Source: an uncultured Chloroflexia bacterium (GTDB lineage Bacteria > Chloroflexota > Anaerolineae > CG2-30-64-16). From it: 64,000 bases of DNA. The notes beneath the pieces are model-generated. The model did no database searches. It was given only the letters and a program-made list of their open reading frames with translations, and had not been told where the DNA came from. The translations under genes and the position numbers were made by a program. How positions within the stretch are numbered: position 1 is the first letter of the stretch; every line of letters begins with the position of its first letter. Shown here piece by piece: positions 1 through 64,000 of this stretch. The stretch covers positions 416,001 through 480,000 of the forward strand of contig CAWEMM010000006.1 of NCBI GenBank assembly GCA_963810095.1, in the 5' to 3' direction.

Positions 1-713
1 AGCGCGCCGGCCATGAACGAACGCACGATGGTGATACCCACCACGGGGAAGAGCAGCGGCCGCATCCCGGCTAGGGCCGCCCGCCACGGCTGCGACTGGG
101 CCGCGGCCTGACCCGAGACCGACGAAACATGGCGCAAGCGAACGGCAAGCACGGCAGACGCGGCCAGGCCACCCACCATCAGCCACGGCGTGTTTTGCAG
201 GCCGATCACACTGATCGCCGCGACGATCACCAGCGGCCCGACTGTGTAGCCCAGGCCGCCGCCGACCATCCACGTGCCCATCGCCCGGCCGATCCGGTTG
301 CCCGAGCGATTGGCCGCCACAACCGGGCCTACCGAATGCAAGCCGGCGCCGCCCGCGCCCACGATGAGCAGGAGGAACGCCAGCATGGCATAGCTCGGCG
401 CGACGCCCAGCAGACTCATGCACACGCCGGCGATGGCCGGCGCGGCGATGACGAGGACGCGCAGGTTGCGGCGGTCGGCCAGGTAGCCGATGAAGGGCTG
501 ACTGAGCGACGGCCACTGGAGAAAGACGTTGAGCAGCCCGGCCTGCGCGTTCGACAGGCTGAACTTCTCGATCAGGACCGGCAGCAGTGGGGGCAGGAAC
601 GCGGTGTACGTGTCATGCACTGCGTGGCCGAGCGTGACTGTGTTGACGTCGGCAGTTTCGAAGCGTTCTTGTGCGGCGACCGCGGCCAGGGATTCGGCTT
701 GTGCGACGGCCAT
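1..713 (-). CDS. MFS transporter, Fsr-like (partial, runs off the left edge)
   Basis: Manual translation from ATG at 713: MAVAQAES...GHAVHDTYTAFLPPLLPVLIEKFSLS...QPFIGYLADRR (MFS motif A); multiple hydrophobic helices. Confidence 0.8.
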   Translation of the reverse strand, partial: MAVAQAESLAAVAAQERFETADVNTVTLGHAVHDTYTAFLPPLLPVLIEKFSLSNAQAGLLNVFLQWPSLSQPFIGYLADRRNLRVLVIAAPAIAGVCMSLLGVAPSYAMLAFLLLIVGAGGAGLHSVGPVVAANRSGNRIGRAMGTWMVGGGLGYTVGPLVIVAAISVIGLQNTPWLMVGGLAASAVLAVRLRHVSSVSGQAAAQSQPWRAALAGMRPLLFPVVGITIVRSFMAGA

Positions 714-717
714 ACGC

Positions 718-1419
718 CTAACGCTCGAGCAGCGCCGGCAGGTCGCCGAGCGGGCCGCGGTAAGTAGGTTCGGGGGTGGAAGGTTGGAGCGCAGTCATGG
801 GACCCTCGACGAGGTAAGTATCGCACCCCATGTTTTTGGCGACCATGTCCATGTGCTCGTCGCCGACGACGAGACATTCTTCCGCCAGGCGGCCGAGCCG
901 CGCGCAGACGTCGTCGAAGTAGCGCAGGTTGGGCTTGCAATACCGGCTGTTCTCGTAGGTCGTCACCCACTTGAACGGGAGGTCGACCACGCCGGCCCAC
1001 CGCATGCGCTCGCGCACTGCGGCTTCGGGAAAGAGCGGATTCGTGATGACTGCCGTGTCATACCCCATGGCAACGATCTTCTCGACCACGCCCCGCGCCT
1101 CGGGCTTGCACCGCGTCACGCTCGCCAGCTTCGGGAAATCCTCCGCGTAGAATGCGTCAAATACCGGCTCCAGTTCAGCCCGCTGGCGCCCTTCGAATGG
1201 GAAGAAGGCCGCCATGAACACGTCCTGGTTGGTTGCTCGACCGTCGTTCGCCGCCATCTGCTCGGTCGCCCATAACAGCCGCTGGACGAATGCCTTCGGC
1301 TCGAAGTAGGGCGCGACGCGCGCAGAGAGTGCCTTGAGGTAAACCGGCAGGAAGTGCTCCATGCTGCTGTCGAGCAGCGTGCCGTCGAGGTCGAAAAGAA
1401 TCGCTTTGTAGAGGGGCAT
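718..1419 (-). CDS. HAD-superfamily hydrolase
   Basis: Motif I FDLDGTLLD, KP motif (CKPN), motif IV VVGD. Confidence 0.9.
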   Translation of the reverse strand: MPLYKAILFDLDGTLLDSSMEHFLPVYLKALSARVAPYFEPKAFVQRLLWATEQMAANDGRATNQDVFMAAFFPFEGRQRAELEPVFDAFYAEDFPKLASVTRCKPEARGVVEKIVAMGYDTAVITNPLFPEAAVRERMRWAGVVDLPFKWVTTYENSRYCKPNLRYFDDVCARLGRLAEECLVVGDEHMDMVAKNMGCDTYLVEGPMTALQPSTPEPTYRGPLGDLPALLER

Positions 1420-1440
1420 GTGGTCGATAGACTCCTTGGC

Positions 1441-1473
1441 GAAGCCGGGTTCCTTGGGGAAATCCGGTTTCTC
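1441..1473. repeat. Short REP-like hairpin (GAAACC/GGTTTC family), copy 1
   Basis: gaagccgggttccttggggaaatccggtttctc; related to 24421-24455. Confidence 0.55.
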
Positions 1474-1482
1474 GGTGGCGCA

Positions 1483-2958
<1,476 letters not shown>

Positions 2959-3156
2959 GGCAGGCAGAATTATACACCAGCCGGCGACAGTGGCCCCGAA
3001 CTGGCCCGACCGGTTAGGGCGAAACAGGGCACAGGGGTGGTGCGTATAAGGGATGGAGCATAGTGTCAGCCAATCGTCGGCCAGACATCCGAACGGCTGC
3101 GGCCGTTGTGCTAAAATGCGATGCAGAACTTGTCGCTCGACAACGAGGAGTCAGGT

Positions 3157-5145
3157 ATGACACACATCCGCCCTACATCCCGCCGGGCGCGCGGCGCGAC
3201 CGTCGGCCGCGTGTTCCTGCTGGCGATGATCTTGCTGCTCTCCTTCAGCGGTCTTGCCAGCGCACAGTCCAAGACGCTCTACTGGCAGCGCTACGACCCG
3301 GACATCACCATCCTGAAGAACGGCGACTTTCGGGTCGAGGAAACCCAGGAGCTCGTCTTTACGAACGGCACGTTCCGGTTCGGGCAGCGCGAGATCCCGA
3401 TCAACCGGTTCAGCGACCTGACTGACATCACGGTGCGTGAGGAAAACGGGCCGGAATACAAGTACTCTGAAGGCGACGAACCCTACACCTATCGCACCTA
3501 TCAGGACAACGGCAACGTCTATATTCGCTACAACTTCCCGCCCTCGACCGACACCCGGCGCACCATCGTGGTCGGCTATACAGTCGTCGACGGCCTGCGC
3601 TATTACGCGGACAAGGGCGTAGATCAGCTCGACTGGAAAGCGATTCCGAGCGGCAACCCCTTCCCGACCCAGTCGTCGACGATCACGCTGCACCTGCCGG
3701 AAGGGGCAACGTTTACCAACTACGGCCTGTACGGCAAAGAGGGTGCCGCCAACTTCCAACCCGGGCAGCGCGACGCGACGATCAAGGTCAATGGCCCGAT
3801 CCAGTCGGGCGAGGAAGTCGAGGTCGTGGCCGAGTGGCAGCACGGCATCGTTGCAGGCCAGCCGCAGCCGTGGCAGGCCGAATTGGATCAGCAAGCCGCG
3901 CAGCAAGCCCAGCAGCAGGCCTTCCGCAAGCAGTGGGGGCCGGTGTTCGACCTGGGGTTCCTGGCGGTCGGCGGCCTGCTCGCCATCGGCGGGCCGGTAC
4001 TGCTGTACCTGTGGTGGTATCGCAAGGGCCGCGACGCGCCCGTGGGGCTCGTGGCCGATTACCTGCCCGAGCCGCCCTCTGACCTGCCGGCCGGCATGGT
4101 GGGCACGCTGATCGACGAGAAGGCCGACCTGCAAGATGTCATCGCAACGCTCCTGGACCTTGCGAAGCGCGGCTACCTGGAGATCGAGGAGGAGCAGAAG
4201 CCGGGGTTCTTGGGTATCGGCAGCTCGAGCGACTTCACCTATCGCCGCAAAAATATGGACGTGAGCAAGCTGCGACCGTACGAACAGCTCTTCGTTAAGG
4301 AGTTCTTCGGCAAGAAGCAAGAGGTGCAGCTCTCCGACTTGAAGAACAAGTTCTACAGCGCACTGCCGTCGCTGCGCAGCGCCCTATACAAGGACGTGGT
4401 CGAGGAAGGACTGTTCTCCCGCAGCCCTGACACGGTGCGGCAGCAGTTCGGCTGCCTCGGCGCAGTGGTGCTGGTTGCAGGCCTGTTCGGCGCCTTCGTC
4501 CTGTCGGCGTTCCTGCTACGGCTGTCGAGCTTTGCGATCTGCCTGCCGCTGGGCATTGGCCTGATCGGGATCGGGATTATCATCCTGGCCCGCTTCATGC
4601 CGCGGCGCACAGAAAAGGGCGCCGACGCGGTCGCACGCTGGAATGCGTTCAAGCGTTACCTGCAAAACCTGGAGAAGTACACGAACGTCCAGGAAGCCGG
4701 CCAGATATTTGGCGACTACATGCCCTACGCAGTGGCGTTCGGGCTGGAGGACAGCTGGATCGCGAAGTTCCGTAACGTCGAGGCGCCTCCGCCCACCTGG
4801 TGGATCCCGTGGGGCTATCCCCGGCCGTACTATGGCGGGGGCGGTTATGCAGGCGGCGGGCATAGCAGCGGCGGCGGCAGCATGCCGGTAGGGATGCCGG
4901 GCGGCGGGAGTGAAGGCGGTCCTCGGCCGTCGTTGAACGACATGTCGCGCGGCATGGGCCAGAGCCTGGCCGGTATGAGCGCCGGGCTGGGAGCGATGCT
5001 CTCGCAGGCCTCCAGCACGCTGACCAGCTCGCCCGCGCCGAGCGGCGGCAGCGGCGGTGGAGGCGGGTTCTCGGGCGGCGGTTTCTCGGGCGGCGGCGGC
5101 TTCTCGGGCGGTGGCGGCGGCGGCGGCGGCAGCAGCTTCGGATAA
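3157..5145 (+). CDS. DUF2207-family membrane protein with Gly-rich C-terminus
   Basis: Signal-like N-terminus, extracellular domain, TM helices, LLDLAKRGYL and YAVAFGL motifs, GGGFSGGG tail; RBS aggag before ATG 3157. Confidence 0.85.
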   Translation: MTHIRPTSRRARGATVGRVFLLAMILLLSFSGLASAQSKTLYWQRYDPDITILKNGDFRVEETQELVFTNGTFRFGQREIPINRFSDLTDITVREENGPEYKYSEGDEPYTYRTYQDNGNVYIRYNFPPSTDTRRTIVVGYTVVDGLRYYADKGVDQLDWKAIPSGNPFPTQSSTITLHLPEGATFTNYGLYGKEGAANFQPGQRDATIKVNGPIQSGEEVEVVAEWQHGIVAGQPQPWQAELDQQAAQQAQQQAFRKQWGPVFDLGFLAVGGLLAIGGPVLLYLWWYRKGRDAPVGLVADYLPEPPSDLPAGMVGTLIDEKADLQDVIATLLDLAKRGYLEIEEEQKPGFLGIGSSSDFTYRRKNMDVSKLRPYEQLFVKEFFGKKQEVQLSDLKNKFYSALPSLRSALYKDVVEEGLFSRSPDTVRQQFGCLGAVVLVAGLFGAFVLSAFLLRLSSFAICLPLGIGLIGIGIIILARFMPRRTEKGADAVARWNAFKRYLQNLEKYTNVQEAGQIFGDYMPYAVAFGLEDSWIAKFRNVEAPPPTWWIPWGYPRPYYGGGGYAGGGHSSGGGSMPVGMPGGGSEGGPRPSLNDMSRGMGQSLAGMSAGLGAMLSQASSTLTSSPAPSGGSGGGGGFSGGGFSGGGGFSGGGGGGGGSSFG

Positions 5146-5154
5146 GAGCAGCGT

Positions 5155-5187
5155 AGACCTTCGGGGTTTGCTGAAACCCCGAAGGTC
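5155..5187. repeat. REP-like hairpin (AGACCT...AGGTCT family), copy 1
   Basis: agaccttcggggtttgctgaaaccccgaaggtc; second copy at 13546-13579. Confidence 0.7.
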
Positions 5188-5210
5188 CGATTGAAGACAG
5201 GAGGAACAAC

Positions 5211-5738
5211 GTGCCAGGACAGGGTCGAACACTCGGAATCATTCTGATCGTCGTGGCGCTGATAGCGCTGCTGGTAGCCGGGGTGCTGCTCGTGACGCAG
5301 GTGGCGAGCGGTGAAACAACGCCCAGCGGTGCGGTGCTGGGCCTGCTGATCGCACTCATCGTCTTCGTGCTGCCACTGGGCGGCGGCGGGTTGTACCTGC
5401 TGACCCGCGGGAAGCAGGAGGCGGCCGAGTATGCCGAGGTGGAGAAACAGAAGAAGATCCTGAACATGGTGCTGGCGCAGGGTAAGGTCACCCTGTCTGA
5501 CGTGGCGATCGAGCTCGACATGCCGATCGACAAGGTCGAAGACATGGTGCGCGACCTGGTGGGCAAGAACCTGTTCAGCGGCGCAATCAACTGGAACGAC
5601 GGCGTTTTGTACTCGAAGCAGGCATCGAAGATGAAGGCGGACCAGAAATGTCCGAACTGCGGCGGCCAGCTCCAGCTGGCGGGCAAGGACGTCATCGAGT
5701 GCCCGTTCTGCGGCTCGACCGTGTTCCTTTCCAATTGA
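5211..5738 (+). CDS. Membrane protein with PCI-like winged helix and C-terminal Zn ribbon
   Basis: Two TM helices; CPNCG...CPFCG; RBS aggagg. Confidence 0.75.
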   Translation: MPGQGRTLGIILIVVALIALLVAGVLLVTQVASGETTPSGAVLGLLIALIVFVLPLGGGGLYLLTRGKQEAAEYAEVEKQKKILNMVLAQGKVTLSDVAIELDMPIDKVEDMVRDLVGKNLFSGAINWNDGVLYSKQASKMKADQKCPNCGGQLQLAGKDVIECPFCGSTVFLSN

Positions 5739-5745
5739 GGCGTCC

Positions 5746-6171
5746 ATGAGCTCGACGCGTGTGCAGGAGACACAGCAGTTTCCGTTCATCCTGCGGGTCT
5801 TGTGGTTCATCTTCGTGGGGTGGCACGTCACCCTCTACTGGATCTTGATTGCCTGGTTCCTCAACCTGACGATCGTCGGGCTGCCGTTCGGGTTGTGGAT
5901 GCTCAATCGCGTGCCACTTGTGTTGACTTTGCGTACTACAAGAAGCTACAATGTTGCGACCGCAACGGGCGACCAGGTCACGTGGCACTATGAGAACGTG
6001 CCCCAGCATTCGTTTGTCGTGCGTGCGCTCTACTTCGTGCTGATCGGCTGGTGGTTCAGCCTGATTTACTCCCTACTGGCCTGGCTCCTGTGCGTCACGG
6101 TCATCGGCCTGCCGCTGGGGGTCTGGATGTTCAATCGCTTGCCGCAGGTGACCACGTTGATGCGGCAATAG
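5746..6171 (+). CDS. YccF-domain inner membrane protein
   Basis: Duplicated motif LWFIFVGW...TIVGLPFG / LYFVLIGWW...TVIGLPLG. Confidence 0.85.
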   Translation: MSSTRVQETQQFPFILRVLWFIFVGWHVTLYWILIAWFLNLTIVGLPFGLWMLNRVPLVLTLRTTRSYNVATATGDQVTWHYENVPQHSFVVRALYFVLIGWWFSLIYSLLAWLLCVTVIGLPLGVWMFNRLPQVTTLMRQ

Positions 6172-6198
6172 CGCAAGGCTCACCGAGGAGAGAGTTGT

Positions 6199-6720
6199 AT
6201 GGATCCGGTTCAGAACGCCAAGGACGAAATGGGCGGCCTGGAAAAGGCCATCGCCGGCTTGCCCGGCATCAAGGGCTATCGCGAGAAGGAGCTGCGCCGC
6301 GACGCCGATAAGCAGGTACGCGACAACCTGGCGCGGCATCTCGAAAGCCGGCGCCGCAGGCTAACCGCCCTCCAAAGTGACCTGCTGGCGTCCGGCGGGC
6401 TCGATTGGATGGACGACATCGAACGCGTCGTGGGCCGGCTGCAGCTCTTCATCGACCGGGTCAAGACGGCCTCGTACGGCTACGCGCCGCTGTTCGGGCT
6501 CAACCGCGTCGACGAGAACGACCTGGACAGGCTGGTCGGCTTTGACCAGGACCTCTACAACCAGGTGGGTCCGCTTGACGAAGCAATCGGCAAGCTGGAG
6601 CAGGCCGTGCAGGCCAACGAGGGCATTAAGGAAGCGCTGCGGGCCGTGGGCGACCTGGTATCCGCGCTGAACGAGACGTTCAATCGCCGCGCCGAAGTCA
6701 TTCAAAGCACGGGCGCATAA
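6199..6720 (+). CDS. Conserved helical hypothetical protein
   Basis: IPG/LPGxKGYREKELRRDADK motif; RBS gaggag; same operon as neighbours. Confidence 0.75.
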   Translation: MDPVQNAKDEMGGLEKAIAGLPGIKGYREKELRRDADKQVRDNLARHLESRRRRLTALQSDLLASGGLDWMDDIERVVGRLQLFIDRVKTASYGYAPLFGLNRVDENDLDRLVGFDQDLYNQVGPLDEAIGKLEQAVQANEGIKEALRAVGDLVSALNETFNRRAEVIQSTGA

Positions 6721-6768
6721 GCATGCAAGGCGTAGAAGCGCCTGGCTTAACCTTGAGGAGGTAATCGG

Positions 6769-7849
6769 ATGCCGCGTATTTTCGACATAGTTGAAGCGCC
6801 CGACCAGGGCTTGAACCAAATGGTGTACCGCGTGCCGACGACCGGAAGTGGCGACTTTCGGATCGGTTCACAGGTGATCGTGCGGGAAAGCCAGGCGGCC
6901 GTGTTCTTCCGGGATGGGAAGGCGCTCGACGTTTTCGGTCCCGGCCGGCACACCATCACGACCGCAAACATCCCCTTGCTGGTCAACATCCTTGGCCTGG
7001 CCTTCAGCGGCAACACGCCGTTCAAGGCCGAGGTCTACTTCGTCAACATGCGCGACTTCATCGACATGAAGTGGGGTACACCTGAACCCATCACCCTGCG
7101 CGACAAGGAGCTCGGCATGGTGCGGCTGCGCGCAAACGGCCGGTACTCGATGGCCGTGGCCGAGCCGCAGATGTTCGTCACGAAGATCGTGGGCACGCAG
7201 GGGCTGTATCAGACGAGCCAGATCGAGGATTACCTGCGGGGGATCATTATCAGCCGCCTGACCGACCTCATCGGCGAGACGATGGGCAGCATCTTCGACC
7301 TGCCGGCCAAGTTCGACGAGGTGAGCGGCGCCATCCGGGTCAAGGTATCAGACGACTTCTTGCAGTTGGGCATCCAACTCAAGCAGATGTTCCTGGGCAG
7401 CGTCAGCCCGACCGAAGAGACCCAGAAGGCGATCGACGAGCGCGGCGTCAATGGGCGCGATCGGCAACATGCAGGCCTACATGCAGTATCAGGCGGCGAA
7501 GTCGATCCGCGACGCGGCGAGCCAACCGGGCGGCGAGGGCGGCGGGGCCAGCACGGGCGTGGGCCTGGGTGCGGGCATCGGACTGGGGGCCGGCATGGCC
7601 GGCATGATCAACCAGGCGATGCAGGGCGGCGGCCAGCAGGTGCAGCCGCCGGCGGCGAGTGGGGCACAAGGGTCGGCCGGCAGCGGGGCAGCACCCGAGG
7701 TCATGACGCTGGCCGAAGCCGCTGCTTACCTGAAGGTCGATGCCGCGGATGTGCAGGGGTTGATCAGTTCGGGCCAGGTTAAGGCCAAGCAGATCGGCTC
7801 GGAGTACCGGATCAGCAAGAAGGCGCTGGACGACTTCCTGTCTTCCTGA
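6769..7849 (+). CDS. SPFH/band-7 (YdjI-like) protein with C-terminal excisionase-like HTH (apparent indel near 7445)
   Basis: GSQVIVRESQAAVFFRDGKA...KWGTPEPI in frame 1; continues MGAIGNMQAYMQYQAA...VMTLAEAAAYLKV...GSEYRISK. Confidence 0.85.
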
Positions 7850-7861
7850 AGGGAAATGAGT

Positions 7862-7943
7862 CGCTGATCGAACTGATTGGACTGATTTGAACTGCTCGTC
7901 TCCGGGACGATCATCACGATCAGTCCAATCAGTCAGAGCAGCG
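7862..7943. repeat. Long CTGAT-type palindromic repeat, copy 1
   Basis: cgctgatcgaactgattggactgat...atcagtccaatcagtcagagcagcg between convergent genes. Confidence 0.8.
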
Positions 7944-7944
7944 G

Positions 7945-8778
7945 CTATTCGAACAAACTAGACGCAACGCTGCCATCCGTGTCCGCAGGCCAGGCCTGCG
8001 CGAAGGCTTCCCGGCTCATCATGGCCTTCACCGTCGCGTCGGGCAGGCGGCGGAAGAGATTGCCCGGGCCGAACTGCGTGCGGTGGCAGTTCAGGGCGGA
8101 CCACTTTGCTTCTACCGTTTCTGAAACGTCGACGACGGCCGTGATGTCCTCGTCGGGCCAGCCGCGCCCCTCCCCTTCCAGCAGCCAGCCGTACTCCTTC
8201 TCGTCCATCCCCAGCGCTTTCATCTCGTCGGCCATCCGGCGGAAGAAGGAACGCGGGATGGCGGTGTAGTACAGGCGGGCGGCCTGCCACGGTGCTCCGA
8301 GCTCGGGGTAACGCTCGGGGTCGGCCGCGGCGTGGAAGGCAGTGACCGTGTGCCGGTGGATGGCGATATGGTCCGGGTGGCCGTAACCGCCCCCCGGCTC
8401 GAACGTGACCACGACCTCGGGGCGCACGCGGCGCATGATGGCGACCAACTGCCGCACGACCTCGTCGGCGGGAGCATTCACGAAGGCCTGTGGGTGGCCG
8501 TTTTCCGGGGTGCCCGCCATGCCCGAGTCCCGGTAACCCAGGAAGATCAGCTCGCACACGCCCATCGTCTCGGCCGCGCAGCGCAGCTCGTTCTCGCGCA
8601 CCTCGCCCAGCGTTTCGGGGGTCGCGCCGGTCCCTTCGGCGATCTCGCCCACCTCGCCACGGGTTGCGCACACCAGGGTGGTGGTCACGCCCTCGCTCGC
8701 GTAGCGCGCGAGCGTCCCGCCCGTGCCGAACGCTTCATCGTCCGGATGGGCAAACACGGCCAACAACGAATGCTCCAC
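7945..8778 (-). CDS. PIG-L/LmbE (MshB-like) N-acetylglucosaminyl deacetylase
   Basis: AHPDDE, TRGEVGE, LGYRDSGM, GGYGHPDH, HRTQ motifs; GTG start after aggagggg. Confidence 0.9.
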   Translation of the reverse strand: MEHSLLAVFAHPDDEAFGTGGTLARYASEGVTTTLVCATRGEVGEIAEGTGATPETLGEVRENELRCAAETMGVCELIFLGYRDSGMAGTPENGHPQAFVNAPADEVVRQLVAIMRRVRPEVVVTFEPGGGYGHPDHIAIHRHTVTAFHAAADPERYPELGAPWQAARLYYTAIPRSFFRRMADEMKALGMDEKEYGWLLEGEGRGWPDEDITAVVDVSETVEAKWSALNCHRTQFGPGNLFRRLPDATVKAMMSREAFAQAWPADTDGSVASSLFE

Positions 8779-8800
8779 TTCCCCTCCTAAGGTAAGCAGG

Positions 8801-8895
8801 AATGGGACGCTGATCGGAATTACCTGACTGATCTTCATGATCTTGTTCGTGAGAGATCCGGCAGATCAGTCCAATCAGTTCAACTGTGTCCCATT
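8801..8895. repeat. Long CTGAT-type palindromic repeat, copy 2
   Basis: aatgggacgctgat...atcagtccaatcagttcaactgtgtcccatt. Confidence 0.8.
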
Positions 8896-10097
8896 ATTGC
8901 TTCGCGTTTTTCACGTACTTGTCGAAGAACGCGATCGAGCGCTGCATGGCGACGTTGAAGTTCCCCGAGATGTTATGGTTGTCGCCCTTGTACTCGTAAT
9001 ACTCGACCGGCTTGCCCGCTTCTTTGACCTTCGCGTACAGGTCCCGTGAAAACTGCACCGGCACCTCTTCGTCGCCCGAGGCGTGCTGCAGCTGCAGCGG
9101 GCCGGAAAGGTCCGCCACGTACTCTGACGGCGAGATGGATGCCCAGAACGCCGGGTTCTGCTCCGGCGTGCCGTACTTGTCGTAGAACTCCTGCCGCCAG
9201 CGGCGCTGCCGCTCGGGGATGTTCAGCGGCGGTGCGCTGGCCGGCCGGCGCCACTTGGTCAGCATGTCGGTGTAGGGCGCGACCACCCCGCCCCAGATGA
9301 CGCCGGCCTTGACATCCTTCGAGATGACCATCGCCCGCAACGTGATCTGCCCGCCCATGGAGTGGCCCCACATGCCGATGCGGTTCGGGTCTGCGCCGGG
9401 ATACTTCTTGAGCGACGCAAGGGCGTTCATCACGTCGACCGTGTAATCGGGCGAGCCATACCCGCCGCGCGCCTCGCCCTCCGAGCTCCCATGCCCCCGA
9501 TAGTCCGACTTGAGGGTGATGTAGCCGTTCCGCGCAAAGCCGTCCTGGTAGGCCACGTAGCGCTCCGTCGTGCGATACTGATCGGGCGGGATATAGCCGT
9601 GGTTGAAGACGATGATCGGCCAGCCGGTCGCGGGCGCCTTGCCGTTGGGCACCGTGAGCAAGCCGTAGATCTTGAGCCCGTCCGATTGGTATGACGCCAC
9701 GTAGCGCTGGTAATTGCTCCCGGCCTTGAGCGTCTGCTCGATCTTGATCTCGCTGCCCGGGAAGGTCTCCTGGCGCATGGCCTCGATGGCAAGCGGGTTC
9801 GAGCGGCGTTGCCGTTGGCGAGGGCGTCGCTGTTGGCGTCAGCGTCGGGGAAGGCGTCTCGGTCGGCCGGGCAGTCGCGGTCGGTTGTGCGGTGTCCGTG
9901 GCACGCGGCGCCAAAGTCGGGGCCGGCACATGGGTCGGCAAGCCGGTTGTCGCGGCGACGACCTCGGGCGTGTTGGTAGGGGCAGGCGCGGGTGCGGGTC
10001 CGCTCGCAGAACAGCCGGCCAGTGCCAGCCCGAGAAGAACGATGACCGCAAACACCACCAGGGCGTTCGCGCGGCGGGTCAAGTTAATGGGATTCAT
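8894..10097 (-). CDS. Lipoprotein S9-type peptidase / alpha-beta hydrolase (apparent indel near 9800)
   Basis: Lipobox LAGC, Pro/Thr linker, then NHGY, DYRGHG, GHSMGG nucleophile, D and H catalytic residues. Confidence 0.85.
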
Positions 10098-10171
10098 GTA
10101 CCTGTTTTCGCTCGATATCCTTGTAGGTTGCACCGAAGACCGGGTCCCGGACCTCATCGGGTGCCGGCCGA

Positions 10172-10646
10172 TTATGTCGACCGGAACCCCACCCGGCGGT
10201 GCATGTTGTCGCAGAACGGCTTGTTGTTGGACTCGCCGCAGCGGCACAGGGCCGCCCGGGGCAACTCGCGTTCCTCGCCGTCTTCCTGGCGCAGCACGAT
10301 CCGCCCCCGTACGTACAATGGGCCATCGCGCTGCGGCTCGATGATGGGCGGATCGGGCAGTTCCTCCTGCGCCGCGCCGTCGAGGCGCTCAAAGCGAAGC
10401 GCGCCGGTCGGGCAGCGGCTAACCGCGGCAGCCACCGCGTCTGCCGGCGCTGCGTCGATCAGCACCCACGGCCGGCGGTTCACGTCGAATACCTCGGGCA
10501 GCGCCCGCAGACGAGCGCGCCGTGTGAATACACAGGCCGGGCTCCCAGTACACGGCGATCTGCTCCGTGCGATACGTCCGCTCGACGCCGGGCAGCTTCC
10601 GCTCGTCCGGCTTGCTCGCGGGCGTCGGGGTTGGTATTGGGTCCAT
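10172..10646 (-). CDS. Divergent 4Fe-4S (Fer4_19) + CDGSH-type Fe-S protein (apparent indel near 10510)
   Basis: CIHTARC..., RCPTGALRF, DGPLYVRG, ALCRCGESNNKPFCDNMH. Confidence 0.85.
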
Positions 10647-10730
10647 CGCTCCTCCCGGCAAACCTACAACTCGCGAATCAGCCGGACCACGCCGGCTCAC
10701 CAATCGCAGTACAGGGTTGCGCATGCTCAC

Positions 10731-10757
10731 AGGGGGCGAGCTGAAGCTCGCCCTACA
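10731..10757. repeat. GTAG-family REP-like hairpin
   Basis: agggggcgagctgaagctcgccctaca. Confidence 0.5.
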
Positions 10758-10825
10758 ACGAGCCCTTTCCACTTGCGATTACTTCAAGTGCAACCACAGT
10801 GAATCTGTTGAACCATCACGCTCTG

Positions 10826-10937
10826 GCACCCTTCGACTGCGGGCGCTCCTGCAGACCGCCCTCCGCTCAGGATGCCTGCGCTTGAAGCGTCCTGAGCGGA
10901 GGCGCCGCGCAGCTGGCATACCGCAGTCGAAGGATGC
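10826..10937. repeat. Palindromic CCTTCGACT...GCTCAGG element, intergenic copy
   Basis: gcacccttcgactgcgg...ctccgctcaggatgc...gcgtcctgagcggag...ccgcagtcgaaggatgc; same family as 2158-2286. Confidence 0.85.
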
Positions 10938-11152
10938 GACCCGACAGAATCAGTGTGCCTGTACTCAGGATCGCCTGTCCTTCCTCGCCGCGGGGCCCGA
11001 ACATTGTAGTGCCTGGCGCGGCCTGATTCTGTAAGCGCGGTAGCATGGGATTTGTCGAGCCCTATGGCATAATACTACCAACTGCAGAATCGAGTCCGCA
11101 ATATGGCCGGGGCTGCGGCCTGTTGCGCCTGTCGCTGAAAGGAGTACACGTC

Positions 11153-11662
11153 ATGGTCAACAACGGGTTGGACGATCAGCTCGAGGGCTACGATGACATG
11201 GGCGAGGACGAGCTCTATTACGAGCTTGACGACGACCGCCGAACAGAGCTCAACGAGATCGTTGGCCTCAAAGTCCTCGGCATCGAGCTGTGGGAAGAGT
11301 CCATTGCCGACGAGGAAGAAGAACAGCCTCCCGCGCCCGAAGAACGGGTATTCGTTGACTGCGATGTGTACTTCGACGACAATGTCGCGCTCGAGCTGTA
11401 TGTCGCGGCAGTGTACCCTGACCCCGAGGGCGAGCCCGTCGTGGGCGTCGATACGATTTTCGCCGCCATCGGCCGGCTGGCCGATGAGAATCTGGAGTTG
11501 ATCGACTTCGGCGAAGCGGACGAGGAAGACGGCGGGATTGCCCTGGCATTCGGCCACGGCGACGACGTCCAAATGGTGCTCGTGGCGAACGCCTGGATGG
11601 TCACCGACTGGGAACCAGACGAGGAAGACGGCGACGACGAACTCGAGGATGACGAGGCCTGA
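11153..11662 (+). CDS. Highly acidic hypothetical protein
   Basis: RBS aaggag, D/E-rich ORF with typical codon usage. Confidence 0.7.
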   Translation: MVNNGLDDQLEGYDDMGEDELYYELDDDRRTELNEIVGLKVLGIELWEESIADEEEEQPPAPEERVFVDCDVYFDDNVALELYVAAVYPDPEGEPVVGVDTIFAAIGRLADENLELIDFGEADEEDGGIALAFGHGDDVQMVLVANAWMVTDWEPDEEDGDDELEDDEA

Positions 11663-11664
11663 AG

Positions 11665-12332
11665 TTGACGCGGCTGCGCCTGGCCGTTCTGGACGTCGAT
11701 GGGACCCTTAAGCAAGCCGAGTCGCCCTACCAGTATCTGCACCGGCGGCTCGGCTGCAGCCATCTCGCAGCCGAAAACCGCAGCGCTCGCGCTGAGCGGA
11801 CGAATTTCCTACGGCGAGTGGTTGCGCCGTGACGTTGCGCTCTGGGCGGGGCAGCCGGTCGGAGAAGTGTGCCGGCTGCTGGATGAAAACCCCTTTGTAC
11901 CCGGTGCGCCGGAGTTGCTGCGCGCACTCAAGTCCAGCGGCGTAGTGGTCGCCCTGGTGTCTGCCGGGTTCACCCTCAACACTGACCCCATCGCCGCCGA
12001 GTATGGCGTCGATTACGTGCTGGCGAACGAGCTGATCGAAGAGGGCGGCCTGTTGACCGGCGCGGCGATCAATCACGTCCCCGAAGGGGGCAAGGCCGCG
12101 TTCGTACGCAGCCTCGTCCACCGGCTAGGTATTTCTGCCGACGAGACGATGGCCGCGGGTGACAGCCGCGTCGACCTCGAGTTGTTCGACTGCCGCGGGT
12201 CTGCGGATCGCCGTCAACCCGGTCTCACCCGACCTCGCCGCACGCGCAGACGTCGTCTTCACGCCCGACCTGCGAGGGTCTGTCGACTGGCTCGCCACCC
12301 ACGGGTATCTTAGCCCCCTCGAAAGCACCTGA
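11665..12332 (+). CDS. HAD-IB phosphoserine-phosphatase-like hydrolase (two apparent indels)
   Basis: LAVLDVDGTL, LVSAGF, ANEL, GK, AAGDSRVDL, IAVNP motifs across frames. Confidence 0.75.
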
Positions 12333-12333
12333 T

Positions 12334-12669
12334 TTGGACGCAATCGACTGGCCCGTACTCGGCCGCGGGATCCTATGGGTGTCCGGGCTCAGCGTCGCGC
12401 TGGCCGCGTTCAGCCACGTGCGGTGGGCCGCGAAACGAGCCGGCGTTCCTCTGCGTATTGCAATGGGTTGGGACTCATTTCTCGCGCCGTTCTTCGCGGG
12501 CCTGGTCCTATTCGCCGCCGGCATGGCGCTCGGCGCCGGCCGGCTGTGGGAGGCCATCGCCTGGGGAGTTCTGGCCCTGCTGTTTGTGTGGCAGATGGTG
12601 CTCGCAATCCGTGGGATCAGACGCGCAGACGAGGGCCCGCCCGTTAGCAGAGGAGGAGAAGGTACATGA
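12334..12669 (+). CDS. Small membrane protein
   Basis: Three hydrophobic segments; overlaps next start codon. Confidence 0.65.
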   Translation: MDAIDWPVLGRGILWVSGLSVALAAFSHVRWAAKRAGVPLRIAMGWDSFLAPFFAGLVLFAAGMALGAGRLWEAIAWGVLALLFVWQMVLAIRGIRRADEGPPVSRGGEGT

Positions 12670-13538
12670 GACGAATCAGCGAAGCAGTAGGCTGGGGCAT
12701 TTTCCTGCTGGTGGCAGGGGCCTTTCTGCTGCTCAAAAACCTCGGCGTATTCGGGCCCTGGGGCGAGGTCGCCTGGGCCGCGTTCTACACGCTGGCCGGG
12801 CTGGGCTTCCTGATCTGGTTCTTCACCGGCACGGAGCATTGGTGGCGGGCCATTCCCGCGTTTACGCTGCTGGGCATTGGCGCAGGCATGTTGGCGGCTT
12901 GGCGCAACGTCGAACTGGGCGCATGGGGGCCGGCGCTCGTCCTGTTAGGTTTGGCGCTGGGGTTCTGGGCCATCCTCATCGTGCGGAAGGAACATTGGTG
13001 GGCGTTGGTGCCGGCCGGGGTTTTGACGACCGTTGCGGTGATGCTGGGCCTCTGGTCACGTCTCGACCCGCTCGGCCGCCTCGCCGTGCTGCTGACCGGC
13101 ATCGGGCTCATGTTCCTGCTGTTGTACGTGATGCGCTATGACGAACACGACGCCCGGTGGGCGGCCGTGCCGGCTGGCGCGCTGCTCCTGCTGGGGGCCG
13201 TAACCCTCGTGACCGCGCTCCCCCTGCCTGCCGTGGTAAAAGACTGGTGGCCGATCCTGCTCGTGATCGGGGGTGCGCTCCTGATCATCCTGGGCCTGGC
13301 GCGGCGCAAATCGGAGCCGGTTACCAATCTGCCCACGCCAGGCAGCTTCGAAAGCCTGCCGCCCGCACCCGGTGCGGCCGTCGTCACCGATCTGCCGCCC
13401 GCGGATGCCCTGCCGTCGAAGCCGCGAACAACGCCCGCGCCTGTTTCACCCCAATCGTCTGCGCCCGCCGCCAAAGGTGAAGTGGACATTTACGAACTGA
13501 TCAAGCAGCAGCCGCCACAAGAGAAGCCGCCGAGCTGA
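12666..13538 (+). CDS. Multi-pass membrane protein (LiaF/DUF5668-like repeats)
   Basis: Repeated WWALVPAG motifs, DWWPILLVIGG, Pro-rich tail. Confidence 0.75.
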   Translation: MRRISEAVGWGIFLLVAGAFLLLKNLGVFGPWGEVAWAAFYTLAGLGFLIWFFTGTEHWWRAIPAFTLLGIGAGMLAAWRNVELGAWGPALVLLGLALGFWAILIVRKEHWWALVPAGVLTTVAVMLGLWSRLDPLGRLAVLLTGIGLMFLLLYVMRYDEHDARWAAVPAGALLLLGAVTLVTALPLPAVVKDWWPILLVIGGALLIILGLARRKSEPVTNLPTPGSFESLPPAPGAAVVTDLPPADALPSKPRTTPAPVSPQSSAPAAKGEVDIYELIKQQPPQEKPPS

Positions 13539-13545
13539 TGTGGCC

Positions 13546-13579
13546 AGACCTCCGGGGGCTTGCAAAACCCCGGAGGTCT
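13546..13579. repeat. REP-like hairpin (AGACCT...AGGTCT family), copy 2
   Basis: agacctccgggggcttgcaaaaccccggaggtct. Confidence 0.7.
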
Positions 13580-13599
13580 TTATTTCTGGAGGAACCGAG

Positions 13600-14821
13600 A
13601 TGACCGAAGCGTATCTCTACGACGCAATCCGCACCCCTCGCGGGCGAGGGCAAGTCGAATGGAAGCCTCCACGAAACCCCCGCCGTCGAACTGCTCGTCA
13701 CGCTCCTCCATTGCCTCCAACAGCGCCACAAACTCAACACGGCCGAAGTCGACGACGTAGTCTTGGGCTGCGTCACCCCCGTCGGGGAGCAGGGCGCGGA
13801 TATCGCCCGCCTCGCGGTGCTCTATGCCGGGTGGGACGAACGGGTGCCGGGCGTGCAGGAAAACCGGTTCTGCGCCTCGGGCCTCGAAGCGGTCAACCTG
13901 GCTGCCATGAAGGTGCGCTCGGGCTGGCAGGATTTGGTCGTGGCGGGAGGGGTCGAGGCCATGTCGCGCGTGCCGATGGGCGCGGACGGCGGCGCCATCC
14001 CGCCCCTGCCTGACCCCGACCATCGCCTCGCGTACGTTCCCCAGGGCATCTCTGCCGACCTGATTGCTACGATCGAAGGCTTCACCCGCCGCGACGTCGA
14101 CGCCTTCGCACTGCGCTCTCAGCAGCTCGCCGCAACGGCACGGACTGAAGGACGTTTCAAGTCCATCGTCCCGGTGCTGACGCCCCTCGGCCCGGTGAGC
14201 GCCGACGAGCATATCCGGCCCGAGACGACGCTCGAAGGGCTGGCGGCGCTGAAGCCGGCGTTTCAGGCGCTGGGCGAAGCGGGTTACGACGCGGTGGCGC
14301 TGAGCAAGCACCCCGAGGTGACGCGCTCAAAGAGCGGCCGCATCGAGCACGTGCACACGGCCGGAAACTCGTCGGGCATCGTCGACGGTGCGGCGCTCGT
14401 CCTGGTGGGCTCACTCGAAAAGGGTCGGGCACTGGGGTTGCAGCCGCGGGCGCGGATCGTCTCGATGGGGTTGGTGGGCACGGAGCCCACGATCATGCTC
14501 ACCGGTCCGGGCCCGGCTTCGAAGGCCGCGCTCAAGGCCGCGGGCATGTCGGCCGCCGACGTCGACCTGTTCGAGGTCAACGAGGCCTTCGCCGCGGTCG
14601 TCCTGCGCTTCATGCGCGACATGCAGATCGACAGCCTGGACAAGATTAACGTGAACGGCGGTGCGATTGCGCTGGGTCACCCGCTCGGCGCGACCGGTGC
14701 GATGCTGCTGGGGACCGCGTTGGACGAACTCGAACGCCGGGACAAGGAGACTGCGCTGATCACGCTCTGCGTCGGCTTCGGCATGGGCATCGCCACGGTC
14801 ATAGAACGCGCATCGATGTGA
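13600..14821 (+). CDS. Acetyl-CoA C-acyltransferase (thiolase) (apparent indel near 13650)
   Basis: [36 protein letters not shown]. Confidence 0.92.
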
Positions 14822-14827
14822 GCCCGT

Positions 14828-14917
14828 ATGGGACGCAGATTGAACTGATGCAACTGATTGACATGATTCTGCACAGCAACAGAGGGATCAGTCCGATCAG
14901 TTCAATCTGTGTCCTGT
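14828..14917. repeat. Long CTGAT-type palindromic repeat, copy 3
   Basis: atgggacgcagattgaactgatgcaactgat...atcagtccgatcagttcaatctgtgtcctgt. Confidence 0.8.
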
Positions 14918-14918
14918 T

Positions 14919-16742
14919 TCAATTCAGGGGGCAGAGGTCGCCGGGCGTGAAGCTGGGGTTGGCATAGCCCCAGTCGGCGAGGAACTGCCATGACCCCTTA
15001 TTGGCCTCCCCGTACTTCGTTGTGTCACGGCACGCCTGGATGACGCTGCTATTGTCCTGGTAGGACTTCAGGAACGCGCTCGCGGCCCCCTTTAGGGCGG
15101 CGTTCGTGATCTGGGCCGGCAAGGCGATAGCCTCGGCGGCGCGACCGGCGGCGACGTACGCCACGATCAGGCGGAAGCGGGCGAAGTCCCGCAGCGTCGC
15201 GACCTCATCCTTGATGGTGCCACACGCGGTCGCCCCCCGATCCGCGATGACGGCCTTATACGCTTCGATCGCCGGGTCGAAGCCGTCCAGCGCCCACTTG
15301 TCGAACGCCTGGTTCGCATCGAGGACTTTGTGGTAAAGGCACGTCGACGGGTCGTAGACCTGCGAGAACAGCACGTATGGCGCGCCCTTGGGAGAGATGT
15401 AGGTTTCCGTCCACGCCCGCTGGGGCCCTGCCCCGACCGAGCCAATCACGCCCCCGTGCACCTGGATTTCGTTCCCCTGGCCCTCGGGCGCCACATTCTT
15501 GATCCTGTACTCCGGATAAGCGATGGTTGGGGAGTCTGTGATCCAGTCCTCGTAGGCTTTGCCGTTCCAGGAATCGACGAACAACGTGCCGAAGCAGGTG
15601 TGCGCGCCGCACGAGGTGTCGCTGTAGACGACGTCGAACTTGCCGTCGGCGTTGATATCCGCGGCTTGTACAAGTTCGATGCGGCCCTGCCCGTCAAACT
15701 TGCGCGCCAAGGCGTAGCCCTTCGATCCCTTGTGGTAGACGAGTAGCTGACCCAAGGGCGTGGCCACGTTCGGTGCAGGGTCGTGGAGCACGACGATCAC
15801 GTCCGCTGAATTCGCCCCCGTGATCGATGCGACAGCGACGCCTTCGCCCGCTTGCCCTACGACCCGGCAGGCAACCAGCCATGCCTGGAGCGTGCCAGGC
15901 GTGCTGCCCGGCTTGTTCAGATACGCAGCCGCGGCGTCAGCATACCCGGCCAGGTTCTTCGGGCAGTCGGCGGGGACCGGCGGAAGGGTCGGCGTTGGGC
16001 CCGCGGGCACGGTGGGCGTGGCCGTTGGAGCGGGTGCGCCAGGGACAACCGAGGGAACGGCGGTAGGCGAACTGGTCGGAACCCCGGCCGTCGGCTCAGG
16101 CGCGACGGGCGCCGGCGTATCTGTGGGCAGCGGCGTTTCGGTGGCCGTGGCCGTAGGCTCGGTCGCAGCCGGCGTGACCGGAGTCGGGGTCAGCACGGGC
16201 TGTGCAGGCGCTGCGCCCGTTGGAGTCGCCGTGGGCGGCGGCAGCGCGGTCGTGGTCGCGGTCGGCGTGACGGGCGTCGCACCCTTCGGCAGTGCGGGAA
16301 TCCACACGCGCTGGCCGATGTACAGCCACTGCTGCCGGTTCACGAGGCCCGGATTCGCGGCCCAGAGCTGCTGCAGCGGCACGCCGGTTGCCCGGGAGAG
16401 CTTGTTCCACGTGTCGCCGGGCTTGACCTGGTACCAGTATCCGCCCTGCTCCACCCCGCCGCCTTGCGCCGGAACGCAGAGTTTCTCGCCCGCGTAGATC
16501 AGGTCACGGGGACGAATGGCCTGGGGATTGGCGCTCTTGAGCGCGCCGGCCGGCTGACCAACGCGCCGTGCAATGCTGGTCCACGTCTCGCCAAGTTTTA
16601 CGGTATAATAGTAGCCGCTGCACTGGCCTGCCTGGGGCTGATTGTCCGCCTGTGTAATGGCCACGGGGACGGCCAGGCATACCAAGCCCAACAGGGCAAA
16701 CGCCAGGATCACGTGCGAGCGGCGTATCGGGGATCGTTTCAT
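14919..16742 (-). CDS. Secreted LysM x2 protein with Pro/Thr linker and FG-GAP-like domain
   Basis: YTVKLGETW..IA and YQVKPGDTW LysM repeats; DINADGKFDV; CGAHTC. Confidence 0.85.
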   Translation of the reverse strand: MKRSPIRRSHVILAFALLGLVCLAVPVAITQADNQPQAGQCSGYYYTVKLGETWTSIARRVGQPAGALKSANPQAIRPRDLIYAGEKLCVPAQGGGVEQGGYWYQVKPGDTWNKLSRATGVPLQQLWAANPGLVNRQQWLYIGQRVWIPALPKGATPVTPTATTTALPPPTATPTGAAPAQPVLTPTPVTPAATEPTATATETPLPTDTPAPVAPEPTAGVPTSSPTAVPSVVPGAPAPTATPTVPAGPTPTLPPVPADCPKNLAGYADAAAAYLNKPGSTPGTLQAWLVACRVVGQAGEGVAVASITGANSADVIVVLHDPAPNVATPLGQLLVYHKGSKGYALARKFDGQGRIELVQAADINADGKFDVVYSDTSCGAHTCFGTLFVDSWNGKAYEDWITDSPTIAYPEYRIKNVAPEGQGNEIQVHGGVIGSVGAGPQRAWTETYISPKGAPYVLFSQVYDPSTCLYHKVLDANQAFDKWALDGFDPAIEAYKAVIADRGATACGTIKDEVATLRDFARFRLIVAYVAAGRAAEAIALPAQITNAALKGAASAFLKSYQDNSSVIQACRDTTKYGEANKGSWQFLADWGYANPSFTPGDLCPLN

Positions 16743-16961
16743 CGTCCTTCGCTCCTTTCGCGGTCTGCCCGGCTAGAAGCGGGAGCGCTATTCGCCAAGC
16801 AGATGCATCGCGCTGGGGATAGTATACACCAATCAACAAATAAATCAAGCTTAATTTTTAGGATGGCGTTTCTTCTTTCGGCTTGAGTTGCGGGTTCTCG
16901 CCCGCCATCCCGGCCCGAAATCAAGAGCCGGCCAGTCCACACAACACGCATTGGAGGAGTC

Positions 16962-17291
16962 ATGTCGAGGGAAGTCGTAGTCTACATGTCGCCGTGGTGC
17001 TCGAGCAGCGCTGACACCCAGCGAGCGTTAGCCGAGTGGGGCGTGCCGGCGAAATTCGTCAATATCAAAGAGGACCGGGCCGCCGCGACCCGCCTGCGCG
17101 AGATGGTCGGGTTCGAGAGCGTGCCCACGGTCATCTGCGCCGAAGCAGGCAGCGTCGAGCCGTGCGAGCCCCCCGTCGCATTGGCGAAGGGCGGCAGCCC
17201 GCGCGGCCTGGACCGCGGGAGCGTGATCACCGAGGCAAGTCGCGTGCAACTGCGAAGCTGGCTGGTCAAGCAAGGATTCCTCACGGAGTAA
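16962..17291 (+). CDS. Glutaredoxin-like protein
   Basis: YMSPWCSSS, ESVPTV; RBS ggagg. Confidence 0.75.
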   Translation: MSREVVVYMSPWCSSSADTQRALAEWGVPAKFVNIKEDRAAATRLREMVGFESVPTVICAEAGSVEPCEPPVALAKGGSPRGLDRGSVITEASRVQLRSWLVKQGFLTE

Positions 17292-20115
17292 GCGCTGCGG
17301 TGGCCCCCGACGGGGCCGCCACCGGCAGCCGGATCGCATCGTCGGGCAGTCGAGCGCCTTGCGGGCCGGTTGCCGGAAGGCGCACCCCCGACTTCGGGTC
17401 ATACAGTCCGACGAGAACCTCTAGAGAATCCATCGCGACGCCTGGGGGCACGGGGATGAACCGCGTGTCCTCGATAAGGCCCCCTGGCGTCCACGCCGTG
17501 GTCGGGCAGGCGCCCGCACATGCGGGGCCGTCTTTCTGTGCTTGCTTCGCACCCCCGCTCAACAGATGGGCAAACACGGTGTAGTCTGTAGCCACCGGCC
17601 GCGACGAACGCCAGTAGAGGGTCAGGCGGACGCCGGGGCCCGAGGCGCCGCTCGCCGGGTCGGCGGCCTCCAGCCGGGCATCGTAGGCTTCCAGCGTTAT
17701 GCTGTCGCCCAGCCGGACGCCTGACGCGGTCGCGTCACGGCCCGGACGGCGGCTGCCCTCAACTGCGACGCCACCTAGCGAGACAGAATCGCCGCCGCCG
17801 GCCAGCGGCACGCGTACGCCGGCCTCATCCAACAGCCCTACATTGACGCTCGCTCGAACCGGCGGCGTGCCCGTCGGTATCTTCAACCGGAAATCGTCGA
17901 CCACGTAGAAGCCGAGCGGCCACCCCTTCGACGGCATGTCACCCGCCTGCTCCTTGGTGTCGTTCACCCACGTTTCCTGCGTGACGGGCGCGTCCAGATG
18001 CACATAGGACATCAAATTCTGTGACAGCGGTTCGTGCGCTTGCCAGTACAGTCGCACGCGCAGTTCGCCCCCCTGCTTAACCGCCTCCGCGGGCAAATCG
18101 TATCCGAGAAGCTCCACGCCGTTTGCAAACCGGACGTGCAGCGGGTGCGTCATCCCGGCCGGCGCGCCGGCAGGCGACTGCATGCGGAACCACTGCGTGC
18201 CCGGCTCGATCCACAGCACCTTCAGCCCTGCCAGAACGAGGATGATGCCAACCGCCCACAGCCAACCTTCTCCCGTGGGCGCCGCGGGTTCGCGCCCGGC
18301 CCCCGGCTCCCGGCGCAGCAGCAGCCAGCCGGTCGCCACCAGGCCGGCGCCAAACAGAAGCCAGCCCACGGTGCGGGGCGGGGTGGTGCCCCAAGCTACC
18401 CGTATCTCGCTCTCACCCCCAGGTGCATCCAGCTCTATCAGTCCAAACGGCGAACTGGGGCGAATGGATGCGGGTTTGCCGTCGATCCAGGCTCGCCAGC
18501 CGGGGTAGTAGAAGCGCCGGACTACGACGGACGCGGCCTTGGGCAGCGACAGGCGATACACGTCCTCGAGGGGGGCTGCCTTAATCGCCCGGACCTGGCT
18601 CCCCTGGGGCAGCGCCGCGGCGTCGATCCGCTGGGGCGCGACGCCCGCTTCGTATGCAGCAAGCAAGGTCGTAGGTGGGTTAGGGTCCTGCACCCACCGC
18701 GGCAAGTACTCGTTGGCGCTGGTCGTGCCGCGCCAGTTGTCCTGCACCTCGTGCCGGCCGATGTCGGCAAGCGTCACGCCGCCCGCGGGCACGGGCCGCC
18801 ACAGGCCAGGAGAAGGGAACAGGTAGGCCCCAATGCTCAGAAGGGCAAGCACGAGGACTGCCCCCAGGCCGGCGATGGTCGTGCGCTTGCCCTCCAAGAG
18901 CAGCAACGGAACCGCGCCGAGGATCGCTGCCAGCAGCCCGGCCGGCCCGAGCAGGCGCCAGGGGAACGCGATGAATTTGGCGAGGGGCAGGGTGGTCCAC
19001 AGCGGCGCAGAAAACGGAAGCGTCAGCACAAGAGCCAGCGCGAGCAGCACGGCCATCGTCAGCAGGACGCGCAGCCGGCCGCGCACCAGCGGCGAACGGG
19101 CGCGCCACAACATGAAGGCGGCGGCCGCGACGCCGAGGACGGCCAGCACGGCTTGCAGGAGGCCCAGTGTGTTCGGTCGCGGCGGATTGATGCTCGAGGC
19201 GTCAAGGACCAGGCTGGGTGAGAACAGCTCGTCGGGCGGGACGAGGTTGAGTGCGGCGTTGAACATCCCGCTTTCCATTCGACCCAGGCTCCCGGAGCCC
19301 GACTCGAGCAGCCAGGGCAGCCAGAACGGCGCGCTGAGCGCAAGGCCGAGCGCGAAGGCAGCGGCGATGGGCGCGCAACGGCGCAACCCCGCGGGTCGCG
19401 GTTCGACCCGCGGGCCGTCAAACAGCGCAACGGCCAGCCCGATCGCCAGCAACACGGGATATGCGAGGAAGGCGGACGGATGGTGCGCGTAGAGCAGGGC
19501 GGCGAGAAAAAGTCCCGAGACAGCGGTCCACCGCCACGAACCTTGCCGGGCAGCCTTGACCAGGGACCACAGCGCCAAAGGCAGCAGGCTCAGCGCGAGC
19601 AACTGGGACAGGTTGCCCTGGAGGAACAGCTCGCGCAGCCGCAGTGGCGCGAAAACGTAGAGCGCGGCGGCGGCGAGCGCCGCGGCAGAAACGCTGTGCG
19701 GCGGGGCAAGCCCTTCGAACAACACCCGTGCGGCGAGGTACCCTCCGATCCCGTAGAGCAGCACGGCCAGGACCTGCACCGCAACGACGCCGCCCGAGGC
19801 GCCCAGACCGAGCAGGGCGAAGAGCGCGGCGAGGATGTGGGCGCCCGGCGCGTAGAACAGGAAGAACGGGTAACCGTAGCCGAAGTAGAAATCAGGCGCC
19901 CATTGGGGATAGAACGTCCCCGACTTCATCAGCTCGACGACCTGGACCGTGCGCAAGATGTGCACCATGCCGTCGGACGTGTTGGCAATGCCGGGGCGCA
20001 GCAGGGAGAGAAGCGGGATAATCCCGAGAAGGGCGGCGGGAATGAGCCAGGGATCGGGCACAAACCGGCGCGTCCGCGCCGCCGTGCGGGCTGGCAGGTG
20101 TTCGACTGAGCTCAA
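17281..20115 (-). CDS. GT-C-like membrane protein (PTPS-related/YfhO type)
   Basis: YPQWAPDFYFGYGYPFFLFYAP, AFPWRLL, NEYLP, FYYPGW; C-terminal LYW...DYTVFAHL domains. Confidence 0.85.
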   Translation of the reverse strand: MSSVEHLPARTAARTRRFVPDPWLIPAALLGIIPLLSLLRPGIANTSDGMVHILRTVQVVELMKSGTFYPQWAPDFYFGYGYPFFLFYAPGAHILAALFALLGLGASGGVVAVQVLAVLLYGIGGYLAARVLFEGLAPPHSVSAAALAAAALYVFAPLRLRELFLQGNLSQLLALSLLPLALWSLVKAARQGSWRWTAVSGLFLAALLYAHHPSAFLAYPVLLAIGLAVALFDGPRVEPRPAGLRRCAPIAAAFALGLALSAPFWLPWLLESGSGSLGRMESGMFNAALNLVPPDELFSPSLVLDASSINPPRPNTLGLLQAVLAVLGVAAAAFMLWRARSPLVRGRLRVLLTMAVLLALALVLTLPFSAPLWTTLPLAKFIAFPWRLLGPAGLLAAILGAVPLLLLEGKRTTIAGLGAVLVLALLSIGAYLFPSPGLWRPVPAGGVTLADIGRHEVQDNWRGTTSANEYLPRWVQDPNPPTTLLAAYEAGVAPQRIDAAALPQGSQVRAIKAAPLEDVYRLSLPKAASVVVRRFYYPGWRAWIDGKPASIRPSSPFGLIELDAPGGESEIRVAWGTTPPRTVGWLLFGAGLVATGWLLLRREPGAGREPAAPTGEGWLWAVGIILVLAGLKVLWIEPGTQWFRMQSPAGAPAGMTHPLHVRFANGVELLGYDLPAEAVKQGGELRVRLYWQAHEPLSQNLMSYVHLDAPVTQETWVNDTKEQAGDMPSKGWPLGFYVVDDFRLKIPTGTPPVRASVNVGLLDEAGVRVPLAGGGDSVSLGGVAVEGSRRPGRDATASGVRLGDSITLEAYDARLEAADPASGASGPGVRLTLYWRSSRPVATDYTVFAHLLSGGAKQAQKDGPACAGACPTTAWTPGGLIEDTRFIPVPPGVAMDSLEVLVGLYDPKSGVRLPATGPQGARLPDDAIRLPVAAPSGATAALTP

Positions 20116-20304
20116 GATGGCCTCACGAAGGGCGTGCTGCCCTCAGGCACGCATCGTACCACAGGACGATCCCTACCACCCAACCCCCGGCAGCAGGCGC
20201 TGAGGAGTCGGGCCGGGAGAGCGACAAAGCCCTCTCTTGCCTGTCGCGCCGCCCGTGTTCTATACTGCCCCCCACACGGACCTCCTTACCCGGACGGTGA
20301 TCGC

Positions 20305-21133
20305 ATGAAGCCAATCCAATCTGACGGCGGCACGCTCCAGCGTTATGATGACTTCGACTTCGGCCCCCTGGCCCCGCGTCATGTCGACGTGTGGCTGCCA
20401 CCGGCTTACGAAGACACGGGCGAAGCGCGGCCCGTCCTGTACATGCACGACGGGCAGAATCTGTTCGGCCTCCCCGAATCTTACGGCGGTAAGGACTGGG
20501 GAATCGACGACGCAATCCTGCGGCTGAGCAGAGACCCGGCCTTCGTCGCTCCCATCGTCGTGGGCGTGTGGAACAGCGCGGACCGCTGGCGCGAGTACAT
20601 GCCGCAGAAGCCCGCCGAGTCGGGCGTGATGCGCACGCGCGTTGCGCGCTTCGCCGGCCGCCCCGAGCACCGGCTCATGTCAGACGCGTACCTCAGCTTC
20701 CTGGTGCACGAGGTCAAACCGTTCGTCGACGCGACCTACCGTACGTTGCCCGGCCGCGAGTATACGGCCGTGATGGGCTCGAGCATGGGTGGACTGATCT
20801 CACTCTATGCGCTGGAAGAATATCCGGGTGTGTTCGGCGGCGCCGGCTGCGTCTCGACCCATTGGCCCGCGGGCCGCAATGCGCTGGTGCATGCGATGGG
20901 GACGGCCCTGCCGCGTGCCGGCAGCCACCGGCTTTACTTCGACTATGGGACTGCCACGCTCGATTCGTCCTATGAGCCGTATCAGCAGCGAATGGATGGC
21001 TATGTGGAGGCCGCGGGCTATCGTCGGGGCAAGGACTGGGTGACGCTCAAGTTTCCCGGGCGCGGACCACTCAGAGGCCGCATGGTCCGCGCGGGTGCAC
21101 CTCCCGCTGCAGTTCTTGTTTGATCAGGCTTGA
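20305..21133 (+). CDS. Putative esterase (alpha/beta hydrolase); apparent indel near 21060
   Basis: VWLPP, VLYMHDGQNLF, GSSMGG, YFDYGT. Confidence 0.88.
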
Positions 21134-21249
21134 AGTTGCCCCCTTGGGCCCGGATTTCTTGCTGGTTATCTTGTTGGGGGCCGGCCGGCCCTCGCGAAAG
21201 AGCAAAGGGAAGCGGCGGGGGCGGCGACTCCACCCGCCTACGATGACCA

Positions 21250-24200
21250 TTGTCAAAGGACAACATCATGCACGGTCTCAACCACGACGTGCGCGAGACG
21301 CACCGCAAGCTCACCGGCCGGCTCGCGCTGGTCAACTCACTCGTCTACCGGCGCACCGCGCCGCTCGCGCCCTTCAGCCTGAAGGTATTCGACCACATCG
21401 TCGACCCACCGGAGGCAGAGCAAACCCTGGGCGAGGGCGGCTGGACCCCTGTGCCGCCTTACACCTACTGGGGCCGCTCATTCGTGAACTTCGCGCTGGC
21501 CGGCGGGTTCGCCGCGCCTGCTGACTTTGGCCGAGACGGCCCGCTTGCGCTCTACCTGCCCCTGGGCGACGCCGGCGCGTTCAGCCATCCAGAAGCAACC
21601 GTGACCATCGATGGCGAGGTCGTCGGGACCGCTGACCGGCATCATCAGGAATTGGCCCTACCTCGGCACTTTGCCGACGGCCACGCGCACCAGATCCTGA
21701 TGACCGGCTGGACGGGTCTGCTCGAGGCGCCCGTGAGTGACCGGCTGGGCCAGCTGATGATGCGCCCCTGCCTGGTTGCCGAGGTTGACCCCGCGACCCG
21801 CGAGCTCGTCGCCGCAGCCCGTACCGCGCTCGACGCGGCCGCGTTCCTTGACGAAGCCGTGCCCGCGAAAACCCGGCTGCTGAATGCGCTCGATGCGGCC
21901 TTTGCAGAGCTGGATCTGCGCGAACCGTTCGGCGAGGGATTCTATCAAGGCGTGCCCCATGCACTGCGGGTGCTGCGCGACGGCATCAGGAAGGCTGGGC
22001 CGGCGCTCGATGCGGAAATCGTCGCGGCGGGGCATGCGCACATCGACGTGGCGTGGCTGTGGACAGTCGGCCATACCCGGCGCAAGGCAGCGCGCACTTT
22101 CCGCACTGCGCTTGGCTTGATGGACCAGTTCCCCGCGTTTCACTTCACCCAGAGCCAGCCCCAACTGTATCAATTCGTCGAGGAGGACGAGCCGGCGCTG
22201 TTCGAGGCGATCCGGCGGCAGGTGGCGGCCGGACGTTGGGAGCCGGTCGGCGGGACCTGGGTGGAAATGGACTGCAACATCACCGGTCCTGAGTCGCTGG
22301 CGCGCCAGTTCCTGCTTGGGCGTACTTTCTTTCGGGAGCACTTCGGCAAGGGCGCCGACTCGCCCGTCCTCTGGCTGCCCGACGTGTTCGGCTATACCTG
22401 GAGCCTGCCCCAGCTGATCAAGCTCGCGGGGCTGGACTATTTCTTCACCATCAAGATCGGCTGGAACAAGACGAACGCCATGCCGTTCGACTCTTTCTGG
22501 TGGCAAGGGCTCGACGGCACTCGCGTCCTGACCCACTTCAGCACGACACCCTCGCCGCCGTGGGAGGGCAACCCCGACCTCCGCAACACCCCAACCTACA
22601 ACGCAGAGCTGTCTGCCTTTGCCGCGCTCGGCACCTGGATCAAGCTGAAGCACAAGGAAAGCCAGCGGACCATGCTGATGAGCTACGGCATGGGCGACGG
22701 GGGCGGCGGGCCGACGCGTGAGATGAACGAGAACGCCCGGGAGCTGGCCGAATTTCCGGGCCTGCCGAGGGTCAAGCAGGGGACCGTCAAGGAGTTCTTC
22801 AGCCGGCTGGAGGATGAGAGCGGCGACCGTCTGCCGACCTGGAACGGCGAGTTGTACCTGGAAATCCACCGGGGGACGTACACCACTCAGTCGCGCACAA
22901 AACGGGACAACCGCAAGACCGAGTTCCTGCTGCACGACGCGGAGTTCCTGGCGGCGTGGGCTGCGCGGCTCGACTCGAACTATGCTTACCCGAACGACAC
23001 GTTCACCCGCTGCTGGCAGATCGTATGCCTCAACCAGTTCCACGATATCATCCCGGGCAGCAGCATTCACGAAGTCTACGACGAATCGCGGCAGCAGTAC
23101 GCCGAGGTGCAGCGGATGGCCTCGGCGGCCCGCGACGGGGCGCTGGCGGTCGTGGCGCAGCATGTGGGCGGGGATGTGGTGGTGGTCAACCCCGCCGGGT
23201 TCGAACGTGAGGACGTGGCCTTCTGGCCGGGTGCCTCGCCGGACGACGCGATGTTGGCGGACGTCTACACGCAGCCTGTCGAGGGCGGCCTCCTGATTGG
23301 CGGGCTGTCGGTTGCTGCATTTGATGCTGCGACATTAACGAGAGGCGAGCCGCTGATACTTGATCCGAAAGAGCATCCGCTCGTTGCAGAGGCAACGCTG
23401 CTGGAGAACGCGCAGCTCCGGGTGGAGTTCGATTCGAACGGCGACATTACCCGAATCTATGATAAGGCAGCTCAAAGAGAGGTGCTGGCGCAGGGCGCCA
23501 TCGCGAACCAATGGCAGGCGTTCGAGGACCGGCCGGTCTACTGGGACGCCTGGGACGTGGATATTTTCTACGACGAGAAGATGGTCCTGGCCGAGCCGGC
23601 GACGTCGGTCAAGGTGGTGGAGTCGGGGCCGCTGCGCGCGACGCTGGAGATTCGGCGGCGCATCCTGCACAGCCAGTACATCCAACGCGTCTCGCTGACG
23701 TATAACAGCCCGGTTCTCCGCTTTGACACGTGGATCGACTGGCGCGAGCGGCATATCTTCCTCAAGGCCGCGTTCCCGGTCGACGTGCTGTCGCCAGTCG
23801 CCACCCATGAAATCCAATGGGGCAGCATTCAGCGGCCGACGCACCGCAACACTTCGTGGGACTGGGCGCGCTTCGAGACGGCTGCGCAGAAGTGGGTGGA
23901 CCTGAGCGAGGGCGACTACGGCGTCGCGTTGCTCAACGACTGCAAGTACGGGCACGACATCCACGACAACGTGATCCGTATCTCGCTGCTGCGCTCGCCG
24001 ACCGAGCCGGACCCCGAGGCCGACCAAGGCGAGCACCGCTTCGCATACAGCCTCTTCCCGCACGGCTGCGTCATGCCGAGCGACATCGCCGCGCACGCGT
24101 ACGCACTGAACGATCCATTGCTCGTGCTGGGCGGACAAAACCGGGAACCGGCGAGCCTGGCCCCCTTCATCCAGGCACCCGCTAACGCTATCGTGGAAAC

Positions 24201-24414
24201 GATCAAGGCGGCGGAGGATGGCAGGGGAACGATCGTCCGGCTTTACGAATGCAACCGGCAGCGCGGGCAGGTCATGCTGGGGGCAGGCTTCGACGTGCGC
24301 GAGGCATGGATCACGAACCTGCTGGAAGAGGACCAGGAGCAGCTTAAAGTGAACGGCCGCGAGGTGGAACTGCACCTGCGGCCGTTCCAGATTGTCACGC
24401 TAAGGGTGATTTAG
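21250..24414 (+). CDS. Alpha-mannosidase, GH38
   Basis: GHAHIDVAWLW, WLPDVFGY, GDGGGGPT, ELYLEIHRGTYT, NQFHDIIPGSSI. Confidence 0.95.
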   Translation: MSKDNIMHGLNHDVRETHRKLTGRLALVNSLVYRRTAPLAPFSLKVFDHIVDPPEAEQTLGEGGWTPVPPYTYWGRSFVNFALAGGFAAPADFGRDGPLALYLPLGDAGAFSHPEATVTIDGEVVGTADRHHQELALPRHFADGHAHQILMTGWTGLLEAPVSDRLGQLMMRPCLVAEVDPATRELVAAARTALDAAAFLDEAVPAKTRLLNALDAAFAELDLREPFGEGFYQGVPHALRVLRDGIRKAGPALDAEIVAAGHAHIDVAWLWTVGHTRRKAARTFRTALGLMDQFPAFHFTQSQPQLYQFVEEDEPALFEAIRRQVAAGRWEPVGGTWVEMDCNITGPESLARQFLLGRTFFREHFGKGADSPVLWLPDVFGYTWSLPQLIKLAGLDYFFTIKIGWNKTNAMPFDSFWWQGLDGTRVLTHFSTTPSPPWEGNPDLRNTPTYNAELSAFAALGTWIKLKHKESQRTMLMSYGMGDGGGGPTREMNENARELAEFPGLPRVKQGTVKEFFSRLEDESGDRLPTWNGELYLEIHRGTYTTQSRTKRDNRKTEFLLHDAEFLAAWAARLDSNYAYPNDTFTRCWQIVCLNQFHDIIPGSSIHEVYDESRQQYAEVQRMASAARDGALAVVAQHVGGDVVVVNPAGFEREDVAFWPGASPDDAMLADVYTQPVEGGLLIGGLSVAAFDAATLTRGEPLILDPKEHPLVAEATLLENAQLRVEFDSNGDITRIYDKAAQREVLAQGAIANQWQAFEDRPVYWDAWDVDIFYDEKMVLAEPATSVKVVESGPLRATLEIRRRILHSQYIQRVSLTYNSPVLRFDTWIDWRERHIFLKAAFPVDVLSPVATHEIQWGSIQRPTHRNTSWDWARFETAAQKWVDLSEGDYGVALLNDCKYGHDIHDNVIRISLLRSPTEPDPEADQGEHRFAYSLFPHGCVMPSDIAAHAYALNDPLLVLGGQNREPASLAPFIQAPANAIVETIKAAEDGRGTIVRLYECNRQRGQVMLGAGFDVREAWITNLLEEDQEQLKVNGREVELHLRPFQIVTLRVI

Positions 24415-24420
24415 CCGACG

Positions 24421-24455
24421 AAGAAACCAGGTTTCTGACAGAAACCTGGTTTCTT
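24421..24455. repeat. REP-like hairpin / bidirectional terminator
   Basis: aagaaaccaggtttctgacagaaacctggtttctt between convergent genes. Confidence 0.7.
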
Positions 24456-24463
24456 TTGTGCCC

Positions 24464-27100
24464 TCATTCGTACCGCAGGGCGGTAATCATGTCCATGTTG
24501 GCGGCCCGGCGGGCAGGGGCGAGGGCCGCTAACAGGCCGAACAGCAGGCCGATGACCACGGTCAGGATTACGCCTGTCCATGGGAAGTAGAACTGCACGG
24601 GGAAACCCGCGCCTGCAAACGCCACGATCATCACGTAGCCCAGGTACAGGCCGGCCAGAATGCCGAAGGTCGTGCCAAAGGCGGCGAGCAGCAGCGCCTC
24701 GGCCGTGACCATCCGCTTGACCTGCCGCTGCGTCGCGCCGACTGCCCGGATCATGCCGATCTCTCGGGTCCGCTCGAGCACGCCGATCGCCAACGTATTC
24801 AGCATGGCGATGAGCGCGGGGATGGCCAGGAACGCAAACAGGATGTAGATCGATGCGAACGCCACCTGGAACAGGCGCTCGTTTTGTTGGCGGTACTCGC
24901 GGCCCGACACGATCGAGAACTGCGGGAAGCCTTGCTTGATTGCCTTGAGCGCCGGCTCGACCTTAGCCGGGTCCGCGCCCGGTTTGAGATTGAGCTGCAC
25001 AAACACGTCTTGCGTCACCCCGAAGTCCGCGGCCATCTGCGCCTGCGAGATGTAGGCGGTCATGATCTTGGTGTTCAGATAGTCCCCGCCAATCGCAACC
25101 ACCCGGTAGTTCTCGCGCCCTTTTGACGTGATCACCGGCACGATGTCGCCCACCTTGACCCCGGCGGTCGAAGCAAACGGCCCGTTCACGACCATGTTAC
25201 GCTCGCCGCTGCCCGCGCCGGGGCTGCTCGCAAGCGACGCATACGCCTGGTCCGGGTCGCCCTCGATGAACGAGAGCCCGGCGACCTGCGGATAGGCGAC
25301 CGGGTCGACGCCGAGCATTGTGACAGTCAGGCCCTTGTCAGTATTGGTCGCGCCCATCTTCTTGCTGGTAAGCGACGCGGCCGGCCGGACGTCGGCAATG
25401 GCCGGGGCAAAGCGGAGCGAACTCACGACCGCCACCCCGTCGACCTGCTTGAGCTGTTCGGTCATGCTCTGGTTCGCGCCTACGTTGTTCCCCCAGACGG
25501 CAACTGCGGGCGGGATAAACAGGTAGTCACTCCCCAGACTCTTCCGCAGAACGCCGGTGAACCCGTTGTTCATACTCACGGCCAACTCCCCGGCCGCCAC
25601 GATGATCGCCAGCGCCACCAGCGTCGTGCTCGCAGTGACCGCCACCCGCGTTGGCTGGCGGGTCAGGTTGCCCTGGGCCAGGTAGCCCGTGCCCTCGCGG
25701 GCGAACAGGCGCCCGATGATGGCCCCGAACAACACGGCGATCGGGCGGATGACCGCGGGAGCGATCATCACCAGGCCGAACAGGAACAGCACCGCGCCGA
25801 GACCGACGATCTGCGTATTGCCGACGAACAGGATCGCCAGCGCCAGCGCGACGAGCACGATGCCCACGATGGCGCCCGCGCCGAGCGCGCGGCGCTGCTT
25901 TGCCGTATCGACAGTGGGCCGCAGAGCCTCGAGTGGCGTCACGCGCCCTGCGCTCAACGCCGGGAATAGGCCGGCCAGCAGCGTCCCGCCCACGCCCAAG
26001 ACGATCGAAACGATCACAATGGACGGTGAGACCGAGGGCGCGCCCAGGCGGACGTGGATCATCTGCTCCATCATGGGCCGAACGGCGGCCAGCGACCCGA
26101 GGGCAAACAAGTAGCCCAGCCCAATACCCAGTGCCGTGCCGATCAACCCCTGGATCAGCCCTTCCGCCAGGATGAGCCCGAGCACCATGCGGCTGCTGGC
26201 TCCAATCGCACGCAGCATGCCCAGGTCTCGCCGGCGTTCGGCAACAATCGTGCGGAAGGTGTTGAAGATGATGAACGCACCCATAAACAGCGCCAGGAAG
26301 CCGAACGCGTTCATCAACGACTGCGCGATCTGCAGGTTGGCGAACATGTCGCTGCTGGTGGAGAGTGCGTTGAAGTCGAACGTGTCGCCGAGCTGCGCTT
26401 TGATCGCGGCTTCCACCGACTCGCGACTGGCCTTGTCCGTGCCGTTGAGATAGTTCGCCTCGATCATGCTGATCTGGCCGGGCATGTCGAGCAGCCGCTG
26501 CGCCTCAGGCAGCGTGACTACAACTTCCTCATTGCCGGGCCGTGCTCGCGGCGGATGGACGCCGACGACCTGGAGCTCGACCAGGCCTTGTGCCGCCGGC
26601 AGGGCGAGCCTGTCACCCACCCGCAAACCCAGGTTGTCGGCCAGCGCGCTCGAAATGACGGCGGCATCGGTATCGCCGGGCTGCAGGAAGCGGCCGGCTT
26701 GCATCGAGTAGTTCCGCAGCCCTTGCGCAGCGGCCGGGTCCAGGCCGACGACGTTGAGGATGCTGACTGCATCCTGCTTGGCAGGGTCGTTGTCGAAGAA
26801 GTCAACCGGCAGGTTGATCGGGCGCTCGAGAAGGCCGTGCGCGGCCCCTATCCCTTGACTCGACTGGACCCGATTCAACACGTCGGGCGAGAAACCGCCG
26901 CCGGTGCGCAGCGTCACCGTCAGGTCGACGGTGTTGGACACCGCGAGCATAGTCGCCTGGAACGACGCCAACATGCTCGGGATCAGGATGTTCATCCCGA
27001 AGATCACCAGCACGCCGAACGTGACGGCGAGCGTGGTCAGAAACGAGCGCAGCCGGCGCCCGCGAAGATAGCGCATGGCCAGTGTGAATTGCAGCTTCAT
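24464..27100 (-). CDS. ABC transporter permease (MacB/FtsX family, duplicated)
   Basis: [14 protein letters not shown] and [14 protein letters not shown] motifs. Confidence 0.9.
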
Positions 27101-27111
27101 GGGCGGCCTCC

Positions 27112-27848
<737 letters not shown>

Positions 27849-27861
27849 ATTTCCTCCTCTG

Positions 27862-27953
27862 AATGGGACACTGATTGGACAGACAGATTGATTTACCTGA
27901 TCTTTTCGGAACGACAAGGCAAATCAGTTCAATGGGTCAATCTGCGTCCCATT
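27862..27953. repeat. Long CTGAT-type palindromic repeat, copy 4
   Basis: aatgggacactgattgga...aatcagttcaatgggtcaatctgcgtcccatt. Confidence 0.8.
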
Positions 27954-27993
27954 TCATTCCTCGTTGTCCGGCACTGCGGGGCAGTGCCGTTCC

Positions 27994-28588
27994 TTATGGC
28001 CCTGCCAGTACCTTCTTCGGCCGGCCGCGCTGCTTGGGCTAGGCACCGGCGCGGGCTGCCGCTTGATCTCGTCCAGCCGCTGCTCGACGATGTCCAGCCA
28101 GCGCAGGTCGGCCTCCAGGTGCATCACGACCTGGTCGAACAGCAGGATCTGCGCCGAGCTCGCGGCTGCGGGTCGGCAGCGGCGCGGCGGGTGGTGATCC
28201 CGTGCAGCTCGCGATACAGGTTCGCGCGCTGCGTGTAGATCAGCCGCCGGGGATCAGCGATGCCGGTCACGACGCTCAGCATCAGCTTGAGAAAGAACTC
28301 GTCCCGCTGGTGCTCGCTCTGCACCGGCTCGGCCAGCCACGCGGCAAGCTCCTCTCGCCCCCGCTCCGTGATTGCAAAGATGCGCTTCTCCGGACCGCCG
28401 TCCTGTCCAACCCCTTCCTCGACCACAAGCCCCGCCTCCTCGAGTCTGGCCAGGGTCGTGTAGATCTGGGCTGGCTTGACATCCCAGTTCGCCTGCCCCC
28501 CGACGACGGCCTCGAACGCCGCGTGGAGCTCGTAGCCGTGTCGTGGTTGTTGGGCCAGGAGCCCCAGCAGGCTGTTGCGCACCGACAT
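27994..28588 (-). CDS. PadR-family regulator (apparent indels near the 3' end)
   Basis: LLGLL..PRHGYEL, QIYTTLARLE, ITERGREEL, RDEFFLKL. Confidence 0.88.
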
Positions 28589-28625
28589 TATGTCGTCCTC
28601 TCTGTCATTTCTGAGCTCGAAGTAA

Positions 28626-28654
28626 ACTATACTACCAGTTACTAATTTAGTCAA
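28626..28654 (-). promoter_or_regulatory. Sigma70-type promoter of padR-ABC operon
   Basis: TTGACT-17bp-TATAGT on the minus strand. Confidence 0.7.
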
Positions 28655-28875
28655 GAGCCCGAAGCTGACGGGAAGCTGACACCGTCCGAGCCCGCCGGCT
28701 TACTTTCGGGTCCCTATAGGCGCCGTGTAGGTGACCGACCAGCCGCAAGGCGGCGGGCGCTGTTCAAGGCGAGCTAACATCGGAGGTTGGAGGAGAGAGG
28801 TGATTTGTGATACGATGGGAACTGCACCACGCTCCATTCTCCGGATGAACTTCGACGTCGAGAGGATATCATCGG

Positions 28876-29469
28876 ATGAAGAAGACCGGCTTGACCAGGG
28901 GTGAAGTTCTGCTGGTCGTCATCGTGACGCTGATCGTCACCGCCCTCGGCACGATCGGCATGCTCGCCTATAACAATCGCGATAATCACTGGGTTCCCCT
29001 CGTTTACCCCGCTCAAGACAAGGCCGTCCAAATCGTCGCCATCAGCCGGCTACTCCAGCCGTATGTGCGAACGGAAGCAGGTAATCTCTACTTCTGCTCG
29101 GGCAACACCTGGCAAGACGCCTGCAAACCCATCACACAAGCGGACGTCCCTGTTAACCCCATTCCCGGCCGCTGGCAGACCTGCAAGCCGGTCTTCCCCC
29201 GGCTGCCCGCGCTCCCCGGTCAACCCGTCAATACGTTGGATGTGGGCCAGTGCCAGGAAGGGCGCACGTATGCCCGGCTGGTGATCATGGAGGACGGGAC
29301 GATCTGGAAGTGGCAGCGGAACTTCTCATGGGTGAACGGATTTGCGTTGGCTTCGATCGCGGTCGCCAGCCTTTTCCTGGGCCTCCTGATCGGCCTGGCG
29401 ATAGTGTGGCTGCGCCGGTATCTTCGGACCCCGGTCCCGGAACTCCCTGCGGGCCACAAGTCGGCCTAG
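28876..29469 (+). CDS. Hypothetical membrane protein
   Basis: N- and C-terminal TM helices around a Cys-containing domain. Confidence 0.65.
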   Translation: MKKTGLTRGEVLLVVIVTLIVTALGTIGMLAYNNRDNHWVPLVYPAQDKAVQIVAISRLLQPYVRTEAGNLYFCSGNTWQDACKPITQADVPVNPIPGRWQTCKPVFPRLPALPGQPVNTLDVGQCQEGRTYARLVIMEDGTIWKWQRNFSWVNGFALASIAVASLFLGLLIGLAIVWLRRYLRTPVPELPAGHKSA

Positions 29470-29554
29470 GGCCACGGCAACCATCGCGGGGATCGCGCCG
29501 GTTCCACAACGCGGGCGAAAGCGCCCGGAGCCAAACGGCGCGCCCGCGCTCGCC

Positions 29555-29606
29555 TTGACATCCGCCGATTGCTGCGTTACCATTACTATGTGAAACACAA
29601 TTCACA
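29555..29606 (+). promoter_or_regulatory. Promoter plus palindromic operator upstream of surE
   Basis: TTGACA-17bp-TACCAT, then TGTGAA-acacaa-TTCACA. Confidence 0.6.
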
Positions 29607-29636
29607 AAGTTGCACGAAGCCCGCCGATAGCCGCCG

Positions 29637-30479
29637 ATGACACACCCTCTTATCCTTCTCACGAACGACGACGGGATCGAATCGCCCGGGCTCGCCGCGG
29701 CCGCAGCCGCGCTCGCACCGCTTGGCGACCTCCTGATCGTCGCGCCCGCATTCCAGCAGACAAGCATGGGCCGCAGTCGCACGCAGCAGGGCGGGCTGGA
29801 CGGACGGCTCTTCGCGGCCACGATTCGCTTCGGAGACCAGGCGTGGTCGGGGACGGGCGCGTTTGCGACCCCGGCCCTGGCAGTGGAACACGCCTTGCAC
29901 GAGTTGGCGCCTCGGCCCGTAGACCTGGTTGTATCGGGGATCAATTACGGTGAAAACGTCAGCACCTGCGTGACGGTCTCCGGCACACTCGGGGCTGCGT
30001 TCGAAGCCGCAGAACGGGGCATTCCTGCCCTGGCCGTGTCGCTCGAAACCGGTGCGATGCAGTACTACGAGCATGACACGACGGTCGATTTCGCGCCCGC
30101 GGCGTCCTTCGCCCGGTTATTTGCGCAGCTTGTGCTCGCAGGGCTGCGTCGCGAGGACGCCCCGCTCGCAGGGGGCAAGCTGCCGCCCGACGTCGATGTG
30201 CTGAAGATCGACGTGCCGCGGTCGGCCACCACGGCGACGCCCTGGACGATCACGCGTCAGGACCGCATGTCGTATTACACGCCCTTGCGCCCGGCGCGCG
30301 CCGACCCGTTGGCCGGCCCCGGGCCCATTGTCATGCACGTGGCCAAGGGCTGCTACAGCGCCGAAGGGACGGACGCCTGGGCCCTGGCGCACGGCCTCGT
30401 CTCGGTGACGCCGCTCAGCCTGGATCTCACGTCGCGCGTCCCATCCGGCGCGCTCGCTGCGTTTCTCGCCGAGCGCTGA
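29637..30479 (+). CDS. surE: 5'/3'-nucleotidase SurE family
   Basis: LLTNDDG, VVSGINYGEN, SGTLGAA, VSVTPL. Confidence 0.88.
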   Translation: MTHPLILLTNDDGIESPGLAAAAAALAPLGDLLIVAPAFQQTSMGRSRTQQGGLDGRLFAATIRFGDQAWSGTGAFATPALAVEHALHELAPRPVDLVVSGINYGENVSTCVTVSGTLGAAFEAAERGIPALAVSLETGAMQYYEHDTTVDFAPAASFARLFAQLVLAGLRREDAPLAGGKLPPDVDVLKIDVPRSATTATPWTITRQDRMSYYTPLRPARADPLAGPGPIVMHVAKGCYSAEGTDAWALAHGLVSVTPLSLDLTSRVPSGALAAFLAER

Positions 30480-30564
30480 CGCACGCATGCGGCCAAGCAG
30501 GCACGTGGCCGCGCACTGATCTCGCCCACCACTCACCCAATCGATGCAGGACAGGAGGACAATC

Positions 30565-31558
30565 ATGCCGGACCCCATGCGCTGGGCCATTCTCGGCACA
30601 GGCAAGATCGCCAAGCGTTTCGCAACCGCCCTCAATAACATCCCCGAGCGCGCGACCTTGCTCGCGGTGGGCTCGCGCGACCGGGCGACGGCGGATGCCT
30701 TCGCCAACACCTTCCATATCGAACGCCGGTATCAGGGATACGACCAGGTGGCGAATGATCCTGATGTGGACATCGTCTACGTGGGGACGCCCACCGTGTA
30801 CCACGAGCGCGACGTCACCATGTGCCTGGAAGCGGGAAAACATGTGCTGTGCGAGAAGGCCTTCACCATCAATGCCGGCGAGGCAGAACGGCTGGTGGCA
30901 AAGGCGCGCAGCACAAACCGCTTCCTGATGGAGGCGATGTGGACGCGCTTCTTCCCGGTCCATGTCTGCATCCGGGAAATGCTCGCCGCGGGCCGCATCG
31001 GCGAGGTTCACGGGGTCGTGATCAACTTCATCGCCAAGCCACCCTTCGACCTCAAGAACCGCTTCTTTGATCTCAACCTGGGCGCAGGCGTGCTGCTCGA
31101 CACGGGCTCGTACGGGATTTCCTGGGCCTACAGCCTGTTTGGGGTGCCTGAGCAGGTAACCGGGCTCGCCTACTTCGGCGAGTCGGGCGCCGACTACCGC
31201 TCCAGCGTGCTCATGAAGTTCCCGGCGGGCCAGCTGGCGACGATTACCTCCTGCCAGGTGTCGTATGACGTCAAGGAGGCGGTGATCTACGGGTCGAAGG
31301 GGAAGATCGAGATCCACGACCCCTGGTACAAGCCGTTCGCGATGACCGTCACTGAGGAAGGCACGGACGCCGGAGCGCATCGACATGCCGCTCGGGAAAT
31401 ACACGGGCTACGAGTACGAGGCTTCCGCGGTGATGGACTGCATCGCGGCGGGGCAGACCGAGTGCCGCGTCATGCCCCTCGACGAAACGCTCGCCATCAT
31501 GCGGACGCTCGACACCGTGCGCGCGCAGTGGGGGTTCAAGTACCCGTTCGAACGGTAG
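30565..31558 (+). CDS. Gfo/Idh/MocA oxidoreductase (apparent indel near 31360)
   Basis: WAILGTGKIA, GKHVLCEKAF, EAMWTRF, GVLLDTGSY. Confidence 0.9.
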
Positions 31559-31624
31559 TCCACGCGAGTTGGGCCAGCCTCTCGGCTGGCCCAACTGGGT
31601 TCGGGTGCGGTGCGATGGGGCGCC

Positions 31625-32267
31625 TTAGCGCTGACCGCGCACGTTTTCGTACAGGTTCCCCGTGTACGAGATGGCCTCGTCGGGCAGCAGCACCGGCGTG
31701 CCGCGGCTCTGCGCGAAGTGCACGATCTTGGCAATCTCCTCAACCTCGATCGCCATCTGCGTGGCGTGGGTCGCCGACTTGCCGATGGTAAACACGCCGT
31801 GGTTCTGCATGATGATCGCCTTGGCATGGCCGATCTTCCGCAGCATCTCCTCGCCAATCGCCTCACCGCCGATGGGGACATAGTCGCCCAACGGAATCTC
31901 GCCGCCGAGCATCGCGCTCGGCCGTCAGGCACGCGGGAATCGGCTCGCCCAAGACGGCGTAGATGCTGGCATAGGTCGAATGGGTGTGGACCATGCCCAT
32001 CACGTCGGGGCGCCGCGCATACACGTACAGGTGTGTCGCGAGGTCGACCGACGGCGCGAGCCGGCCTTCGATGACGTCGCCCTCCAGGTTGACGACGATC
32101 ATGTCCTCGGCCCGCATGTCTTCATAGCTGTAGCCGCTCGGCTTGATCACCACCAACCCCGTTTCCGGGTCGCGGCCGCTGACGTTGCCGCTGGTCGTCT
32201 TCACGAGCCCCTGCTTGGGGAGCTCCAGGTTGCACTTCCAAACCTCATTGCGTAGAGCTTCGAGCAC
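31625..32267 (-). CDS. Class II aldolase / L-ribulose-5-phosphate 4-epimerase-like (apparent indel near 31915)
   Basis: TSGNVSGRD, IKPSG, PSVDLATH, HTHS, QNHG. Confidence 0.88.
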
Positions 32268-32388
32268 CGGTGTTCTATCCTTTCATCCCAATCGGGAGTG
32301 GTATCATCGTGCCTGTTTGCAGCGCGCCCGCGGCACCCGCACGCGGGATGGCTGCCGCCGCGTAAGGATCTCGGCCACGGACGTCGCC

Positions 32389-34116
32389 TTAGGCCGGAGT
32401 GCGCGCCCCCAGGCAGCCGCGCACCATGTTGCGGACCTCTTCCGCGTCTTCCAACTCCAGCGCGGCCGCCGCAATCCCGCGCGCCTCGTGCACGTCCAGC
32501 GTGCGGATCAGCGCCTTTGCGGCGGGAATGGCCGGCGAGTTCATGCTGAACTCGTCCAGCCCCAGGCCGAGCAGGATCGGGATGGCAAGGGGTTCGCCGG
32601 CCAGCTCGCCGCACAGCCCCACCCACTTCCCCGCCGCATGCGCGGCATCAATGACCTGGCGGATCAAGCGCAGCACCGCCGGGTGAAACGCATCGGCCAG
32701 CCCGGCCACGCCCGCATTCGTCCGGTCCGCCGCCATGGTGTACTGGCTGAGATCGTTGGTGCCGATCGAGAAGAAGTCGACCACCTTCGCCAGCTGGTCG
32801 GCCACCACGGCCGCCGCGGGAATTTCGATCATGATGCCGACTTCCATGCTCTCGGCCACCGGCTGCCCCTCGGCCAACAGCTCGGCCCGGCACTCCTCCA
32901 ACACGGCGCGCGCCCGGCGCACCTCGCCGACCGTCGCCACCATCGGAAACATCAGCTTGAGCCCGTTGCCCGCGCCCGCACGCAGGGCCGCCCGCAGCTG
33001 CGGTTTGAAGAGGTCGGGACGCGGAAGGCAGAGACGGATGGCGCGGACACCCAGGAAGGGGTTTTGCTCGGTCGCCAGCCCGAGATAGGGCAGCTCCTTA
33101 TCGCCCCCCACGTCGAGGGTGCGCAGCACGACCGGCAGGCGGCCAAACGCATCCCCAATCGCCTTGTAGGCCGCATACTGCTCTTCTTCGGTCGGCAGCG
33201 CAGTGCGCTCGAGAAACAGGAACTCGCTGCGCAGCAAACCCACGCCCTCCGCGCCGGCATCGAGTGCGCGCTGCGTGCCGGCCACGTTGCCGATGTTCGC
33301 CACCACCTCGATGCGCGTGCCATCCAGGGTGACCGCCGGCTCGTGCGCATGGGCCCGGGCGATGGCTTCCGCAGCATCGGCACCGGCGCGCTTTGCTTCG
33401 TGTGCCCGAAGCGCGCCTTCGTCGGGCTGGGCGATCAGGACACCCGCCTCGCCGTCCAGGATCAACGGCGCGCCGTTAGGCAACTCCATAACGCCCGCGC
33501 CTGCGCCGACCACGGCCGGCAGGCCAAGGCCGCGCGCGAGGATGGCCGTGTGCGAGGTCGCACCGCCCGCTGCGGTGCAGAAGCCCAGCACGAGCGACTT
33601 GTCCAGCATCACAGTGTCGGACGGCGCGAGGTCGGCGGCCAGGATGATAGAAGGAATGCTCAGGTTGGCGGTGGGCGACTCGCCGGCGCCCAGCAGCACC
33701 CGCAGAACGCGGTTGGCGACGTCCCGCACGTCCGCGGCACGCGCCCGCAAGTACTCGTCGTCGAGCGCAGCCAGCGTCTCGGCGTAGCCTTCGGCGGCAG
33801 CATGCAGCGCGGCTTCGGCGTTCACGCCGTCCTGCCGGATGGCAACCCGCACCGTCTCCATCAGGTCCGGATCGTCCAGCATCATCGCCTGGGCCTCGAA
33901 AATCGCGGCTTCCTCACCGCCGTGCGACGCTTCCGCCTGCGCCTGCACGGCCGCGAGCTGCTCACGAGCGACGAAAAGCGCGGACTCAAACCGGGCCCAT
34001 TCGGCCATCCGATCCTTGACCGTGTAGCAATTGAAGGACAAATCGGCCTGGAGATACCGGAATGCGGGGCCAATGGCGATGCCGCGCGACGCTGGAATGC
34101 CCGAGAAAGCGATCAT
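32389..34116 (-). CDS. ptsI: PTS enzyme I (PEP-protein phosphotransferase)
   Basis: GGATSHTAILAR (phospho-His), GLLRSEFLF, FSIGTNDL, GLCGELAG. Confidence 0.95.
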   Translation of the reverse strand: MIAFSGIPASRGIAIGPAFRYLQADLSFNCYTVKDRMAEWARFESALFVAREQLAAVQAQAEASHGGEEAAIFEAQAMMLDDPDLMETVRVAIRQDGVNAEAALHAAAEGYAETLAALDDEYLRARAADVRDVANRVLRVLLGAGESPTANLSIPSIILAADLAPSDTVMLDKSLVLGFCTAAGGATSHTAILARGLGLPAVVGAGAGVMELPNGAPLILDGEAGVLIAQPDEGALRAHEAKRAGADAAEAIARAHAHEPAVTLDGTRIEVVANIGNVAGTQRALDAGAEGVGLLRSEFLFLERTALPTEEEQYAAYKAIGDAFGRLPVVLRTLDVGGDKELPYLGLATEQNPFLGVRAIRLCLPRPDLFKPQLRAALRAGAGNGLKLMFPMVATVGEVRRARAVLEECRAELLAEGQPVAESMEVGIMIEIPAAAVVADQLAKVVDFFSIGTNDLSQYTMAADRTNAGVAGLADAFHPAVLRLIRQVIDAAHAAGKWVGLCGELAGEPLAIPILLGLGLDEFSMNSPAIPAAKALIRTLDVHEARGIAAAALELEDAEEVRNMVRGCLGARTPA

Positions 34117-34129
34117 GGACTCCTGCCGT

Positions 34130-34405
34130 CTACGCTTCGCCGAAATTAGCGGCCACGAGGGCAACCAGCGCGTCGAGCGCTTCCGCGGCCTGCTCGCCTT
34201 CCGCGTCGATCTCGATCGTGTGGCCCTGCTGAACGCCAAGCGTGAGCACGCTCAAAATGCTCTTCGCGTTGACGGCTTTGCCGTCGGAAGTGACGTTGCG
34301 CACGGCAATGGTGCAGGGATACTTACCTGCGAGCTTGACGAATTGCGAGGCGGGGCGCGCATGCAGCCCGACCTTGTGCTCCACCGCGACTTCAGTCTTT
34401 GCCAT
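34130..34405 (-). CDS. ptsH: HPr phosphocarrier
   Basis: GLHARPA, NAKSIL. Confidence 0.93.
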   Translation of the reverse strand: MAKTEVAVEHKVGLHARPASQFVKLAGKYPCTIAVRNVTSDGKAVNAKSILSVLTLGVQQGHTIEIDAEGEQAAEALDALVALVAANFGEA

Positions 34406-34889
34406 GTTTTGCAACCTGTCTTGGGCCCATTAAGCGGTACTCCGGCGCAATCCGCCGCAGGTTCGCGCCGTTGGCGACGAGGCGCGCGTGTTCCCACAAC
34501 TCCCGCTCGTCGATGATGGCCTTGACCGCTTCGACGCTCTTTCGCATCGGCAAAAGTCCCGCGGCCCGTGAGACAAACGGAAAACCCGCCTTCTCCACGG
34601 CCTCTTGCCACGGCAGCTCGGTGCGCCCCGGCCGCGCAGCCTTTGGCTTGGGCGTGCTCGCACCGTGGCGCCTTCGCTCCGGCGCGCTGGTCTCCACCTC
34701 GGGCGTGAGGGTGGCCGCGGCGGCCACAACCAGGTAGCGATAAATCCGGACGAGGTTCGACCACGACAAGTACATCAGCACGCCGTACAAGACGATGACC
34801 AGGCCAAGCACGAGCGCATGGGCCTCGTAAAAACCGAGCACCGACGTGCCGGCCTCCCCGATCATCGATTCGACCAAACCACGAATCAT
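34392..34889 (-). CDS. Hypothetical single-TM protein within the PTS operon
   Basis: ORF between IIC and HPr genes, overlapping the HPr start; one TM helix. Confidence 0.6.
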   Translation of the reverse strand: MIRGLVESMIGEAGTSVLGFYEAHALVLGLVIVLYGVLMYLSWSNLVRIYRYLVVAAAATLTPEVETSAPERRRHGASTPKPKAARPGRTELPWQEAVEKAGFPFVSRAAGLLPMRKSVEAVKAIIDERELWEHARLVANGANLRRIAPEYRLMGPRQVAKHGKD

Positions 34890-35024
34890 GGCATCTTACC
34901 CCCGGCCCACGGCCGAAAACGCGGATGACGCTGACCAGGCGCGGCGGCCTCGCGTAGCGCCGCCAACTGGCTGAAGCGACGATGTCGCCGGACCAGCGTC
35001 ATCCGCTCCTTGCGGGCCTCGGTA

Positions 35025-36494
35025 TTAGCGAAGCGCAGGCTTAGCGGGCGGCTGCGCGGACGACTTTCCCGCAACGGCCGGCTTTTCACGGCGAGAAGCG
35101 CCGGCGAAGACCTCCCAGGCCTCCTCGTTGCGCTTGAACAGGAAGAAGCCCAGGCCGGTGATGATGGCGAACAGCGCCATGCCGATCCAGCCCAGGTACT
35201 TACCGGCGGCCAGGAACGCGAGCGGGGTCCAGACGAAGCCGTCGGCGATGCTCGAGATGTACGGCGCATTGACCGCATTCTCGGGCACCTTGAACCCGGC
35301 CTCCAGCGCCACCTTGGTGATGGTGGGAGCTAGCGCGTTGGAGACGTAGAAGCCGATGATCAGCAGGACGGTGCCGATGATCACCATGCGGATAACGTTA
35401 CCTTTCGCGGCCGGCGCGAACTGCGTGCAGAGGAACACCAGCACGGCCAGGTCGGCGAAGAGGAGCATGTGGTTGCCCGGCAGGATCAGCATGAGGATGA
35501 TCGCGATCGGGACCAGGAGCAGGCCCGCCGAGATGTTGGCCGGATGACCGACGAGGACGGCGGAATCGAGGCCGATGTAGATCTCCCGGTTGCTGGCCCG
35601 CTTCGCCATGAAGGTGCGGGCAGCTTCGGAGACGGGGATCAAGCCTTCCATGAGGATGCGCACCATGCGGGGCAGCAAGACCATAACCGCAGCCATGTTG
35701 ATACCGAGGACCAGGATCTTGGCCAACGTGGGGATGAAGCCTGCGGTGCTAAACTCGCGAAAGTAGGCGAACAGACCAAGGGCAGAACCGATGATCAGGC
35801 CCAGAATCATGGGGTCGCCGAAGGTCGGTCCCAGCCTGCGCTCGATGCCCTCGGTGTCGGCATTGAGGCTCCGCAGTCCCGGGATCTTGCTGATAACCCA
35901 GTTGAGCGGGATGCCAATGAGCGAGAGCGGCGCGGTCATCCCGTGCGGAATGGAGATGCCGGGGAGCTCGTAGAACTCCTGGATAGCGCGGCCCGTCCAG
36001 TCGCCGAGCAGGAGCATGAAGGCGGCGCCGATGCCTGCGGCCACCAGGCCCATCAACAGGTTGCCGGTCACCGCGGTGACCAGCGAGCCCAGGAAGGCGT
36101 AGTGCCAGAAGTTCCACACGTCGACGTTGAGCGTCTTGGTCACGTTGGTTAACAGCAGGACGATGTTGACGATCAACGCGACAGGGATTACGGCGAGGCC
36201 GACCTTGGTGGCAAAGGCCACGGCCGCGGCGGCAGGCCACCCGACGTCCACGATGGACATTTGAACGCCGGTGTTCTGCACCAGCGCCTGGGACACGCCG
36301 GCGAGGGCGCCCCACATGAGGCCGATGACGAGGTTAATACCGACGAATGCGACGCCGATCGTGACGGCCGACCGGAAAGCACGGCCTGGTTTCGCGCCGA
36401 GAATCAACGCGAAGATGAAGATGAACAGCGGGAGGAGGACCGAAGCACCGAGCGTGTCGACCGCTGTCTTGAGCCCGGAGAGAATTGCATCCAT
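35025..36494 (-). CDS. gatC: PTS galactitol-class IIC
   Basis: VDVGWP, LNVDVWNFWHY, PRMVRILMEGL, IGLDSA. Confidence 0.9.
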   Translation of the reverse strand: MDAILSGLKTAVDTLGASVLLPLFIFIFALILGAKPGRAFRSAVTIGVAFVGINLVIGLMWGALAGVSQALVQNTGVQMSIVDVGWPAAAAVAFATKVGLAVIPVALIVNIVLLLTNVTKTLNVDVWNFWHYAFLGSLVTAVTGNLLMGLVAAGIGAAFMLLLGDWTGRAIQEFYELPGISIPHGMTAPLSLIGIPLNWVISKIPGLRSLNADTEGIERRLGPTFGDPMILGLIIGSALGLFAYFREFSTAGFIPTLAKILVLGINMAAVMVLLPRMVRILMEGLIPVSEAARTFMAKRASNREIYIGLDSAVLVGHPANISAGLLLVPIAIILMLILPGNHMLLFADLAVLVFLCTQFAPAAKGNVIRMVIIGTVLLIIGFYVSNALAPTITKVALEAGFKVPENAVNAPYISSIADGFVWTPLAFLAAGKYLGWIGMALFAIITGLGFFLFKRNEEAWEVFAGASRREKPAVAGKSSAQPPAKPALR

Positions 36495-36606
36495 GGAATT
36501 GCTCCTTTGCCAGAATCAGAGAGTCGAGAATCCATAGGTGAATGAATGACACGAAGGGTGAACACTCGATAGGCATCGCTCCTTTCCTGGCTGCCCACTG
36601 CCCGGC

Positions 36607-36891
36607 CTACTGCTTCAGCACGTCGATGATCTGCTTCAGCACCGCATCTGTGCCGATGCCCGTCAGAAAGGGCAAGCCCTTGATCACCGGAATGCCGGGG
36701 TCGCCCCGCAGTGGCGTCGTGGTGACGATGAGATCCGCGCCGTCCTGGAGGACGATGGGGACCTCCGCCGCCTTGCACTGTTTGACCTTGACCGCGATGC
36801 CGTTCTTTTTGCAGGCCTCCTCGATGGCCATAGCCACCACCGTGGAAGTAGCAACTGCGGTGCCGCATGAGACGATGACTGTCTTGGCCAT
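36607..36891 (-). CDS. gatB: PTS galactitol-class IIB
   Basis: CGTAVATST, PFLTGIG. Confidence 0.88.
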   Translation of the reverse strand: MAKTVIVSCGTAVATSTVVAMAIEEACKKNGIAVKVKQCKAAEVPIVLQDGADLIVTTTPLRGDPGIPVIKGLPFLTGIGTDAVLKQIIDVLKQ

Positions 36892-36930
36892 GGTTGATCT
36901 GCTCCTATACGTGGGTTGGGGCGTTCAGTT

Positions 36931-37386
36931 CTAGGCTAACAACGCCAGAGCCTCCGCGACGCTGGTCGCCGCCACCAGGCGGAGCACCAGGTCGGGCTGC
37001 TGCAGGACGCCGGAGACTTGCTGCAGCATTTCGATTTGAGACTTCGGCTGCTCGAGCGCGAGCATGATGACCAGGCGCACGGGGACGTCCTCTTCGGGGT
37101 CCACCATGTTCTGGAATACGACCGGGGTGGTCAGCGTTGCGAGCGCGAGCGCGGGGCTGTTGACGTATTCGATGTCCACATGGGGGATGGCAGCGTTAAT
37201 CTCGCCGCCCAGAGGTAGGCCGGTTGGCATCTCTGCCTCGCGGCGAAGCGTCGCTTCGACGAAACCGTCTTTGACGCGACCGAGCCCGCGCAGTCGTTCG
37301 CCGAGGACGCGAATCACGTCCTCGGAACTGGCGGCCTGGAACTGAAGCACGACGGCTTCCTGTGGCAGAAACTGAGCCAGGGACAT
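36931..37386 (-). CDS. gatA: PTS IIA (fructose/mannitol/galactitol type)
   Basis: RREAEMPTGL, AIPH, PVVFQNM. Confidence 0.85.
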   Translation of the reverse strand: MSLAQFLPQEAVVLQFQAASSEDVIRVLGERLRGLGRVKDGFVEATLRREAEMPTGLPLGGEINAAIPHVDIEYVNSPALALATLTTPVVFQNMVDPEEDVPVRLVIMLALEQPKSQIEMLQQVSGVLQQPDLVLRLVAATSVAEALALLA

Positions 37387-37417
37387 CTGCCCACCATCTT
37401 GAGGAGATTGGGGAACC

Positions 37418-37483
37418 AATTCACATCTGTGAATTTCTAAACACGATTAACACCAGTATATGAGCAAAGTTTCGCTCTGTCAA
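37418..37483 (-). promoter_or_regulatory. PTS operon promoter with palindromic operator
   Basis: TTGACA-17bp-TATACT (37483-37455) and palindrome AATTCACA-tc-TGTGAATT (37418-37435). Confidence 0.7.
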
Positions 37484-37553
37484 GAGGCAAATAGCGAAAA
37501 ACGTTCTACCCGTGCGAGTAATCGGTGACGCGAATCCTGGATCGGCCATAGAA

Positions 37554-37582
37554 TTGACTGATACTGCTCAGAATGATAGTAT
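37554..37582 (+). promoter_or_regulatory. Promoter of the left tRNA-Arg
   Basis: TTGACT-17bp-(TGa)TAGTAT, 24 bp upstream of the tRNA. Confidence 0.65.
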
Positions 37583-37605
37583 CGGCGAAGGTGGAAACGC
37601 CGCTT

Positions 37606-37679
37606 GCCCCCGTAGCTCAGGTGGATAGAGCGAGGCACTCCTAACGCCTAGGCCGAGCGTTCGAGTCGCTCCGGGGGTA
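37606..37679 (+). tRNA. tRNA-Arg(CCT), left copy (attL)
   Basis: Cloverleaf GCCCCCG/CGGGGGT, D arm GCTC/GAGC with A20, anticodon loop CT-CCT-AA, T loop TTCGAGT; CCA not encoded. Confidence 0.92.
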
Positions 37680-37681
37680 CT

Positions 37682-37740
37682 TTACTACTACCTGTAGTGT
37701 TTTTCCCTCAGAATTCCCCATATATAGTGGTAGCGCTGTC
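37682..37740. repeat. Left internal inverted repeat of the island (two palindromic boxes)
   Basis: ctactacctgtagt...cccatatatagtggtagcgctgtc matches the reverse complement of 53807-53867. Confidence 0.85.
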
Positions 37741-37754
37741 CAGGAGTAAGGTGG

Positions 37755-38684
37755 ATGGCGCGCATAGACCTAGGAACTCGTTTAAAAGTAGTTCAATCCC
37801 AACCGGCATCGGACATTCAGCAGGCGGGTGATTTGTTCCTGCTGGACTGCCGCGCCCGGCGTCTCAGCCCCGGCACGCTCGATAGTTACACCCGGCGCAT
37901 GCGTAGTTTTCAAGCTTGGTTCCACGAAAACGGCATCACCCGGCTCGTGGACCTCACGTCTCATCACATTCGCGCCTACCTCGTGCACCTTCAAGATCGC
38001 GGCCTGGATGACGACACGGTCATCACCGAGTACCGCGTGTTGCGGGCCTGGCTGAACTTCTGCGTCCAGGAAGAAATGATCAGCGCCAGCCCCATGAAAA
38101 AAGTACGGTCCCCGCGCTTGCCCAAGGAGATTCTGCCTGCCTTCGCGCCCGAAGATGTACAGAAGCTTCTCGCAGTCTGCCAGACGCCGCGCGACAAGGC
38201 CATCATCCTCTGCCTGCTCGACACAGGCTGCCGGGTGTCGGAGTTCGCAGCCCTCAACATCGGCGATGTGGACGCGCAGAACGGCGCGGTCCAAGTGAAG
38301 CTCGGCAAGGGCCGCAAGGACAGAATCGTATACTTGGGGGCCAAGGCCCTGCGCGCCCTGCTGAAATACCTGCGCACCCGGCCAGACTCCAAGCCCGCCG
38401 ATGCGCTGTGGCTGAGCGAGAAACGCCGGGAGCGACTGACGCTGTGGGGCCTGGAAGAGCTTCTGTCGCGGCTTGGGAAGCGCGCGGGCGTCGAGCACGT
38501 CAACCCGCACACCTTTCGGCGGTCATTCGCGCTGTGGAGCCTGCGCAGTGGCATGGACATCTTTAGCCTACAACGGCTGATGGGCCACGCCGACCTAACC
38601 GTTCTTCACAGGTATCTCGCCTTGGTAGAAGGCGACCTTGAAGCCGCACATCGGCAGCACGGCGCGGTCGACAACATGCTGTAA
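37755..38684 (+). CDS. Tyrosine recombinase/integrase, XerC/D-like (core-binding + catalytic domains only)
   Basis: DTGCRVSE (R), GKGRKDR (K), HTFRR, MGH, RYL catalytic set intact; N-terminal SAM-like domain; 309 aa. Confidence 0.93.
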   Translation: MARIDLGTRLKVVQSQPASDIQQAGDLFLLDCRARRLSPGTLDSYTRRMRSFQAWFHENGITRLVDLTSHHIRAYLVHLQDRGLDDDTVITEYRVLRAWLNFCVQEEMISASPMKKVRSPRLPKEILPAFAPEDVQKLLAVCQTPRDKAIILCLLDTGCRVSEFAALNIGDVDAQNGAVQVKLGKGRKDRIVYLGAKALRALLKYLRTRPDSKPADALWLSEKRRERLTLWGLEELLSRLGKRAGVEHVNPHTFRRSFALWSLRSGMDIFSLQRLMGHADLTVLHRYLALVEGDLEAAHRQHGAVDNML

Positions 38685-38806
38685 CCCTTGCTGCGGAGCT
38701 TCAGCACTGGCGGTGGTCCTTGCCGGAGGTCGTCACACGGCCACCGGCAAGTTGCATTTTGCGCCCGGCCAGCAGGCGACGATCTTGCAGTGAGGGGAAA
38801 AGAGCC

Positions 38807-39214
38807 ATGCGTACACAGACTATTCTGAACAAAGCCATGGTCCAACGCCTCTATGAGGACGTCTGGAACCGAAATGACCCGGCGGCAGCCGCCGACATCT
38901 TCGCTCAACCGAGCGGCGCCCAAGCCTATGTCAGCCAGTTTCGCGCGGCGTTTCCGGACGTGCACCGTACGGTGCTGACAATGGTTGCGGAAGGGGACGT
39001 CGTGATGACGCACTGGACAGCCCGGGCAGCCCATCTGGGCCAATGGCACGATCTCGCCGCCACCGGCGCTCGCGTGCGTTGGACAGGCGTTACCATCGCC
39101 CATGTGGCCGATGGGAAGATCGTGGCGGACCAGACGGTGTGGGACGCGCTGGGTCTGTTGGAGCAGACCGGCGCGGTCCCGCGAATCAGGGAGGCCGACG
39201 GTACTCAGCTGTAG
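38807..39214 (+). CDS. SnoaL-like ester cyclase / NTF2 fold
   Basis: NKAMVQR, FRAAFPD, VAEGDVV, ATGARV, DGKIV. Confidence 0.85.
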   Translation: MRTQTILNKAMVQRLYEDVWNRNDPAAAADIFAQPSGAQAYVSQFRAAFPDVHRTVLTMVAEGDVVMTHWTARAAHLGQWHDLAATGARVRWTGVTIAHVADGKIVADQTVWDALGLLEQTGAVPRIREADGTQL

Positions 39215-39439
39215 TCGGGGTTAGGAGCCGCACGCTGCGCGTAAGGGCCTCCCGCTTGATCGCGTCCGGAATGCGGAGGGCTGGAACCCGCCAGCCACCC
39301 CGATACATCGCGGCTGCGTAGAATGCCGATCAGCCTGCGGCTACCAGGACATATGCCGACCTCGTATCGCATGCTGCCACCAACCTCGCTAACCTATGCG
39401 AGCTTAAGCCGGGACAAGCATGTCTTTGTTTGTCGGGCC

Positions 39440-39616
39440 ACACGCGTCCTGGTGCCTCAGATTGCGCGCAACCTGCCTCGGCGCGCGCCGCAAAACAGTC
39501 GTACAATAGGAACGCGCAGCAGATGACAAACACTGCTCGCCGCGCATGACGAAGCAGCATGACCGTACCAGAGGTCCTTTCTGATGTTGGAGAGCCTGTA
39601 ACGCCGAGGTATCTGA
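39440..39616 (+). pseudogene. Decayed 3' end of a tyrosine recombinase (relic 1)
   Basis: Frameshifted translation LRAT...NAQQM..HCSPRMTKQHDRT...; ends 3 nt before the GNAT ATG; 52/68 nt identical to relic 3 over 39498-39565 vs 45180-45247. Confidence 0.65.
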
Positions 39617-39619
39617 TCA

Positions 39620-40411
39620 ATGAAATCGTCTGCTGAGTTGTTGGCCGCGTCGGACGCCAACATGATTGCGTTCTGGTCGGCCTATGGTCGCGGGGCTGGC
39701 TGCACCTCGCAGGTTGCGCCGGGCGTGGTCTGGGTCTATACGGGCATCCCGACCCCGTTGTTCAACTGCGTGCTGCTGTCCGACGCCGGGGCAGCGGATG
39801 TGCAGGCGACTGCGGACGCGGTCCGGGCGAAGATCGATGAGCGGGGCGTACCGGCCATGTGGTGGGTCGGCCCGCAGGCTGGGCAAGACGACGTCGCCCC
39901 GCGGCTGGAGCGGATTGGCCTTGCCCCTGCCGGGGAAGTGCCCGGCATGGCGCTCGACCTGGCGCTGCTGAATGACGCACATGAGGCGCGTCCGGAGTTC
40001 ACAGTCGAGCGCGTCCACGGGACCGTGATGCAAGCGCTGTGGGGGCACACTGCCGGGATCGGGACGGGTTTCCCGGATGAGACCAGCGCCGCGCTGGCAC
40101 AGGTTGAAGCGACCCTGAACGACTCGGAGTATCTGGCGCAGCGCCGCTATATCGGTTACTTGAATGGCGAGCCGGTGGCGACGTCGGCCCTGGTATTGGC
40201 TGCGGGAGTGGCAGGCATCTATGCCGTCGCCACAGTGCCCGCGGCCCGCCGCAGGGGCATTGGTCGGCTGATGACGGTGCTCCCACTACTGGAGGCCAGG
40301 CGGGAAGGTTATCACAGCGGCATCCTCCAGTCGTCGGCGATGGGCTATCCGGTGTACAAGGCGATTGGTTTTGAAGAGGTGAGCCGGTACAGGCTTTATG
40401 CGCAGGCTTAG
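39620..40411 (+). CDS. GNAT-family acetyltransferase
   Basis: GEPVAT, AGIYAVATVPAARRRGIG, YKAIGF. Confidence 0.88.
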   Translation: MKSSAELLAASDANMIAFWSAYGRGAGCTSQVAPGVVWVYTGIPTPLFNCVLLSDAGAADVQATADAVRAKIDERGVPAMWWVGPQAGQDDVAPRLERIGLAPAGEVPGMALDLALLNDAHEARPEFTVERVHGTVMQALWGHTAGIGTGFPDETSAALAQVEATLNDSEYLAQRRYIGYLNGEPVATSALVLAAGVAGIYAVATVPAARRRGIGRLMTVLPLLEARREGYHSGILQSSAMGYPVYKAIGFEEVSRYRLYAQA

Positions 40412-40439
40412 TGGATCGCGCCAGGCTTGCGACATCGAG

Positions 40440-40790
40440 GGCAGCGCGGCCTCAACCCGCGCCTGGGGGAGGCTCGGAGACATCAGCCCGCCGGTCGGCC
40501 TGGCACCAGCACCTATACGGTCAGCCTGTCCCTGGTTGTCGAGCCGCTTGTGAAGACCCAGGCGGGTGCCGCGCGCATCACAGCCCGCGCAGCGCGCCCT
40601 GGCCCTGGACTGGCTGTGGGCCAACTACCACGGCAAGGCCAAGTACAGAGACGTCTGGTTCGAGTGGGCAGGCAAGCCGCTGCTCATCGCGTTCGACCCG
40701 ATGACCTTAACGATGCGAGTGTCGGCAACATATCCCATCAGCTACATGATCCGGAACTGGACGGGTCGCCGCGGCGCAGATCGAAGTTGA
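40440..40790 (+). pseudogene. Fragment of a larger protein (glycoside-hydrolase-like?)
   Basis: ALDWLWANYHGKAKYRDVWFEWAGKPLLIAFDP looks coding, but has no start and is truncated. Confidence 0.35.
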
Positions 40791-40870
40791 CGCCTCTGAG
40801 GACTGTATGTCGTTGAACGACTTTCGCATGGCCTTCACTTAATTCACATTTTCCATCCCGACGTCCCTCT

Positions 40871-41221
40871 CTACTCTGCTTTATCCGCGGCTCTTATTAT
40901 GGTCTTGGCAGCTTCTCGGTCAACCGATTCCTGATAGATGTCGGCGTAAGTTTTCAAATCTTTGATCAGATCGTCACAGAAAGCCGCCACGTCTCTGCCC
41001 GTCACTTCGAGCACGCCTTTCCCCGCGGCCGCGCCCGCTTCAAAGAGATCAATGATCCCCGAGAGCAAACCCGTCCCCTCGCTTAGCTCTACCGGGCCGA
41101 CCTTGAAGAGATACTGCTGAATCTCCTTGTAGACAATCTGGTAGTCCCGCGGGAGCGCATTGACACGCGCCATGTGCGCTCGCCACTCTTTTTTGCCTTC
41201 GATCATATCTCGTATGCTCAT
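40871..41221 (-). CDS. DUF1048-family protein
   Basis: KKEWR...LPRDYQIVYKEIQ...GRDVAAFCDDL. Confidence 0.88.
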   Translation of the reverse strand: MSIRDMIEGKKEWRAHMARVNALPRDYQIVYKEIQQYLFKVGPVELSEGTGLLSGIIDLFEAGAAAGKGVLEVTGRDVAAFCDDLIKDLKTYADIYQESVDREAAKTIIRAADKAE

Positions 41222-41230
41222 GCTGTCCTC

Positions 41231-41578
41231 CTACTTGCCCAATTTCCTGGCGACATTGTTGTTCAGCTGCTCGCGCCACTTATCGCGATAGGACTGTGCC
41301 CCTGCTTCGCCAGCGAGCGCAGCACAGAAGCCGCTGATGTCGTCACCCAAGACCTCCTTAACGCTCTGACCCTCCGCCGCCGTTTCTTCGAGCAGGCCAA
41401 GCACACCGTCAAGAATGGGCATGAGGTTGCGACCGGCAAAGTCTGTGTACGGCCAAAGATTGGCGTTGACCTGCACCCATGCCGTTTGATAATCAGGCGG
41501 CAGCTTTTTGGCTCGCGACTCGAAGGTCTTCCATTCCTTCTTCATGTCACTGCCAGTAATCTTGTCCCAGAAGCTCAT
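41231..41578 (-). CDS. DUF1048-family protein
   Basis: SFWDKITGSD...LPPDYQ...LGDDISGFC...YRDKWREQLN. Confidence 0.88.
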   Translation of the reverse strand: MSFWDKITGSDMKKEWKTFESRAKKLPPDYQTAWVQVNANLWPYTDFAGRNLMPILDGVLGLLEETAAEGQSVKEVLGDDISGFCAALAGEAGAQSYRDKWREQLNNNVARKLGK

Positions 41579-41904
41579 TGTTTCTTCTCCTTCAACTCCC
41601 TGATTTTTGATGATACAAACCCCCATTTCGTCCAGAACGCGGCGAGTTCCTGCCGCCCCGCCTCGTTAAGCCTGTAGAACTTGCGCGGCGGCCCCATGTC
41701 GGACGGCCGTTTTTCGATATCCACGAGGTTGTTCTTCTCGAGCCGGACCAGGATGGTATAGACCGTCCCATCTACAACGTCCGAGAATCCAAGCGCGTTC
41801 AGCCGCCGGGTGATCTCGTAGCCGTAGATTTCCTCGTGGCTGATGATTTCAAGAACACAGCCCTCCAGCACGCCTTTGAGCATTTCAGTTAGGTTTTCTG
41901 CCAT
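41575..41904 (-). CDS. PadR-family regulator
   Basis: EMLKGVLEGCVL, YGYEI, GTVYTILVRLE, GPPRKFY. Confidence 0.92.
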   Translation of the reverse strand: MAENLTEMLKGVLEGCVLEIISHEEIYGYEITRRLNALGFSDVVDGTVYTILVRLEKNNLVDIEKRPSDMGPPRKFYRLNEAGRQELAAFWTKWGFVSSKIRELKEKKQ

Positions 41905-41964
41905 GCAGCTTCACTCCCATGCTATCCTGTATGACCTGTATTGAGTGTGACTTAGTACTGGTAT

Positions 41965-41993
41965 AAAGTAACACAGAATAGCGTGGCTGTCAA
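41965..41993 (-). promoter_or_regulatory. Promoter of padR-DUF1048 operon
   Basis: TTGACA-17bp-TACTTT. Confidence 0.55.
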
Positions 41994-42217
41994 TGGTTTG
42001 ATCGCCAACATCCGTCATGATAAAGGTTCTCCCACGCGTGCTGGTCAAGCTCCCCCTGGGGGCATTGACTAATACAGGCCATTGCGTGCAATCCCCCCAC
42101 CCTAGTGTCGAGCGCCGCGGGGAGTAGGATCGCTACCTGCCACAGGCCGTGTCCGCAGGCGCTAACTTAGCAGAAGCAGCGCGCCAACCCCTCTCACGTC
42201 ATCCCTTCCCGCACGCC

Positions 42218-42303
42218 AAGAAGAAGCAGAATAATAAGAACAATCAGAATCCACAGGTTAGGGGGTGTAAGGTTCTGATCACTCTTCTTCTTCTGATCGT
42301 TTT
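42218..42303. repeat. Purine/pyrimidine (AAG/CTT) imperfect inverted repeat
   Basis: aagaagaagcagaataataagaacaatcagaa...ttctgatcactcttcttcttctgatc. Confidence 0.55.
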
Positions 42304-42429
42304 CCACCCGCGGCTGTGGACACCTAGCCGATGTGGCGGGCATGCACGCACAACCGCCGCCCCTCGACAGTGCGCACGAAACGCGGCTGGCTCTCGCTGT
42401 GCAGGTCGTGGCCCAGGGGATCAATCCCA

Positions 42430-42620
42430 TGCCACAGCCGCGGTGGACCTGCGAATCGCCATCATGCTGCGCAGTAAGCTTCACCGCCTGCCTACACATC
42501 GGTGGTACAATCGAGCCTGCACAGCAGATGGCAACCACGGATCGCCGCGCACGACCCGGCTGTATGACCGGACCAATTGCGCGAGCAGCCTGGCTGGATC
42601 GACAAGCTAATTACACTCCG
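42430..42620 (+). pseudogene. Decayed 3' end of a tyrosine recombinase (relic 2)
   Basis: CAVSFTACLHIGGTIEPAQQMA then (frameshift) NHGSPRTTRLYDRTN. Confidence 0.75.
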
Positions 42621-42690
42621 ACCGTGAGGGTGAGCGGCTTCAAGGGTGCCAGGTGTATGTCTACCAGCCCATTAAGGGGAAGGTGCGAAC

Positions 42691-43074
42691 ATGGAGACGA
42701 CAACACTGCCCGACCAGCCCGATGGGAAATCACCCGCAGGGGCTGACATCCGCTTCCTGGTGGCTGGCGCAACCGGCAACATGATCCACAGCACCGTCCC
42801 GCCGCGCCAGGTAAACCGGGCGACGGTCCACGCGACGGTAAGCGAGTTCTGGTATGTCTTGGAGGGACGCGGCGAAATCTGGCGCGACAACGGTGTGGCG
42901 AGTTGCGTCACGGCGCTTGTTCCGGGCACCGCCATCGATATTCCTGTCGGGACCGCGTTTCAGTACCGCAACCTCGCGGACACCGAGCTTAAGTTCATTT
43001 GTGTCGCCATGCCGCCGTGGCCCGGCGCTGCCGAAGCGAGCTGTGTGGAAGGTATCTGGCGACCAACCGTATGA
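42691..43074 (+). CDS. Cupin-domain protein
   Basis: HATVSEFWYVLEGRGEIWR, IPVGTAFQYRN, MPPWPG. Confidence 0.85.
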   Translation: METTTLPDQPDGKSPAGADIRFLVAGATGNMIHSTVPPRQVNRATVHATVSEFWYVLEGRGEIWRDNGVASCVTALVPGTAIDIPVGTAFQYRNLADTELKFICVAMPPWPGAAEASCVEGIWRPTV

Positions 43075-43189
43075 CCTTCGCGCGCCTACACCGGCGGCTG
43101 AACTTACCAGTGCCTCCGGGTCAACACATGCCCAGTCAATTCAAGAGTCAGTAGTTACGTCGCCTCCACACCCGGTCAACGAGGTGCTT

Positions 43190-43578
43190 ATGCAGATCAA
43201 GTTTGTCAGCATCACTGTAGAAGATCAAGAGCACGCTCTTGACTTCTACACCTCCGTCCTCGCTTCCAGAAGATGGCGGACATACCCACGGGCCAGTTCC
43301 GCTGGCTGACCGTGACCTCGGCCGATGGTATCGCGGGCACGGAACTCGTGCTGGAGCCAGCCGCCTTTCCGCCTGCCCAGGTATACCAGAAGGCTTTGTT
43401 TGAAGCGGGCATCCCAGCGACTGCCTTCATCACGCAAGACATTGCCGCCGAGGTCCAGCGCCTCCAAGCGCGGGGGGTCAAGTTCCGCGGCGAGGCGACA
43501 CATAGGGGACCGATCACGGCGGCGCTATTTGAAGACACTTGCGGAAATCTCATCAATCTCGTTCAGCCGGACGCCTGA
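43190..43578 (+). CDS. VOC/glyoxalase-family protein (indel near 43262)
   Basis: SITVEDQEHALDFYT..., RWLTVTS, ELVLEP, FEDTCGNLINL. Confidence 0.85.
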
Positions 43579-43621
43579 CCCGCTGTTGGGGGCGGCGTGC
43601 CCCGAAGCTGCACATTAGGGC
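43573..43621 (+). repeat. Degenerate, shortened attC-like hairpin
   Basis: GCCTGAC (overlaps stop codon)...ttgggggc/gccccgaa...ATTAGGGC. Confidence 0.35.
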
Positions 43622-44318
43622 GACCAAATGCTACGCGCCGGTGCGCTTGCCGCAGTGTTGCCCAACCCCCGGCCATCCCTGCGCCTGGCGCTTGCTCTAA
43701 AGGCCCACTTGCGCAAGGCTCCCACCGTAGTAGTACCCAAGGCGCGTCCGGTGCAACCTATGGCAAAAGGCGGGTGGACGACCAGGAAACCCAGCGACGG
43801 CCGCCGCCGGGCAAAGACGGTGATTTCCCGGCATGATCGCGGCTGCCGCCGAGCCAGGGACATGGCAGGCCAGAGACGGCGCGGGGTGGACGGTCCCGGC
43901 GAGGATCGACCGTACGGTCGGGCCGGGCAACATGGATGCGGGCAGGGTTCCCCACGGCCCGACGCTGCCATGACGCCAACCTGCCGACCATAGGCCAACC
44001 TCAGCTACAGTTATCGTGTCTTATATGCAGGAGACATGCCGCGTGCCGGGCGTGTAAATGACACTGGACTCTATGGAAGAGGTCGGCTGGGTCAGCGAAG
44101 CTGGAGTAGGTTAGCACAAACGAAAAGGCCGACGTAGCTGAACGTCGGCAATCAGGTTGGCCCGCGCAGTTGGGCGTGCGGCCGGACGTGTCACGCGCCG
44201 CGGCCCCGCAGGCTCAACTTCGGTACTTCGCTCTGTGGGGGTCAAGCGGTGCAGCACATGCTCACCCATCCAGTCGGACGGGGTCGTCAAGGCAAACGGG
44301 CAACCGTGCTGCCGCGCG

Positions 44319-44600
44319 TCAGACGGCAACCTGATCCGGGGCATAGATGACGACGAACGTGTCCCGTCGGTCAGCAAACCGCACCTCGACAGCCCACGAG
44401 CCGGGTTGCTGATCGGGATGCACGCTGGCAAGTGTCGACTCGGGGAAGGCGGCCAGCAGCCGGGTTAGGCGCGGGTAGAATTCCTGTGGCAACTCCCCCA
44501 GGTTGCTGCCGACCGGTACGTCGTCAGCTGGTCGTGGTGAGGGCAATTCGGCGTGGGGTTGTGCTTCATAATCCGGCGTTATCATCTCGTGTAACCTCAT
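44319..44600 (-). CDS. Hypothetical protein
   Basis: Plausible ORF with protein-like composition; no motif recognised. Confidence 0.4.
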   Translation of the reverse strand: MRLHEMITPDYEAQPHAELPSPRPADDVPVGSNLGELPQEFYPRLTRLLAAFPESTLASVHPDQQPGSWAVEVRFADRRDTFVVIYAPDQVAV

Positions 44601-44644
44601 TCTATCCGTCGCAAGCCAAGGCTTGCGCGAGTGGCTCCAGGCTG

Positions 44645-44971
44645 TCAAATAGCCCCTACCGGCCAAGGTTCGCACGCGGCGAACATGACCAGTGCGCGCC
44701 GCCTTGCCTCAGTCTGGAGGATATCGCGCGCAAGGTGGTAGTTGAAACATGCCGACCCAGGGTGCTCCCCCGCCCGCGCCGCAATCGGGCAATCGGCCGG
44801 GCAACTGGGCAAAGCCTCACGCAGCGTCTGGTAGTTTGTGTACTCATCCAAGACCCGCGCCATGACGTGCCGGTATTCGCCCGCCCGGTGAAAATCCTCC
44901 GGTATCCGTTCCACTTGTAGAAGCAAACACAGCCGGATCGCCGTTTCCGTCACTTCGCACACGGTCATCAT
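44645..44971 (-). CDS. Hypothetical protein (Cys/His containing)
   Basis: RBS gggag before ATG; CPADCP...H..SAC motif. Confidence 0.45.
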   Translation of the reverse strand: MMTVCEVTETAIRLCLLLQVERIPEDFHRAGEYRHVMARVLDEYTNYQTLREALPSCPADCPIAARAGEHPGSACFNYHLARDILQTEARRRALVMFAACEPWPVGAI

Positions 44972-45039
44972 AGCGTCGCTCCCGAGAGGGGGAACATCTA
45001 CCCCCACCATCCAATCGTACGCCCGGCTGTCAAGCGACA

Positions 45040-45296
45040 TTGCGTGAGGCATTGCCCGCAGAACGGTCGACGGCCCGCACCGCGTGGTGCACCCCCCCGA
45101 CAGCAGGTGAGCCGGAACACCGCACACGACCTGCTGCCAAACATTCCGCGCAACTTGCAGCACCCCCGGCCTCAAAATAGTCGTACAATTGGAGCGTGCA
45201 GCAGAGCACGGACAACGGTCGCCGGGCACGACCACGCTGTATGACCGCATCAGCAACGCCATGAGCCTGGATGAGATCGAGCGCATGCTTATTCAG
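45040..45296 (+). pseudogene. Decayed 3' end of a tyrosine recombinase (relic 3)
   Basis: AGTPHTTCCQTFRAT (45129-45155 = TCCQTFRAT) then SPGTTTLYDRISNAMSLDEIERMLI. Confidence 0.8.
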
Positions 45297-45341
45297 GCAG
45301 CAGAATCGCGATGCCAAAGAACCGCCGGTGGGAGGTCAAGT

Positions 45342-45666
45342 ATGACTGAATCGATGCCACGCATTAGCAACGCTTTCCAAACCTTAATGAGCGATGCGCC
45401 GCACCACGCCCGGGCGTGTTGCGGCATGGTACAAGGGCCTCGCCCAAGCCAGCGCCCTGGATGGGAAAACCGCCGCTTTATGCTACCTGGCGGTGTTGGC
45501 GGCCCTGCGGCTGGAGAGCGGCATCCCCTTTCACGTTCAGGCCGCCAAGCGGGCAGGCGCAACCCGCGCGGAAGTCATTAGCGCCGTTCTGATCGGCTTG
45601 CCTGCGGCCGGACATGGCGTGACGCAGGTCCTGCCGACGGCGCTCGCCGCTTTCGATACGGATTGA
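45342..45666 (+). CDS. Carboxymuconolactone decarboxylase/AhpD-like protein (indel near 45410)
   Basis: ISNAFQT..., SALDGKTAALCYLAVLAA, GIPFHV, GATRAEVISAVL. Confidence 0.8.
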
Positions 45667-45854
45667 GCGCGGCAGTGCCGTGCCCAGGGCTGGGCGGGAC
45701 TCTGAACGGGCATGGGTCAACCCCGCTCAATTCGGCGCTGGAGTGGGCAGCCGAGGCCGGGACGGGGCAATGACCCGGGCAGCGCAAGACCCGGCCAAGA
45801 CGCGGGCTGACACAAGCAGCGTCAGCGTCGAGGCCGCATTATGGCGTTCAAGCC

Positions 45855-46037
45855 TCAGGACGCCCCAGGTCCGGTCTTGTCATCTTTCGGCTGCCGCTCA
45901 TGCTCTGCTCGCCGTCGGGCAGCTTCGGCAACGCGCCGCAGGTTCGCGATGGCCGCGGCGATCTCTTGGGCCACCGGACCTTGGCCTTTCTTTCGGTTGG
46001 GGCGCGAAGCATCCTCGGGTCGTTTGTCTTGCGTCAT
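45855..46037 (-). CDS. Small hypothetical protein
   Basis: 60 aa ORF with an amphipathic helix. Confidence 0.3.
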   Translation of the reverse strand: MTQDKRPEDASRPNRKKGQGPVAQEIAAAIANLRRVAEAARRRAEHERQPKDDKTGPGAS

Positions 46038-46231
46038 ATGGGCAAAACGAAGCGCAAGTAGTCGGAGTTCCTTGGGCGTGGTCCCGCCCAGGCATGATTG
46101 TCGGATGAGGTCGGACGGTGTATCATCCCGTCCGACCTGTGGGGTTCACCATCTGCCACGGTCTGGCTGTCGGTGTCGGCGCGAAGCGGGCTGTCTTGCC
46201 GGGCCGACACTCCATCATTCCGGAGGGCATT

Positions 46232-46699
46232 ATGAGCATGGCACAGTCGCGACGGCCATTTTGGGTCTATCTGCTGGTATTCTTTTGCGTGGTTCTCGGG
46301 TTGGGCGGCCTGTACGGGGGTGTGTCGTTCATCACCGATCCGACGGGCGCAGCGATGGGCATGGACGTCAGCATGTTGCGCGGCTTCATGAACACCTACC
46401 TGCCGTTTGGCGTCTTCCTGCTGATCGCGTTCGGGATCGCGCCGCTGGTGCTGGCGTGGGCGCTGATCGCGCGGCCGCGCTGGTTCCCAGCCATCACGCG
46501 GGCGACGGACCGGGATTGGGCCTGGGTCGTGACGCTGGCAATGGGCGCGGGGCTGCTCGTGTGGATGGCGGGCCAGTTCATCATCATGGGCTACCAAGCG
46601 CCGATCCAGGCCTTCACGACCTCTCTGGGCGCGGTCATCACTCTGTTGAGCCTGGTTCCTTCGGTACGGCAATACTACCGCGTCAGCGCGCGAGCTTGA
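46232..46699 (+). CDS. 4-TM membrane protein
   Basis: GGVSFITDPTGAAMG, YLPFGVFLL, WMAGQ; RBS ggagg. Confidence 0.75.
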   Translation: MSMAQSRRPFWVYLLVFFCVVLGLGGLYGGVSFITDPTGAAMGMDVSMLRGFMNTYLPFGVFLLIAFGIAPLVLAWALIARPRWFPAITRATDRDWAWVVTLAMGAGLLVWMAGQFIIMGYQAPIQAFTTSLGAVITLLSLVPSVRQYYRVSARA

Positions 46700-46869
46700 C
46701 GCGCCACGGTGTCCATCGTGGCCCAACGTGTAGGGCCACCTAAGCCATGGAGTCTCACACGCGTGGCCGCTGCCGAGGGTGTGCGTGCATCACCATGGCG
46801 TGCACTGTGCGATAATGAGTAGTTAGCTGGACTCACACTCACCATGACTACCAGGAAAGGAGAAGTCGC

Positions 46870-47502
46870 ATGACCTTGATCGCAATCAACGTACTGCTTG
46901 ATCCAGATGCCGCCACGGTCGAGCGGGCACAGGCGACGAACGCCCGGCTACGCGAGGACTATCCCGATGGTTTCGCCCTCGACGCCAACCACGCGCCGCA
47001 CATCACCCTGCTCCAGCGGTTTGTGCGGACGGCGGACCTTGACTGGGTCGCGCATGCTGTGGCCGAAGTGCTGCGCACAGAGCAGTCGATGAACTGGGAG
47101 AGCCATGCGACCGGCTACTATGACCTGGCCTACAAGAATCTCGGATTGGTGGGCATCGTCATCGAACCGACCGAGGATTTGCGGCGACTTCAGCAGAGGA
47201 TCATCGACGCCGTCGCCCCGTTCGCCGTGGAGAAGGGGACAGCCGAGGCCTTTGCCCCCCGCCCCGACGGCGCAGCGATCAGTCAGCCGACAGTGGACTA
47301 CGTGAACAACTTCGTCGGCACCCGCACCGGCGTGAACTACCACCCGCATTTGACCGTCGGCATAGGAACCCGCGGCTTCGTGGACGCTCTGAAAGCGGAG
47401 CCATTCCAGGCCTTTACCGTCCGGGCAGTATCCGTGAGCCTCTACCAGGTAGGGGATTACGGTGTGGCACAAAGGAAGCTCTATGACCTCCACCGTTGCT
47501 GA
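46870..47502 (+). CDS. 2H phosphoesterase / 2'-5' RNA ligase-like protein
   Basis: Two HxT motifs: PHITL and PHLTV. Confidence 0.8.
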   Translation: MTLIAINVLLDPDAATVERAQATNARLREDYPDGFALDANHAPHITLLQRFVRTADLDWVAHAVAEVLRTEQSMNWESHATGYYDLAYKNLGLVGIVIEPTEDLRRLQQRIIDAVAPFAVEKGTAEAFAPRPDGAAISQPTVDYVNNFVGTRTGVNYHPHLTVGIGTRGFVDALKAEPFQAFTVRAVSVSLYQVGDYGVAQRKLYDLHRC

Positions 47503-48424
47503 TCCACTACCCTCCTGGAATGATAGCCCCTCAAAGCAGGGCATCCTTGCGTTTGTCGCCAGGGTGACACAGGAAGGTTCACCCGACTTCGTGCCACTGG
47601 CAGAACGCATCGCCGTGCACGACAACGACGGCACGCTCTGGCCGGAAAATCCGCTGCCGTTTCAGGCGGCCTTTGCCATCGATGAACTTAACCGGCGCGT
47701 CCTCGCTGAGCCTGGACTCGCGGCCGATCCGATGGTGCAGGCCGCCCTGTCCGGCGACTTTGCCAAGCTCCTGGCAGGCCAACACCTGGATGGCCTCATG
47801 CAGGTCGCGGCGCTCACCCATGCTGGGATGACGACCGACGCGTTTCGTAACGCTGTGGAGACATGGCTGGCGACGGCCAAACATCCGCGGTTTGGCAGAC
47901 CCTATGACGAACTCACCTACCAACCCATGCAGGAACTCCTGCGCTATCTACGCGCCAATGGCTTCAAGAACTTCATCGTTTCCGGCGGCGGCGCGGACTT
48001 CATGCGCGTGTGGGTCGAGCGCGTGTACGGCATACCACCGGAGCAGGTTGTCGGCTCGACAACGCGGCCGACATTCGAGCTACGCAACAGCGGACCAGTG
48101 CTGACCAAGACGCTCGACTATTTATTCGTCAACGACAAGGAGGGCAAGCCGGTCGCCATTCATCAGTTTATCGGCCGACGACCGGTGATCTGTTGCGGGA
48201 ACAGCGACGGCGACCACGCCATGCTCCAGTACACGACGATCAACAACCCGCGCCCGAGTTTCGGCCTCATCGTCCACCATACGGACAACGAACGCGAGTA
48301 TGCCTATGACGCCGAGACGAAGAGCACCGGCAAGCTTGTCGAAGCCCTTAAGGAGGCCCCCAAGCGCGGCTGGGTCGTCGTGGACATGCAGCAGGACTGG
48401 AAGACCGTCTTTCAGTCCGATTAG
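47483..48424 (+). CDS. HAD-family acid phosphatase
   Basis: DPLPSWND, HDNDGTLWPE, IVSGGG, GNSDGD. Confidence 0.9.
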   Translation: MTSTVADPLPSWNDSPSKQGILAFVARVTQEGSPDFVPLAERIAVHDNDGTLWPENPLPFQAAFAIDELNRRVLAEPGLAADPMVQAALSGDFAKLLAGQHLDGLMQVAALTHAGMTTDAFRNAVETWLATAKHPRFGRPYDELTYQPMQELLRYLRANGFKNFIVSGGGADFMRVWVERVYGIPPEQVVGSTTRPTFELRNSGPVLTKTLDYLFVNDKEGKPVAIHQFIGRRPVICCGNSDGDHAMLQYTTINNPRPSFGLIVHHTDNEREYAYDAETKSTGKLVEALKEAPKRGWVVVDMQQDWKTVFQSD

Positions 48425-48461
48425 AGGTAACTCGTGGCAGGTCGACTTCGGTTCTGCCAGC

Positions 48462-48553
48462 CTACAACGGCCATAGACATCGACCGCCGAAGTGTTGCGC
48501 TGGTCGCCTGATGAAGCCTGCGCCGCAGCGCGCGGTTCAATACGCACTTAGGG
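48462..48553 (+). repeat. Degenerate attC-like site
   Basis: CTACAAC-ggcca-tagacatcgaccgc...gcgcggttcaa-tacgcaCTTAGGG. Confidence 0.35.
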
Positions 48554-48689
48554 ACGTCGAGCGTTTGTCGCCCGCGAAGGATCGGCGCGCGCTTCTTGGC
48601 TGAAGCTGAGCGACGGACACGGTCGGAAGGGGCCGCGAGTGAATGTATCCGTCTGTAGAACAACTCGGCCCCTTGCGCAGGAGTCGGCC

Positions 48690-49220
48690 ATGCCCGCACC
48701 CGTTCTTGTCCTGCCCGGCCTCGGCAACTCGGGGCCGCTGCACTGGCAATCCATCTGGGAACAGGCACATCCCGAATTTGTACGCGTCCAACAGCGCGAT
48801 TGGGATAACCCGGTTTGCCCAGAGTGGGTTGCCGCCATCGAGGCAGCCGTGCAGCGTGCCGGGCCGGATGTTGTGCTGGTCGCACACAGCCTCGCCTGTT
48901 TGGCCGTCGCCCATTGGTCGGCCAGCCCGCATTCACCCATTAAGGCCGCGCTGCTGGTTGCAGTACCCGACCCCGACTGCCCCGAGTATCCCGGGCACCT
49001 GCTTGGTTTCTCCAAGCCCCCCACCGAGCAGTTCACCTTTCCCGCCGTCGCCGTCGTCAGCGCCGATGATCCATATAGCACACCGGAACACGCCGAGCAG
49101 CTTGCGGCCGCTTGGGGCTGTCGTGTCGTTCGTGTCGGTGCTTACGGCCACATCAACGCCAGCAGCGGCCTTGGCGCTTGGGCCGAGGGTTATGCGTTGC
49201 TGGACCATTTGCGGAGCTAA
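48690..49220 (+). CDS. RBBP9/YdeN-family alpha/beta hydrolase
   Basis: PGLGNSGPLHWQ, VAHSLAC, SADDPY, GHINASSGLGAW. Confidence 0.92.
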   Translation: MPAPVLVLPGLGNSGPLHWQSIWEQAHPEFVRVQQRDWDNPVCPEWVAAIEAAVQRAGPDVVLVAHSLACLAVAHWSASPHSPIKAALLVAVPDPDCPEYPGHLLGFSKPPTEQFTFPAVAVVSADDPYSTPEHAEQLAAAWGCRVVRVGAYGHINASSGLGAWAEGYALLDHLRS

Positions 49221-49311
49221 CCCTTCGTTCGGGGCGGAGGTGCCCGCGGTTGCGGTTCTCGGTTGGGAGAGGGCATCGCCGCCGAGCAGTCCCCTGACTC
49301 CAACGTGAGAC
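49215..49311 (+). repeat. Degenerate attC-like site
   Basis: GCTAAC (contains the stop codon)-ccttcg-ttcggggcgga...tcccctga-ctccaac-GTGAGAC; ~97 bp. Confidence 0.5.
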
Positions 49312-49465
49312 AGTCAAGTCGCCCGGACCTGCGCGCTCCCAGAAGCTTGTGGCACCTGAGGTTGATTCCCAAGTCTGCCCGCCGCTATCGCCTGCCTGCC
49401 GGGCTAGGTTAGTGGTAGCCCCAACTGATCGAGCGGCGCGGTTTTCGACACTGCGGGCTGTGGGG

Positions 49466-50267
49466 TCACGCCGCGCCGCGTTTTAGTGTCGTGGTGCTGT
49501 CAGGGTGGCTCGACAGGCCCGCTCTGACATACGCCAGGCCCTCCAACCAATCCGCCGTCTCGTACACGCACTCACCGTCGGGCCGAAAAAGGTAGCCGCC
49601 GCCCGGGAAATCTTCATCTACGGTGCGCCCGGCCTGCGTCGCCACCGCAATCCACAGCCGGTAGTCGCGCGCGTAGGCTGCCAGGTACTGGTGGCACTCG
49701 CCGCGCCACCACGCGTAACCTGACCGCCAGTCGCGGGTGGCTTGCTCCCCATACAGACCCGGCGCAGCCACCTCAAACACCACCTGGGCACCCTGGCGGG
49801 CGCAGGCGGCGAAAACATCGGGGTTGTGGATGTCGGCGCAGATGGCGATGCCGTAGGTGAGATCGTCGTGGCGAAAAACAGGCACTGCGTTGCCCGGCGC
49901 AAACCAGGCCGCTTCCTCATCCACAATGGACACTTTGCGGTAGTAGCCGACCAAGCGGCCACCACGCGCCGCTACATGGGTGATAAATGGTTTGCCGGAT
50001 GGGTTCGCCTCTACCAATCCGGCGAGCAGGGTCGCCCGACCGTTGGCCGTCAGGGCGACAAGCGCCGCGACTTCGGGGCCATCAAGCCGCAGGATGGCCC
50101 CTGGCTGGCGCGTGGGGTCGATGTAGCCGGTCAGGCTCATTTCGGGGCACGCCACGATGCATGCGCCCTCCTGGTCGGACTGCTGGTACACGCGCTCGAT
50201 GGCGGCCAGGTTCTCGGCCACGGCCGCCTTCTCAGCAGCGCAGTTGGGCCAACGCCAGTGTTACCAT
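49466..50267 (-). CDS. Carbon-nitrogen hydrolase (nitrilase family); indel near the 5' end
   Basis: PEMSLTGY, YRK, AICAD catalytic triad motifs. Confidence 0.88.
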
Positions 50268-50408
50268 GCAGGGCAGTATAGCTAGCGGTGAGAAGAGGGT
50301 CAACCAGAGCGCGTCCGGGCAGAAATCGTAATGTTGCTCACGCGGATTTCACAAATGCAGCACTAAAGTAGTGAAATCGCCGTACTACCCATGACTAAGG
50401 AGAGCCAT

Positions 50409-50705
50409 ATGGAAGGTCCGATCTACAAATTCTTCCGTGTGCAGTGGACCGAGGCGGGGTATCAGTTGGGCCAGGCGGGACGCGACAACCTGCTAGCCAA
50501 AGAGGCGGAGCTTCGGCAGCAACTCGGCATCAAGAATGTGGTGCTCTGCAACTCGTTCTGGAGTGACGAACGCTGGGCCGCGTATGGGGTTCACGAATAC
50601 GCCGATATTGAGGCCGTGCGTAAGCACAACGCCGGGATGGTAGCGCTGGACTTGTTCCGCTACCTTGAATCCGAAACGATGTTGGGCACGGCCTGGGGGA
50701 GCTAG
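50409..50705 (+). CDS. Small hypothetical protein (ferredoxin-like/GYD-like fold?)
   Basis: RBS aaggag; WSDERW..YGVHEY...YLESETMLG. Confidence 0.6.
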   Translation: MEGPIYKFFRVQWTEAGYQLGQAGRDNLLAKEAELRQQLGIKNVVLCNSFWSDERWAAYGVHEYADIEAVRKHNAGMVALDLFRYLESETMLGTAWGS

Positions 50706-51101
50706 CCAGAGCCACCGGCCAGCCGCCTGCGTCGCGCACAACTCCTGTGAGTTCGCGCATTCGGAGTTACGAGCGTGGGTTGTCGCGTGTTTGGGAAACC
50801 AGGCGGCCTCGACGGCGGGCCGGTACGACGCACGCGTGGGGTGTGGGCCGCGCGCGGCCGGGAGCCGCGCGGCAATTCATATGACTTCGAAAGACGCGCG
50901 TCTTCCCCTTTGTAGATCGTCGGCGCGTTGCACGGCGCAGTCTGCCGAACGTCTTGACGCGTCCTGGCATGGCGCGACAATCGGTTCGTGCTGCGCGCTG
51001 TGATGTTCATTCCGCCTCAGTTCCCACAGAACAAGAGCCGGAGCAGTCACACAGCGCAGCGATCTGGGTCTGACAGCGGGCGAAGGGAGCCGCCGGAGGC
51101 C

Positions 51102-52040
51102 ATGCCGACCCCACGCCAGGATACCTCGCCAGACACCGCCCTGCGAACGCATGGCCTGTGCAAGGACTACGGCCCGATCCAGGCGGTCGTCGGCCTGGAC
51201 CTCCATGTGCGCCGCGGCGAAATCTACGCCTTCCTCGGCCCCAACGGCGCGGGCAAGACCACCACGATCCGCATGCTCCTGGGTCTGGTCCGACCGACCG
51301 CAGGTCAGGCCACCCTCTTGGGCGCACGCGTTGCGGCGGGCAGCAACCACGTCTTCGCCCGCGTGGGTTACCTGGTGGAAACGGCCACGGCCTATCCCAA
51401 TCTTACCGTGCGCGAGAACCTGGACATCCAGCGGCGACTCACGCGGGCACCCCGGGCGGCGGTCGGTGATGCCATGGAGCTTCTTGGCCTTGCCGGTTCA
51501 GCCAATCGGCAGGCGGGCCAGCTATCGCTCGGCAATAAACAGCGGCTGGCGCTGGCGCGCGCCCTGCTCCACCGCCCCGAGCTACTCATCCTCGATGAAC
51601 CGGCCAATGGGCTTGATCCGGCCGGGATCATCGAGGTGCGCGAGCTGCTGCGGCGCTTGGCGAACGAGAACGGCGTGACCGTCTTCCTGTCAAGCCACAT
51701 CCTGGCGGAGGTCGCGCAACTGGCCGACCGCATCGGCATTATCCACCAGGGCCGCCTGCTTCAGGAACTCGACTACGCCGAACTCCGCCGCCGAACGCGC
51801 CTGTACCTGGAAGTCGAAGTGAGCGAGCCAGACCGCGCGGCCGGGCTGTTAGCCGCGCGCCTCGGCATCACGGCGTTGGAGCGCACGCCCGAGGGTGGGC
51901 TGCGCCTCTTTGAAGGCTTCGACCGGCGCGCCGAGATCGCGCGCACCCTGGTCGAAGCTGGACTCGACCTGACGCACCTGGCCCTGGCGCAGGAGGACCT
52001 GGAGTCCTACTTCATGCGGCTGACGGGGGGTGCCGGGTAA
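51102..52040 (+). CDS. ABC ATP-binding protein (BcrA/lantibiotic-immunity type)
   Basis: GPNGAGKTT, LSLGNKQRL, LDEPANGLDP, SSH. Confidence 0.9.
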   Translation: MPTPRQDTSPDTALRTHGLCKDYGPIQAVVGLDLHVRRGEIYAFLGPNGAGKTTTIRMLLGLVRPTAGQATLLGARVAAGSNHVFARVGYLVETATAYPNLTVRENLDIQRRLTRAPRAAVGDAMELLGLAGSANRQAGQLSLGNKQRLALARALLHRPELLILDEPANGLDPAGIIEVRELLRRLANENGVTVFLSSHILAEVAQLADRIGIIHQGRLLQELDYAELRRRTRLYLEVEVSEPDRAAGLLAARLGITALERTPEGGLRLFEGFDRRAEIARTLVEAGLDLTHLALAQEDLESYFMRLTGGAG

Positions 52041-52823
52041 ATGTTCGGCCAAGCCGTCGTCACCGAGTTCCTGAAGCTGCGCCGGTCCCGGATCACCTGG
52101 TTTTCGCTGCTCGCACTGTCGCTGGGGCCGCTCGGCGGCGCGCTCTTCATGTGGATCGTGCGCGAGCCGGGCCGCGCGGCGCAGCTGGGCCTGCTCGGCA
52201 CCAAGGCGAACCTCGCCGGTCTTGAGGCAACGTGGCCCGCGTACCTGGCGCTGCTAACGCTGTTTGTCGGGATCGGCGGGATGCTGCTGCTGTCCTTCAT
52301 CGTCGCTTACGTCTTCGGCCGGGAGTACGCCGAGGGCACCGCAAAGAACTTGCTCGCGCTGCCGGTGGCCCGCCCCTCGTTCGTGCTGGCGAAGTTTGTG
52401 GTCGCGGCGGCGTGGTGGCTGGCCCTCGTCGCGGCGGTCCTCGCGGAGGCATTCGTGATCGGGAGCGCGCTCGGGTTGCCTGACTTCGCGCCGGGCCTGG
52501 CCCTCAGCGCCGGGCGCAATGCGCTGCTGGCCGCAGGCATCCCGTACCTGCTCGTGCCCGTTGTCGCGTGGATCACCCTATTGGGGCGCGGCTACCTGGC
52601 CCCGCTCGGCTTCACGCTGGCGATGCTCGTGCTGGGTAACGTGTTCGCCCGGACGGGCTGGGCACCCTGGTTCCCCTGGTCGATTGGGGCGCTGCTGCTC
52701 GGCACCGTCGGTCAACCGGCGCAGACATTGCCGCCGGGCAGCTTCGTCGTGCTCGGGCTGACATTCATCGCAGGCATCGCGGCCACCATCTGGCAGTTCA
52801 ACTACGCCGACTGCAACCAGTAG
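52041..52823 (+). CDS. ABC-2 permease (BcrB-like)
   Basis: EFLKLRRS, VFGREY..GT.KNLL.LP, FPWS. Confidence 0.85.
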   Translation: MFGQAVVTEFLKLRRSRITWFSLLALSLGPLGGALFMWIVREPGRAAQLGLLGTKANLAGLEATWPAYLALLTLFVGIGGMLLLSFIVAYVFGREYAEGTAKNLLALPVARPSFVLAKFVVAAAWWLALVAAVLAEAFVIGSALGLPDFAPGLALSAGRNALLAAGIPYLLVPVVAWITLLGRGYLAPLGFTLAMLVLGNVFARTGWAPWFPWSIGALLLGTVGQPAQTLPPGSFVVLGLTFIAGIAATIWQFNYADCNQ

Positions 52824-53806
52824 GCTCGCGCCGCAGCAGATAGGGGGCCGCGTCAGATTACCAAGCAGCTCCGATTCCGGCCTTTCTCTGCCCAACCAGG
52901 CCGCGCCGCCAACCTTCCAACTTACTCCAGCCTTAGCCCAAGACATCATGTCTCGATTGAAGGCCGACTGCGAACACGGATCGAGCGAATGACACCACGT
53001 TCTATCAGAAAGGTTGGCGTAGGTCGGCGGAAGCGGCTGACGTGCGCCATCCGGATGGGCTGTGGCGGGATGGCGAGAGGTGCATTGCCTTGTCGAGCAG
53101 TATCGTGGCGCACTGCCGGGGGCTGCGTGTTCAAACCCGCGCTGAACACGTCACCTGCCGCACAATGGCAATCGCTGCATGACAGCCATAAATGAGTCGG
53201 ACAAAAGCCCTGCTGTGCCATCAAGTTTTGATGGGGTCAGGCGGGGCTGTTGCGGCCACGCGATTGATCGGAGTTGAGATCTGGCGGCGCGGGGCGCTGC
53301 TGTCGATGACAAGGCGTGGGCCGTCAAGTGCGATGGCATGCGTCGAGCGGCTGCACCGGGTGCGACTGTGATGGCGCAATCAGGCCGGTCGCGTTGAAGC
53401 CCATCCTGCTGGTCGCCGGGCGGCCGCAGGGGTATGCGGTGGTCGAGCTAAATGAGCTACACGCCAGGCAGCGCGATTACGAATCGCCTAGCTGACCCGC
53501 GTGCCGCGACGGCGCGCGTCGGCTTTGGCGACGTTGTTTGCAACAACGGCCGTCGCTGGCAGCCGCTAAGATTGCGGCGTCGAGCCGCGCACGGATCGCA
53601 GGCGTGCCGGGCAAAAGTCGGGCAGCGAACTGAGCCGCTGGGATCGGAAATCTAGACGAGGTCGATGTTTTGGCAGAGTTGGTGCACAATGCGGACGATG
53701 GCTGCGAGTACTCGCTCTTGCGGTCTGGCCGTCGCTCCGATATAATCATGACGCTAAGCCAGCAAAATACAGCAAGGAATTCGCAAAATTCCTAAAATTC
53801 AAAGGC

Positions 53807-53867
53807 GACAGCGTTACACCATATATGGGCATTTTCAAAGGCAGGCATACTACCGGTAGTAGAAAAA
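53807..53867. repeat. Right internal inverted repeat of the island
   Basis: gacagcgttacaccatatatggg...atactaccggtagtag, mirror of 37682-37740. Confidence 0.85.
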
Positions 53868-53941
53868 GCCCCCGTAGCTCAGGTGGATAGAGCGAGGCAC
53901 TCCTAACGCCTAGGCCGAGCGTTCGAGTCGCTCCGGGGGTA
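53868..53941 (+). tRNA. tRNA-Arg(CCT), right copy (attR)
   Basis: Identical to 37606-37679. Confidence 0.92.
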
Positions 53942-53951
53942 CTGGTTCGAT

Positions 53952-53989
53952 AAGGGGGGGACCGCGGGGTGCGCGGTCACCCCCTTTTT
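53952..53989. terminator. Intrinsic terminator downstream of the tRNA (probably bidirectional)
   Basis: aagggggggaccgc-gggg-tgcgcggtcacccccttttt hairpin plus U tract. Confidence 0.7.
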
Positions 53990-53991
53990 CC

Positions 53992-55815
53992 TCACGGAGC
54001 ACCCTTCGTCAGCCCGAACTCGAACTCGCCCACCCGGTTGGAGGGCGTGGATTGTGCGCCGGCACACCCGTTGCGGGGCTGGACGAGGTACGCGTTATTG
54101 ACGCTGGTATCGCCCAGGACCGCCTGGGTGAAGCTTGTCCCCGTCACCGTCACGCAGCCCGCGCCCGAGCACCCGGCGCCCGCGCTGAAGTACGGCGCAC
54201 CGCTCCACCACACGTCATACGCCGCCGCCCCCGGCTTTTTCCCCCACGTGAGCTTCACGTTGCTGGCGCTGAGCTTTGCAATGGCTAAATCGGTGATGGT
54301 CCCGGGCGCCGTCACGCCCAGGCACGCCGCACCGTATGCGGCGTAGGCGTCGATGCGCCCCCACCCGTAGACGTTGTTCGGCACTGATGTCCTGGTATCG
54401 CTGCCGCACGTCTGCGCGGACGTCTTCGGGACCGCCGACTGCTCGATCAGCGAGCGAATGGTGTCGACCTCGCCCCGAAGATCCGGGTTTGCGGAGAGCA
54501 GGAGCGCCACCAGCCCCGCGACGTGCGGCCCCGCCATGCTCGTGCCGTTCATGGCTGTGTAACTGTTGTTGTCGGTGTAGTAGCTTGAGCGGACGCCGGA
54601 CCCGGGCGCCGAGATGTTCGGCTTCATCCGGTTGCTGCCATCAACGGTGACCGGCCCGCGGCTGCTGTAGCTGGCGATGTCGTCGTTCGTCGTATTCGTC
54701 GTCGCGCCGACCGTGAACGACTCCGCGTAGATGGCGGCCGGTTCGCTCACGCTGCTGCACGCTGAGCCGGAATTCCCTGCCGAGTGCACGGTGACAATGC
54801 CGGCTGCCTTGACGTTCTGTACGACGGTCAGCAGCGCGCCCGGGCTGGTGCAGCCCTCACTGGATGGGCAGCCCCACGAGTTGTTGATCACGTCGGGCGC
54901 CTTCGACGAGTCGGGGGCCGTCCCGTCGACCTTAGTCGGCGCGATGAACCACTGGTAGCACTCGGAATACGTCGTGGGCGTTCCAGCGCCTGCATTCATG
55001 TTGCGGCAGCCGATCCACTTCGCTCCCGGCGCCATGCCCACCTGGTTGCCTGCGCCGTCATCGCCTACCATCGTGCCCATCGTATGCGTGCCATGCCCCT
55101 GGTCGTCGCACGGAACCGGGGAGTTCGCGCCACAGCTTGAACCGGTGGCATGGATCGCATCGTGCCAGTTGTAATCGTGATTCGCAATGCCGGTCGAATT
55201 GTCCCAGCCTCGGTACTTACCCTTCAGCGCGTTGTGGGTCCAAAGGTAACCCGTGTCCTGCCCGGCGATCACTGCCCCCGTGCCGTTTGCACCCGCCGTC
55301 CACACCTGGGGCGCGTTCACTTTCGTGATGTTCCACTCGACCGCGTTGGGTTGCAACGTGTCGATCGGGCCCGGGGCTACGGCCGGCTCCGCCAGCTTCA
55401 CGGTGGGGTTGGCGTAGATATGACCAACGTCTGTCCGTTCTGCCAACGCCTGCACTACGTCCATCCCGGCGCGCACCCAGATCATGTTGGCGACCCAGAA
55501 CGGCTGATACGCGACGCCCATCTGCTGCAGGCGTTGCCGCAGGGGCCCCTGGGTCTGCTCCGCGTGCGTGCTGAGGATGCGATAGACGAATGCGCCCTTT
55601 TCGGCTTTCGTCCGCAGGGCGGCTGCGGGGCGTACGTCGGCCTGGTCGGCCAGGAAGACGAGAAACTCGGTAGGACCCTGGGCGGCCGTCTGCAGCACCC
55701 ACGGGTCGACCTTGGCCTGCCAGGGCGAATCGGTGGGAGCGAGCGGAGCAGCAGCCACGCCCGAGACGCTGACGACCAGGAGGAAAGAGAGTACGAGCAA
55801 GGCAAACCGAGACAT
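53992..55815 (-). CDS. Secreted S8 serine peptidase (bacillopeptidase F-like)
   Basis: DTG, HGTHTMG, NNSWG, SAGN, GTSMAGPHVAG; signal peptide from MSRFALL. Confidence 0.93.
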   Translation of the reverse strand: MSRFALLVLSFLLVVSVSGVAAAPLAPTDSPWQAKVDPWVLQTAAQGPTEFLVFLADQADVRPAAALRTKAEKGAFVYRILSTHAEQTQGPLRQRLQQMGVAYQPFWVANMIWVRAGMDVVQALAERTDVGHIYANPTVKLAEPAVAPGPIDTLQPNAVEWNITKVNAPQVWTAGANGTGAVIAGQDTGYLWTHNALKGKYRGWDNSTGIANHDYNWHDAIHATGSSCGANSPVPCDDQGHGTHTMGTMVGDDGAGNQVGMAPGAKWIGCRNMNAGAGTPTTYSECYQWFIAPTKVDGTAPDSSKAPDVINNSWGCPSSEGCTSPGALLTVVQNVKAAGIVTVHSAGNSGSACSSVSEPAAIYAESFTVGATTNTTNDDIASYSSRGPVTVDGSNRMKPNISAPGSGVRSSYYTDNNSYTAMNGTSMAGPHVAGLVALLLSANPDLRGEVDTIRSLIEQSAVPKTSAQTCGSDTRTSVPNNVYGWGRIDAYAAYGAACLGVTAPGTITDLAIAKLSASNVKLTWGKKPGAAAYDVWWSGAPYFSAGAGCSGAGCVTVTGTSFTQAVLGDTSVNNAYLVQPRNGCAGAQSTPSNRVGEFEFGLTKGAP

Positions 55816-55973
55816 GCGTCCTCCTATGGCGAATGGAGTGCCGAGTGGTGGCGTGTAAGGCGATGGCATGCAGAGAGGGCGCGCAGAGGCGCTGCGTGCA
55901 CACGCCGCTGCGTGCCGGGCGACGACGGGCGCCGGCTGCTGGGGCCGGCGTCCGGACTGCAGGCCAGACGAGG

Positions 55974-56384
55974 CTAGAATGTCGCGAGCGCGGCGTCCAC
56001 AGTCGGATAGATGTCCAGCGCCTCGTTCAAGCCCACCTTCTCGAGGGTCGATGCGACGCGCGCCTGCGGATTGACCAGCTTCAGGCACTCACGCGCCTTG
56101 TCGCCCGAGCCGCCCTTCAGGGCCCGGATGGCCCCCCAACCGTCCTCGGGGCTGGGCGGGCGCTGCCCCTGCATGAGCAAAGCCATGCTGTGGATCGCTA
56201 CGAGACCGGAGCTGCTGACAAACTCGGTCTGCGAAAGATCGAAGATCAGGCCGCGCGTGCCGCCCTTATAGAGCTGGTCGACGCGTTCGATCACCTGCAG
56301 GTAATTCGACGCATCCAGGTCGCCCGGCAGCGAGATGACGGTGACTTGGGGCTTGTTGGGGGCCGGAGTGACAGTGAGTTCCAT
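55974..56384 (-). CDS. STAS anti-sigma factor antagonist
   Basis: GDLDAS, DLSQTEFVSSSGL. Confidence 0.88.
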   Translation of the reverse strand: MELTVTPAPNKPQVTVISLPGDLDASNYLQVIERVDQLYKGGTRGLIFDLSQTEFVSSSGLVAIHSMALLMQGQRPPSPEDGWGAIRALKGGSGDKARECLKLVNPQARVASTLEKVGLNEALDIYPTVDAALATF

Positions 56385-56386
56385 GA

Positions 56387-56845
56387 TCAGTCCTCCTGTG
56401 GTGCGGGTGGTCCATCAATCGAGAGCACGAGCTCGTTCCAACCGTCCGGTGTCCGCCGGTAACGGAAATCGTCCATCGTCTTGCGGATCAGGAAGATGCC
56501 GAGCCCTCCTGGGCCGCGCTCGGTGAGCGGAGGCAGCTCGTCGACCACGGGGGTCGCCGTAGGATCGAACGGAGGCGCCTGGTCGCGCAGAAAGACCGAA
56601 AGTCGAGGCGCCCGGTAGACGACCTGGATCTCGATGACCGCCGCCGGGCCCGGGCCCTCTTTGTAGCCGTGCATCACGATGTTCGTAGCAGCCTCGTCGA
56701 CGGCCAGCACCAAGTCGTCAAGGCGTTGACCCACAAAGCCGGCGGGCCGAGCGTGTTCTTCAACGAAACGGCGGATCACGCGCAGGTTCTCGGGCGCGGC
56801 AGGTACCCTGAGAAAAGCTCCCGCAGGCTCGCTCGTCCCTGTCAC
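56387..56845 (-). CDS. Anti-sigma factor Ser/Thr kinase (RsbW-like)
   Basis: LAVDEAATNIVMHGY, DQAPPFDP, GGLGIFLI. Confidence 0.9.
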   Translation of the reverse strand: MTGTSEPAGAFLRVPAAPENLRVIRRFVEEHARPAGFVGQRLDDLVLAVDEAATNIVMHGYKEGPGPAAVIEIQVVYRAPRLSVFLRDQAPPFDPTATPVVDELPPLTERGPGGLGIFLIRKTMDDFRYRRTPDGWNELVLSIDGPPAPQED

Positions 56846-58116
56846 CCGCTTGATCCTTCCCGCACGCCGGGGTCGCTCTCCGGCAGGCGCCTGGTGCACA
56901 GCACCGTGATGTCATCCTGCTGGGGCAGGCCGTCGCCGTGAGTGGCGACAGCAGCCATCACGCTATCACACATCGTCTGCGCCGGCCAGTCGCGCGCCCT
57001 GAGCACGAGATCGGCCAGGCGCTCTTCGCCGAAGAAGGCGCGACTCGTGCTGCGTGTCTCGATCACGCCGTCGGTATACATGACCAGTGCGCCGCCAGGG
57101 GGCACGGTCAAGTTGTCCTCGCTCAGGATGACGTCGTCGAATAACCCCAACAGGCGCCCGCGACCGATATCCGCGAGATAGGGCGCAGTGCCCGGCAGCG
57201 ACAGCACCGGCGGCTCGTGCCCCGCCCGCGAGTAGACAAAATGACCGGTAGAGAGGTTCAGAATCCCATACAGGACGGTCACGAACATGCGCCGGCTGCC
57301 CAGCTTAAGGAGCTCACGGTTGACGGCTCGCAGCACCTCACCGGGAGAACCGCTGCGACAGGCTTCTGCGCGCAACAGCGCGACGGTGATCGCCATGATC
57401 AGCGCAGCCGGCATGCCGTGGCCCGAAACGTCGCCCACGGCTATGCCCAATTCGCCGTCGTCCAATCCGATGAAATCGTAGAAGTCGCCCCCGACCTGGC
57501 TCATGGGCAGCAGCCGGGCGCCGAAATCGAAGCCGGGATAGGTGGGGAGCGCAGCGGGCAGCAAGCTCATTTGGATGTCGCGCGCCAGGGCCAGCTCGTG
57601 TTCGAGCTTCTGCTTCTCGACCAGCTCGGCTTGCGCGGCGTGCAGCTGGTCGAGGGCCGCCTGCAGCGCCCGATTCCGCTCCTCCAGGCGCCGGATTTGC
57701 CCCACGTTCGCCTGCTCCAGCCGCTCGCCCAGCACACGCGCCAACTGGTAGCCCAGTATGGGCTGGCGCTGCAGCAAGGCGTCGAACTGCTCGCGCGTCA
57801 CCACCAGCACTTCGGCATCGTTCAAGGCCCGGCCGCTGGCCGACCGCACCCCGTTGGGGTGCAGGAGACTCATCTCCCCGATGTATTCGCCCGGCCCGCG
57901 CACCGAGAGAACCTGCTCGGCGCCGTCCGCAAGCGCCTTGTAGATCTCGAACTCGCCCTGTAGGATGATGTAGAAGACGTTGCCCGGCTCGCCCTCTTCG
58001 AAGAGCACGGTGCCCGCAAGAATGTCCTCGGCCCGCAGCGTTTCGGCCAGCCAGCGGAGGTGACGCGGTGGCAGGGTGGAGAAGAATGGGACGCGGCGAA
58101 GCATCTCTTCCAGCAC
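56842..58116 (-). CDS. cNMP-binding + PP2C (SpoIIE/RsbU) phosphatase
   Basis: GEMSLL..RSAS cNMP domain; VGGDFYD, DVSGHG, YTDG, DDIT. Confidence 0.92.
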   Translation of the reverse strand: MLEEMLRRVPFFSTLPPRHLRWLAETLRAEDILAGTVLFEEGEPGNVFYIILQGEFEIYKALADGAEQVLSVRGPGEYIGEMSLLHPNGVRSASGRALNDAEVLVVTREQFDALLQRQPILGYQLARVLGERLEQANVGQIRRLEERNRALQAALDQLHAAQAELVEKQKLEHELALARDIQMSLLPAALPTYPGFDFGARLLPMSQVGGDFYDFIGLDDGELGIAVGDVSGHGMPAALIMAITVALLRAEACRSGSPGEVLRAVNRELLKLGSRRMFVTVLYGILNLSTGHFVYSRAGHEPPVLSLPGTAPYLADIGRGRLLGLFDDVILSEDNLTVPPGGALVMYTDGVIETRSTSRAFFGEERLADLVLRARDWPAQTMCDSVMAAVATHGDGLPQQDDITVLCTRRLPESDPGVREGSSG

Positions 58117-58371
58117 GTTGGCTTCCTGGCAGTCTGTGATCTTTGTGTGTCCGGAATAATCTTACTGTGGATTGGAAACCGCTGCAAGTCGATTGAAGAA
58201 GGGTGGGCGGGAGCCGGTGGGGTGCGGACCAGAGGCATCTGAGCGAGCATGGAAAGTGATTTGACGCTGCTTCGGAGCAATGGTAATGTTTGCCGCGGTA
58301 CCCCAACCAGAACGCCATGATCGGCAATCCGCTCGGAGACAACTCCGGCCTGATGATAGTAGGAGGCAAAG

Positions 58372-59124
58372 ATGATCAAGCTCGTGCTGCTGCGCCACGG
58401 CGAGAGCACCTGGAACAAGGAAAACCTGTATACCGGGTGGACCGATGTCGACCTGTCGGAGAAGGGGCTGGCCGAGGCGCACGAAGCCGGCCGGCTGATG
58501 AAGGCCGAAGGGTTCACGTTCGACCTGGCCTACACGTCCGTCCTCAAACGAGCAATCCGCACCCTCTGGATCGCGCTGGACGAAATGGACCAGATGTGGC
58601 TGCCGATCACAAACACGTGGCGGCTCAACGAGCGCCACTACGGCGCGCTCCAGGGGCTGAACAAGGCGCAGACCGCCGAGCAGTACGGGGATAAGCAGGT
58701 TAAGCTGTGGCGTCGCTCGTACGACGTGCCGCCGCCGTCGCTCACCCGCGACGACCCGCGCTGGCCGGGCCACGACCCGCGCTACGCCAACGTGGACCCC
58801 GACGAGCTGCCGCTGGCCGAATGCCTGAAGGACACGGTCGCGCGGTTCCTGCCTTGGTGGCACCAGGAAGCAGTGCCCACACTCCGATCGGGCAAGCGCG
58901 TCATTATTGCGGCCCACGGCAACAGCCTGCGGGCCCTGGTCAAATACCTGGACAACATCTCCGATGACGAGATTGTCGAGCTGAACATCCCGACGGGGGT
59001 TCCCCTGGTGTACGAGCTCGACGATGAGTTGAAGCCGATCCGGCACTATTACCTGGGGGATGCGGAGGCGGTTGCCAAGGCCGCCGCGGCAGTAGCCGCG
59101 CAAGGGACGGCTAAGAAAGAATAG
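58372..59124 (+). CDS. gpmA: 2,3-BPG-dependent phosphoglycerate mutase
   Basis: [26 protein letters not shown]. Confidence 0.96.
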
Positions 59125-59221
59125 GGCGTGGATGATGCAGATGAGGTGGATCGGCAAGACTTCCAGGAGCTACCCTGCCCATCTACCTCACCGGCGGAAA
59201 TCAGCGTGCTACTGATCAAAT

Positions 59222-59307
59222 ATGGGACACTGATGCAACTGATTGAACTGATCTGCACTCTCTTTTGGGTGATAATCAGTCCGATCCGTTCAATCAGTGT
59301 CCTATTT
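59222..59307. repeat. Long CTGAT-type palindromic repeat, copy 5
   Basis: atgggacactgatgcaactgattgaactgat...atcagtccgatccgttcaatcagtgtcctat. Confidence 0.8.
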
Positions 59308-59345
59308 CATGCCTCGTTATCCGGCCACCCGGCGTGGATGGCTAA

Positions 59346-59636
59346 TCAGTCCAGAATGAGGATGCTGTTGTCCTGACCGAAGCCGGAAGGCTCGTAGCCA
59401 TCCGCGGCCGGATCGTTGAGCCACTGATCGCCCTCGACGACGTAACGGAAACGGTAGGTGCCCGGCGCTAAACGGATCGCCTTGGTCCATACGCCATCCT
59501 TCCGCCGCTTCATCGCCCCATTCGCGGGTTCCCAGTTATTGAAGTCCCCCACGACTGACACAGCCTCAGCCTGAACACCGGGCAGCTCAAAGGTCACGGA
59601 CCGCTTGCTGCTGTTCGCAATCGCTTCTTTCTTCAC
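59346..59636 (-). CDS. CBM48 / isoamylase early-set domain protein
   Basis: VSVVGDFNNW, YRFRYVVEG.QW.NDP. Confidence 0.88.
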   Translation of the reverse strand: MKKEAIANSSKRSVTFELPGVQAEAVSVVGDFNNWEPANGAMKRRKDGVWTKAIRLAPGTYRFRYVVEGDQWLNDPAADGYEPSGFGQDNSILILD

Positions 59637-59867
59637 AGATCTGATCCTCTCCTGTCAATGACAGTAACTTCGCCGTCACCACGCGCAACGGCAACTTCGT
59701 TAGAATGCACCTTTAAATACACGATGAAGCTTGACTGTGTCAAATCAAGAGGTGCTGACACCCCTGCGGCAACGCGGCCGGATTCGCTAAACCCTTGCGC
59801 ATCGGGGCACTTCTCGCTATAATGCTCAGGTGCTGCGCTTGACGGGAATGGGGGCATCGTTTCTGCC

Positions 59868-60656
59868 GTGGGCCTGAGTGACGAGGTCGTGGCTTATCGC
59901 TGGGAAAGTGGTATGCTGCGGGAAAGGACCACGGCCGTCGTGCGTGAAGCGCGCATCCGCCTCCACGTGAACGGCGCAGAATGGCTTAACTTGCTGGCGA
60001 CACCGCAAGAGCTCGATGCCCTTGCGGTCGGGTTCCTGGCCGGCGAGGGCATCATTCGTGGGCCGGCAGACGTGCGGCGAGTGGTAGTCTGTCCGAGCCA
60101 GACCTGCGTGGAAGTGTGGTTGATGGACGCGGCCGTGGAGCGGCCGTCACGGTCAACTGTAACGAGTGGATGTGGGGGCGGGATCACCTTTACGGACCTA
60201 TCTGCCGAGCGGGCGCCGGTGGCGGCGGATGCCAGGGTCACGGCCCGCCAGCTCGGGGCGCTGATGCACAAATTGCAGGAACGCCAGCAGACGCGGGGGA
60301 TCCACACTGCGGCGCTCGCCGACCCGGACGGCCTACTGCTCGTCACCGAAGATATCGGGCGGCACAACACCCTGGACAAGCTTTACGGGCGCTGCTTGCT
60401 AGCCGGCATCGAAACCGCAGGACGGATCTTGCTGGCGACAGGTCGCATCAGCGCCGAAATGCTCAGCAAGGCGGCGCGCATGCAGACGCCCGTCGTCGCA
60501 AGTCGCAGTTCGCCGACAACGCTCTCAGTGGCTCTTGCTACGGCCTGGAACTTAACACTCGTGGGTTACGTGCGCCGCGATAGCCTGAACGTCTACACGG
60601 GCGCATCGCGCGTACTCAAGGATGCCGAGGAGGTGGGGATCAATGCACAATCGTGA
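59868..60656 (+). CDS. fdhD: Formate dehydrogenase accessory sulfurtransferase
   Basis: TSGCG, HTAAL, EDIGRHNTLDK, TGRIS.EM. Confidence 0.88.
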   Translation: MGLSDEVVAYRWESGMLRERTTAVVREARIRLHVNGAEWLNLLATPQELDALAVGFLAGEGIIRGPADVRRVVVCPSQTCVEVWLMDAAVERPSRSTVTSGCGGGITFTDLSAERAPVAADARVTARQLGALMHKLQERQQTRGIHTAALADPDGLLLVTEDIGRHNTLDKLYGRCLLAGIETAGRILLATGRISAEMLSKAARMQTPVVASRSSPTTLSVALATAWNLTLVGYVRRDSLNVYTGASRVLKDAEEVGINAQS

Positions 60657-61134
60657 CGACGCCTGGATAGCCCTTGATCGTGGCTTCAAAGCGTTCATGG
60701 ACTCTCTGGGCCACCTCACCGAAGAAGAGTTGACCGCCGCTGACGTGGTCGGAAAATGGTCGGCCAAGGATGTAGTGGCCCACGTGTGGTCGTGGGTCGA
60801 CGAAGCGGTGCAGACGGCCAAGGCATGGCAGAGTCGCCGGCCGTGGCAAGAGGGCGCCAGCTACGACGACGCCTGGAACGAGAAGCAGGTTCAATCCCGA
60901 GCGGCGCTGCCCTTGATCACGGTGGTCGACGGCTTGACGGGCGCCCACCGGCGCCTCGTGCACATGCTCGACCTGGCAGAAGACGATGCCCTGGGACAGG
61001 TTGCGCAGGTGCCGTGGGAAAAGGAAGGGATGAGCCTCGTCGAGTTCTACTGGTCGATGGCGGGGCATTACCAGGAACACGCAGCAGACCTGAAGAACTA
61101 CCAGGAACGTTGCCTCGAAGGGTGCGACGACTGA
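60643..61134 (+). CDS. DinB/DfsB-like four-helix bundle protein
   Basis: WSAKDVVAH, HYQEH. Confidence 0.8.
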   Translation: MHNRDDAWIALDRGFKAFMDSLGHLTEEELTAADVVGKWSAKDVVAHVWSWVDEAVQTAKAWQSRRPWQEGASYDDAWNEKQVQSRAALPLITVVDGLTGAHRRLVHMLDLAEDDALGQVAQVPWEKEGMSLVEFYWSMAGHYQEHAADLKNYQERCLEGCDD

Positions 61135-61331
61135 CACGCTGCGGTTCGCCGCGCTTTCCAACGCAATCGGTAAGCCGGTCCAAGGGGCCGGCTTTTTCTT
61201 TTGAGCCTCCCGGGGCGCGCGCCGGTCGTCTCGCCCCGGCGCGCGCCCTTACTGGGAAACGTGTTACAGACCCGGGCGCCGGAATGTGGTAAGTGGTCTT
61301 GGATGGTACGAACCGCAGCCGCGAGGAGCTT

Positions 61332-62893
61332 ATGAAGAAACCTTTTGTGAATGAACCGCTGACCGACTTCGGCGTGGAGGCAAACGCGCAAGCGTTTCAG
61401 GCCGCGCCTCGACAAGGTACGAACGACCTTCGGCCGTGCGTACCCGCTCATCATCGGCGACGAGAAGATCTTTACCGACGACGTGTTGGAAAGCCGCAAT
61501 CCTGCCCAACCTTCCGAGATCGTCGGGCGGGTCAGCCAGGCGACGCCCGAGTTGGCCGACCGCGCAGTGCGTGAAGCGGCCCGGGCGTTCGAACACTGGA
61601 AGCGCATTTCATATTCGGAACGCGCCCGCTACCTCTTCCATGCGGCAAAGATCATGCGCGAGCGGAAGCACGAGTTTAGCGCGCTCGATGGTTTTCGAGG
61701 CCGGCAAGCCGTGGGTCGAGGCCGATGCGGACACCGCGGAAGCGATCGACTTCATGGAGTTCTACGGCCGCGAGATGTTGCGGTTGGGCGAGCCGCATCC
61801 TACCTATCCCGAGCCGAACCACGAGACCGAACTGCACTACATCCCCCTGGGCGTCGGCATCGTCATCCCGCCCTGGAACTTCCCGTGTGCAATCATGACG
61901 GGCATGACCACCGCGACCATCGTAACCGGCAACACCGCGGTACTCAAACCGGCCAGCGCCACGCCGGTCATCGCGGCCTGGCTGGCGGAGCTCTTTGTCG
62001 ACGAACTGCACCTGCCTGCGGGCGTGCTGAATTACCTGCCGGGTCCGGGCGGATCGGTGGGCGACGTGCTTGTCGACCATCCGCTGACGCGCTTCATCGC
62101 GTTTACAGGCAGCAAGGAAGTGGGCATCCGGATCAACCAGCGGGCCGCGGCCGTGCAGCCGGGCCAGAGGTGGCTCAAACGCACGATCCTCGAGATGGGC
62201 GGCAAGGACGCGATTCTCGTGGACGAGACGGCGGATCTGGACGAAGCGGCCGCCGGCATCGTCTCGGCCGCGTTCAGTTACCAGGGACAGAAGTGTTCGG
62301 CCTGCTCAAGGGCGATCGTGGTCGACGAGGTGTATGACGAGATCGTGCAGAAAATCGTGGAACGGACCGCGACGCTCGATGTGGGCGATCCGGCACATGG
62401 CCCCGGGATCGAGATGGGTCCGGTGATCGACGAGAAGGCGCTGAAGAAGCACCTGGAGTACATCGAGATCGGCAAACGGGAAGGCCGGCTGTTGGCGGGC
62501 GGTGAGGCCGTTGCCAACCGGGCAGGCGGCTACTACCTGCAGCCGACCGTCATCGCGGACGTGCCGCCCGACGCGCGGCTGGCGCAGGAAGAGGTGTTCG
62601 GCCCGGTCCTGGCAGTGATCAGGGCAAAGGACTTCGTCGACGGCCTGAACATCGCCAACAGCACCGAGTACGGGCTGACGGGCAGTCTCTACTCGATGCG
62701 TCGCGATCGGTTGGAGTGTGTGCGCCAGGAGTTCCACGTCGGCAATCTCTATTTCAACCGCAAGTGCACGCACGCGCTGGTGGGGGTGCACCCGTTCGGC
62801 GGCTTCAACATGAGTGGGACCGACTCGAAAGCGGGCGGCAGCGACTACTTGCAGCTCTTTATGCAGGCGAAGGTCGTCAGCGAGAAGCTGTGA
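61332..62893 (+). CDS. pruA: L-glutamate gamma-semialdehyde (P5C) dehydrogenase (apparent indels near 61410 and 61685)
   Basis: [59 protein letters not shown]. Confidence 0.92.
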
Positions 62894-62909
62894 CCGGGAG
62901 CGACGAGAA

Positions 62910-63689
62910 TCAAGGGCTCGGCTGATCCTGCTGCACAGGGATGGCGGTCAGATCGCCGTCGACTTCGAGCAGGAAAACGGCGATCCAGGCGTTCTTGATC
63001 TTGTCGTTGCTGATCTCGAGCCAGTCGCCCCCGCCGGTGCGCCCGATTGCAGTGAAGGTGTCGCCCGGCGCGGCGGTGGCGACGCGGGGGTAACTGGTAC
63101 CGGGGCCGCTGCGGAGGTTAGCATCTCGCTTGACGCGTACATGTACTGACTGGCGTGCGGCTTCGAGACTGACCGGCTGCCTCTGCGACTCCGCAGAGCC
63201 GGGCGCCCGGGCCGCCACGTCGAGCTTTGAGCGGCAGAAGTCGACCCGCTCCTTAACCTCGTCGAAAGGGCCCTTGTCCAGGTTGTTGATGCCCTGCAAA
63301 ACGTAGGCAGTAAGCGACTGGCAGGCCTCTGCGGCACGCACTGTCTCGGCGTGCTGTGCCTGTTCGTCGGCGGGCGGAGAGAGCCCTTCGATCTGGCGAT
63401 AACCGAGTTCGGTCAGGGTTGCCAGGTTGATCGCTTGGCTGCGCCAGGCATCGTCCAGATAGCGGGGCTCGGCCAGGAGCGCCGACAGTTGATCGAGCGA
63501 GTCGCGGAGTGCGTACATGGCCCCGGCCATCTGTAGTGCATACGTGTTGGGCGAGGTGGTCGGCCGGGCGCGGACCAGGGAGGTGGCGGATTCGGCCTGG
63601 CTAGCGCCCGCGCAGCCGGCAAGCACAGTTACCAGGGTTATGCCTGCAGCCAGTGTGCCGGCACGCCGCACCCATCTGCACCGTGACAC
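62910..63689 (-). CDS. Lipoprotein with C-terminal bacterial SH3 domain
   Basis: Lipobox LAGC; ANLRSGPGTSY...W. Confidence 0.8.
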   Translation of the reverse strand: MSRCRWVRRAGTLAAGITLVTVLAGCAGASQAESATSLVRARPTTSPNTYALQMAGAMYALRDSLDQLSALLAEPRYLDDAWRSQAINLATLTELGYRQIEGLSPPADEQAQHAETVRAAEACQSLTAYVLQGINNLDKGPFDEVKERVDFCRSKLDVAARAPGSAESQRQPVSLEAARQSVHVRVKRDANLRSGPGTSYPRVATAAPGDTFTAIGRTGGGDWLEISNDKIKNAWIAVFLLEVDGDLTAIPVQQDQPSP

Positions 63690-64000
63690 AGGAACGACCT
63701 TCCACTTCTACGCGTGTTGGCAACGGCACAGCCAATCGGCAAGGCCAGGGCAATGTTAGCAGGAGTGCATGACGCTGCCATCTGCGCTTTGTCGGATCAT
63801 GTACAAGACCTTCGTATCGTAGCGGGCAAGCGTCGCAGCTGCCGGGGTTGGACGGGCCGATCATACTCAGTTTCACGGGCGGTACGCCGGGCAGGTATCG
63901 AGGATGAGCAAAGTTCGATCCGCGGATATAGACGACCTGGTGCGTCGCGAGCGCCGGTGGCACGAGGAGAACGACCACAAGCGCTCGTGGCTCTCCGCGT

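Follow-up and report, generated by a model that had tools for sequence, protein, structure and literature searches.

The window analyzed here, a 64,000-nucleotide stretch of a Chloroflexota contig, contains two tRNA genes, both identified by ARAGORN as tRNA-Arg(CCT) on the forward strand (37606-37680 and 53868-53942). Each of these genes plus one further nucleotide forms one copy of a 76-nt direct repeat on the forward strand, which a repeat search of the window recovered with 100% identity (37606-37681, the tRNA of attL, and 53868-53943, the tRNA of attR). The two methods agree with the claim of an earlier note on this DNA that an entire tRNA is duplicated in a perfect repeat. When up to three mismatches were allowed, the tRNA 3' 21-mer was found only in the two repeat copies, with 0.02 matches expected by chance, and in the 6.13-Mb assembly (51 tRNAs) the only other tRNA with identical duplicates was tRNA-Ile(GAT). 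The two copies differ in their host-side surroundings, as the earlier note had stated. A consensus scan placed a promoter-like site, TTGACT-17-TAGTAT with a TG before the -10 element, on the host side of attL (37554-37582, forward strand), where it presumably serves the host tRNA gene, and a terminator-like hairpin followed by a T run lies after copy 2 on the host side of attR (53966-53983, forward strand). A consensus promoter was looked for upstream of copy 2, and none was found. The suggestion that integration doubles the tRNA that reads AGG codons therefore held for the number of gene copies only; AGG accounted for 13 of 201 Arg codons in the cargo and 6 of 142 in the flanking genes, which is no clear enrichment.

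Directly inside both tRNA copies are imperfect inverted repeats of approximately 60 bp, each with two dyad boxes, which were absent from the earlier account of this region. The left arm (37682-37741, forward strand) contains box A (CTACTACCTGTAGTGT, 37685-37700) and box B (TCCCCATATATAGTGG, 37715-37730), and the right arm (53807-53865, reverse strand) contains box B' (around 53814-53831) and box A' (ATACTACCGGTAGTAG, 53847-53862). The consensus of the boxes is about CCACTA-N4-TAGTGG. When the left arm was aligned to the reverse complement of the right arm, the Smith-Waterman score was 39, a value reached by none of 1,000 shuffles. The location of the arms inside both tRNA copies gives an attachment site with the order arm, tRNA, arm, int.

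The tRNA copies and arms bound an island of 16.26 kb (37606-53943) that lies inside the tRNA-Arg(CCT) gene; the island is present as one copy in the assembly. A gene for a 309-amino-acid Xer-like integrase (37755-38684, forward strand) starts 74 bp past the left tRNA copy and is followed by two blocks of cargo genes with Pfam matches. In the first block (38720-43578), the forward strand encodes SnoaL-like (38720-39214), GNAT (39620-40411), and cupin (42691-43074) proteins and a glyoxalase-domain piece (43273-43578), and the reverse strand encodes two DUF1048 proteins (40871-41221 and 41231-41626) and a PadR protein (41575-41904). The second block (46870-52823) encodes a 2'-5' RNA ligase family protein (46870-47502), a HAD hydrolase (47462-48424), a Ser_hydrolase (about 48639-49220), an ABC ATPase (50988-52040), and an ABC-2 permease (52041-52823), all on the forward strand, and a CN_hydrolase (49466-50221) on the reverse strand. 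Between the blocks, a stretch of about 3 kb without recognizable genes (43579-46869) had a weak coding signal in its third-position GC profile, and the ORFs tested there matched no Pfam family apart from a weak, below-cutoff match to DUF2516 in the ORF at 46109-46696 (E value of 0.0087); the stretch possibly contains decayed or unknown genes. At least 13 interior ORFs with clear Pfam domains appeared intact, which contradicts the view that the interior is heavily decayed, and an element whose cargo spans about 15 kb and is mostly intact cannot be called minimal. In agreement with the earlier note, a Pfam scan of the interior ORFs of at least 60 amino acids found no excisionase, relaxase or other transfer, type IV secretion, replication, or virion or lysis gene. 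We also considered an integrative conjugative or mobilizable element and a prophage and rejected both, because relaxase, type IV secretion, replication, virion, and lysis genes were all missing from the interior ORFs scanned.

The integrase contains a Phage_integrase domain (PF00589; E value of 1.5e-34; residues 131-290) and a SAM-like N-terminal core-binding domain that begins at residue 28 in Pfam. Residues R160, K185, H252, R255, H278, and Y287, which we take to be the catalytic pentad and the tyrosine nucleophile, were invariant in the 12 members of alignment A1. PF00589, the R-K-H-R-H/W pentad, and the tyrosine together place the protein in the tyrosine recombinase superfamily. In an AlphaFold2 model with a pLDDT of 85.5, residues 1-19 had no secondary structure and helix 1 started at residue 20. 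The integrase is thus predicted to lack a folded arm-binding domain and fits the simple tyrosine recombinases as these are outlined in PMC8138268. These results uphold the claim that the only mobility gene of the island is a Xer-like integrase without an arm-binding domain. XerA was the top fold match of the model in Foldseek, with two-domain XerD also among the best and the Brujita integrase at rank 9; Brujita Int (PDB 5vfz) matched in both sequence and fold, with 23% identity in the Foldseek alignment.

Because XerA, XerC, and XerD were the best NCBIfam and PDB matches and the integron-integrase model TIGR02249 also matched weakly, the gene could be regarded as a host XerC/XerD-type chromosome-dimer resolvase or an integron integrase rather than the integrase of a mobile element. 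However, every score was far under its curated cutoff (XerA, 175.9 bits versus 220; XerC, 173.7 versus 335.15; XerD, 169.1 versus 329.6; TIGR02249, 88.2 versus 265), and the genome encodes other Xer-like proteins with 28 to 29% identity to the integrase. In the tree, the outgroup Xer-like genes (C6, 1871842-1872630; C11, 171891-172799) split from the integrase family with a support of 100. Repeat searches of the region found no cassette-like repeat array. With the gene also lying within an insertion that is missing from five relatives, we consider a host or integron role to be exceedingly improbable and treat the protein as the island's own integrase.

All five of these relatives (G004, G005, G007, G012, and G003) had the tRNA, in whole or in part, and lacked the integrase and cargo of the island. 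The right side of the island was syntenic with the relatives, including the S8 peptidase block and the His_Phos_1 gene at 58372. No synteny with the relatives was found for the left flank of copy 1 (29.5 to 37.5 kb), so the relatives offer no exact empty site for comparison. The comparison with related genomes that the earlier note had called for was thus borne out by the tRNA (or part of it) without the island and by the right side, and not by the left flank. The absence of the island from five relatives and the synteny kept on the right support the reading of the region as an inserted integrative element, and the locus combines an integrase gene that adjoins a tRNA gene, directly repeated tRNA sequence at both ends of the island, and relatives without the island, as expected of a tRNA-targeting island. 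This means that the block of detoxification-type and ABC-transporter genes was acquired horizontally by this genome.

The two tRNA copies could instead have arisen from a segmental duplication or from an assembly mis-join at a repeated tRNA, with the integrase being a mere neighbor. The assembly is of the metagenome type (completeness, 88.5%; contamination, 4.8%), and the island sequence was recovered from four public runs as low-depth Logan contigs of 200 to 400 bp, none of which bridged either tRNA copy or contained a circular junction or an empty site. However, near-identical pieces of the flank, int, and the cargo were found together in those four runs, and a 76-bp repeat would not mis-join an assembly with a contig of 1.92 Mb. 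A duplication or mis-join also fits poorly with a host promoter found only on the left and a terminator only on the right, with matching inverted arms placed exactly inside both tRNA copies, and with an identical architecture around at least nine different tRNAs in other genomes. We judge this origin of the two copies to be very improbable and retain the reading of an insertion.

The integrase belongs to a family that is found in Chloroflexota (Anaerolineae/Caldilineales) and uses many different tRNA genes. We counted 105 family loci with at least 38% identity and at least 200 bp of upstream DNA. ARAGORN found a full, co-oriented tRNA gene adjoining int in 55 of these, an opposite-strand tRNA gene in 12, and none in 38; of the last group, 34 were examined, and 21 contained a partial tRNA while 13 had no tRNA-like sequence at all. 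In total, int adjoins a tRNA or a tRNA fragment in at least 88 of the 105 loci. Whole-tRNA repeats were present in independent elements at Gly(CCC) (L096), Arg(TCT) (L065), Gly(TCC) (L089), Met (L202 and L112), and Val(CAC) (L256), with further examples at Arg(TCG) (L051) and SeC (L054), and at the Ser(GGA) gene of the window's own genome (C7) the repeat covers tRNA positions 7-88. Eleven of the 18 family loci with at least 8 kb of downstream sequence had no second repeat within reach. Duplication of a whole tRNA, which the earlier note had set against the usual partial duplication, is therefore not exceptional within this family, in which six of the seven repeats found cover the whole tRNA. 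The survey of homologs that had been proposed thus gave the expected association with tRNA genes and whole repeats and, in addition, sites that hold only the 3' part or only the 5' part of a tRNA. Close relatives alternate among the 3'-part, 5'-part, and whole-gene designs, with 13 changes over the 32 tips of the tree. In the closest homolog (L194; 65% identity, placed as sister with a support of 97), positions 2-51 of tRNA-Arg(CCT) adjoin int. Contigs with an attP-like arrangement, in which both arms surround one tRNA or tRNA part, were also found (L233, L121, L214, L208, L271, L255, and L120); in the first three the tRNA is whole, which agrees with the proposal that a complete tRNA lies at attP.

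The arms are likewise a feature of the family. The observed arm score was reached by none of 500 shuffles in 8 of 10 two-ended elements, the two-box layout of the left arm recurs in about 30 family loci, and the box dyad was present in 42 of 110 int-upstream regions versus 2 of 808 control windows. Judged from its sequence, the DNA carries arm-like sites although the integrase has no arm domain, and the dyad boxes are probably bound by the integrase. The arm-to-core spacing varies among whole-tRNA, 3'-part, and 5'-part sites, which argues against a rigid arm-core complex.

Since the two window copies are identical, the crossover position cannot be read from the window element and rests on its relatives. 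The 5' parts in the family end at positions 40-51, the 3' parts mostly start at positions 23-34, and the two-ended C14/C12 element has its break at position 41; the block boundaries in relatives thus bracket positions of about 30-40. The anticodon stem-loop is common to all versions of the site and is therefore the likely place of the crossover. A crossover in the D-arm or at the tRNA 5' end, outside the three classical sublocations, would require the element to carry nearly the whole tRNA in order to rebuild the gene. In the window, L051, L089, L065, and L096, identity blocks do begin no later than tRNA position 1 (in G000:C7, at position 7), and they stop sharply at the tRNA 3' end; for certain Klebsiella islands, a sublocation in the D-loop has been put forward, according to bioRxiv 10.1101/2020.11.02.365908. 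The partial blocks, however, bracket the anticodon stem-loop and not the D-arm, as do positions 2-51 next to int in the closest homolog and the break of the C14/C12 element, making a crossover at either of these alternative places unlikely.

The region is, with good confidence, a site-specific island with its own 309-amino-acid integrase and an arm–tRNA–arm attachment site, for which a crossover in the anticodon stem-loop is most likely. The element would have entered a single-copy tRNA-Arg(CCT) gene by means of this integrase. The attachment site of its predicted circular form would consist of the right arm with its two dyad boxes, the complete tRNA-Arg(CCT), the mirror-image left arm with its two boxes, and int. 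Recombination between the tRNA copy of the element and the host gene, most likely in the anticodon stem-loop, would leave one whole tRNA at each end, with the host promoter staying with the left copy and the host terminator with the right.

Whether the island is still mobile was weighed against a dead relic, in which one past integration by the same mechanism was followed by loss of excision and the integrase has survived by chance or in some other role. The interior ORFs scanned yielded no excisionase, transfer, replication, or phage gene, about 3 kb has no recognizable genes, and no circle or empty site appeared in the low-depth contigs, in viral_contigs (where the predicted attP pattern had no match), or in the assembly. 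Furthermore, the window's genome contains four elements of this integrase family, and two of the other three have broken integrases. On the other side, the 76-bp repeats match perfectly, the integrase is of full length and has every catalytic residue, the boxes are kept in both arms, and Brujita Int and other simple tyrosine recombinases reportedly work in both directions without an excisionase (PMC8138268). We regard a relic as possible but the less favored outcome, and the island may have remained mobile.

A more speculative reading, less likely than not, is that the family represents a distinct design, in which an integrase without an arm-binding domain nonetheless depends on conserved mirror-image dyad boxes that flank an exchangeable tRNA cassette. 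Capture of a complete tRNA gene, in some cases together with a portion of its promoter, would give a new attachment site in one step, which would later be trimmed to a 3' or 5' part, and the boxes might be read by the short unstructured N terminus of the integrase or by its core-binding domain. If true, capture and trimming would explain how these integrases move among 15 or more different tRNA genes.

Integrases of phages and islands mostly have an arm-binding domain, which is thought to provide directional control. Simple integrases are in the minority, occurring in 27 phages versus 410 and in 12 integrative conjugative elements versus 211 in the counts given in PMC8138268. The family described here provides a well-populated natural series for the use of flanking sites by an arm-less integrase and for the change of tRNA target; it is useful because one protein family has 3'-part, 5'-part, and whole-tRNA sites with the same boxes framing all of them. 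To our knowledge, mobile elements are poorly described in Chloroflexota genomes, and a tRNA, two dyad boxes, and int make up a simple signature with which islands can be delimited in them.

Mobile elements with simple integrases are already known, as are enlarged att sites (PMC8138268 and PMC8371274). The window element resembles the tRNA-integrating islands and prophages with an anticodon-loop crossover in the classification of Williams (2002), as summarized in PMC8371274 and bioRxiv 10.1101/2020.11.02.365908: the integrase gene adjoins the tRNA gene, tRNA sequence is directly repeated, the tRNA is rebuilt, and the core is probably the dyad-symmetric anticodon stem-loop. It differs in that its repeat is the whole tRNA, versus about position 27 to the 3' end in those islands, in that its integrase lacks the arm-binding domain found in most of theirs, and in that its att arms mirror each other and contain conserved dyad boxes. 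The mycobacteriophage Brujita integrase and Helicobacter XerT are simple tyrosine recombinases on mobile elements (PMC8138268) and, as characterized there, likewise serve as an element's own two-domain, Xer-like integrase. The low identity to Brujita Int noted above and the occurrence of the family in Chloroflexota set the window integrase apart. Lunt and Hatfull reportedly found in 2016 that Brujita Int works in both directions without an excisionase and uses small sites without arms; unlike such sites, the window core has conserved paired boxes on both sides. Streptomyces SLP1 and Haemophilus phage HP1 are said to have att sites that include complete tRNA genes, so that, as in the window, the attP-attB identity segment covers a whole tRNA gene, but their integrases are said to be larger, with arm-binding domains, and the elements to be conjugative or viral. 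The att sites of pTN3-like integrases and other enlarged archaeal sites may extend to the D-loop and past the gene, in the account of PMC8371274, and the behavior of several family members (L194, L062, L114, and the C14/C12 element) is that of the 5'-half type. Those integrases, as presented there, come from archaea and fall into other integrase groups, whereas the family studied here is bacterial and alternates among 3'-part, 5'-part, and whole-gene designs. In actinomycete integrative and conjugative elements, as described in PMC2440964, the att sites overlap the tRNA 3' end. Finally, in the tRNA-dependent lysogeny of actinobacteriophages, as described in PMC10865867, a tyrosine integrase also targets a tRNA gene and the element also brings along a complete tRNA of that kind; in those phages, destruction of the host tRNA is made good by a separate phage tRNA gene, whereas the tRNA copy of the window element is the attachment site itself and both products are whole.

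The island (37606-53943, ~16 kb) is bounded by the only two tRNA genes that ARAGORN identified in the window, both tRNA-Arg(CCT), at 37606-37680 (copy 1) and 53868-53942 (copy 2). A repeat finder run on the window placed them within a perfect direct repeat of 76 nt (37606-37681 and 53868-53943), confirming the two identical copies described in the earlier note. The window was searched for a third, partial tRNA copy and none was found, nor did the last 21 nt of tRNA-Arg(CCT) occur elsewhere in it when up to 3 mismatches were allowed. Among the 51 tRNA genes of the source assembly (6.13 Mb, 16 contigs; the window is C6:416001-480000), the only identical pairs were those of tRNA-Arg(CCT) and tRNA-Ile(GAT). 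The assignment of a promoter to the left copy and a terminator to the right copy also held, as a promoter-like TTGACT-17-TAGTAT lies upstream of copy 1, no consensus promoter was found upstream of copy 2, and a hairpin and T run lie downstream of copy 2. Copy 2 may be transcribed. No terminator separates copy 1 from the integrase gene, whose start lies 74 bp downstream in the same orientation, so read-through from the tRNA promoter may drive the integrase in the integrated state. A benefit from increased tRNA dosage was considered and rejected: AGG accounted for 13 of 201 Arg codons in the cargo versus 6 of 142 in the flanking genes, too small a difference.

The sequence-only reading had overlooked a pair of inverted arms just inside the tRNA copies. 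The 60 bp that follow copy 1, aligned with the reverse-complemented 60 bp ahead of copy 2, gave a score of 39, which 0 of 1,000 shuffles reached (top shuffle, 23). Both arms carry two dyad boxes, with box A (CTACTACCTGTAGTGT / ATACTACCGGTAGTAG) adjoining the tRNA and box B (around CCCATATATAGTGG) located ~30 bp further inward. At loci of the family, that is, the Chloroflexota homologs of the integrase encoded in the window, the same pair of boxes reappears in the interval that separates the tRNA end from the integrase start. A box dyad, defined as CCACTA-N3-5-TAGTGG with at least 10 of 12 positions matching, was present in 42 of 110 nonredundant upstream regions versus 2 of 808 control windows. 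For two-ended elements of the family, the inverted arms were significant in 8 of 10 cases, with 0 of 500 shuffles reaching the score; they were borderline at loci L112 (1 of 500) and L054 (2 of 500) and not present in the decayed L051. The boxes are putative binding sites for the integrase.

The integrase itself (ORF 37755-38684, 309 aa) has two domains, a core-binding one of SAM-like type that begins at residue 28 and a catalytic one of the Phage_integrase family. Its top NCBIfam matches were XerA, XerC, and XerD, in that order and all far under the cutoffs, and the nearest solved structures were archaeal XerA and XerD, with the Brujita phage integrase matching as well. In an AlphaFold2 model (pLDDT 85.5), residues 1-19 had no secondary structure and were followed by a four-helix core-binding domain, so that the protein, as modeled, has no folded arm-binding domain, in agreement with the earlier note. 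R160, K185, H252, R255, H278, and Y287 were invariant in a 12-member family alignment. In the integrase tree, the family stood apart from two other Xer-like genes of the same genome (100 support), and the window protein was sister to that of L194 (97 support).

Family homologs at 40-58% identity occur in several copies per genome in relatives. A pattern search across 185,579 species genomes yielded 58 loci, almost all from Chloroflexota MAGs (Anaerolineae, Caldilineales), and scans of viral contigs and metagenome contigs yielded 80 loci apiece. Association with tRNA genes was counted at the 105 loci that had at least 38% identity and at least 200 bp upstream; 32 more lacked this room. A co-oriented complete tRNA lay no more than 400 bp from the integrase start at 55 of these 105 loci and an opposite-strand tRNA at 12, while ARAGORN detected no tRNA at the remaining 38, 34 of which were examined and 21 found to carry a partial tRNA. 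The tRNAs used include Arg (CCT, TCT, TCG, CCG), Lys, Met, Gly, Ser, Thr, Cys, Val, Leu, and SeC. At some loci (L061, 4944-5148; L076, 6132-6326, the same as L035), two tRNA-Met genes lie directly before the integrase, ~50-55 bp apart and 121-130 bp from start to start. A 39.7-kb IMG/VR contig (L120) has, at 1045-2472, an integrase of the family together with an attP-like site, in which two arms enclose the 5' part of a tRNA. When 10 large ORFs from three integrase-bearing viral contigs were compared to PHROGs, named matches were obtained in L120 only, to primase/helicase (E, 4e-89), which places some family members on replicating virus- or plasmid-like elements.

Within the 18 loci that had an adjacent complete tRNA and at least 8 kb downstream, 6 (L065, L089, L096, L112, L202, and L256) contained a second, whole-tRNA repeat, in blocks that begin 4-44 nt ahead of the tRNA and reach its 3' end, 1 (L091) contained a partial repeat of positions 29-75, and in 11 no second repeat was found within reach. 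Two more whole-tRNA cases, L051 at Arg(TCG) and L054 at SeC, have broken integrases. The window's own genome holds three further family elements. The first, at tRNA-Ser(GGA) (contig C7, 104646-115896), is 11.2 kb long with an intact integrase and a repeat of positions 7-88. The second, at tRNA-Gly(CCC) (C8, 53589-54677), has a broken integrase, and partial copies of its tRNA (position 30 to the 3' end) with arm sequence are found at C8:140366 and at the end of C9. The third, at tRNA-Gly(TCC), is of 5'-part design and spans a contig gap (C14, 315233-316315, with C12, 745704-745935): on C14, tRNA positions 1-41 are followed by a left arm and a frameshifted integrase, on C12 the intact tRNA-Gly(TCC) gene has directly ahead of it a right arm alignable to the arm on C14 (score 42), and both ends point at contig ends. 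Since this gene is the sole intact tRNA-Gly(TCC), its position behind a right arm suggests that the arms permit transcription.

In several short contigs, a single tRNA or a part of one is enclosed by both arms, the layout expected of attP, the attachment site of an excised circle, or of a joint between two tandem elements. The enclosed segment was a whole tRNA in L233, L121 (a viral contig), and L214, a 3' part in L208, L271, L080, L128, and L124/125, and a 5' part in L255, L120, and L119. At other loci, a host promoter and tRNA 5' part lead uninterrupted into the left arm and integrase; L194, which encodes the closest homolog of the window integrase (65% identity), has this 5'-part design with tRNA-Arg(CCT) positions 2-51. 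Family-wide, the 5' parts stop at positions 40-51, and most of the 3' parts begin at 23-34. A crossover in the D arm was considered because the repeat blocks begin at position 1, and was dropped as the main reading since the partial-tRNA relatives bracket the anticodon loop. The anticodon stem-loop is the sole segment common to all designs, and we infer that the family crossover would fall there; PMC8371274 and bioRxiv 10.1101/2020.11.02.365908 describe this as the classical symmetric sublocation. With site designs assigned from block and arm evidence, such that single-ended loci could be mistyped, 13 changes of design were counted on the integrase tree (32 tips) versus a shuffled mean of 14.6, indicating that design changes freely.

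Comparison with relatives shows the island to be an insertion. The tRNA or a partial copy was present in the related genomes G004, G007, G003 (same genus), G005, and G012, and the window integrase and cargo were absent. The right-hand synteny of the island is kept: a His_Phos_1 gene (window counterpart, 58372-59121) directly follows the tRNA in G005 and G012, and an S8-peptidase block (window 53994-58146) lies between the two in G003, G004, and G007 and is absent from G005 and G012. The tRNA-Arg(CCT) locus is a variable hotspot. On the left, synteny is lost, and the relatives' flank maps to window 24.5-29.35 kb; window 29.5-37.5 kb is therefore extra as well, and there is no exact empty site to compare. 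This extra ~8 kb (29500-37500) holds SurE (29634-30400), PTS EIIC (35025-36494, minus strand), and PTS EIIA_2 (36931-37419, minus strand, outside the island) besides other genes, and neither a tRNA fragment nor a family box was found at its left border. In G012, 110 bp ahead of tRNA-Arg(CCT) (L029, 9879-9988) resembles the window right arm (score, 24; 0 of 500 shuffles). The 50 kb upstream contains neither an integrase nor a second copy of the tRNA. The stretch may be an isolated remnant of an arm. Separately, G004 (L025, 9265-9873) and G007 (L026, 10249-10856) carry a full tRNA-Arg(CCT), ~480 bp with a 69-aa ORF that has no Pfam match, and a partial copy (~19/22 to the 3' end), which is the footprint of a different insertion, small or decayed, at this tRNA.

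Twenty public sequencing runs matched, and the best four, all from a single study, contained 27-39% of the words sampled and may be the assembly's own source. Over window 36500-55500, these four gave just Logan contigs of ~200-400 bp at depth 2-8, with flank, integrase, and cargo all occurring in the same samples; none of these contigs spanned either tRNA copy or linked the two island ends. The exact predicted attP junction had 0 matches in the viral contig set, and the assembly contained no separate circular copy of the island. The island is predicted to form a circle and may be active at present.

The description of the island as minimal fits its mobility module but not the remainder, which carries cargo. 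Its ORFs with Pfam domains comprise SnoaL-like, GNAT, two DUF1048, PadR, cupin, a glyoxalase-domain piece, 2'-5' RNA ligase family, HAD hydrolase, Ser_hydrolase, CN_hydrolase, and a transporter pair of ABC ATPase and ABC-2 permease, and calling the interior heavily decayed was therefore an overstatement. Coding signal was weak, with no confident Pfam match, at 43.6-46.9 kb, and a scan of nine more small ORFs returned only the PTS EIIA_2 neighbor outside the island. As previously noted, none of the island ORFs scanned with Pfam was recognizable as an excisionase or relaxase gene or as a gene for replication or virion functions. A 75-nt direct repeat occurs in three copies (39517-39591, 42522-42596, and 45199-45273; 63-71% identity), and a self-tblastx of 38.7-46.9 kb aimed at it gave short weak matches only. 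The island CN_hydrolase gene (49466-50221) has 80% DNA identity to a G007 gene (L026, 10919-11643) located beyond that genome's repeats, immediately to the right of its partial tRNA copy. At the same tRNA locus, similar cargo is found in different positions.

Whole-tRNA att sites are used by SLP1 and HP1. PMC8138268 and PMC8371274 document tRNA genes as integration targets, mobile elements with simple integrases, and att sites of the 5'-half and enlarged kinds. The literature searched contained no description of the Chloroflexota integrase family; members might be listed in the supplementary datasets of PMC8138268. Nor did that literature describe the family's mirror-image arms, whose conserved dyad boxes would serve a protein without an arm-binding domain, or the way in which 3'-part, 5'-part, and whole-gene sites alternate freely from one close relative to another.

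Follow-up and report, generated by a model that had tools for sequence, protein, structure and literature searches.

The two ends of a genomic island inserted at a tRNA-Arg(CCT) gene each carry a tandem pair of 16-nt palindromes, and we consider it very likely, from their letters, spacing and conservation, that all four are true NrdR sites to which NrdR is predicted to bind. The explanation that we favour, as the moderately probable one, is that the two pairs are NrdR operators owned by the island, which would repress its integrase gene (int) with dATP-dependent release. The layout suggests that the integrase, and possibly the movement of the element, may be tied to the dNTP status of the cell, and it looks like a new form of control of an element's recombinase by a host regulator.

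The window (the whole stretch of 64,000 nt that was analysed) lies on contig 6 of an assembly of 6.13 Mb in 16 contigs. Its relevant features are as follows.

37554-37582, + strand: promoter-like site (TTGACT, 17 nt, TAGTAT) in the chromosomal flank, upstream of the left tRNA.
37606-37680, + strand: left copy of tRNA-Arg(CCT), core of the left junction (ARAGORN).
37685-37700, no strand: left inner NrdR-type box CTACTACCTGTAGTGT, 4 nt past the tRNA; 18.7 bits, genome rank 2.
37715-37730, no strand: left outer NrdR-type box TCCCCATATATAGTGG, separated from the inner box by a 14-bp linker; 14.6 bits, genome rank 16.
37731-37740, no strand: 10-nt block outside the outer boxes, complementary at 9/10 positions to 53806-53815.
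37755-38684, + strand: integrase gene, 309 aa, Xer-like, two domains (Pfam Phage_integrase, 1.5e-34, and an N-terminal SAM-like domain).
38685-53805, no strand: cargo (SnoaL-like, GNAT, PadR with DUF1048, LigT-like, HAD, CN-hydrolase and ABC transporter, by Pfam).
53816-53831, no strand: right outer NrdR-type box ACACCATATATGGGCA; 10.1 bits (weak), genome rank 281.
53847-53862, no strand: right inner NrdR-type box ATACTACCGGTAGTAG, separated from the outer box by a 15-bp linker and ending 5 nt before the right tRNA; 16.0 bits, genome rank 8.
53868-53942, + strand: right copy of tRNA-Arg(CCT), core of the right junction (ARAGORN).
53966-53983, + strand: terminator-like hairpin followed by a T run, in the chromosomal flank past the right tRNA.

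The two tRNA copies span 16.2 kb between them and lie within a direct repeat of 76 nt (37606-37681 and 53868-53943, 100% identical). Rfam matched the two tRNAs and nothing else over the window. The integrase has the catalytic set of a tyrosine recombinase, its gene is adjacent to the tRNA, and the tRNA is directly repeated at both ends. Apart from the duplication of a whole tRNA, the island is of the ordinary tRNA-integrated kind. The Pfam domain search recognised nothing in the cargo for excision, replication or transfer. The tRNA-Arg(CCT) locus is present in three relatives of the same genus, without this island and without the boxes, and hence the boxes are a property of the island and not of the tRNA locus. 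Four public DNA runs, containing 30-37% of the sampled words, gave low-depth short contigs over 36300-55000, with no joint across either the island or a circle junction, a result that carries no information on excision.

The integrase was predicted at the outset to have no arm-binding domain, and Pfam, family-model and structure comparisons agree on this. There are about 27 residues ahead of the SAM-like core-binding domain, with no further Pfam domain there. The best family models are XerA, XerC and XerD, but the scores are below their curated cut-offs, and the closest solved structures are XerA and XerD. Residues R160, K185, H252, R255, H278 and Y287, which we take to be the catalytic set, are invariant in 21 homologues.

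The original prediction described the sequences directly inside the two tRNA copies as imperfect inverted repeats. Local alignment of 37682-37760 against the reverse complement of 53790-53867 bears this out, with a score of 28 over about 60 nt and two 1-nt gaps. Shuffled sequences (2000) gave a mean of 7.7, a standard deviation of 1.4 and a maximum of 17, and random inverted pairs from the window (3000) gave a mean of 8.8 and a maximum of 20. The repeat is absent from the 25 longest of the 183 inverted pairs reported by an ungapped repeat finder, which we attribute to the gaps.

Within the repeat, the four palindromes are found where they had been placed, with a centre-to-centre distance of 30 bp in the left pair and 31 bp in the right pair. 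Conservation had been described as concentrated in these boxes. This is correct in that the boxes are similar at the two ends and the linkers between them are poorly conserved, and the 10-nt block outside the outer boxes is also similar (9/10). An equivalent of this block was not seen by eye in the paralogous island on contig 7. Each of the four boxes has C4, A6, T11 and G13. The AT content between positions 4 and 13, for which the criterion is at least 63%, is 5/8, 7/8 and 6/8 in three of the boxes and 4/8 in the right inner box.

The boxes were scored using a symmetric 16-nt matrix, refined on the nrdR upstream regions (350 nt) of 28 relatives, with this genome and the island left out. Relatives supplied the training set because there is a single nrd promoter in this genome, and refinement started from the consensus given in the original prediction, which is said to originate with Rodionov and Gelfand in 2005. 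In 27 of the 28 relatives the best palindrome pair upstream of nrdR is spaced by 31-32 bp, and the remaining one has no convincing site. Only 8 of the 6,131,153 positions in the genome reach 16 bits, and the island boxes take ranks 2, 8, 16 and 281, above background.

A stricter picture is obtained from pairs, defined as two boxes of at least 6 bits each, with a sum of at least 20 bits and a spacing of 29-33 bp. There are only seven such loci in 6.13 Mb. One is the promoter of nrdR, and the other six are at the ends of tRNA islands that have paralogous Xer-like integrases. The same criterion gave one pair in 3 Mb of shuffled sequence. The pair scores are:

36.3: contig 7, right end of a tRNA-Ser island.
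33.3: left end of this island, second best in the genome.
32.6: contig 12, site abutting tRNA-Gly(TCC).
28.0: contig 14, between the 5' half of a tRNA-Gly(TCC) and a frameshifted integrase.
26.1: right end of this island, fifth best in the genome.
25.2: left end of the contig-7 island.
24.5: nrdR promoter.

The sites on contigs 12 and 14 are probably the two ends of one island that was split in the assembly.

The boxes also agree with what has been published on NrdR binding. In the available sections of three papers (PMC13584703, PMC12051234, PMC9110341), NrdR requires two 16-bp boxes with a linker of 15-16 bp, about 14-18 bp being tolerated, and the central AT of the box is dispensable while the centre remains AT-rich. 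The right linker of the island (15 bp) is of this length, and the left one (14 bp) is within the tolerated range and one below the optimum; for the E. coli and S. coelicolor proteins a 14-bp linker gives an affinity about 2 to 3.5 times weaker than a 15-bp linker (PMC12051234, part of the text). A mutational study from 2026 describes C4 and G13 as critical, and A6 and T11 as seemingly critical (PMC13584703, part of the text). When the left inner box is read as its reverse complement, its central 12 nt are those of wild-type box 2 of E. coli nrdAB, while the central 12 nt of the right inner box are those of a box 2 mutant that is still bound by NrdR at 127 nM; the left outer box matches box 1 of nrdAB at 13/16 positions (all three comparisons with sequences in the accessible part of PMC13584703). 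The 14 central nt of the right inner box recur in the nrdR promoter of a relative from the same genus.

The host has the protein that such sites would need. Its single nrdR gene is immediately upstream of a class II ribonucleotide reductase gene, in the only reductase locus of the genome, which is on contig 14, and nrdR was found in 41/41 genomes of the same family and class. D15 and R17, which have been reported to contact C4 and G13, are invariant in 19 NrdR sequences including that of the host, as are the RRRR motif and both CxxC pairs. The DNA-contact residues are thus conserved.

The box pair is found between the tRNA and the integrase gene in 28 of 46 homologous integrase loci. At the level of the family, 13/37 genomes have an integrase homologue (E <=1e-45), giving 21 loci, and 11 of these have a pair scoring at least 19 within 450 nt upstream of the integrase. 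At the level of the class, homologues occur in 29/301 sampled genomes, and a pair is present in 17 of the 25 further loci that were scored; of the remaining eight, three came with hardly any or no DNA upstream. The threshold was reached in 2/109 equal-sized pieces of the same loci, used as a control.

The tRNAs occupied by these elements vary widely (Arg-CCT, Arg-TCT, Gly-CCC, Gly-TCC, Met, Ser, Leu, Lys and Thr) and the layout is constant. In most loci the first box starts between -1 and +5 nt after the tRNA, the largest gap seen being 14 nt at a tRNA-Ser. The distance from the end of the second box to the integrase start codon is about 18-29 nt in the loci where the start codon was checked, and 24 nt in the window. 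Spacing is 31-32 bp in 24/28 left pairs and 11/12 right pairs, and all of C4, A6, T11 and G13 are found in 24/28 left first boxes. The median pair score is 29.3 on the left (n=28) and 31.0 on the right (n=12), compared to 33.9 for native nrdR pairs. The boxes and their 31-32 bp spacing are therefore kept in homologous elements at many different tRNAs. Where the integrase has internal stop codons (contig 8, L050 and L059), one or both boxes have decayed. Taking together the matrix ranks, the four critical positions, the pairing, the presence of nrdR in the host and the conservation in homologues, the original proposal that the palindromes are NrdR boxes is supported, as those of its refuting conditions that can be checked in silico all came out in its favour, and NrdR binding is what they predict.

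The pair has a limited distribution among integrases. A quick maximum-likelihood tree with 57 rows puts every one of the 26 box-bearing rows into a single clade of 46 rows, supported at 97%. No pair was found in any of 21 more distant homologues from a phylum-wide sample (mostly tRNA-adjacent and 29-44% identical), the best score being 13.8. Within the close homologues, 18/46 loci have no pair, including a subclade of 12 rows inside the clade of 46, none of which has boxes. Loss of NrdR was considered as the reason and was ruled out, as nrdR is present in 5/5 tested genomes of the box-less subclade. A sister subclade of this kind, with nrdR in its hosts and no boxes, argues that the boxes are an add-on control and not a requirement of the recombination chemistry. 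A scan of the genome collection for related loci gave one distant relative in Clostridium. A language-model look-up placed the nearest protein clusters mostly in Chloroflexota, which is a lead and not a taxonomic assignment.

Since the boxes travel with one integrase clade, it could be argued that the integrase itself, or some other protein of the element, binds them, and that the likeness to NrdR sites is convergent. There is a precedent in TnpI of Tn4430, as recombinases that have no arm-binding domain can bind accessory repeats themselves. We regard this as improbable. The boxes resemble NrdR sites at all four critical positions, in their AT-rich centre and 16-nt length, and in the pairing at 31-32 bp that mirrors the NrdR tetramer, and the box consensus remains that of the host nrdR promoters even where the integrases are only 40-55% identical to that of the window. 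Nor is there a second protein common to all islands. A variant of the same objection, that the palindromes are hairpins in RNA, is included in this low estimate: hairpins would be expected to show compensatory changes and not conserved letters, and many boxes are only partly palindromic.

The integrase is in fact the only protein shared by the 13/13 islands compared, and the cargo differs. The second and third most widespread clusters of open reading frames were rejected as genes, being opposite-strand shadows inside the integrase gene. Primase- or helicase-like genes (PriCT_2 and/or AAA_25) are present in at least 4/13 islands, and for this reason some of these elements probably replicate. 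The variable cargo, these genes and the occurrence of integrase relatives in viral contigs (below) mean that the clade spans cargo islands, probably replicating elements and phage-like genomes. Its islands and temperate phage-like elements probably come from a class within Chloroflexota.

Replicating elements would give some sense to the idea that the boxes are decoys, which titrate NrdR and so raise host reductase and the supply of dNTPs for the element, an effect that would be stronger after excision and replication. Six of the seven paired sites in the genome are on islands, as this idea would have it, and the probably replicating islands just mentioned fit it too. A decoy has no need of a fixed position tight against the core and directly upstream of int, however, and the island in the window has no replication genes. 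We consider it improbable.

The position of the left pair fits a control of int. The left boxes had been noted to lie just upstream of the ribosome binding site of int, and so they do: the outer box ends at 37730, with AGGAG at 37742-37746. As the pair sits between the tRNA and this site, any int transcript has to start in the integrase-side pair or cross it. Native NrdR sites overlap transcription starts (PMC9110341, part of the text), and by analogy bound NrdR should repress int. Given that NrdR binds, we judge such repression to be likely.

The mode of repression can only be inferred, because promoter scans found no sigma-70-like promoter between the tRNA and int, nor at the right end. Three promoter-like matches occur in 37450-37850, the nearest upstream of the tRNA being that at 37554-37582, and no terminator-like site was found between the left tRNA copy and int. 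It is plausible that in this island int is transcribed by read-through from the tRNA promoter at 37554-37582. Read-through from the tRNA is not a general route, because in two related islands (G110 and G150) the tRNA is on the strand opposite to int. Promoter candidates chosen by visual inspection (at the right end, for example, TTCAAA, 17 nt, TAGTAG) were discarded, as they do not recur consistently from island to island.

The right pair presents a different problem. No credible inward-facing gene was found behind it in three islands of this genome. The right-end open reading frames of these islands, including 53477-53749 (- strand), were considered as regulated genes and rejected, being low-complexity by eye; neither these nor any further right-end frames are among the families shared between islands (the third island being outside that comparison). 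The pair is nevertheless well conserved at this end. Among 14 islands that could be delimited by a second tRNA copy (in six further cases there was no second copy in the DNA examined), 12 have pairs at both ends and two have no right pair. In the islands checked, the far pair mostly stops 0-8 nt short of the tRNA copy or reaches into its first few nucleotides. Repression of int alone fails to explain why the right pair is kept in 12/14 islands, since it cannot regulate int in the integrated state. Three roles remain for the far pair: an effect on int confined to the circle, which would place it about 130 bp upstream of the integrase-side pair; control of the adjacent tRNA copy; or an effect on recombination itself, by bending or masking the arms.

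The core between the pairs is usually a complete tRNA. Both copies are full length in 7/14 delimited islands. Of the partial copies, one island keeps only tRNA positions 1-40, on the integrase side, and in another only the part from about position 28 to the 3' end is left. In one further case, the two tRNA copies are identical except in the 5' strand of the anticodon stem. The segment shared by the partial copies of paralogous and related islands is the anticodon stem-loop, and we infer that crossover would take place there. A fixed distance from the anticodon to the box was considered and rejected: it is +51.5 bp both in the window and in the contig-14 island, but differs at tRNA-Ser, at tRNA-Leu and in viral contigs.

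These viral contigs came from a search of a public viral collection with the integrase alignment, in which 11/80 loci have the pair. In 3/80, a pair, a tRNA-derived core, a second pair and int are contiguous, two of the three cores being half-tRNAs, and the distance between the two pairs is 62, 73 and 82 nt. The arrangement in these three looks like an unintegrated attachment site, and would be hard to derive from an integrated junction; tandem insertions may be another source. In one viral contig, a PHROGs search of six open reading frames beside the integrase gave only thymidylate-synthase-like matches and no excisionase.

This arrangement is what might be expected if NrdR were mainly an architectural or occluding factor in recombination, and not a repressor, with tetramers on the two arms shaping the recombination complex or masking the core. 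The pairs are present on both sides of the core in 12/14 islands and contiguous with it in the three viral contigs, and they hug the tRNA on both sides, at -1 to +5 nt next to the integrase in most loci and at 0-8 nt or in overlap on the far side. The right pair has no gene to regulate, and the integrase has no arm-binding domain of its own. The tetramer kinks DNA by 90 degrees at each box, according to the part of PMC9110341 available. The same source describes an octamer in which the DNA-binding faces of the two tetramers are buried, and in that part there is no structural precedent for bridging two DNA-bound tetramers. Furthermore, the distance between the pairs is not fixed, being 62, 73 and 82 nt in the three viral contigs, with the pairs further out at the longer tRNA-Ser, and the integrases of the sister subclade work at tRNAs that have no boxes. 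A variable distance and a box-less sister subclade argue that NrdR is a control layer and not part of the catalytic architecture, and a mainly architectural role is in our view unlikely.

Prediction of a complex between NrdR and the integrase gave no support, which counts neither for nor against a contact. That NrdR acts directly on recombination in addition to repressing int is a different matter, and is put forward as a tentative possibility, clearly less probable than the repression itself. Its widest form, in which NrdR would be a dNTP-sensing accessory factor for the whole clade of Xer-like integrases, with tetramers on both arms gating integration and excision, is doubtful.

The mechanism that we prefer, in which the island owns two NrdR operators, both with a pair of 16-bp boxes at a distance of three helical turns, would work as follows. 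The excised attachment site would consist of an NrdR pair, a whole tRNA-Arg copy with the crossover in its anticodon stem-loop, a second NrdR pair, the ribosome binding site and the integrase gene. Integration would leave one pair at each junction, both of them within a few bp of the recombination core. NrdR loaded with ATP plus dATP would bind as a tetramer and kink the DNA at each box; in the parts of PMC13584703, PMC12051234 and PMC9110341 available, the tetramer is on DNA only with both nucleotides. Occupation of the integrase-side pair would block transcription of int, either by covering a promoter or as a roadblock to transcripts from the tRNA. When dATP falls relative to ATP, NrdR would leave the DNA, integrase would be made and the core would be freed.

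If this is correct, integrases of mobile elements join the NrdR regulon, and it is on islands that six of the seven paired sites of this genome lie. The dATP/ATP balance would join the host signals that control mobility, of which the classic example is the SOS response. If the reading in terms of recombination is also true, then movement of the element itself, and not just transcription of int, would be gated by the dATP/ATP ratio. A link to dNTPs would be sensible for elements that replicate after excision, or that sense a phage draining the pool. The mirror-image design around a whole tRNA is unusual for a recombinase that has no arm-binding domain. The predictions can be tested with existing reagents, as heterologous boxes are bound by NrdR from E. 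coli and from S. coelicolor, and the cores of the inner boxes are already known to be bound by the E. coli protein.

The original prediction knew of no description of such a system, and a full-text literature search likewise found no work that connects NrdR boxes with integrases, with attachment sites or with mobile elements. In the available passages of PMC4989314, terms for the NrdR box and for mobile elements occur in unrelated places. NrdR is described as a repressor specific for reductase genes in the accessible parts of PMC13584703, PMC12051234 and PMC9110341, and the full-text search found no other kind of target.

The closest comparison is with NrdR operators themselves (nrdAB, nrdHIEF, nrdDG and nrdRJ). 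The island sites share with them the two partly palindromic 16-bp boxes, the C4/A6/T11/G13 positions and a linker of 14-16 bp, their scores are comparable to those of the nrdR promoters of the lineage, and their cores are those of boxes bound by E. coli NrdR in the available part of PMC13584703. They differ in that they are not at a reductase gene, but are mobile and present in two copies that flank a tRNA attachment site, one of them upstream of int. The island sites thus fit the sequence definition of an NrdR operator and not its defining location.

LexA, through the SOS response, controls integron integrases and the induction of prophages and integrative and conjugative elements; for integron integrases this was reportedly described by Guerin et al. 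in Science in 2009. As there, the island has a predicted site for a global host repressor conserved in front of the recombinase gene of an element, and recombination would follow a host signal. The signal here would be the dATP/ATP balance and not DNA damage, and the operator occurs twice, once on either side of the core.

The cer and psi sites of plasmids use ArgR or ArcA, together with PepA, as accessory factors. Common to both systems are a Xer-type recombinase that has no arm-binding domain and metabolic regulators of the host, here predicted, beside the core. In cer and psi the accessory DNA is on one side of the core and serves the resolution of dimers by host XerCD. The island has neither one-sided sites nor a dif-like core for host XerCD: its sites are mirror-ordered on both sides of a tRNA core, it has its own integrase, and the element enters and leaves a tRNA gene.

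In attP sites of the lambda type there are sites for IHF, Xis and Fis in addition to arm-type sites for Int. The island resembles these in having sites for a DNA-bending host protein, again predicted, on both sides of the core, and in retaining one arm at each junction after integration. The integrase of the window lacks the lambda-type N-terminal arm-binding domain, and the island lacks arm-type Int sites; its two arms mirror each other, and the bender would be a nucleotide-sensing repressor.

Finally, tyrosine integrases that target tRNA genes, with crossover in the anticodon loop, are said to have been treated by Williams in 2002 (Nucleic Acids Res). As in those islands and phages, int is beside the tRNA, the tRNA is repeated at both ends, and the anticodon stem-loop is present in all partial copies. 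The difference is that most box-bearing islands carry a whole tRNA, both copies being full length in half of those delimited, and that the tRNA is tightly sandwiched between what we predict to be NrdR operators.

A second island, of about 11 kb, was found in the same genome outside the window, at a tRNA-Ser(GGA) gene (contig 7, 104646-115897). Its integrase is 47% identical to that of the window, and it carries NrdR-type pairs (two 16-nt palindromic boxes forming a predicted NrdR operator) at both ends, the right-hand one being the top-scoring pair of the whole genome (36.3 bits). The right copy of the tRNA-Ser gene lacks the first 6 nt and has two mismatches in the anticodon stem, and an additional, broken integrase gene is located close to the right end.

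Similar arrangements occur at tRNA-Gly genes on three further contigs of this genome:

Contig 14, 315264-316315: 5' half of tRNA-Gly(TCC) (positions 1-40), followed by an NrdR pair and then by a frameshifted integrase gene
Contig 12, 745704-745831: NrdR pair directly adjoining a full tRNA-Gly(TCC) gene
Contig 8, 53589-54677: tRNA-Gly(CCC), followed by two decayed box-like palindromes and an integrase pseudogene

The first two sites are probably the two ends of a single island that is divided between contig ends. At the contig 8 site the integrase pseudogene contains three stop codons, and one of the decayed palindromes has an apparent 2-nt insertion. On contig 13 (79853-79901), a strong NrdR-type box (16.0 bits) with a weak partner adjoins the 3' end of tRNA-SeC. 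Given that integrases are present at tRNA-SeC in relatives, this site may be the remnant of an island.

At the nrdR locus of this genome, on contig 14, the match to the ribonucleotide reductase large subunit that lies 3' of nrdR (110222-111759) consists of two adjoining pieces, which cover profile positions 1-352 and 364-523. Either a change of frame or an insertion could be the cause, or the gene could be split.

Within the island in the window, a repeat of roughly 100 nt is present in three copies, which are 63-73% alike:

39485-39600: first copy
42490-42600: second copy
45165-45275: third copy

Every copy has a conserved GTCGTACAAT at its start, which resembles a -10 element, and a common stretch around an ATG. 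The repeats have no match in Rfam, and may be a shared promoter or leader for three cargo units. At the island ends, a 10-nt block immediately outside the outer boxes (37731-37740 on the left and 53806-53815 on the right) is complementary between the ends at 9 of 10 positions. This block is not accounted for by the NrdR boxes, and could be a site for a further protein.

Two relatives of the same genus (loci L119, G004 contig 51, and L120, G007 contig 4) have an insert of 0.5 kb after tRNA-Arg(CCT), which in both cases terminates in a partial tRNA copy beginning near position 20. Neither an integrase nor NrdR boxes are present. The L119 insert, the one of the two that was read, has two small genes that by eye resemble a HicA/HicB pair.

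At another surveyed locus (L100, genome G301), the box sequence of the far end recurs in the 20 nt on the 5' side of the left tRNA copy, and this suggests two islands inserted in tandem at one tRNA. Finally, in a viral contig (L177, 4734-5743), the integrase has an attachment site with NrdR-type pairs on both flanks, and some 2 kb downstream of this integrase there is a thymidylate-synthase-like gene, placing a nucleotide-metabolism gene aboard the same element.

Follow-up and report, generated by a model that had tools for sequence, protein, structure and literature searches.

The window (the whole 64,000-nucleotide stretch of DNA from an uncultured Chloroflexia bacterium that was analysed here) contains three orphan 3′ ends of a tyrosine recombinase gene, each ~185 bp long and corresponding to the last ~62 codons of a plasmid-type, Xer-like gene for a protein of ~323 aa. 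These tails stand in series directly before different accessory genes, and the odds that they separate the units of a cassette-type array are about even. Our preferred reading, which we hold with as much confidence as doubt, is that the window carries a dead, headless array of this type in a tRNA-Arg island, and that recombination within the 3′ end of the recombinase gene assembled it. Comparable series in other bacteria point to a so far unrecognised mode of serial gene stacking, and a full-text literature search found no description of such recombinase-end arrays.

To locate the tails independently we used an outside DNA profile, made from the 3′-terminal 195 nt of 73 intact genes, all from other genomes, with the window excluded. 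It gave three matches in the 64 kb at E ≤ 10, all of them tails on the + strand: tail 1 at 39445–39575 (nhmmer, E 3.5e-6), tail 2 at 42480–42599 (E 2.6e-15) and tail 3 at 45110–45293 (E 1.5e-21). The three diverged + strand repeats noticed in a preliminary description are real. With a profile that includes the tails, nhmmer places them at 39433–39616, 42434–42619 and 45112–45294, with starts at model positions 2, 6 and 5, i.e. within ~4 positions. The start-to-start distances of 3001 and 2678 nt agree with the ~2.7–3 kb given before, and the core identity of 52/68 counted between 39498–39565 and 45180–45247 is exact; a repeat search found 73% identity (98/134) between 39438–39571 and 45120–45253 and an additional 75-nt family with three copies.

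That these segments encode a tyrosine recombinase C-terminus, as had been proposed from the letters alone, is confirmed by profile searches and plasmid records. In 149 plasmid records, the tail-3 peptide (45111–45296) aligns with the C-terminal 61–62 residues of annotated tyrosine recombinases; at least 80% of the peptide is covered in 146 of them, with 45–52% identity and a best E of 2e-7. Against a C-terminal protein profile tail 3 scores E 2.3e-13 and tail 2 E 0.003 (6.5e-5 in another search, over two frames); tail 1, the most decayed, gave no protein-level match with the C-terminal profile and is recognisable at the DNA level only. A Pfam scan of the isolated tail peptides returned no family. 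Tail 3 is the best kept, being one open frame over positions 260–323 of the 323 in the full-length profile, and its decay is visible in CCQTFRAT (H to Q in the HxxR motif), a garbled middle and a lost stop codon, with LYDR being kept. Tails 1 and 2 are frameshifted, the final TAA of tail 2 lying at 42608–42610, and none of the three has HxxR and the catalytic Tyr in an intact frame on a whole gene. The translations had been assigned to the wrong copies in the preliminary description: TCCQTFRAT...LDEIERMLI belongs to copy 3 and NAQQM..MTKQHDRT to copy 1. All tails match only profile positions ~260–323, the first ~260 codons having left no trace at any of the three, and a six-frame search of the 64 kb with the full-length protein profile at very loose thresholds found no N-terminal piece. 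No intact gene of the family is present in this genome (assembly 88.5% complete). In an alignment read by eye, tails 1 and 3 have derived changes in common, including two 1-nt deletions, and at least these two should descend from one already broken tail and not from two decayed genes.

The tails lie in a 16.3-kb genomic island bounded by a perfect 76-nt direct repeat, namely two copies of tRNA-Arg(CCT) at 37606–37681 and 53868–53943 (both +, 100% identical). Beside the left copy is the island's own Xer-like integrase of 309 aa (37755–38684, +; PF00589, E 1.5e-34), for which every NCBIfam match stays below its cut-off; being only ~24% identical to the tail family it belongs to a different one, as had been proposed. 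A SnoaL-like gene (38720–39214, +; PF07366, E 2.1e-26) forms the unit preceding tail 1 (39433–39616), which is followed after 0–3 nt by a GNAT-like ORF of 263 aa (39620–40411, +; weak GNAT families, best E 1.8e-5) and, inside the same module, by two DUF1048 genes and a PadR regulator on the − strand (40871–41904; PF06304 twice, PF03551). A cupin gene (42691–43074, +; PF07883, E 4.9e-10) begins 80 nt past tail 2, and next to it is a VOC/glyoxalase gene (43190–43578, +) broken into two frames that carry profile positions 2–23 and 52–120; one metagenome contig covers 43170–43454 without a gap. About 46 nt past tail 3 is a CMD-like gene (45342–45666, +; PF02627 on 45394–45666) with a frame change near 45415–45431, a ~92%-alike contig lacking one base at 45431 (one contig, depth 3.4). 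The earlier claim of intact-looking cargo within 3–70 bp of each tail stands for the different accessory genes directly after the tails; it needs correction for the gaps, which are ~0–3, 80 and 46 nt, and for the integrity of the cargo, as two of the genes (VOC and CMD-like) are broken and the cargo was not uniformly kept. The units measure 2.7–3.0 kb with genes on both strands. A tblastx comparison of the modules found no common coding block and only five matches of 19–29 residues between modules 1 and 3. The three tails have unrelated flanks, and the modules have nothing but the tails in common.

A genome of the same genus (G001) is 92% identical to the window over tail 2 and the cupin gene from 42478 on. 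Two of the 18 ends of likeness blocks between both genomes fall inside tails (42478 and 45170), the tails making up 3.4% of the island, which is a weak count with ~0.6 expected by chance. The G001 copy of tail 3 is a 5′ piece that stops right after ..ACAATT.

The tail family comprises Xer-like proteins of 323 aa found in Acidobacteriota, Planctomycetota, Binatia, proteobacterial plasmids and the lineage of the window, with at least 8000 database proteins at E ≤ 1e-20 and at least 599 loci among species-representative genomes. It is carried by mobile elements: there are 138 plasmid records, and neighbouring genes encode ParA and primase or ParB and RepO. In 76 intact genes, conservation at third codon positions is not in excess over the last 80 codons, so no family-wide DNA site is visible. 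Whole-genome censuses found C-terminal pieces with starts scattered between positions 115 and 285 of 323, as well as N-terminal pieces. A clean headed array within 10 kb was seen at one of 80 loci, two more having a short tail just downstream; at L111, L065, G372 and G389 tails are inverted and upstream of the gene, an arrangement not expected from simple insertion.

A headed series is found in the Bryobacterales genome G328, where an intact gene is followed by two same-strand tails 6.6 and 8.9 kb further on. The likeness of gene and both tails ends at one common base and at the stop codon. They differ by 17–18 synonymous and 1–3 non-synonymous codon changes, so each belonged to a working gene until recently. 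Between the copies no other recombinase was found by Pfam scans of 10 + 9 ORFs, a set that includes only part of the small ORFs, or by the family profile in six frames. The cargo blocks differ except for one common ORF, X, which precedes both tails and in locus L043 lies directly upstream of an intact gene. In a second series, from the Binatia genome G400, four relics lie on one strand within 5.7 kb, with genes for ParB and RepO adjoining.

For the lineage of the window we analysed 34 metagenome loci, selected by the presence of a 29-nt tail motif. Full family genes are present in 6 of them, short tails outnumbering whole genes. Of the 27 fragments whose extent is not set by a contig edge, 24 have their start within the final 230 nt of the gene, which random decay would not produce. 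In 5/34 loci two same-strand fragments are 0.9–1.2 kb apart. These form tail-ORF-tail-ORF series with a spacing of ~1 kb and with single same-strand ORFs between and after the fragments, and the same-strand, mostly single-gene cassette layout is seen in L150, L152, L154 and L144. The cargo (lipocalin; methyltransferase, VOC and dienelactone hydrolase in this order; an EEP-family ORF; alpha/beta hydrolase) matches that of the window in kind. Fragment starts cluster near model positions 404–424, 444–457 and 492–496 of 603, which may be an artefact, as local alignment tends to begin at conserved blocks. Five short fragments start at 492–496, and four of them (both in L154, and those in L158 and L159) have a conserved non-recombinase sequence in common on their left side.

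According to our preferred reading, small accessory genes, in units of one or a few, would have been joined serially via recombination within the 3′ end of the recombinase gene, each incoming unit bringing its own copy of this end, so that every event would leave one extra tail between cargo blocks. The array would now be a passenger in the island, whose integrase is unrelated. The identity, extent and decay of the tails and their serial recurrence elsewhere are demonstrated, whereas we infer site-specific recombination in the gene 3′ end as the builder, together with the responsible enzyme and the point of strand crossing; with no head or intact family gene in this genome, the mechanism is argued from other genomes. 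The window array itself would be a fossil, having no head, no intact family gene, frameshifted tails and two broken cargo genes.

It is unlikely that the tails are instead copies of a dead fragment that have no role and mark no insertions, multiplied in a decaying island by hitch-hiking, general recombination or ordinary duplication. The kinship of tails 1 and 3 would fit such copying, as would the pseudogene-rich region as a whole and the wealth of family fragments, of every kind, in some genomes (36 family matches in G389, 19 in G404), and because of the shared indels part of the window series may be a copied dead tail. A segmental duplication should, however, bring the flanks too; a single local duplication, considered in the preliminary description, agrees with the common changes in tails 1 and 3 and not with the unrelated flanks of all three. 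Moreover, with 59, 62 and 75% identity the tails are at least as near to the intact gene from the same genus as to one another (53–62%), and the regular series in the metagenome loci and the synonymous-dominated divergence in G328 also speak against passive spread.

Improbable in our opinion is an origin of the tails as remnant ends of separate stacked elements, each with int at the extreme end facing the junction, in which interior deletions spared the junction-proximal piece of int and the gene past a tail belongs to the next element. In every case the likeness ends with the stop codon and new DNA begins 0–120 nt later, and plasmid-like backbones adjoin arrays, as this origin would have it; but many independent deletions would be needed, all ending in the same ~230 nt and in G328 at the same base, and ~1-kb units with a single enzyme gene are not credible as self-integrating. 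The model of the preliminary description, three complete int and cargo mini-elements in tandem whose int genes then decayed in place to their 3′ ends, is disfavoured and quite improbable. It accounts for true recombinase ends each ahead of different cargo, and the X-tail order in G328 could derive from X-int, as X adjoins the intact gene in L043. In-place decay is nevertheless made doubtful by the missing N-terminal remnant, the near-equal starts of the three tails, the indels common to tails 1 and 3, the 24/27 metagenome fragments, the single base at which the G328 tails lose likeness and the broken cargo. Very improbable, finally, is a ‘suicidal’ integrase of the SSV type, in which an attachment site within int lets integration split the gene and the tails are Int(C) halves: they are discrete C-terminal parts with genes downstream of int behind them, and the end of tail 3 in G001 and the five fragments that begin just past that point, four with the common foreign left flank, resemble reciprocal junctions, but the Int(N) partner is absent from the window and from the island of G001 (full-length profile, loose thresholds), G328 has an intact gene and two tails with no N half on the contig, and a search upstream of the gene gave no copy of the codon-260 region, tRNA-like or other.

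Beyond the window one could propose, tentatively and with more doubt than belief, that a widespread, highly conserved Xer-like family runs its own gene-capture platform: the last 100–190 bp of its coding sequence would be the attachment module, cassettes of an end copy and one or a few genes would insert behind the gene body, and arrays would outlast the recombinase in a CALIN-like manner, the window being a dead example. If true, gene-cassette arrays are not exclusive to integrons, as a second, unrelated recombinase family stacks small accessory genes with its own gene end as docking site, and does so in phyla of soil and sediment, in which integrons have received little attention. For a very large recombinase family that is so far uncharacterised, this would be a first clue to function, and recombinase-end repeats of 100–190 bp would give annotators a marker of accessory-gene arrays. 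If the reading fails, the finding is an ordinary pseudogene-rich island.

Like other tRNA-targeting islands, the one described here has an integrase adjoining a tRNA gene and a direct repeat at the far end; unlike in these, the whole 76-nt tRNA gene is duplicated and not its 3′ part alone, the tRNA repeat bears no relation to the tails, and the island integrase is of a different family. SSV-type split integrases belong to archaeal viruses and plasmids (PMC7253208, PMC8371274). A recombination point within the integrase frame would likewise account for discrete C-terminal pieces; the hosts here are bacteria, however, no matching N halves were found in the sequences searched, and intact genes occur beside orphan tails. 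Prophage e14 at icd offers a similar layout: as reported, the insert enters the 3′ end of a protein gene and supplies a substitute end that keeps the gene complete, while the C-terminal fragment it displaces is left beyond the insert as the pseudogene icdC beside icd (PMC13626634). G328 resembles this account in its whole gene, displaced fragment beyond the insert and likeness ending at the stop codon, twice in series, and the window has displaced fragments only and no whole target gene. In contrast to e14 as described there, the target is the recombinase gene, insertion is serial, the target gene body is gone in the window, and the G328 inserts have no detectable integrase of their own among the ORFs scanned or with the family profile.

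With integrons and CALINs these arrays have in common the short same-strand units, the small accessory genes (GNAT, VOC, cupin, lipocalin, methyltransferase, hydrolase) split by a repeated element, the existence of headless arrays and, in at least one genome here, a tyrosine recombinase gene heading the array. The enzymes differ, as neither the family protein nor the G002 homologue is IntI (34.6–34.7 bits for TIGR02249, cut-off 265). So does the repeated element, which is a copy of the 3′ coding end of the recombinase gene itself and not attC. attC sites fold as hairpins, whereas the DNA folds of the tails show no single-strand hairpin signal against shuffles (z −0.38 for a G328 tail and +0.08 for window tail 3). 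intI is transcribed divergently from its own cassette array, whereas here the array is downstream of the recombinase gene and co-oriented. Tails in series before different genes in the window and the comparable series in G328, G400 and the metagenome loci nevertheless make ‘integron-like’, as already used in the preliminary description, a fair word for the layout.

The three repeats are laid out as a cassette-type array, in which the separators are copies of the 3' end of a recombinase gene. We call each copy a tail, i.e. the orphan last ~62 codons of the gene for a plasmid-type Xer-like tyrosine recombinase of ~323 aa (the family gene), and number them 1 to 3 in + strand order. A repeat search of the window bore out the + strand repeats of the preliminary description, returning a three-copy family of 75 nt and a 134-nt pair (39438-39571 and 45120-45253, + strand, 73% identity), and the 52 of 68 identical core positions counted there proved exact on recount. 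Its assignment of the three segments to a tyrosine recombinase was confirmed as well, as all of them are matched by a DNA profile made from the 3'-terminal 195 nt of 73 intact genes, all from other genomes and chosen so in order to avoid circularity. At E ≤ 10 this outside profile gave three matches in the 64-kb window, all at the reported places and on the + strand: tail 1 at 39445-39575 (E 3.5e-6), tail 2 at 42480-42599 (E 2.6e-15) and tail 3 at 45110-45293 (E 1.5e-21). With a profile that includes the tails themselves the copies cover 39433-39616, 42434-42619 and 45112-45294 (+), start at model positions 5, 6 and 2, and are spaced 3001 and 2678 nt apart. The assembly as a whole (6.13 Mb in 16 contigs, 88.5% complete) has no other full tail copy, and one further partial match on its contig C9 (E 1.8e-6).

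The recombinase family behind the tails is large and unusually conserved. In 149 plasmid records the tail-3 peptide aligns with the last 61-62 residues of proteins annotated as tyrosine recombinases (45-52% identity, best E 2e-7, at least 80% coverage in 146 of the 149), and in the two plasmid records inspected the match runs right up to the stop codon. Using a Singulisphaera plasmid protein as query we found at least 8000 proteins at E ≤ 1e-20, many of which have ~323 aa and keep 65-70% identity across phyla, and species-representative genomes hold at least 599 family loci. The family was found in 138 plasmid records but in only 3 phage records. No curated NCBIfam family fits, every Xer or integron model staying far below its cut-off, Pfam gave no family for the tail peptides at E ≤ 10, and a word-indexed protein search with the tail-3 peptide, restricted to longer proteins, gave three candidates, none of which was scored. 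In some hosts the family proliferates like an insertion sequence, as in a Vicinamibacterales genome (G389, behind locus L097) with 36 family matches, at least 14 of them full length, and in a Bryobacterales genome (G404, behind L114) with 19, mostly fragments. On plasmids of Agrobacterium, Rhizobium and Roseibium (L033, L035, L007) the family gene lies amid abortive-infection, zeta-toxin, TIGR02391, NACHT and HTH genes, in variable defence-type neighbourhoods. In the Acidobacteriota loci L047 (9727-9943) and L043 (9723-9950) a conserved promoter-like TTGACAGC..TATCAT precedes the gene, and a ~60-codon ORF upstream overlaps its start.

The window's array is dead, lacks a head and is carried within a tRNA-Arg island of 16.3 kb, whose ends are a perfect 76-nt duplication of the tRNA-Arg(CCT) gene. 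The duplication comprises the whole gene and not merely its 3' part (37606-37700 and 53850-53943), and an 8-nt inverted motif is present just inside both copies (CTACTACC at 37685, GGTAGTAG at 53855). Adjoining the left copy is a 309-aa integrase of another family, only 24% identical to the family homologues by tblastn, followed by SnoaL and tail 1; then come GNAT, two DUF1048 genes and PadR on the opposite strand, and tail 2; then cupin, VOC, ORFs without assignment and tail 3; and finally the CMD-like gene, with no more tails up to the right tRNA-Arg copy, so that all three lie in the left half of the island. Apart from the tails the modules have nothing in common. The VOC gene is broken and spread over two frames, a break spanned gap-free by one low-depth metagenome contig, and near 45415-45431 the CMD-like gene shifts to another frame; a 92%-alike metagenome contig lacks one base at 45431. 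The best match among public sequencing runs carries at most 0.29 of the sampled words, and an apparent joint 45236->53419 in the matching contigs was rejected as unreliable, being seen in one contig with a side of only 20 letters. When two full-length homologues were compared with the window by tblastn, only their last ~62 residues aligned, besides the island integrase. A full-length protein profile, applied to all six frames with domain E values of up to 20 allowed, picked up the island integrase, tail 3 (positions 260-323) and tail 2, the latter in two pieces that lie in different frames, and detected no N-terminal recombinase piece in the window. No intact family member is present in this genome (88.5% complete), its best other recombinases being 26-27% identical. 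Tail 3 keeps a single open frame, but its middle is garbled, Q replaces H in HxxR and the stop codon is missing; tail 2 can be read through only with a frameshift, and tail 1 is recognisable at the DNA level only.

A mosaic relative of the island is found in G001, a genome of the same genus, with nine blocks of likeness in a different order and with a tRNA-SeC-like gene, in two copies, in place of tRNA-Arg at its flanks. These copies (contig C29, L030/L032, reverse strand; 20586-20681 and 38923-39018 of the joined 40 kb) are 94 nt long, 96.8% identical and on the opposite strand; AACTACTACCGGTAGT stands just inside the left one, and an integrase follows the right one at the contig end. Two of the 18 block ends fall inside tails: likeness to the window is 92% from 42478 onward, through the cupin gene, and 89% up to 45170, where the block ends. 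The G001 copy of tail 3 breaks off right after ..ACAATT into unrelated DNA. A low-GC patch upstream of tail 2 (AAGAAGAAGCAGAATAATAAGAAC..., 42180-42300) has an 84%-alike counterpart on contig C24 of G001, in a second region that resembles an island. In a second genome of the same genus, G002, the family gene is intact, and small genes on the same strand come after it. The window tails are 59, 62 and 75% identical to this gene and 53-62% identical to one another, none being closer to another tail than to the gene. An apparent inverted tail upstream of the G002 gene was traced to a different recombinase, whose end lies beside an IS91-type transposase; this Y2 transposase gene and the adjacent second tyrosine recombinase gene (L136 13212-15094) are divergent from the family gene. 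Elsewhere in G002 (contig C7, L139 ~11080-11120) a longer family relic covers profile positions 199-322 with a ~36-nt palindromic insertion, and has an 18-nt insertion in common with another G002 tail. A six-frame search with the tail-3 peptide found nothing in 300 other genomes of the class, but this query is insensitive, since a search with tail 3 as DNA later gave matches in 12 of 36 further genomes from the window's taxonomic family, all of the loci returned being C-terminal pieces except the G002 gene.

Arrays also occur in other phyla. In G328 (Bryobacterales) an intact gene is followed by two tails on the same strand, and likeness among the three has common limits, one base (..GGACTCCCCTCCTCCAC..) on one side and the stop codon on the other. 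The copies differ at ~20 of 189 nt, with 17-18 synonymous against 1-3 non-synonymous codon changes, and an alignment by eye gave no sign of mosaicism among them. In the inserts of 6.6 and 8.9 kb no recombinase was detected; their sole shared item is a 488/489-aa ORF with a sub-threshold HTH_17 just before each tail (L047 16009-17475; L140 14344-15813 (-); 61% identical to each other), and beyond the last tail lie ParA and a primase. The shared ORF belongs to no known family and has one membrane stretch predicted by eye. The same ORF, frameshifted, directly precedes an intact family gene in L043 (8056-9568). In G400 (Binatia) four same-strand relics lie within 5.7 kb, adjoining ParB and RepO genes. 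Among the matches listed in a census of fragments in the 78 genomes behind 80 intact-gene loci, C-terminal pieces start anywhere from 115 to 285, several at 258-263, N-terminal pieces are also present, and some tails are inverted upstream of the intact gene. Within 10 kb around the 80 intact genes a clean downstream tail was found only at L047, with short ones at L096 and L115.

Metagenomes of the window's lineage contain tail-ORF series. Searching with a 29-nt tail motif (~533-561 of the 603-nt model) gave 34 contigs, six of them with full-length genes. Among the 27 fragments free of a contig-edge limit, 24 start at model position 373 or later (the last 230 nt), with clusters near 404-424, 444-457 and 492-496; because the motif requires the 3' part to be present but sets no limit on how far a fragment reaches 5', this concentration is informative. 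Five fragments with unrelated left flanks lose likeness abruptly at ..|ACCGGCAT.. and five others at ..|(T)GAGCATGC..; in four of the latter (both in L154, L158, L159) the left flanks are related to each other, over ~18 nt (L158) to ~105-120 nt. Two fragments stand on one strand, 0.9-1.2 kb apart, in 5 of the 34 contigs. The ORFs between or after the fragments are single, intact and on the same strand as the tails: a lipocalin-like ORF (L150), an EEP-family ORF (L154), an alpha/beta hydrolase (L144) and, in L152, a methyltransferase followed by a VOC gene, which lies 21 nt downstream of the tail, and next by a dienelactone hydrolase.

Recombination within the 3' end of the recombinase gene is the best-supported way of building such an array, and we give it about an even chance of being the correct one. 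An incoming unit would carry its own copy of the recombinase 3' end and displace the earlier end, the candidate crossover points being the codon-260 region, the vicinity of ACCGGCAT and the position directly behind GGTGGTACAAT. The G328 tails look exactly like successive displaced ends that were functional until recently. The last 80 codons of 76 intact genes gave no third-position conservation signal for a DNA site hidden in the coding sequence, which counts against a single universal crossover site; no copy (≥8 nt) of the codon-260 region was found upstream of the gene in L043 and G328, and single-strand folding of the tails gave no signal.

The idea that a dead fragment spread passively holds in part for tails 1 and 3, which have derived substitutions and two 1-nt deletions in common (alignment by eye) and therefore both descend from one tail that was already broken, but it leaves the unrelated flanks, the regular tail-ORF series and the G328 pattern unexplained. 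If the tails were instead the ends of stacked elements after interior deletions, many deletions would be required, all ending in the same ~230 nt, and an SSV-type splitting of the recombinase gene is at odds with the missing N halves. The model of the preliminary description, in which int+cargo mini-elements were inserted whole and in tandem and the int then decayed in place while the cargo was kept, fails, contradicted by the missing N-terminal parts and by tail extents that are short and common to all copies.

A full-text literature search for arrays separated by recombinase-end repeats turned up integrons, CALINs (attC clusters without integrase), SSV-type integrases and the e14/icd case, and no such arrays. 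The available text of a tyrosine-recombinase classification (PMC8138268) makes no mention of such a feature, and its supplementary tables might give the family a named subgroup. As outlined in PMC13626634, the prophage e14, inserted in the icd 3' end, brings its own copy of the gene end and leaves the displaced pseudogene icdC behind. In the array proposed here to form by recombination within the recombinase 3' end, an incoming unit would likewise bring a substitute end, and we rate the finding as a variant, apparently new, of gene-cassette arrays or of 3'-end-replacing insertion.
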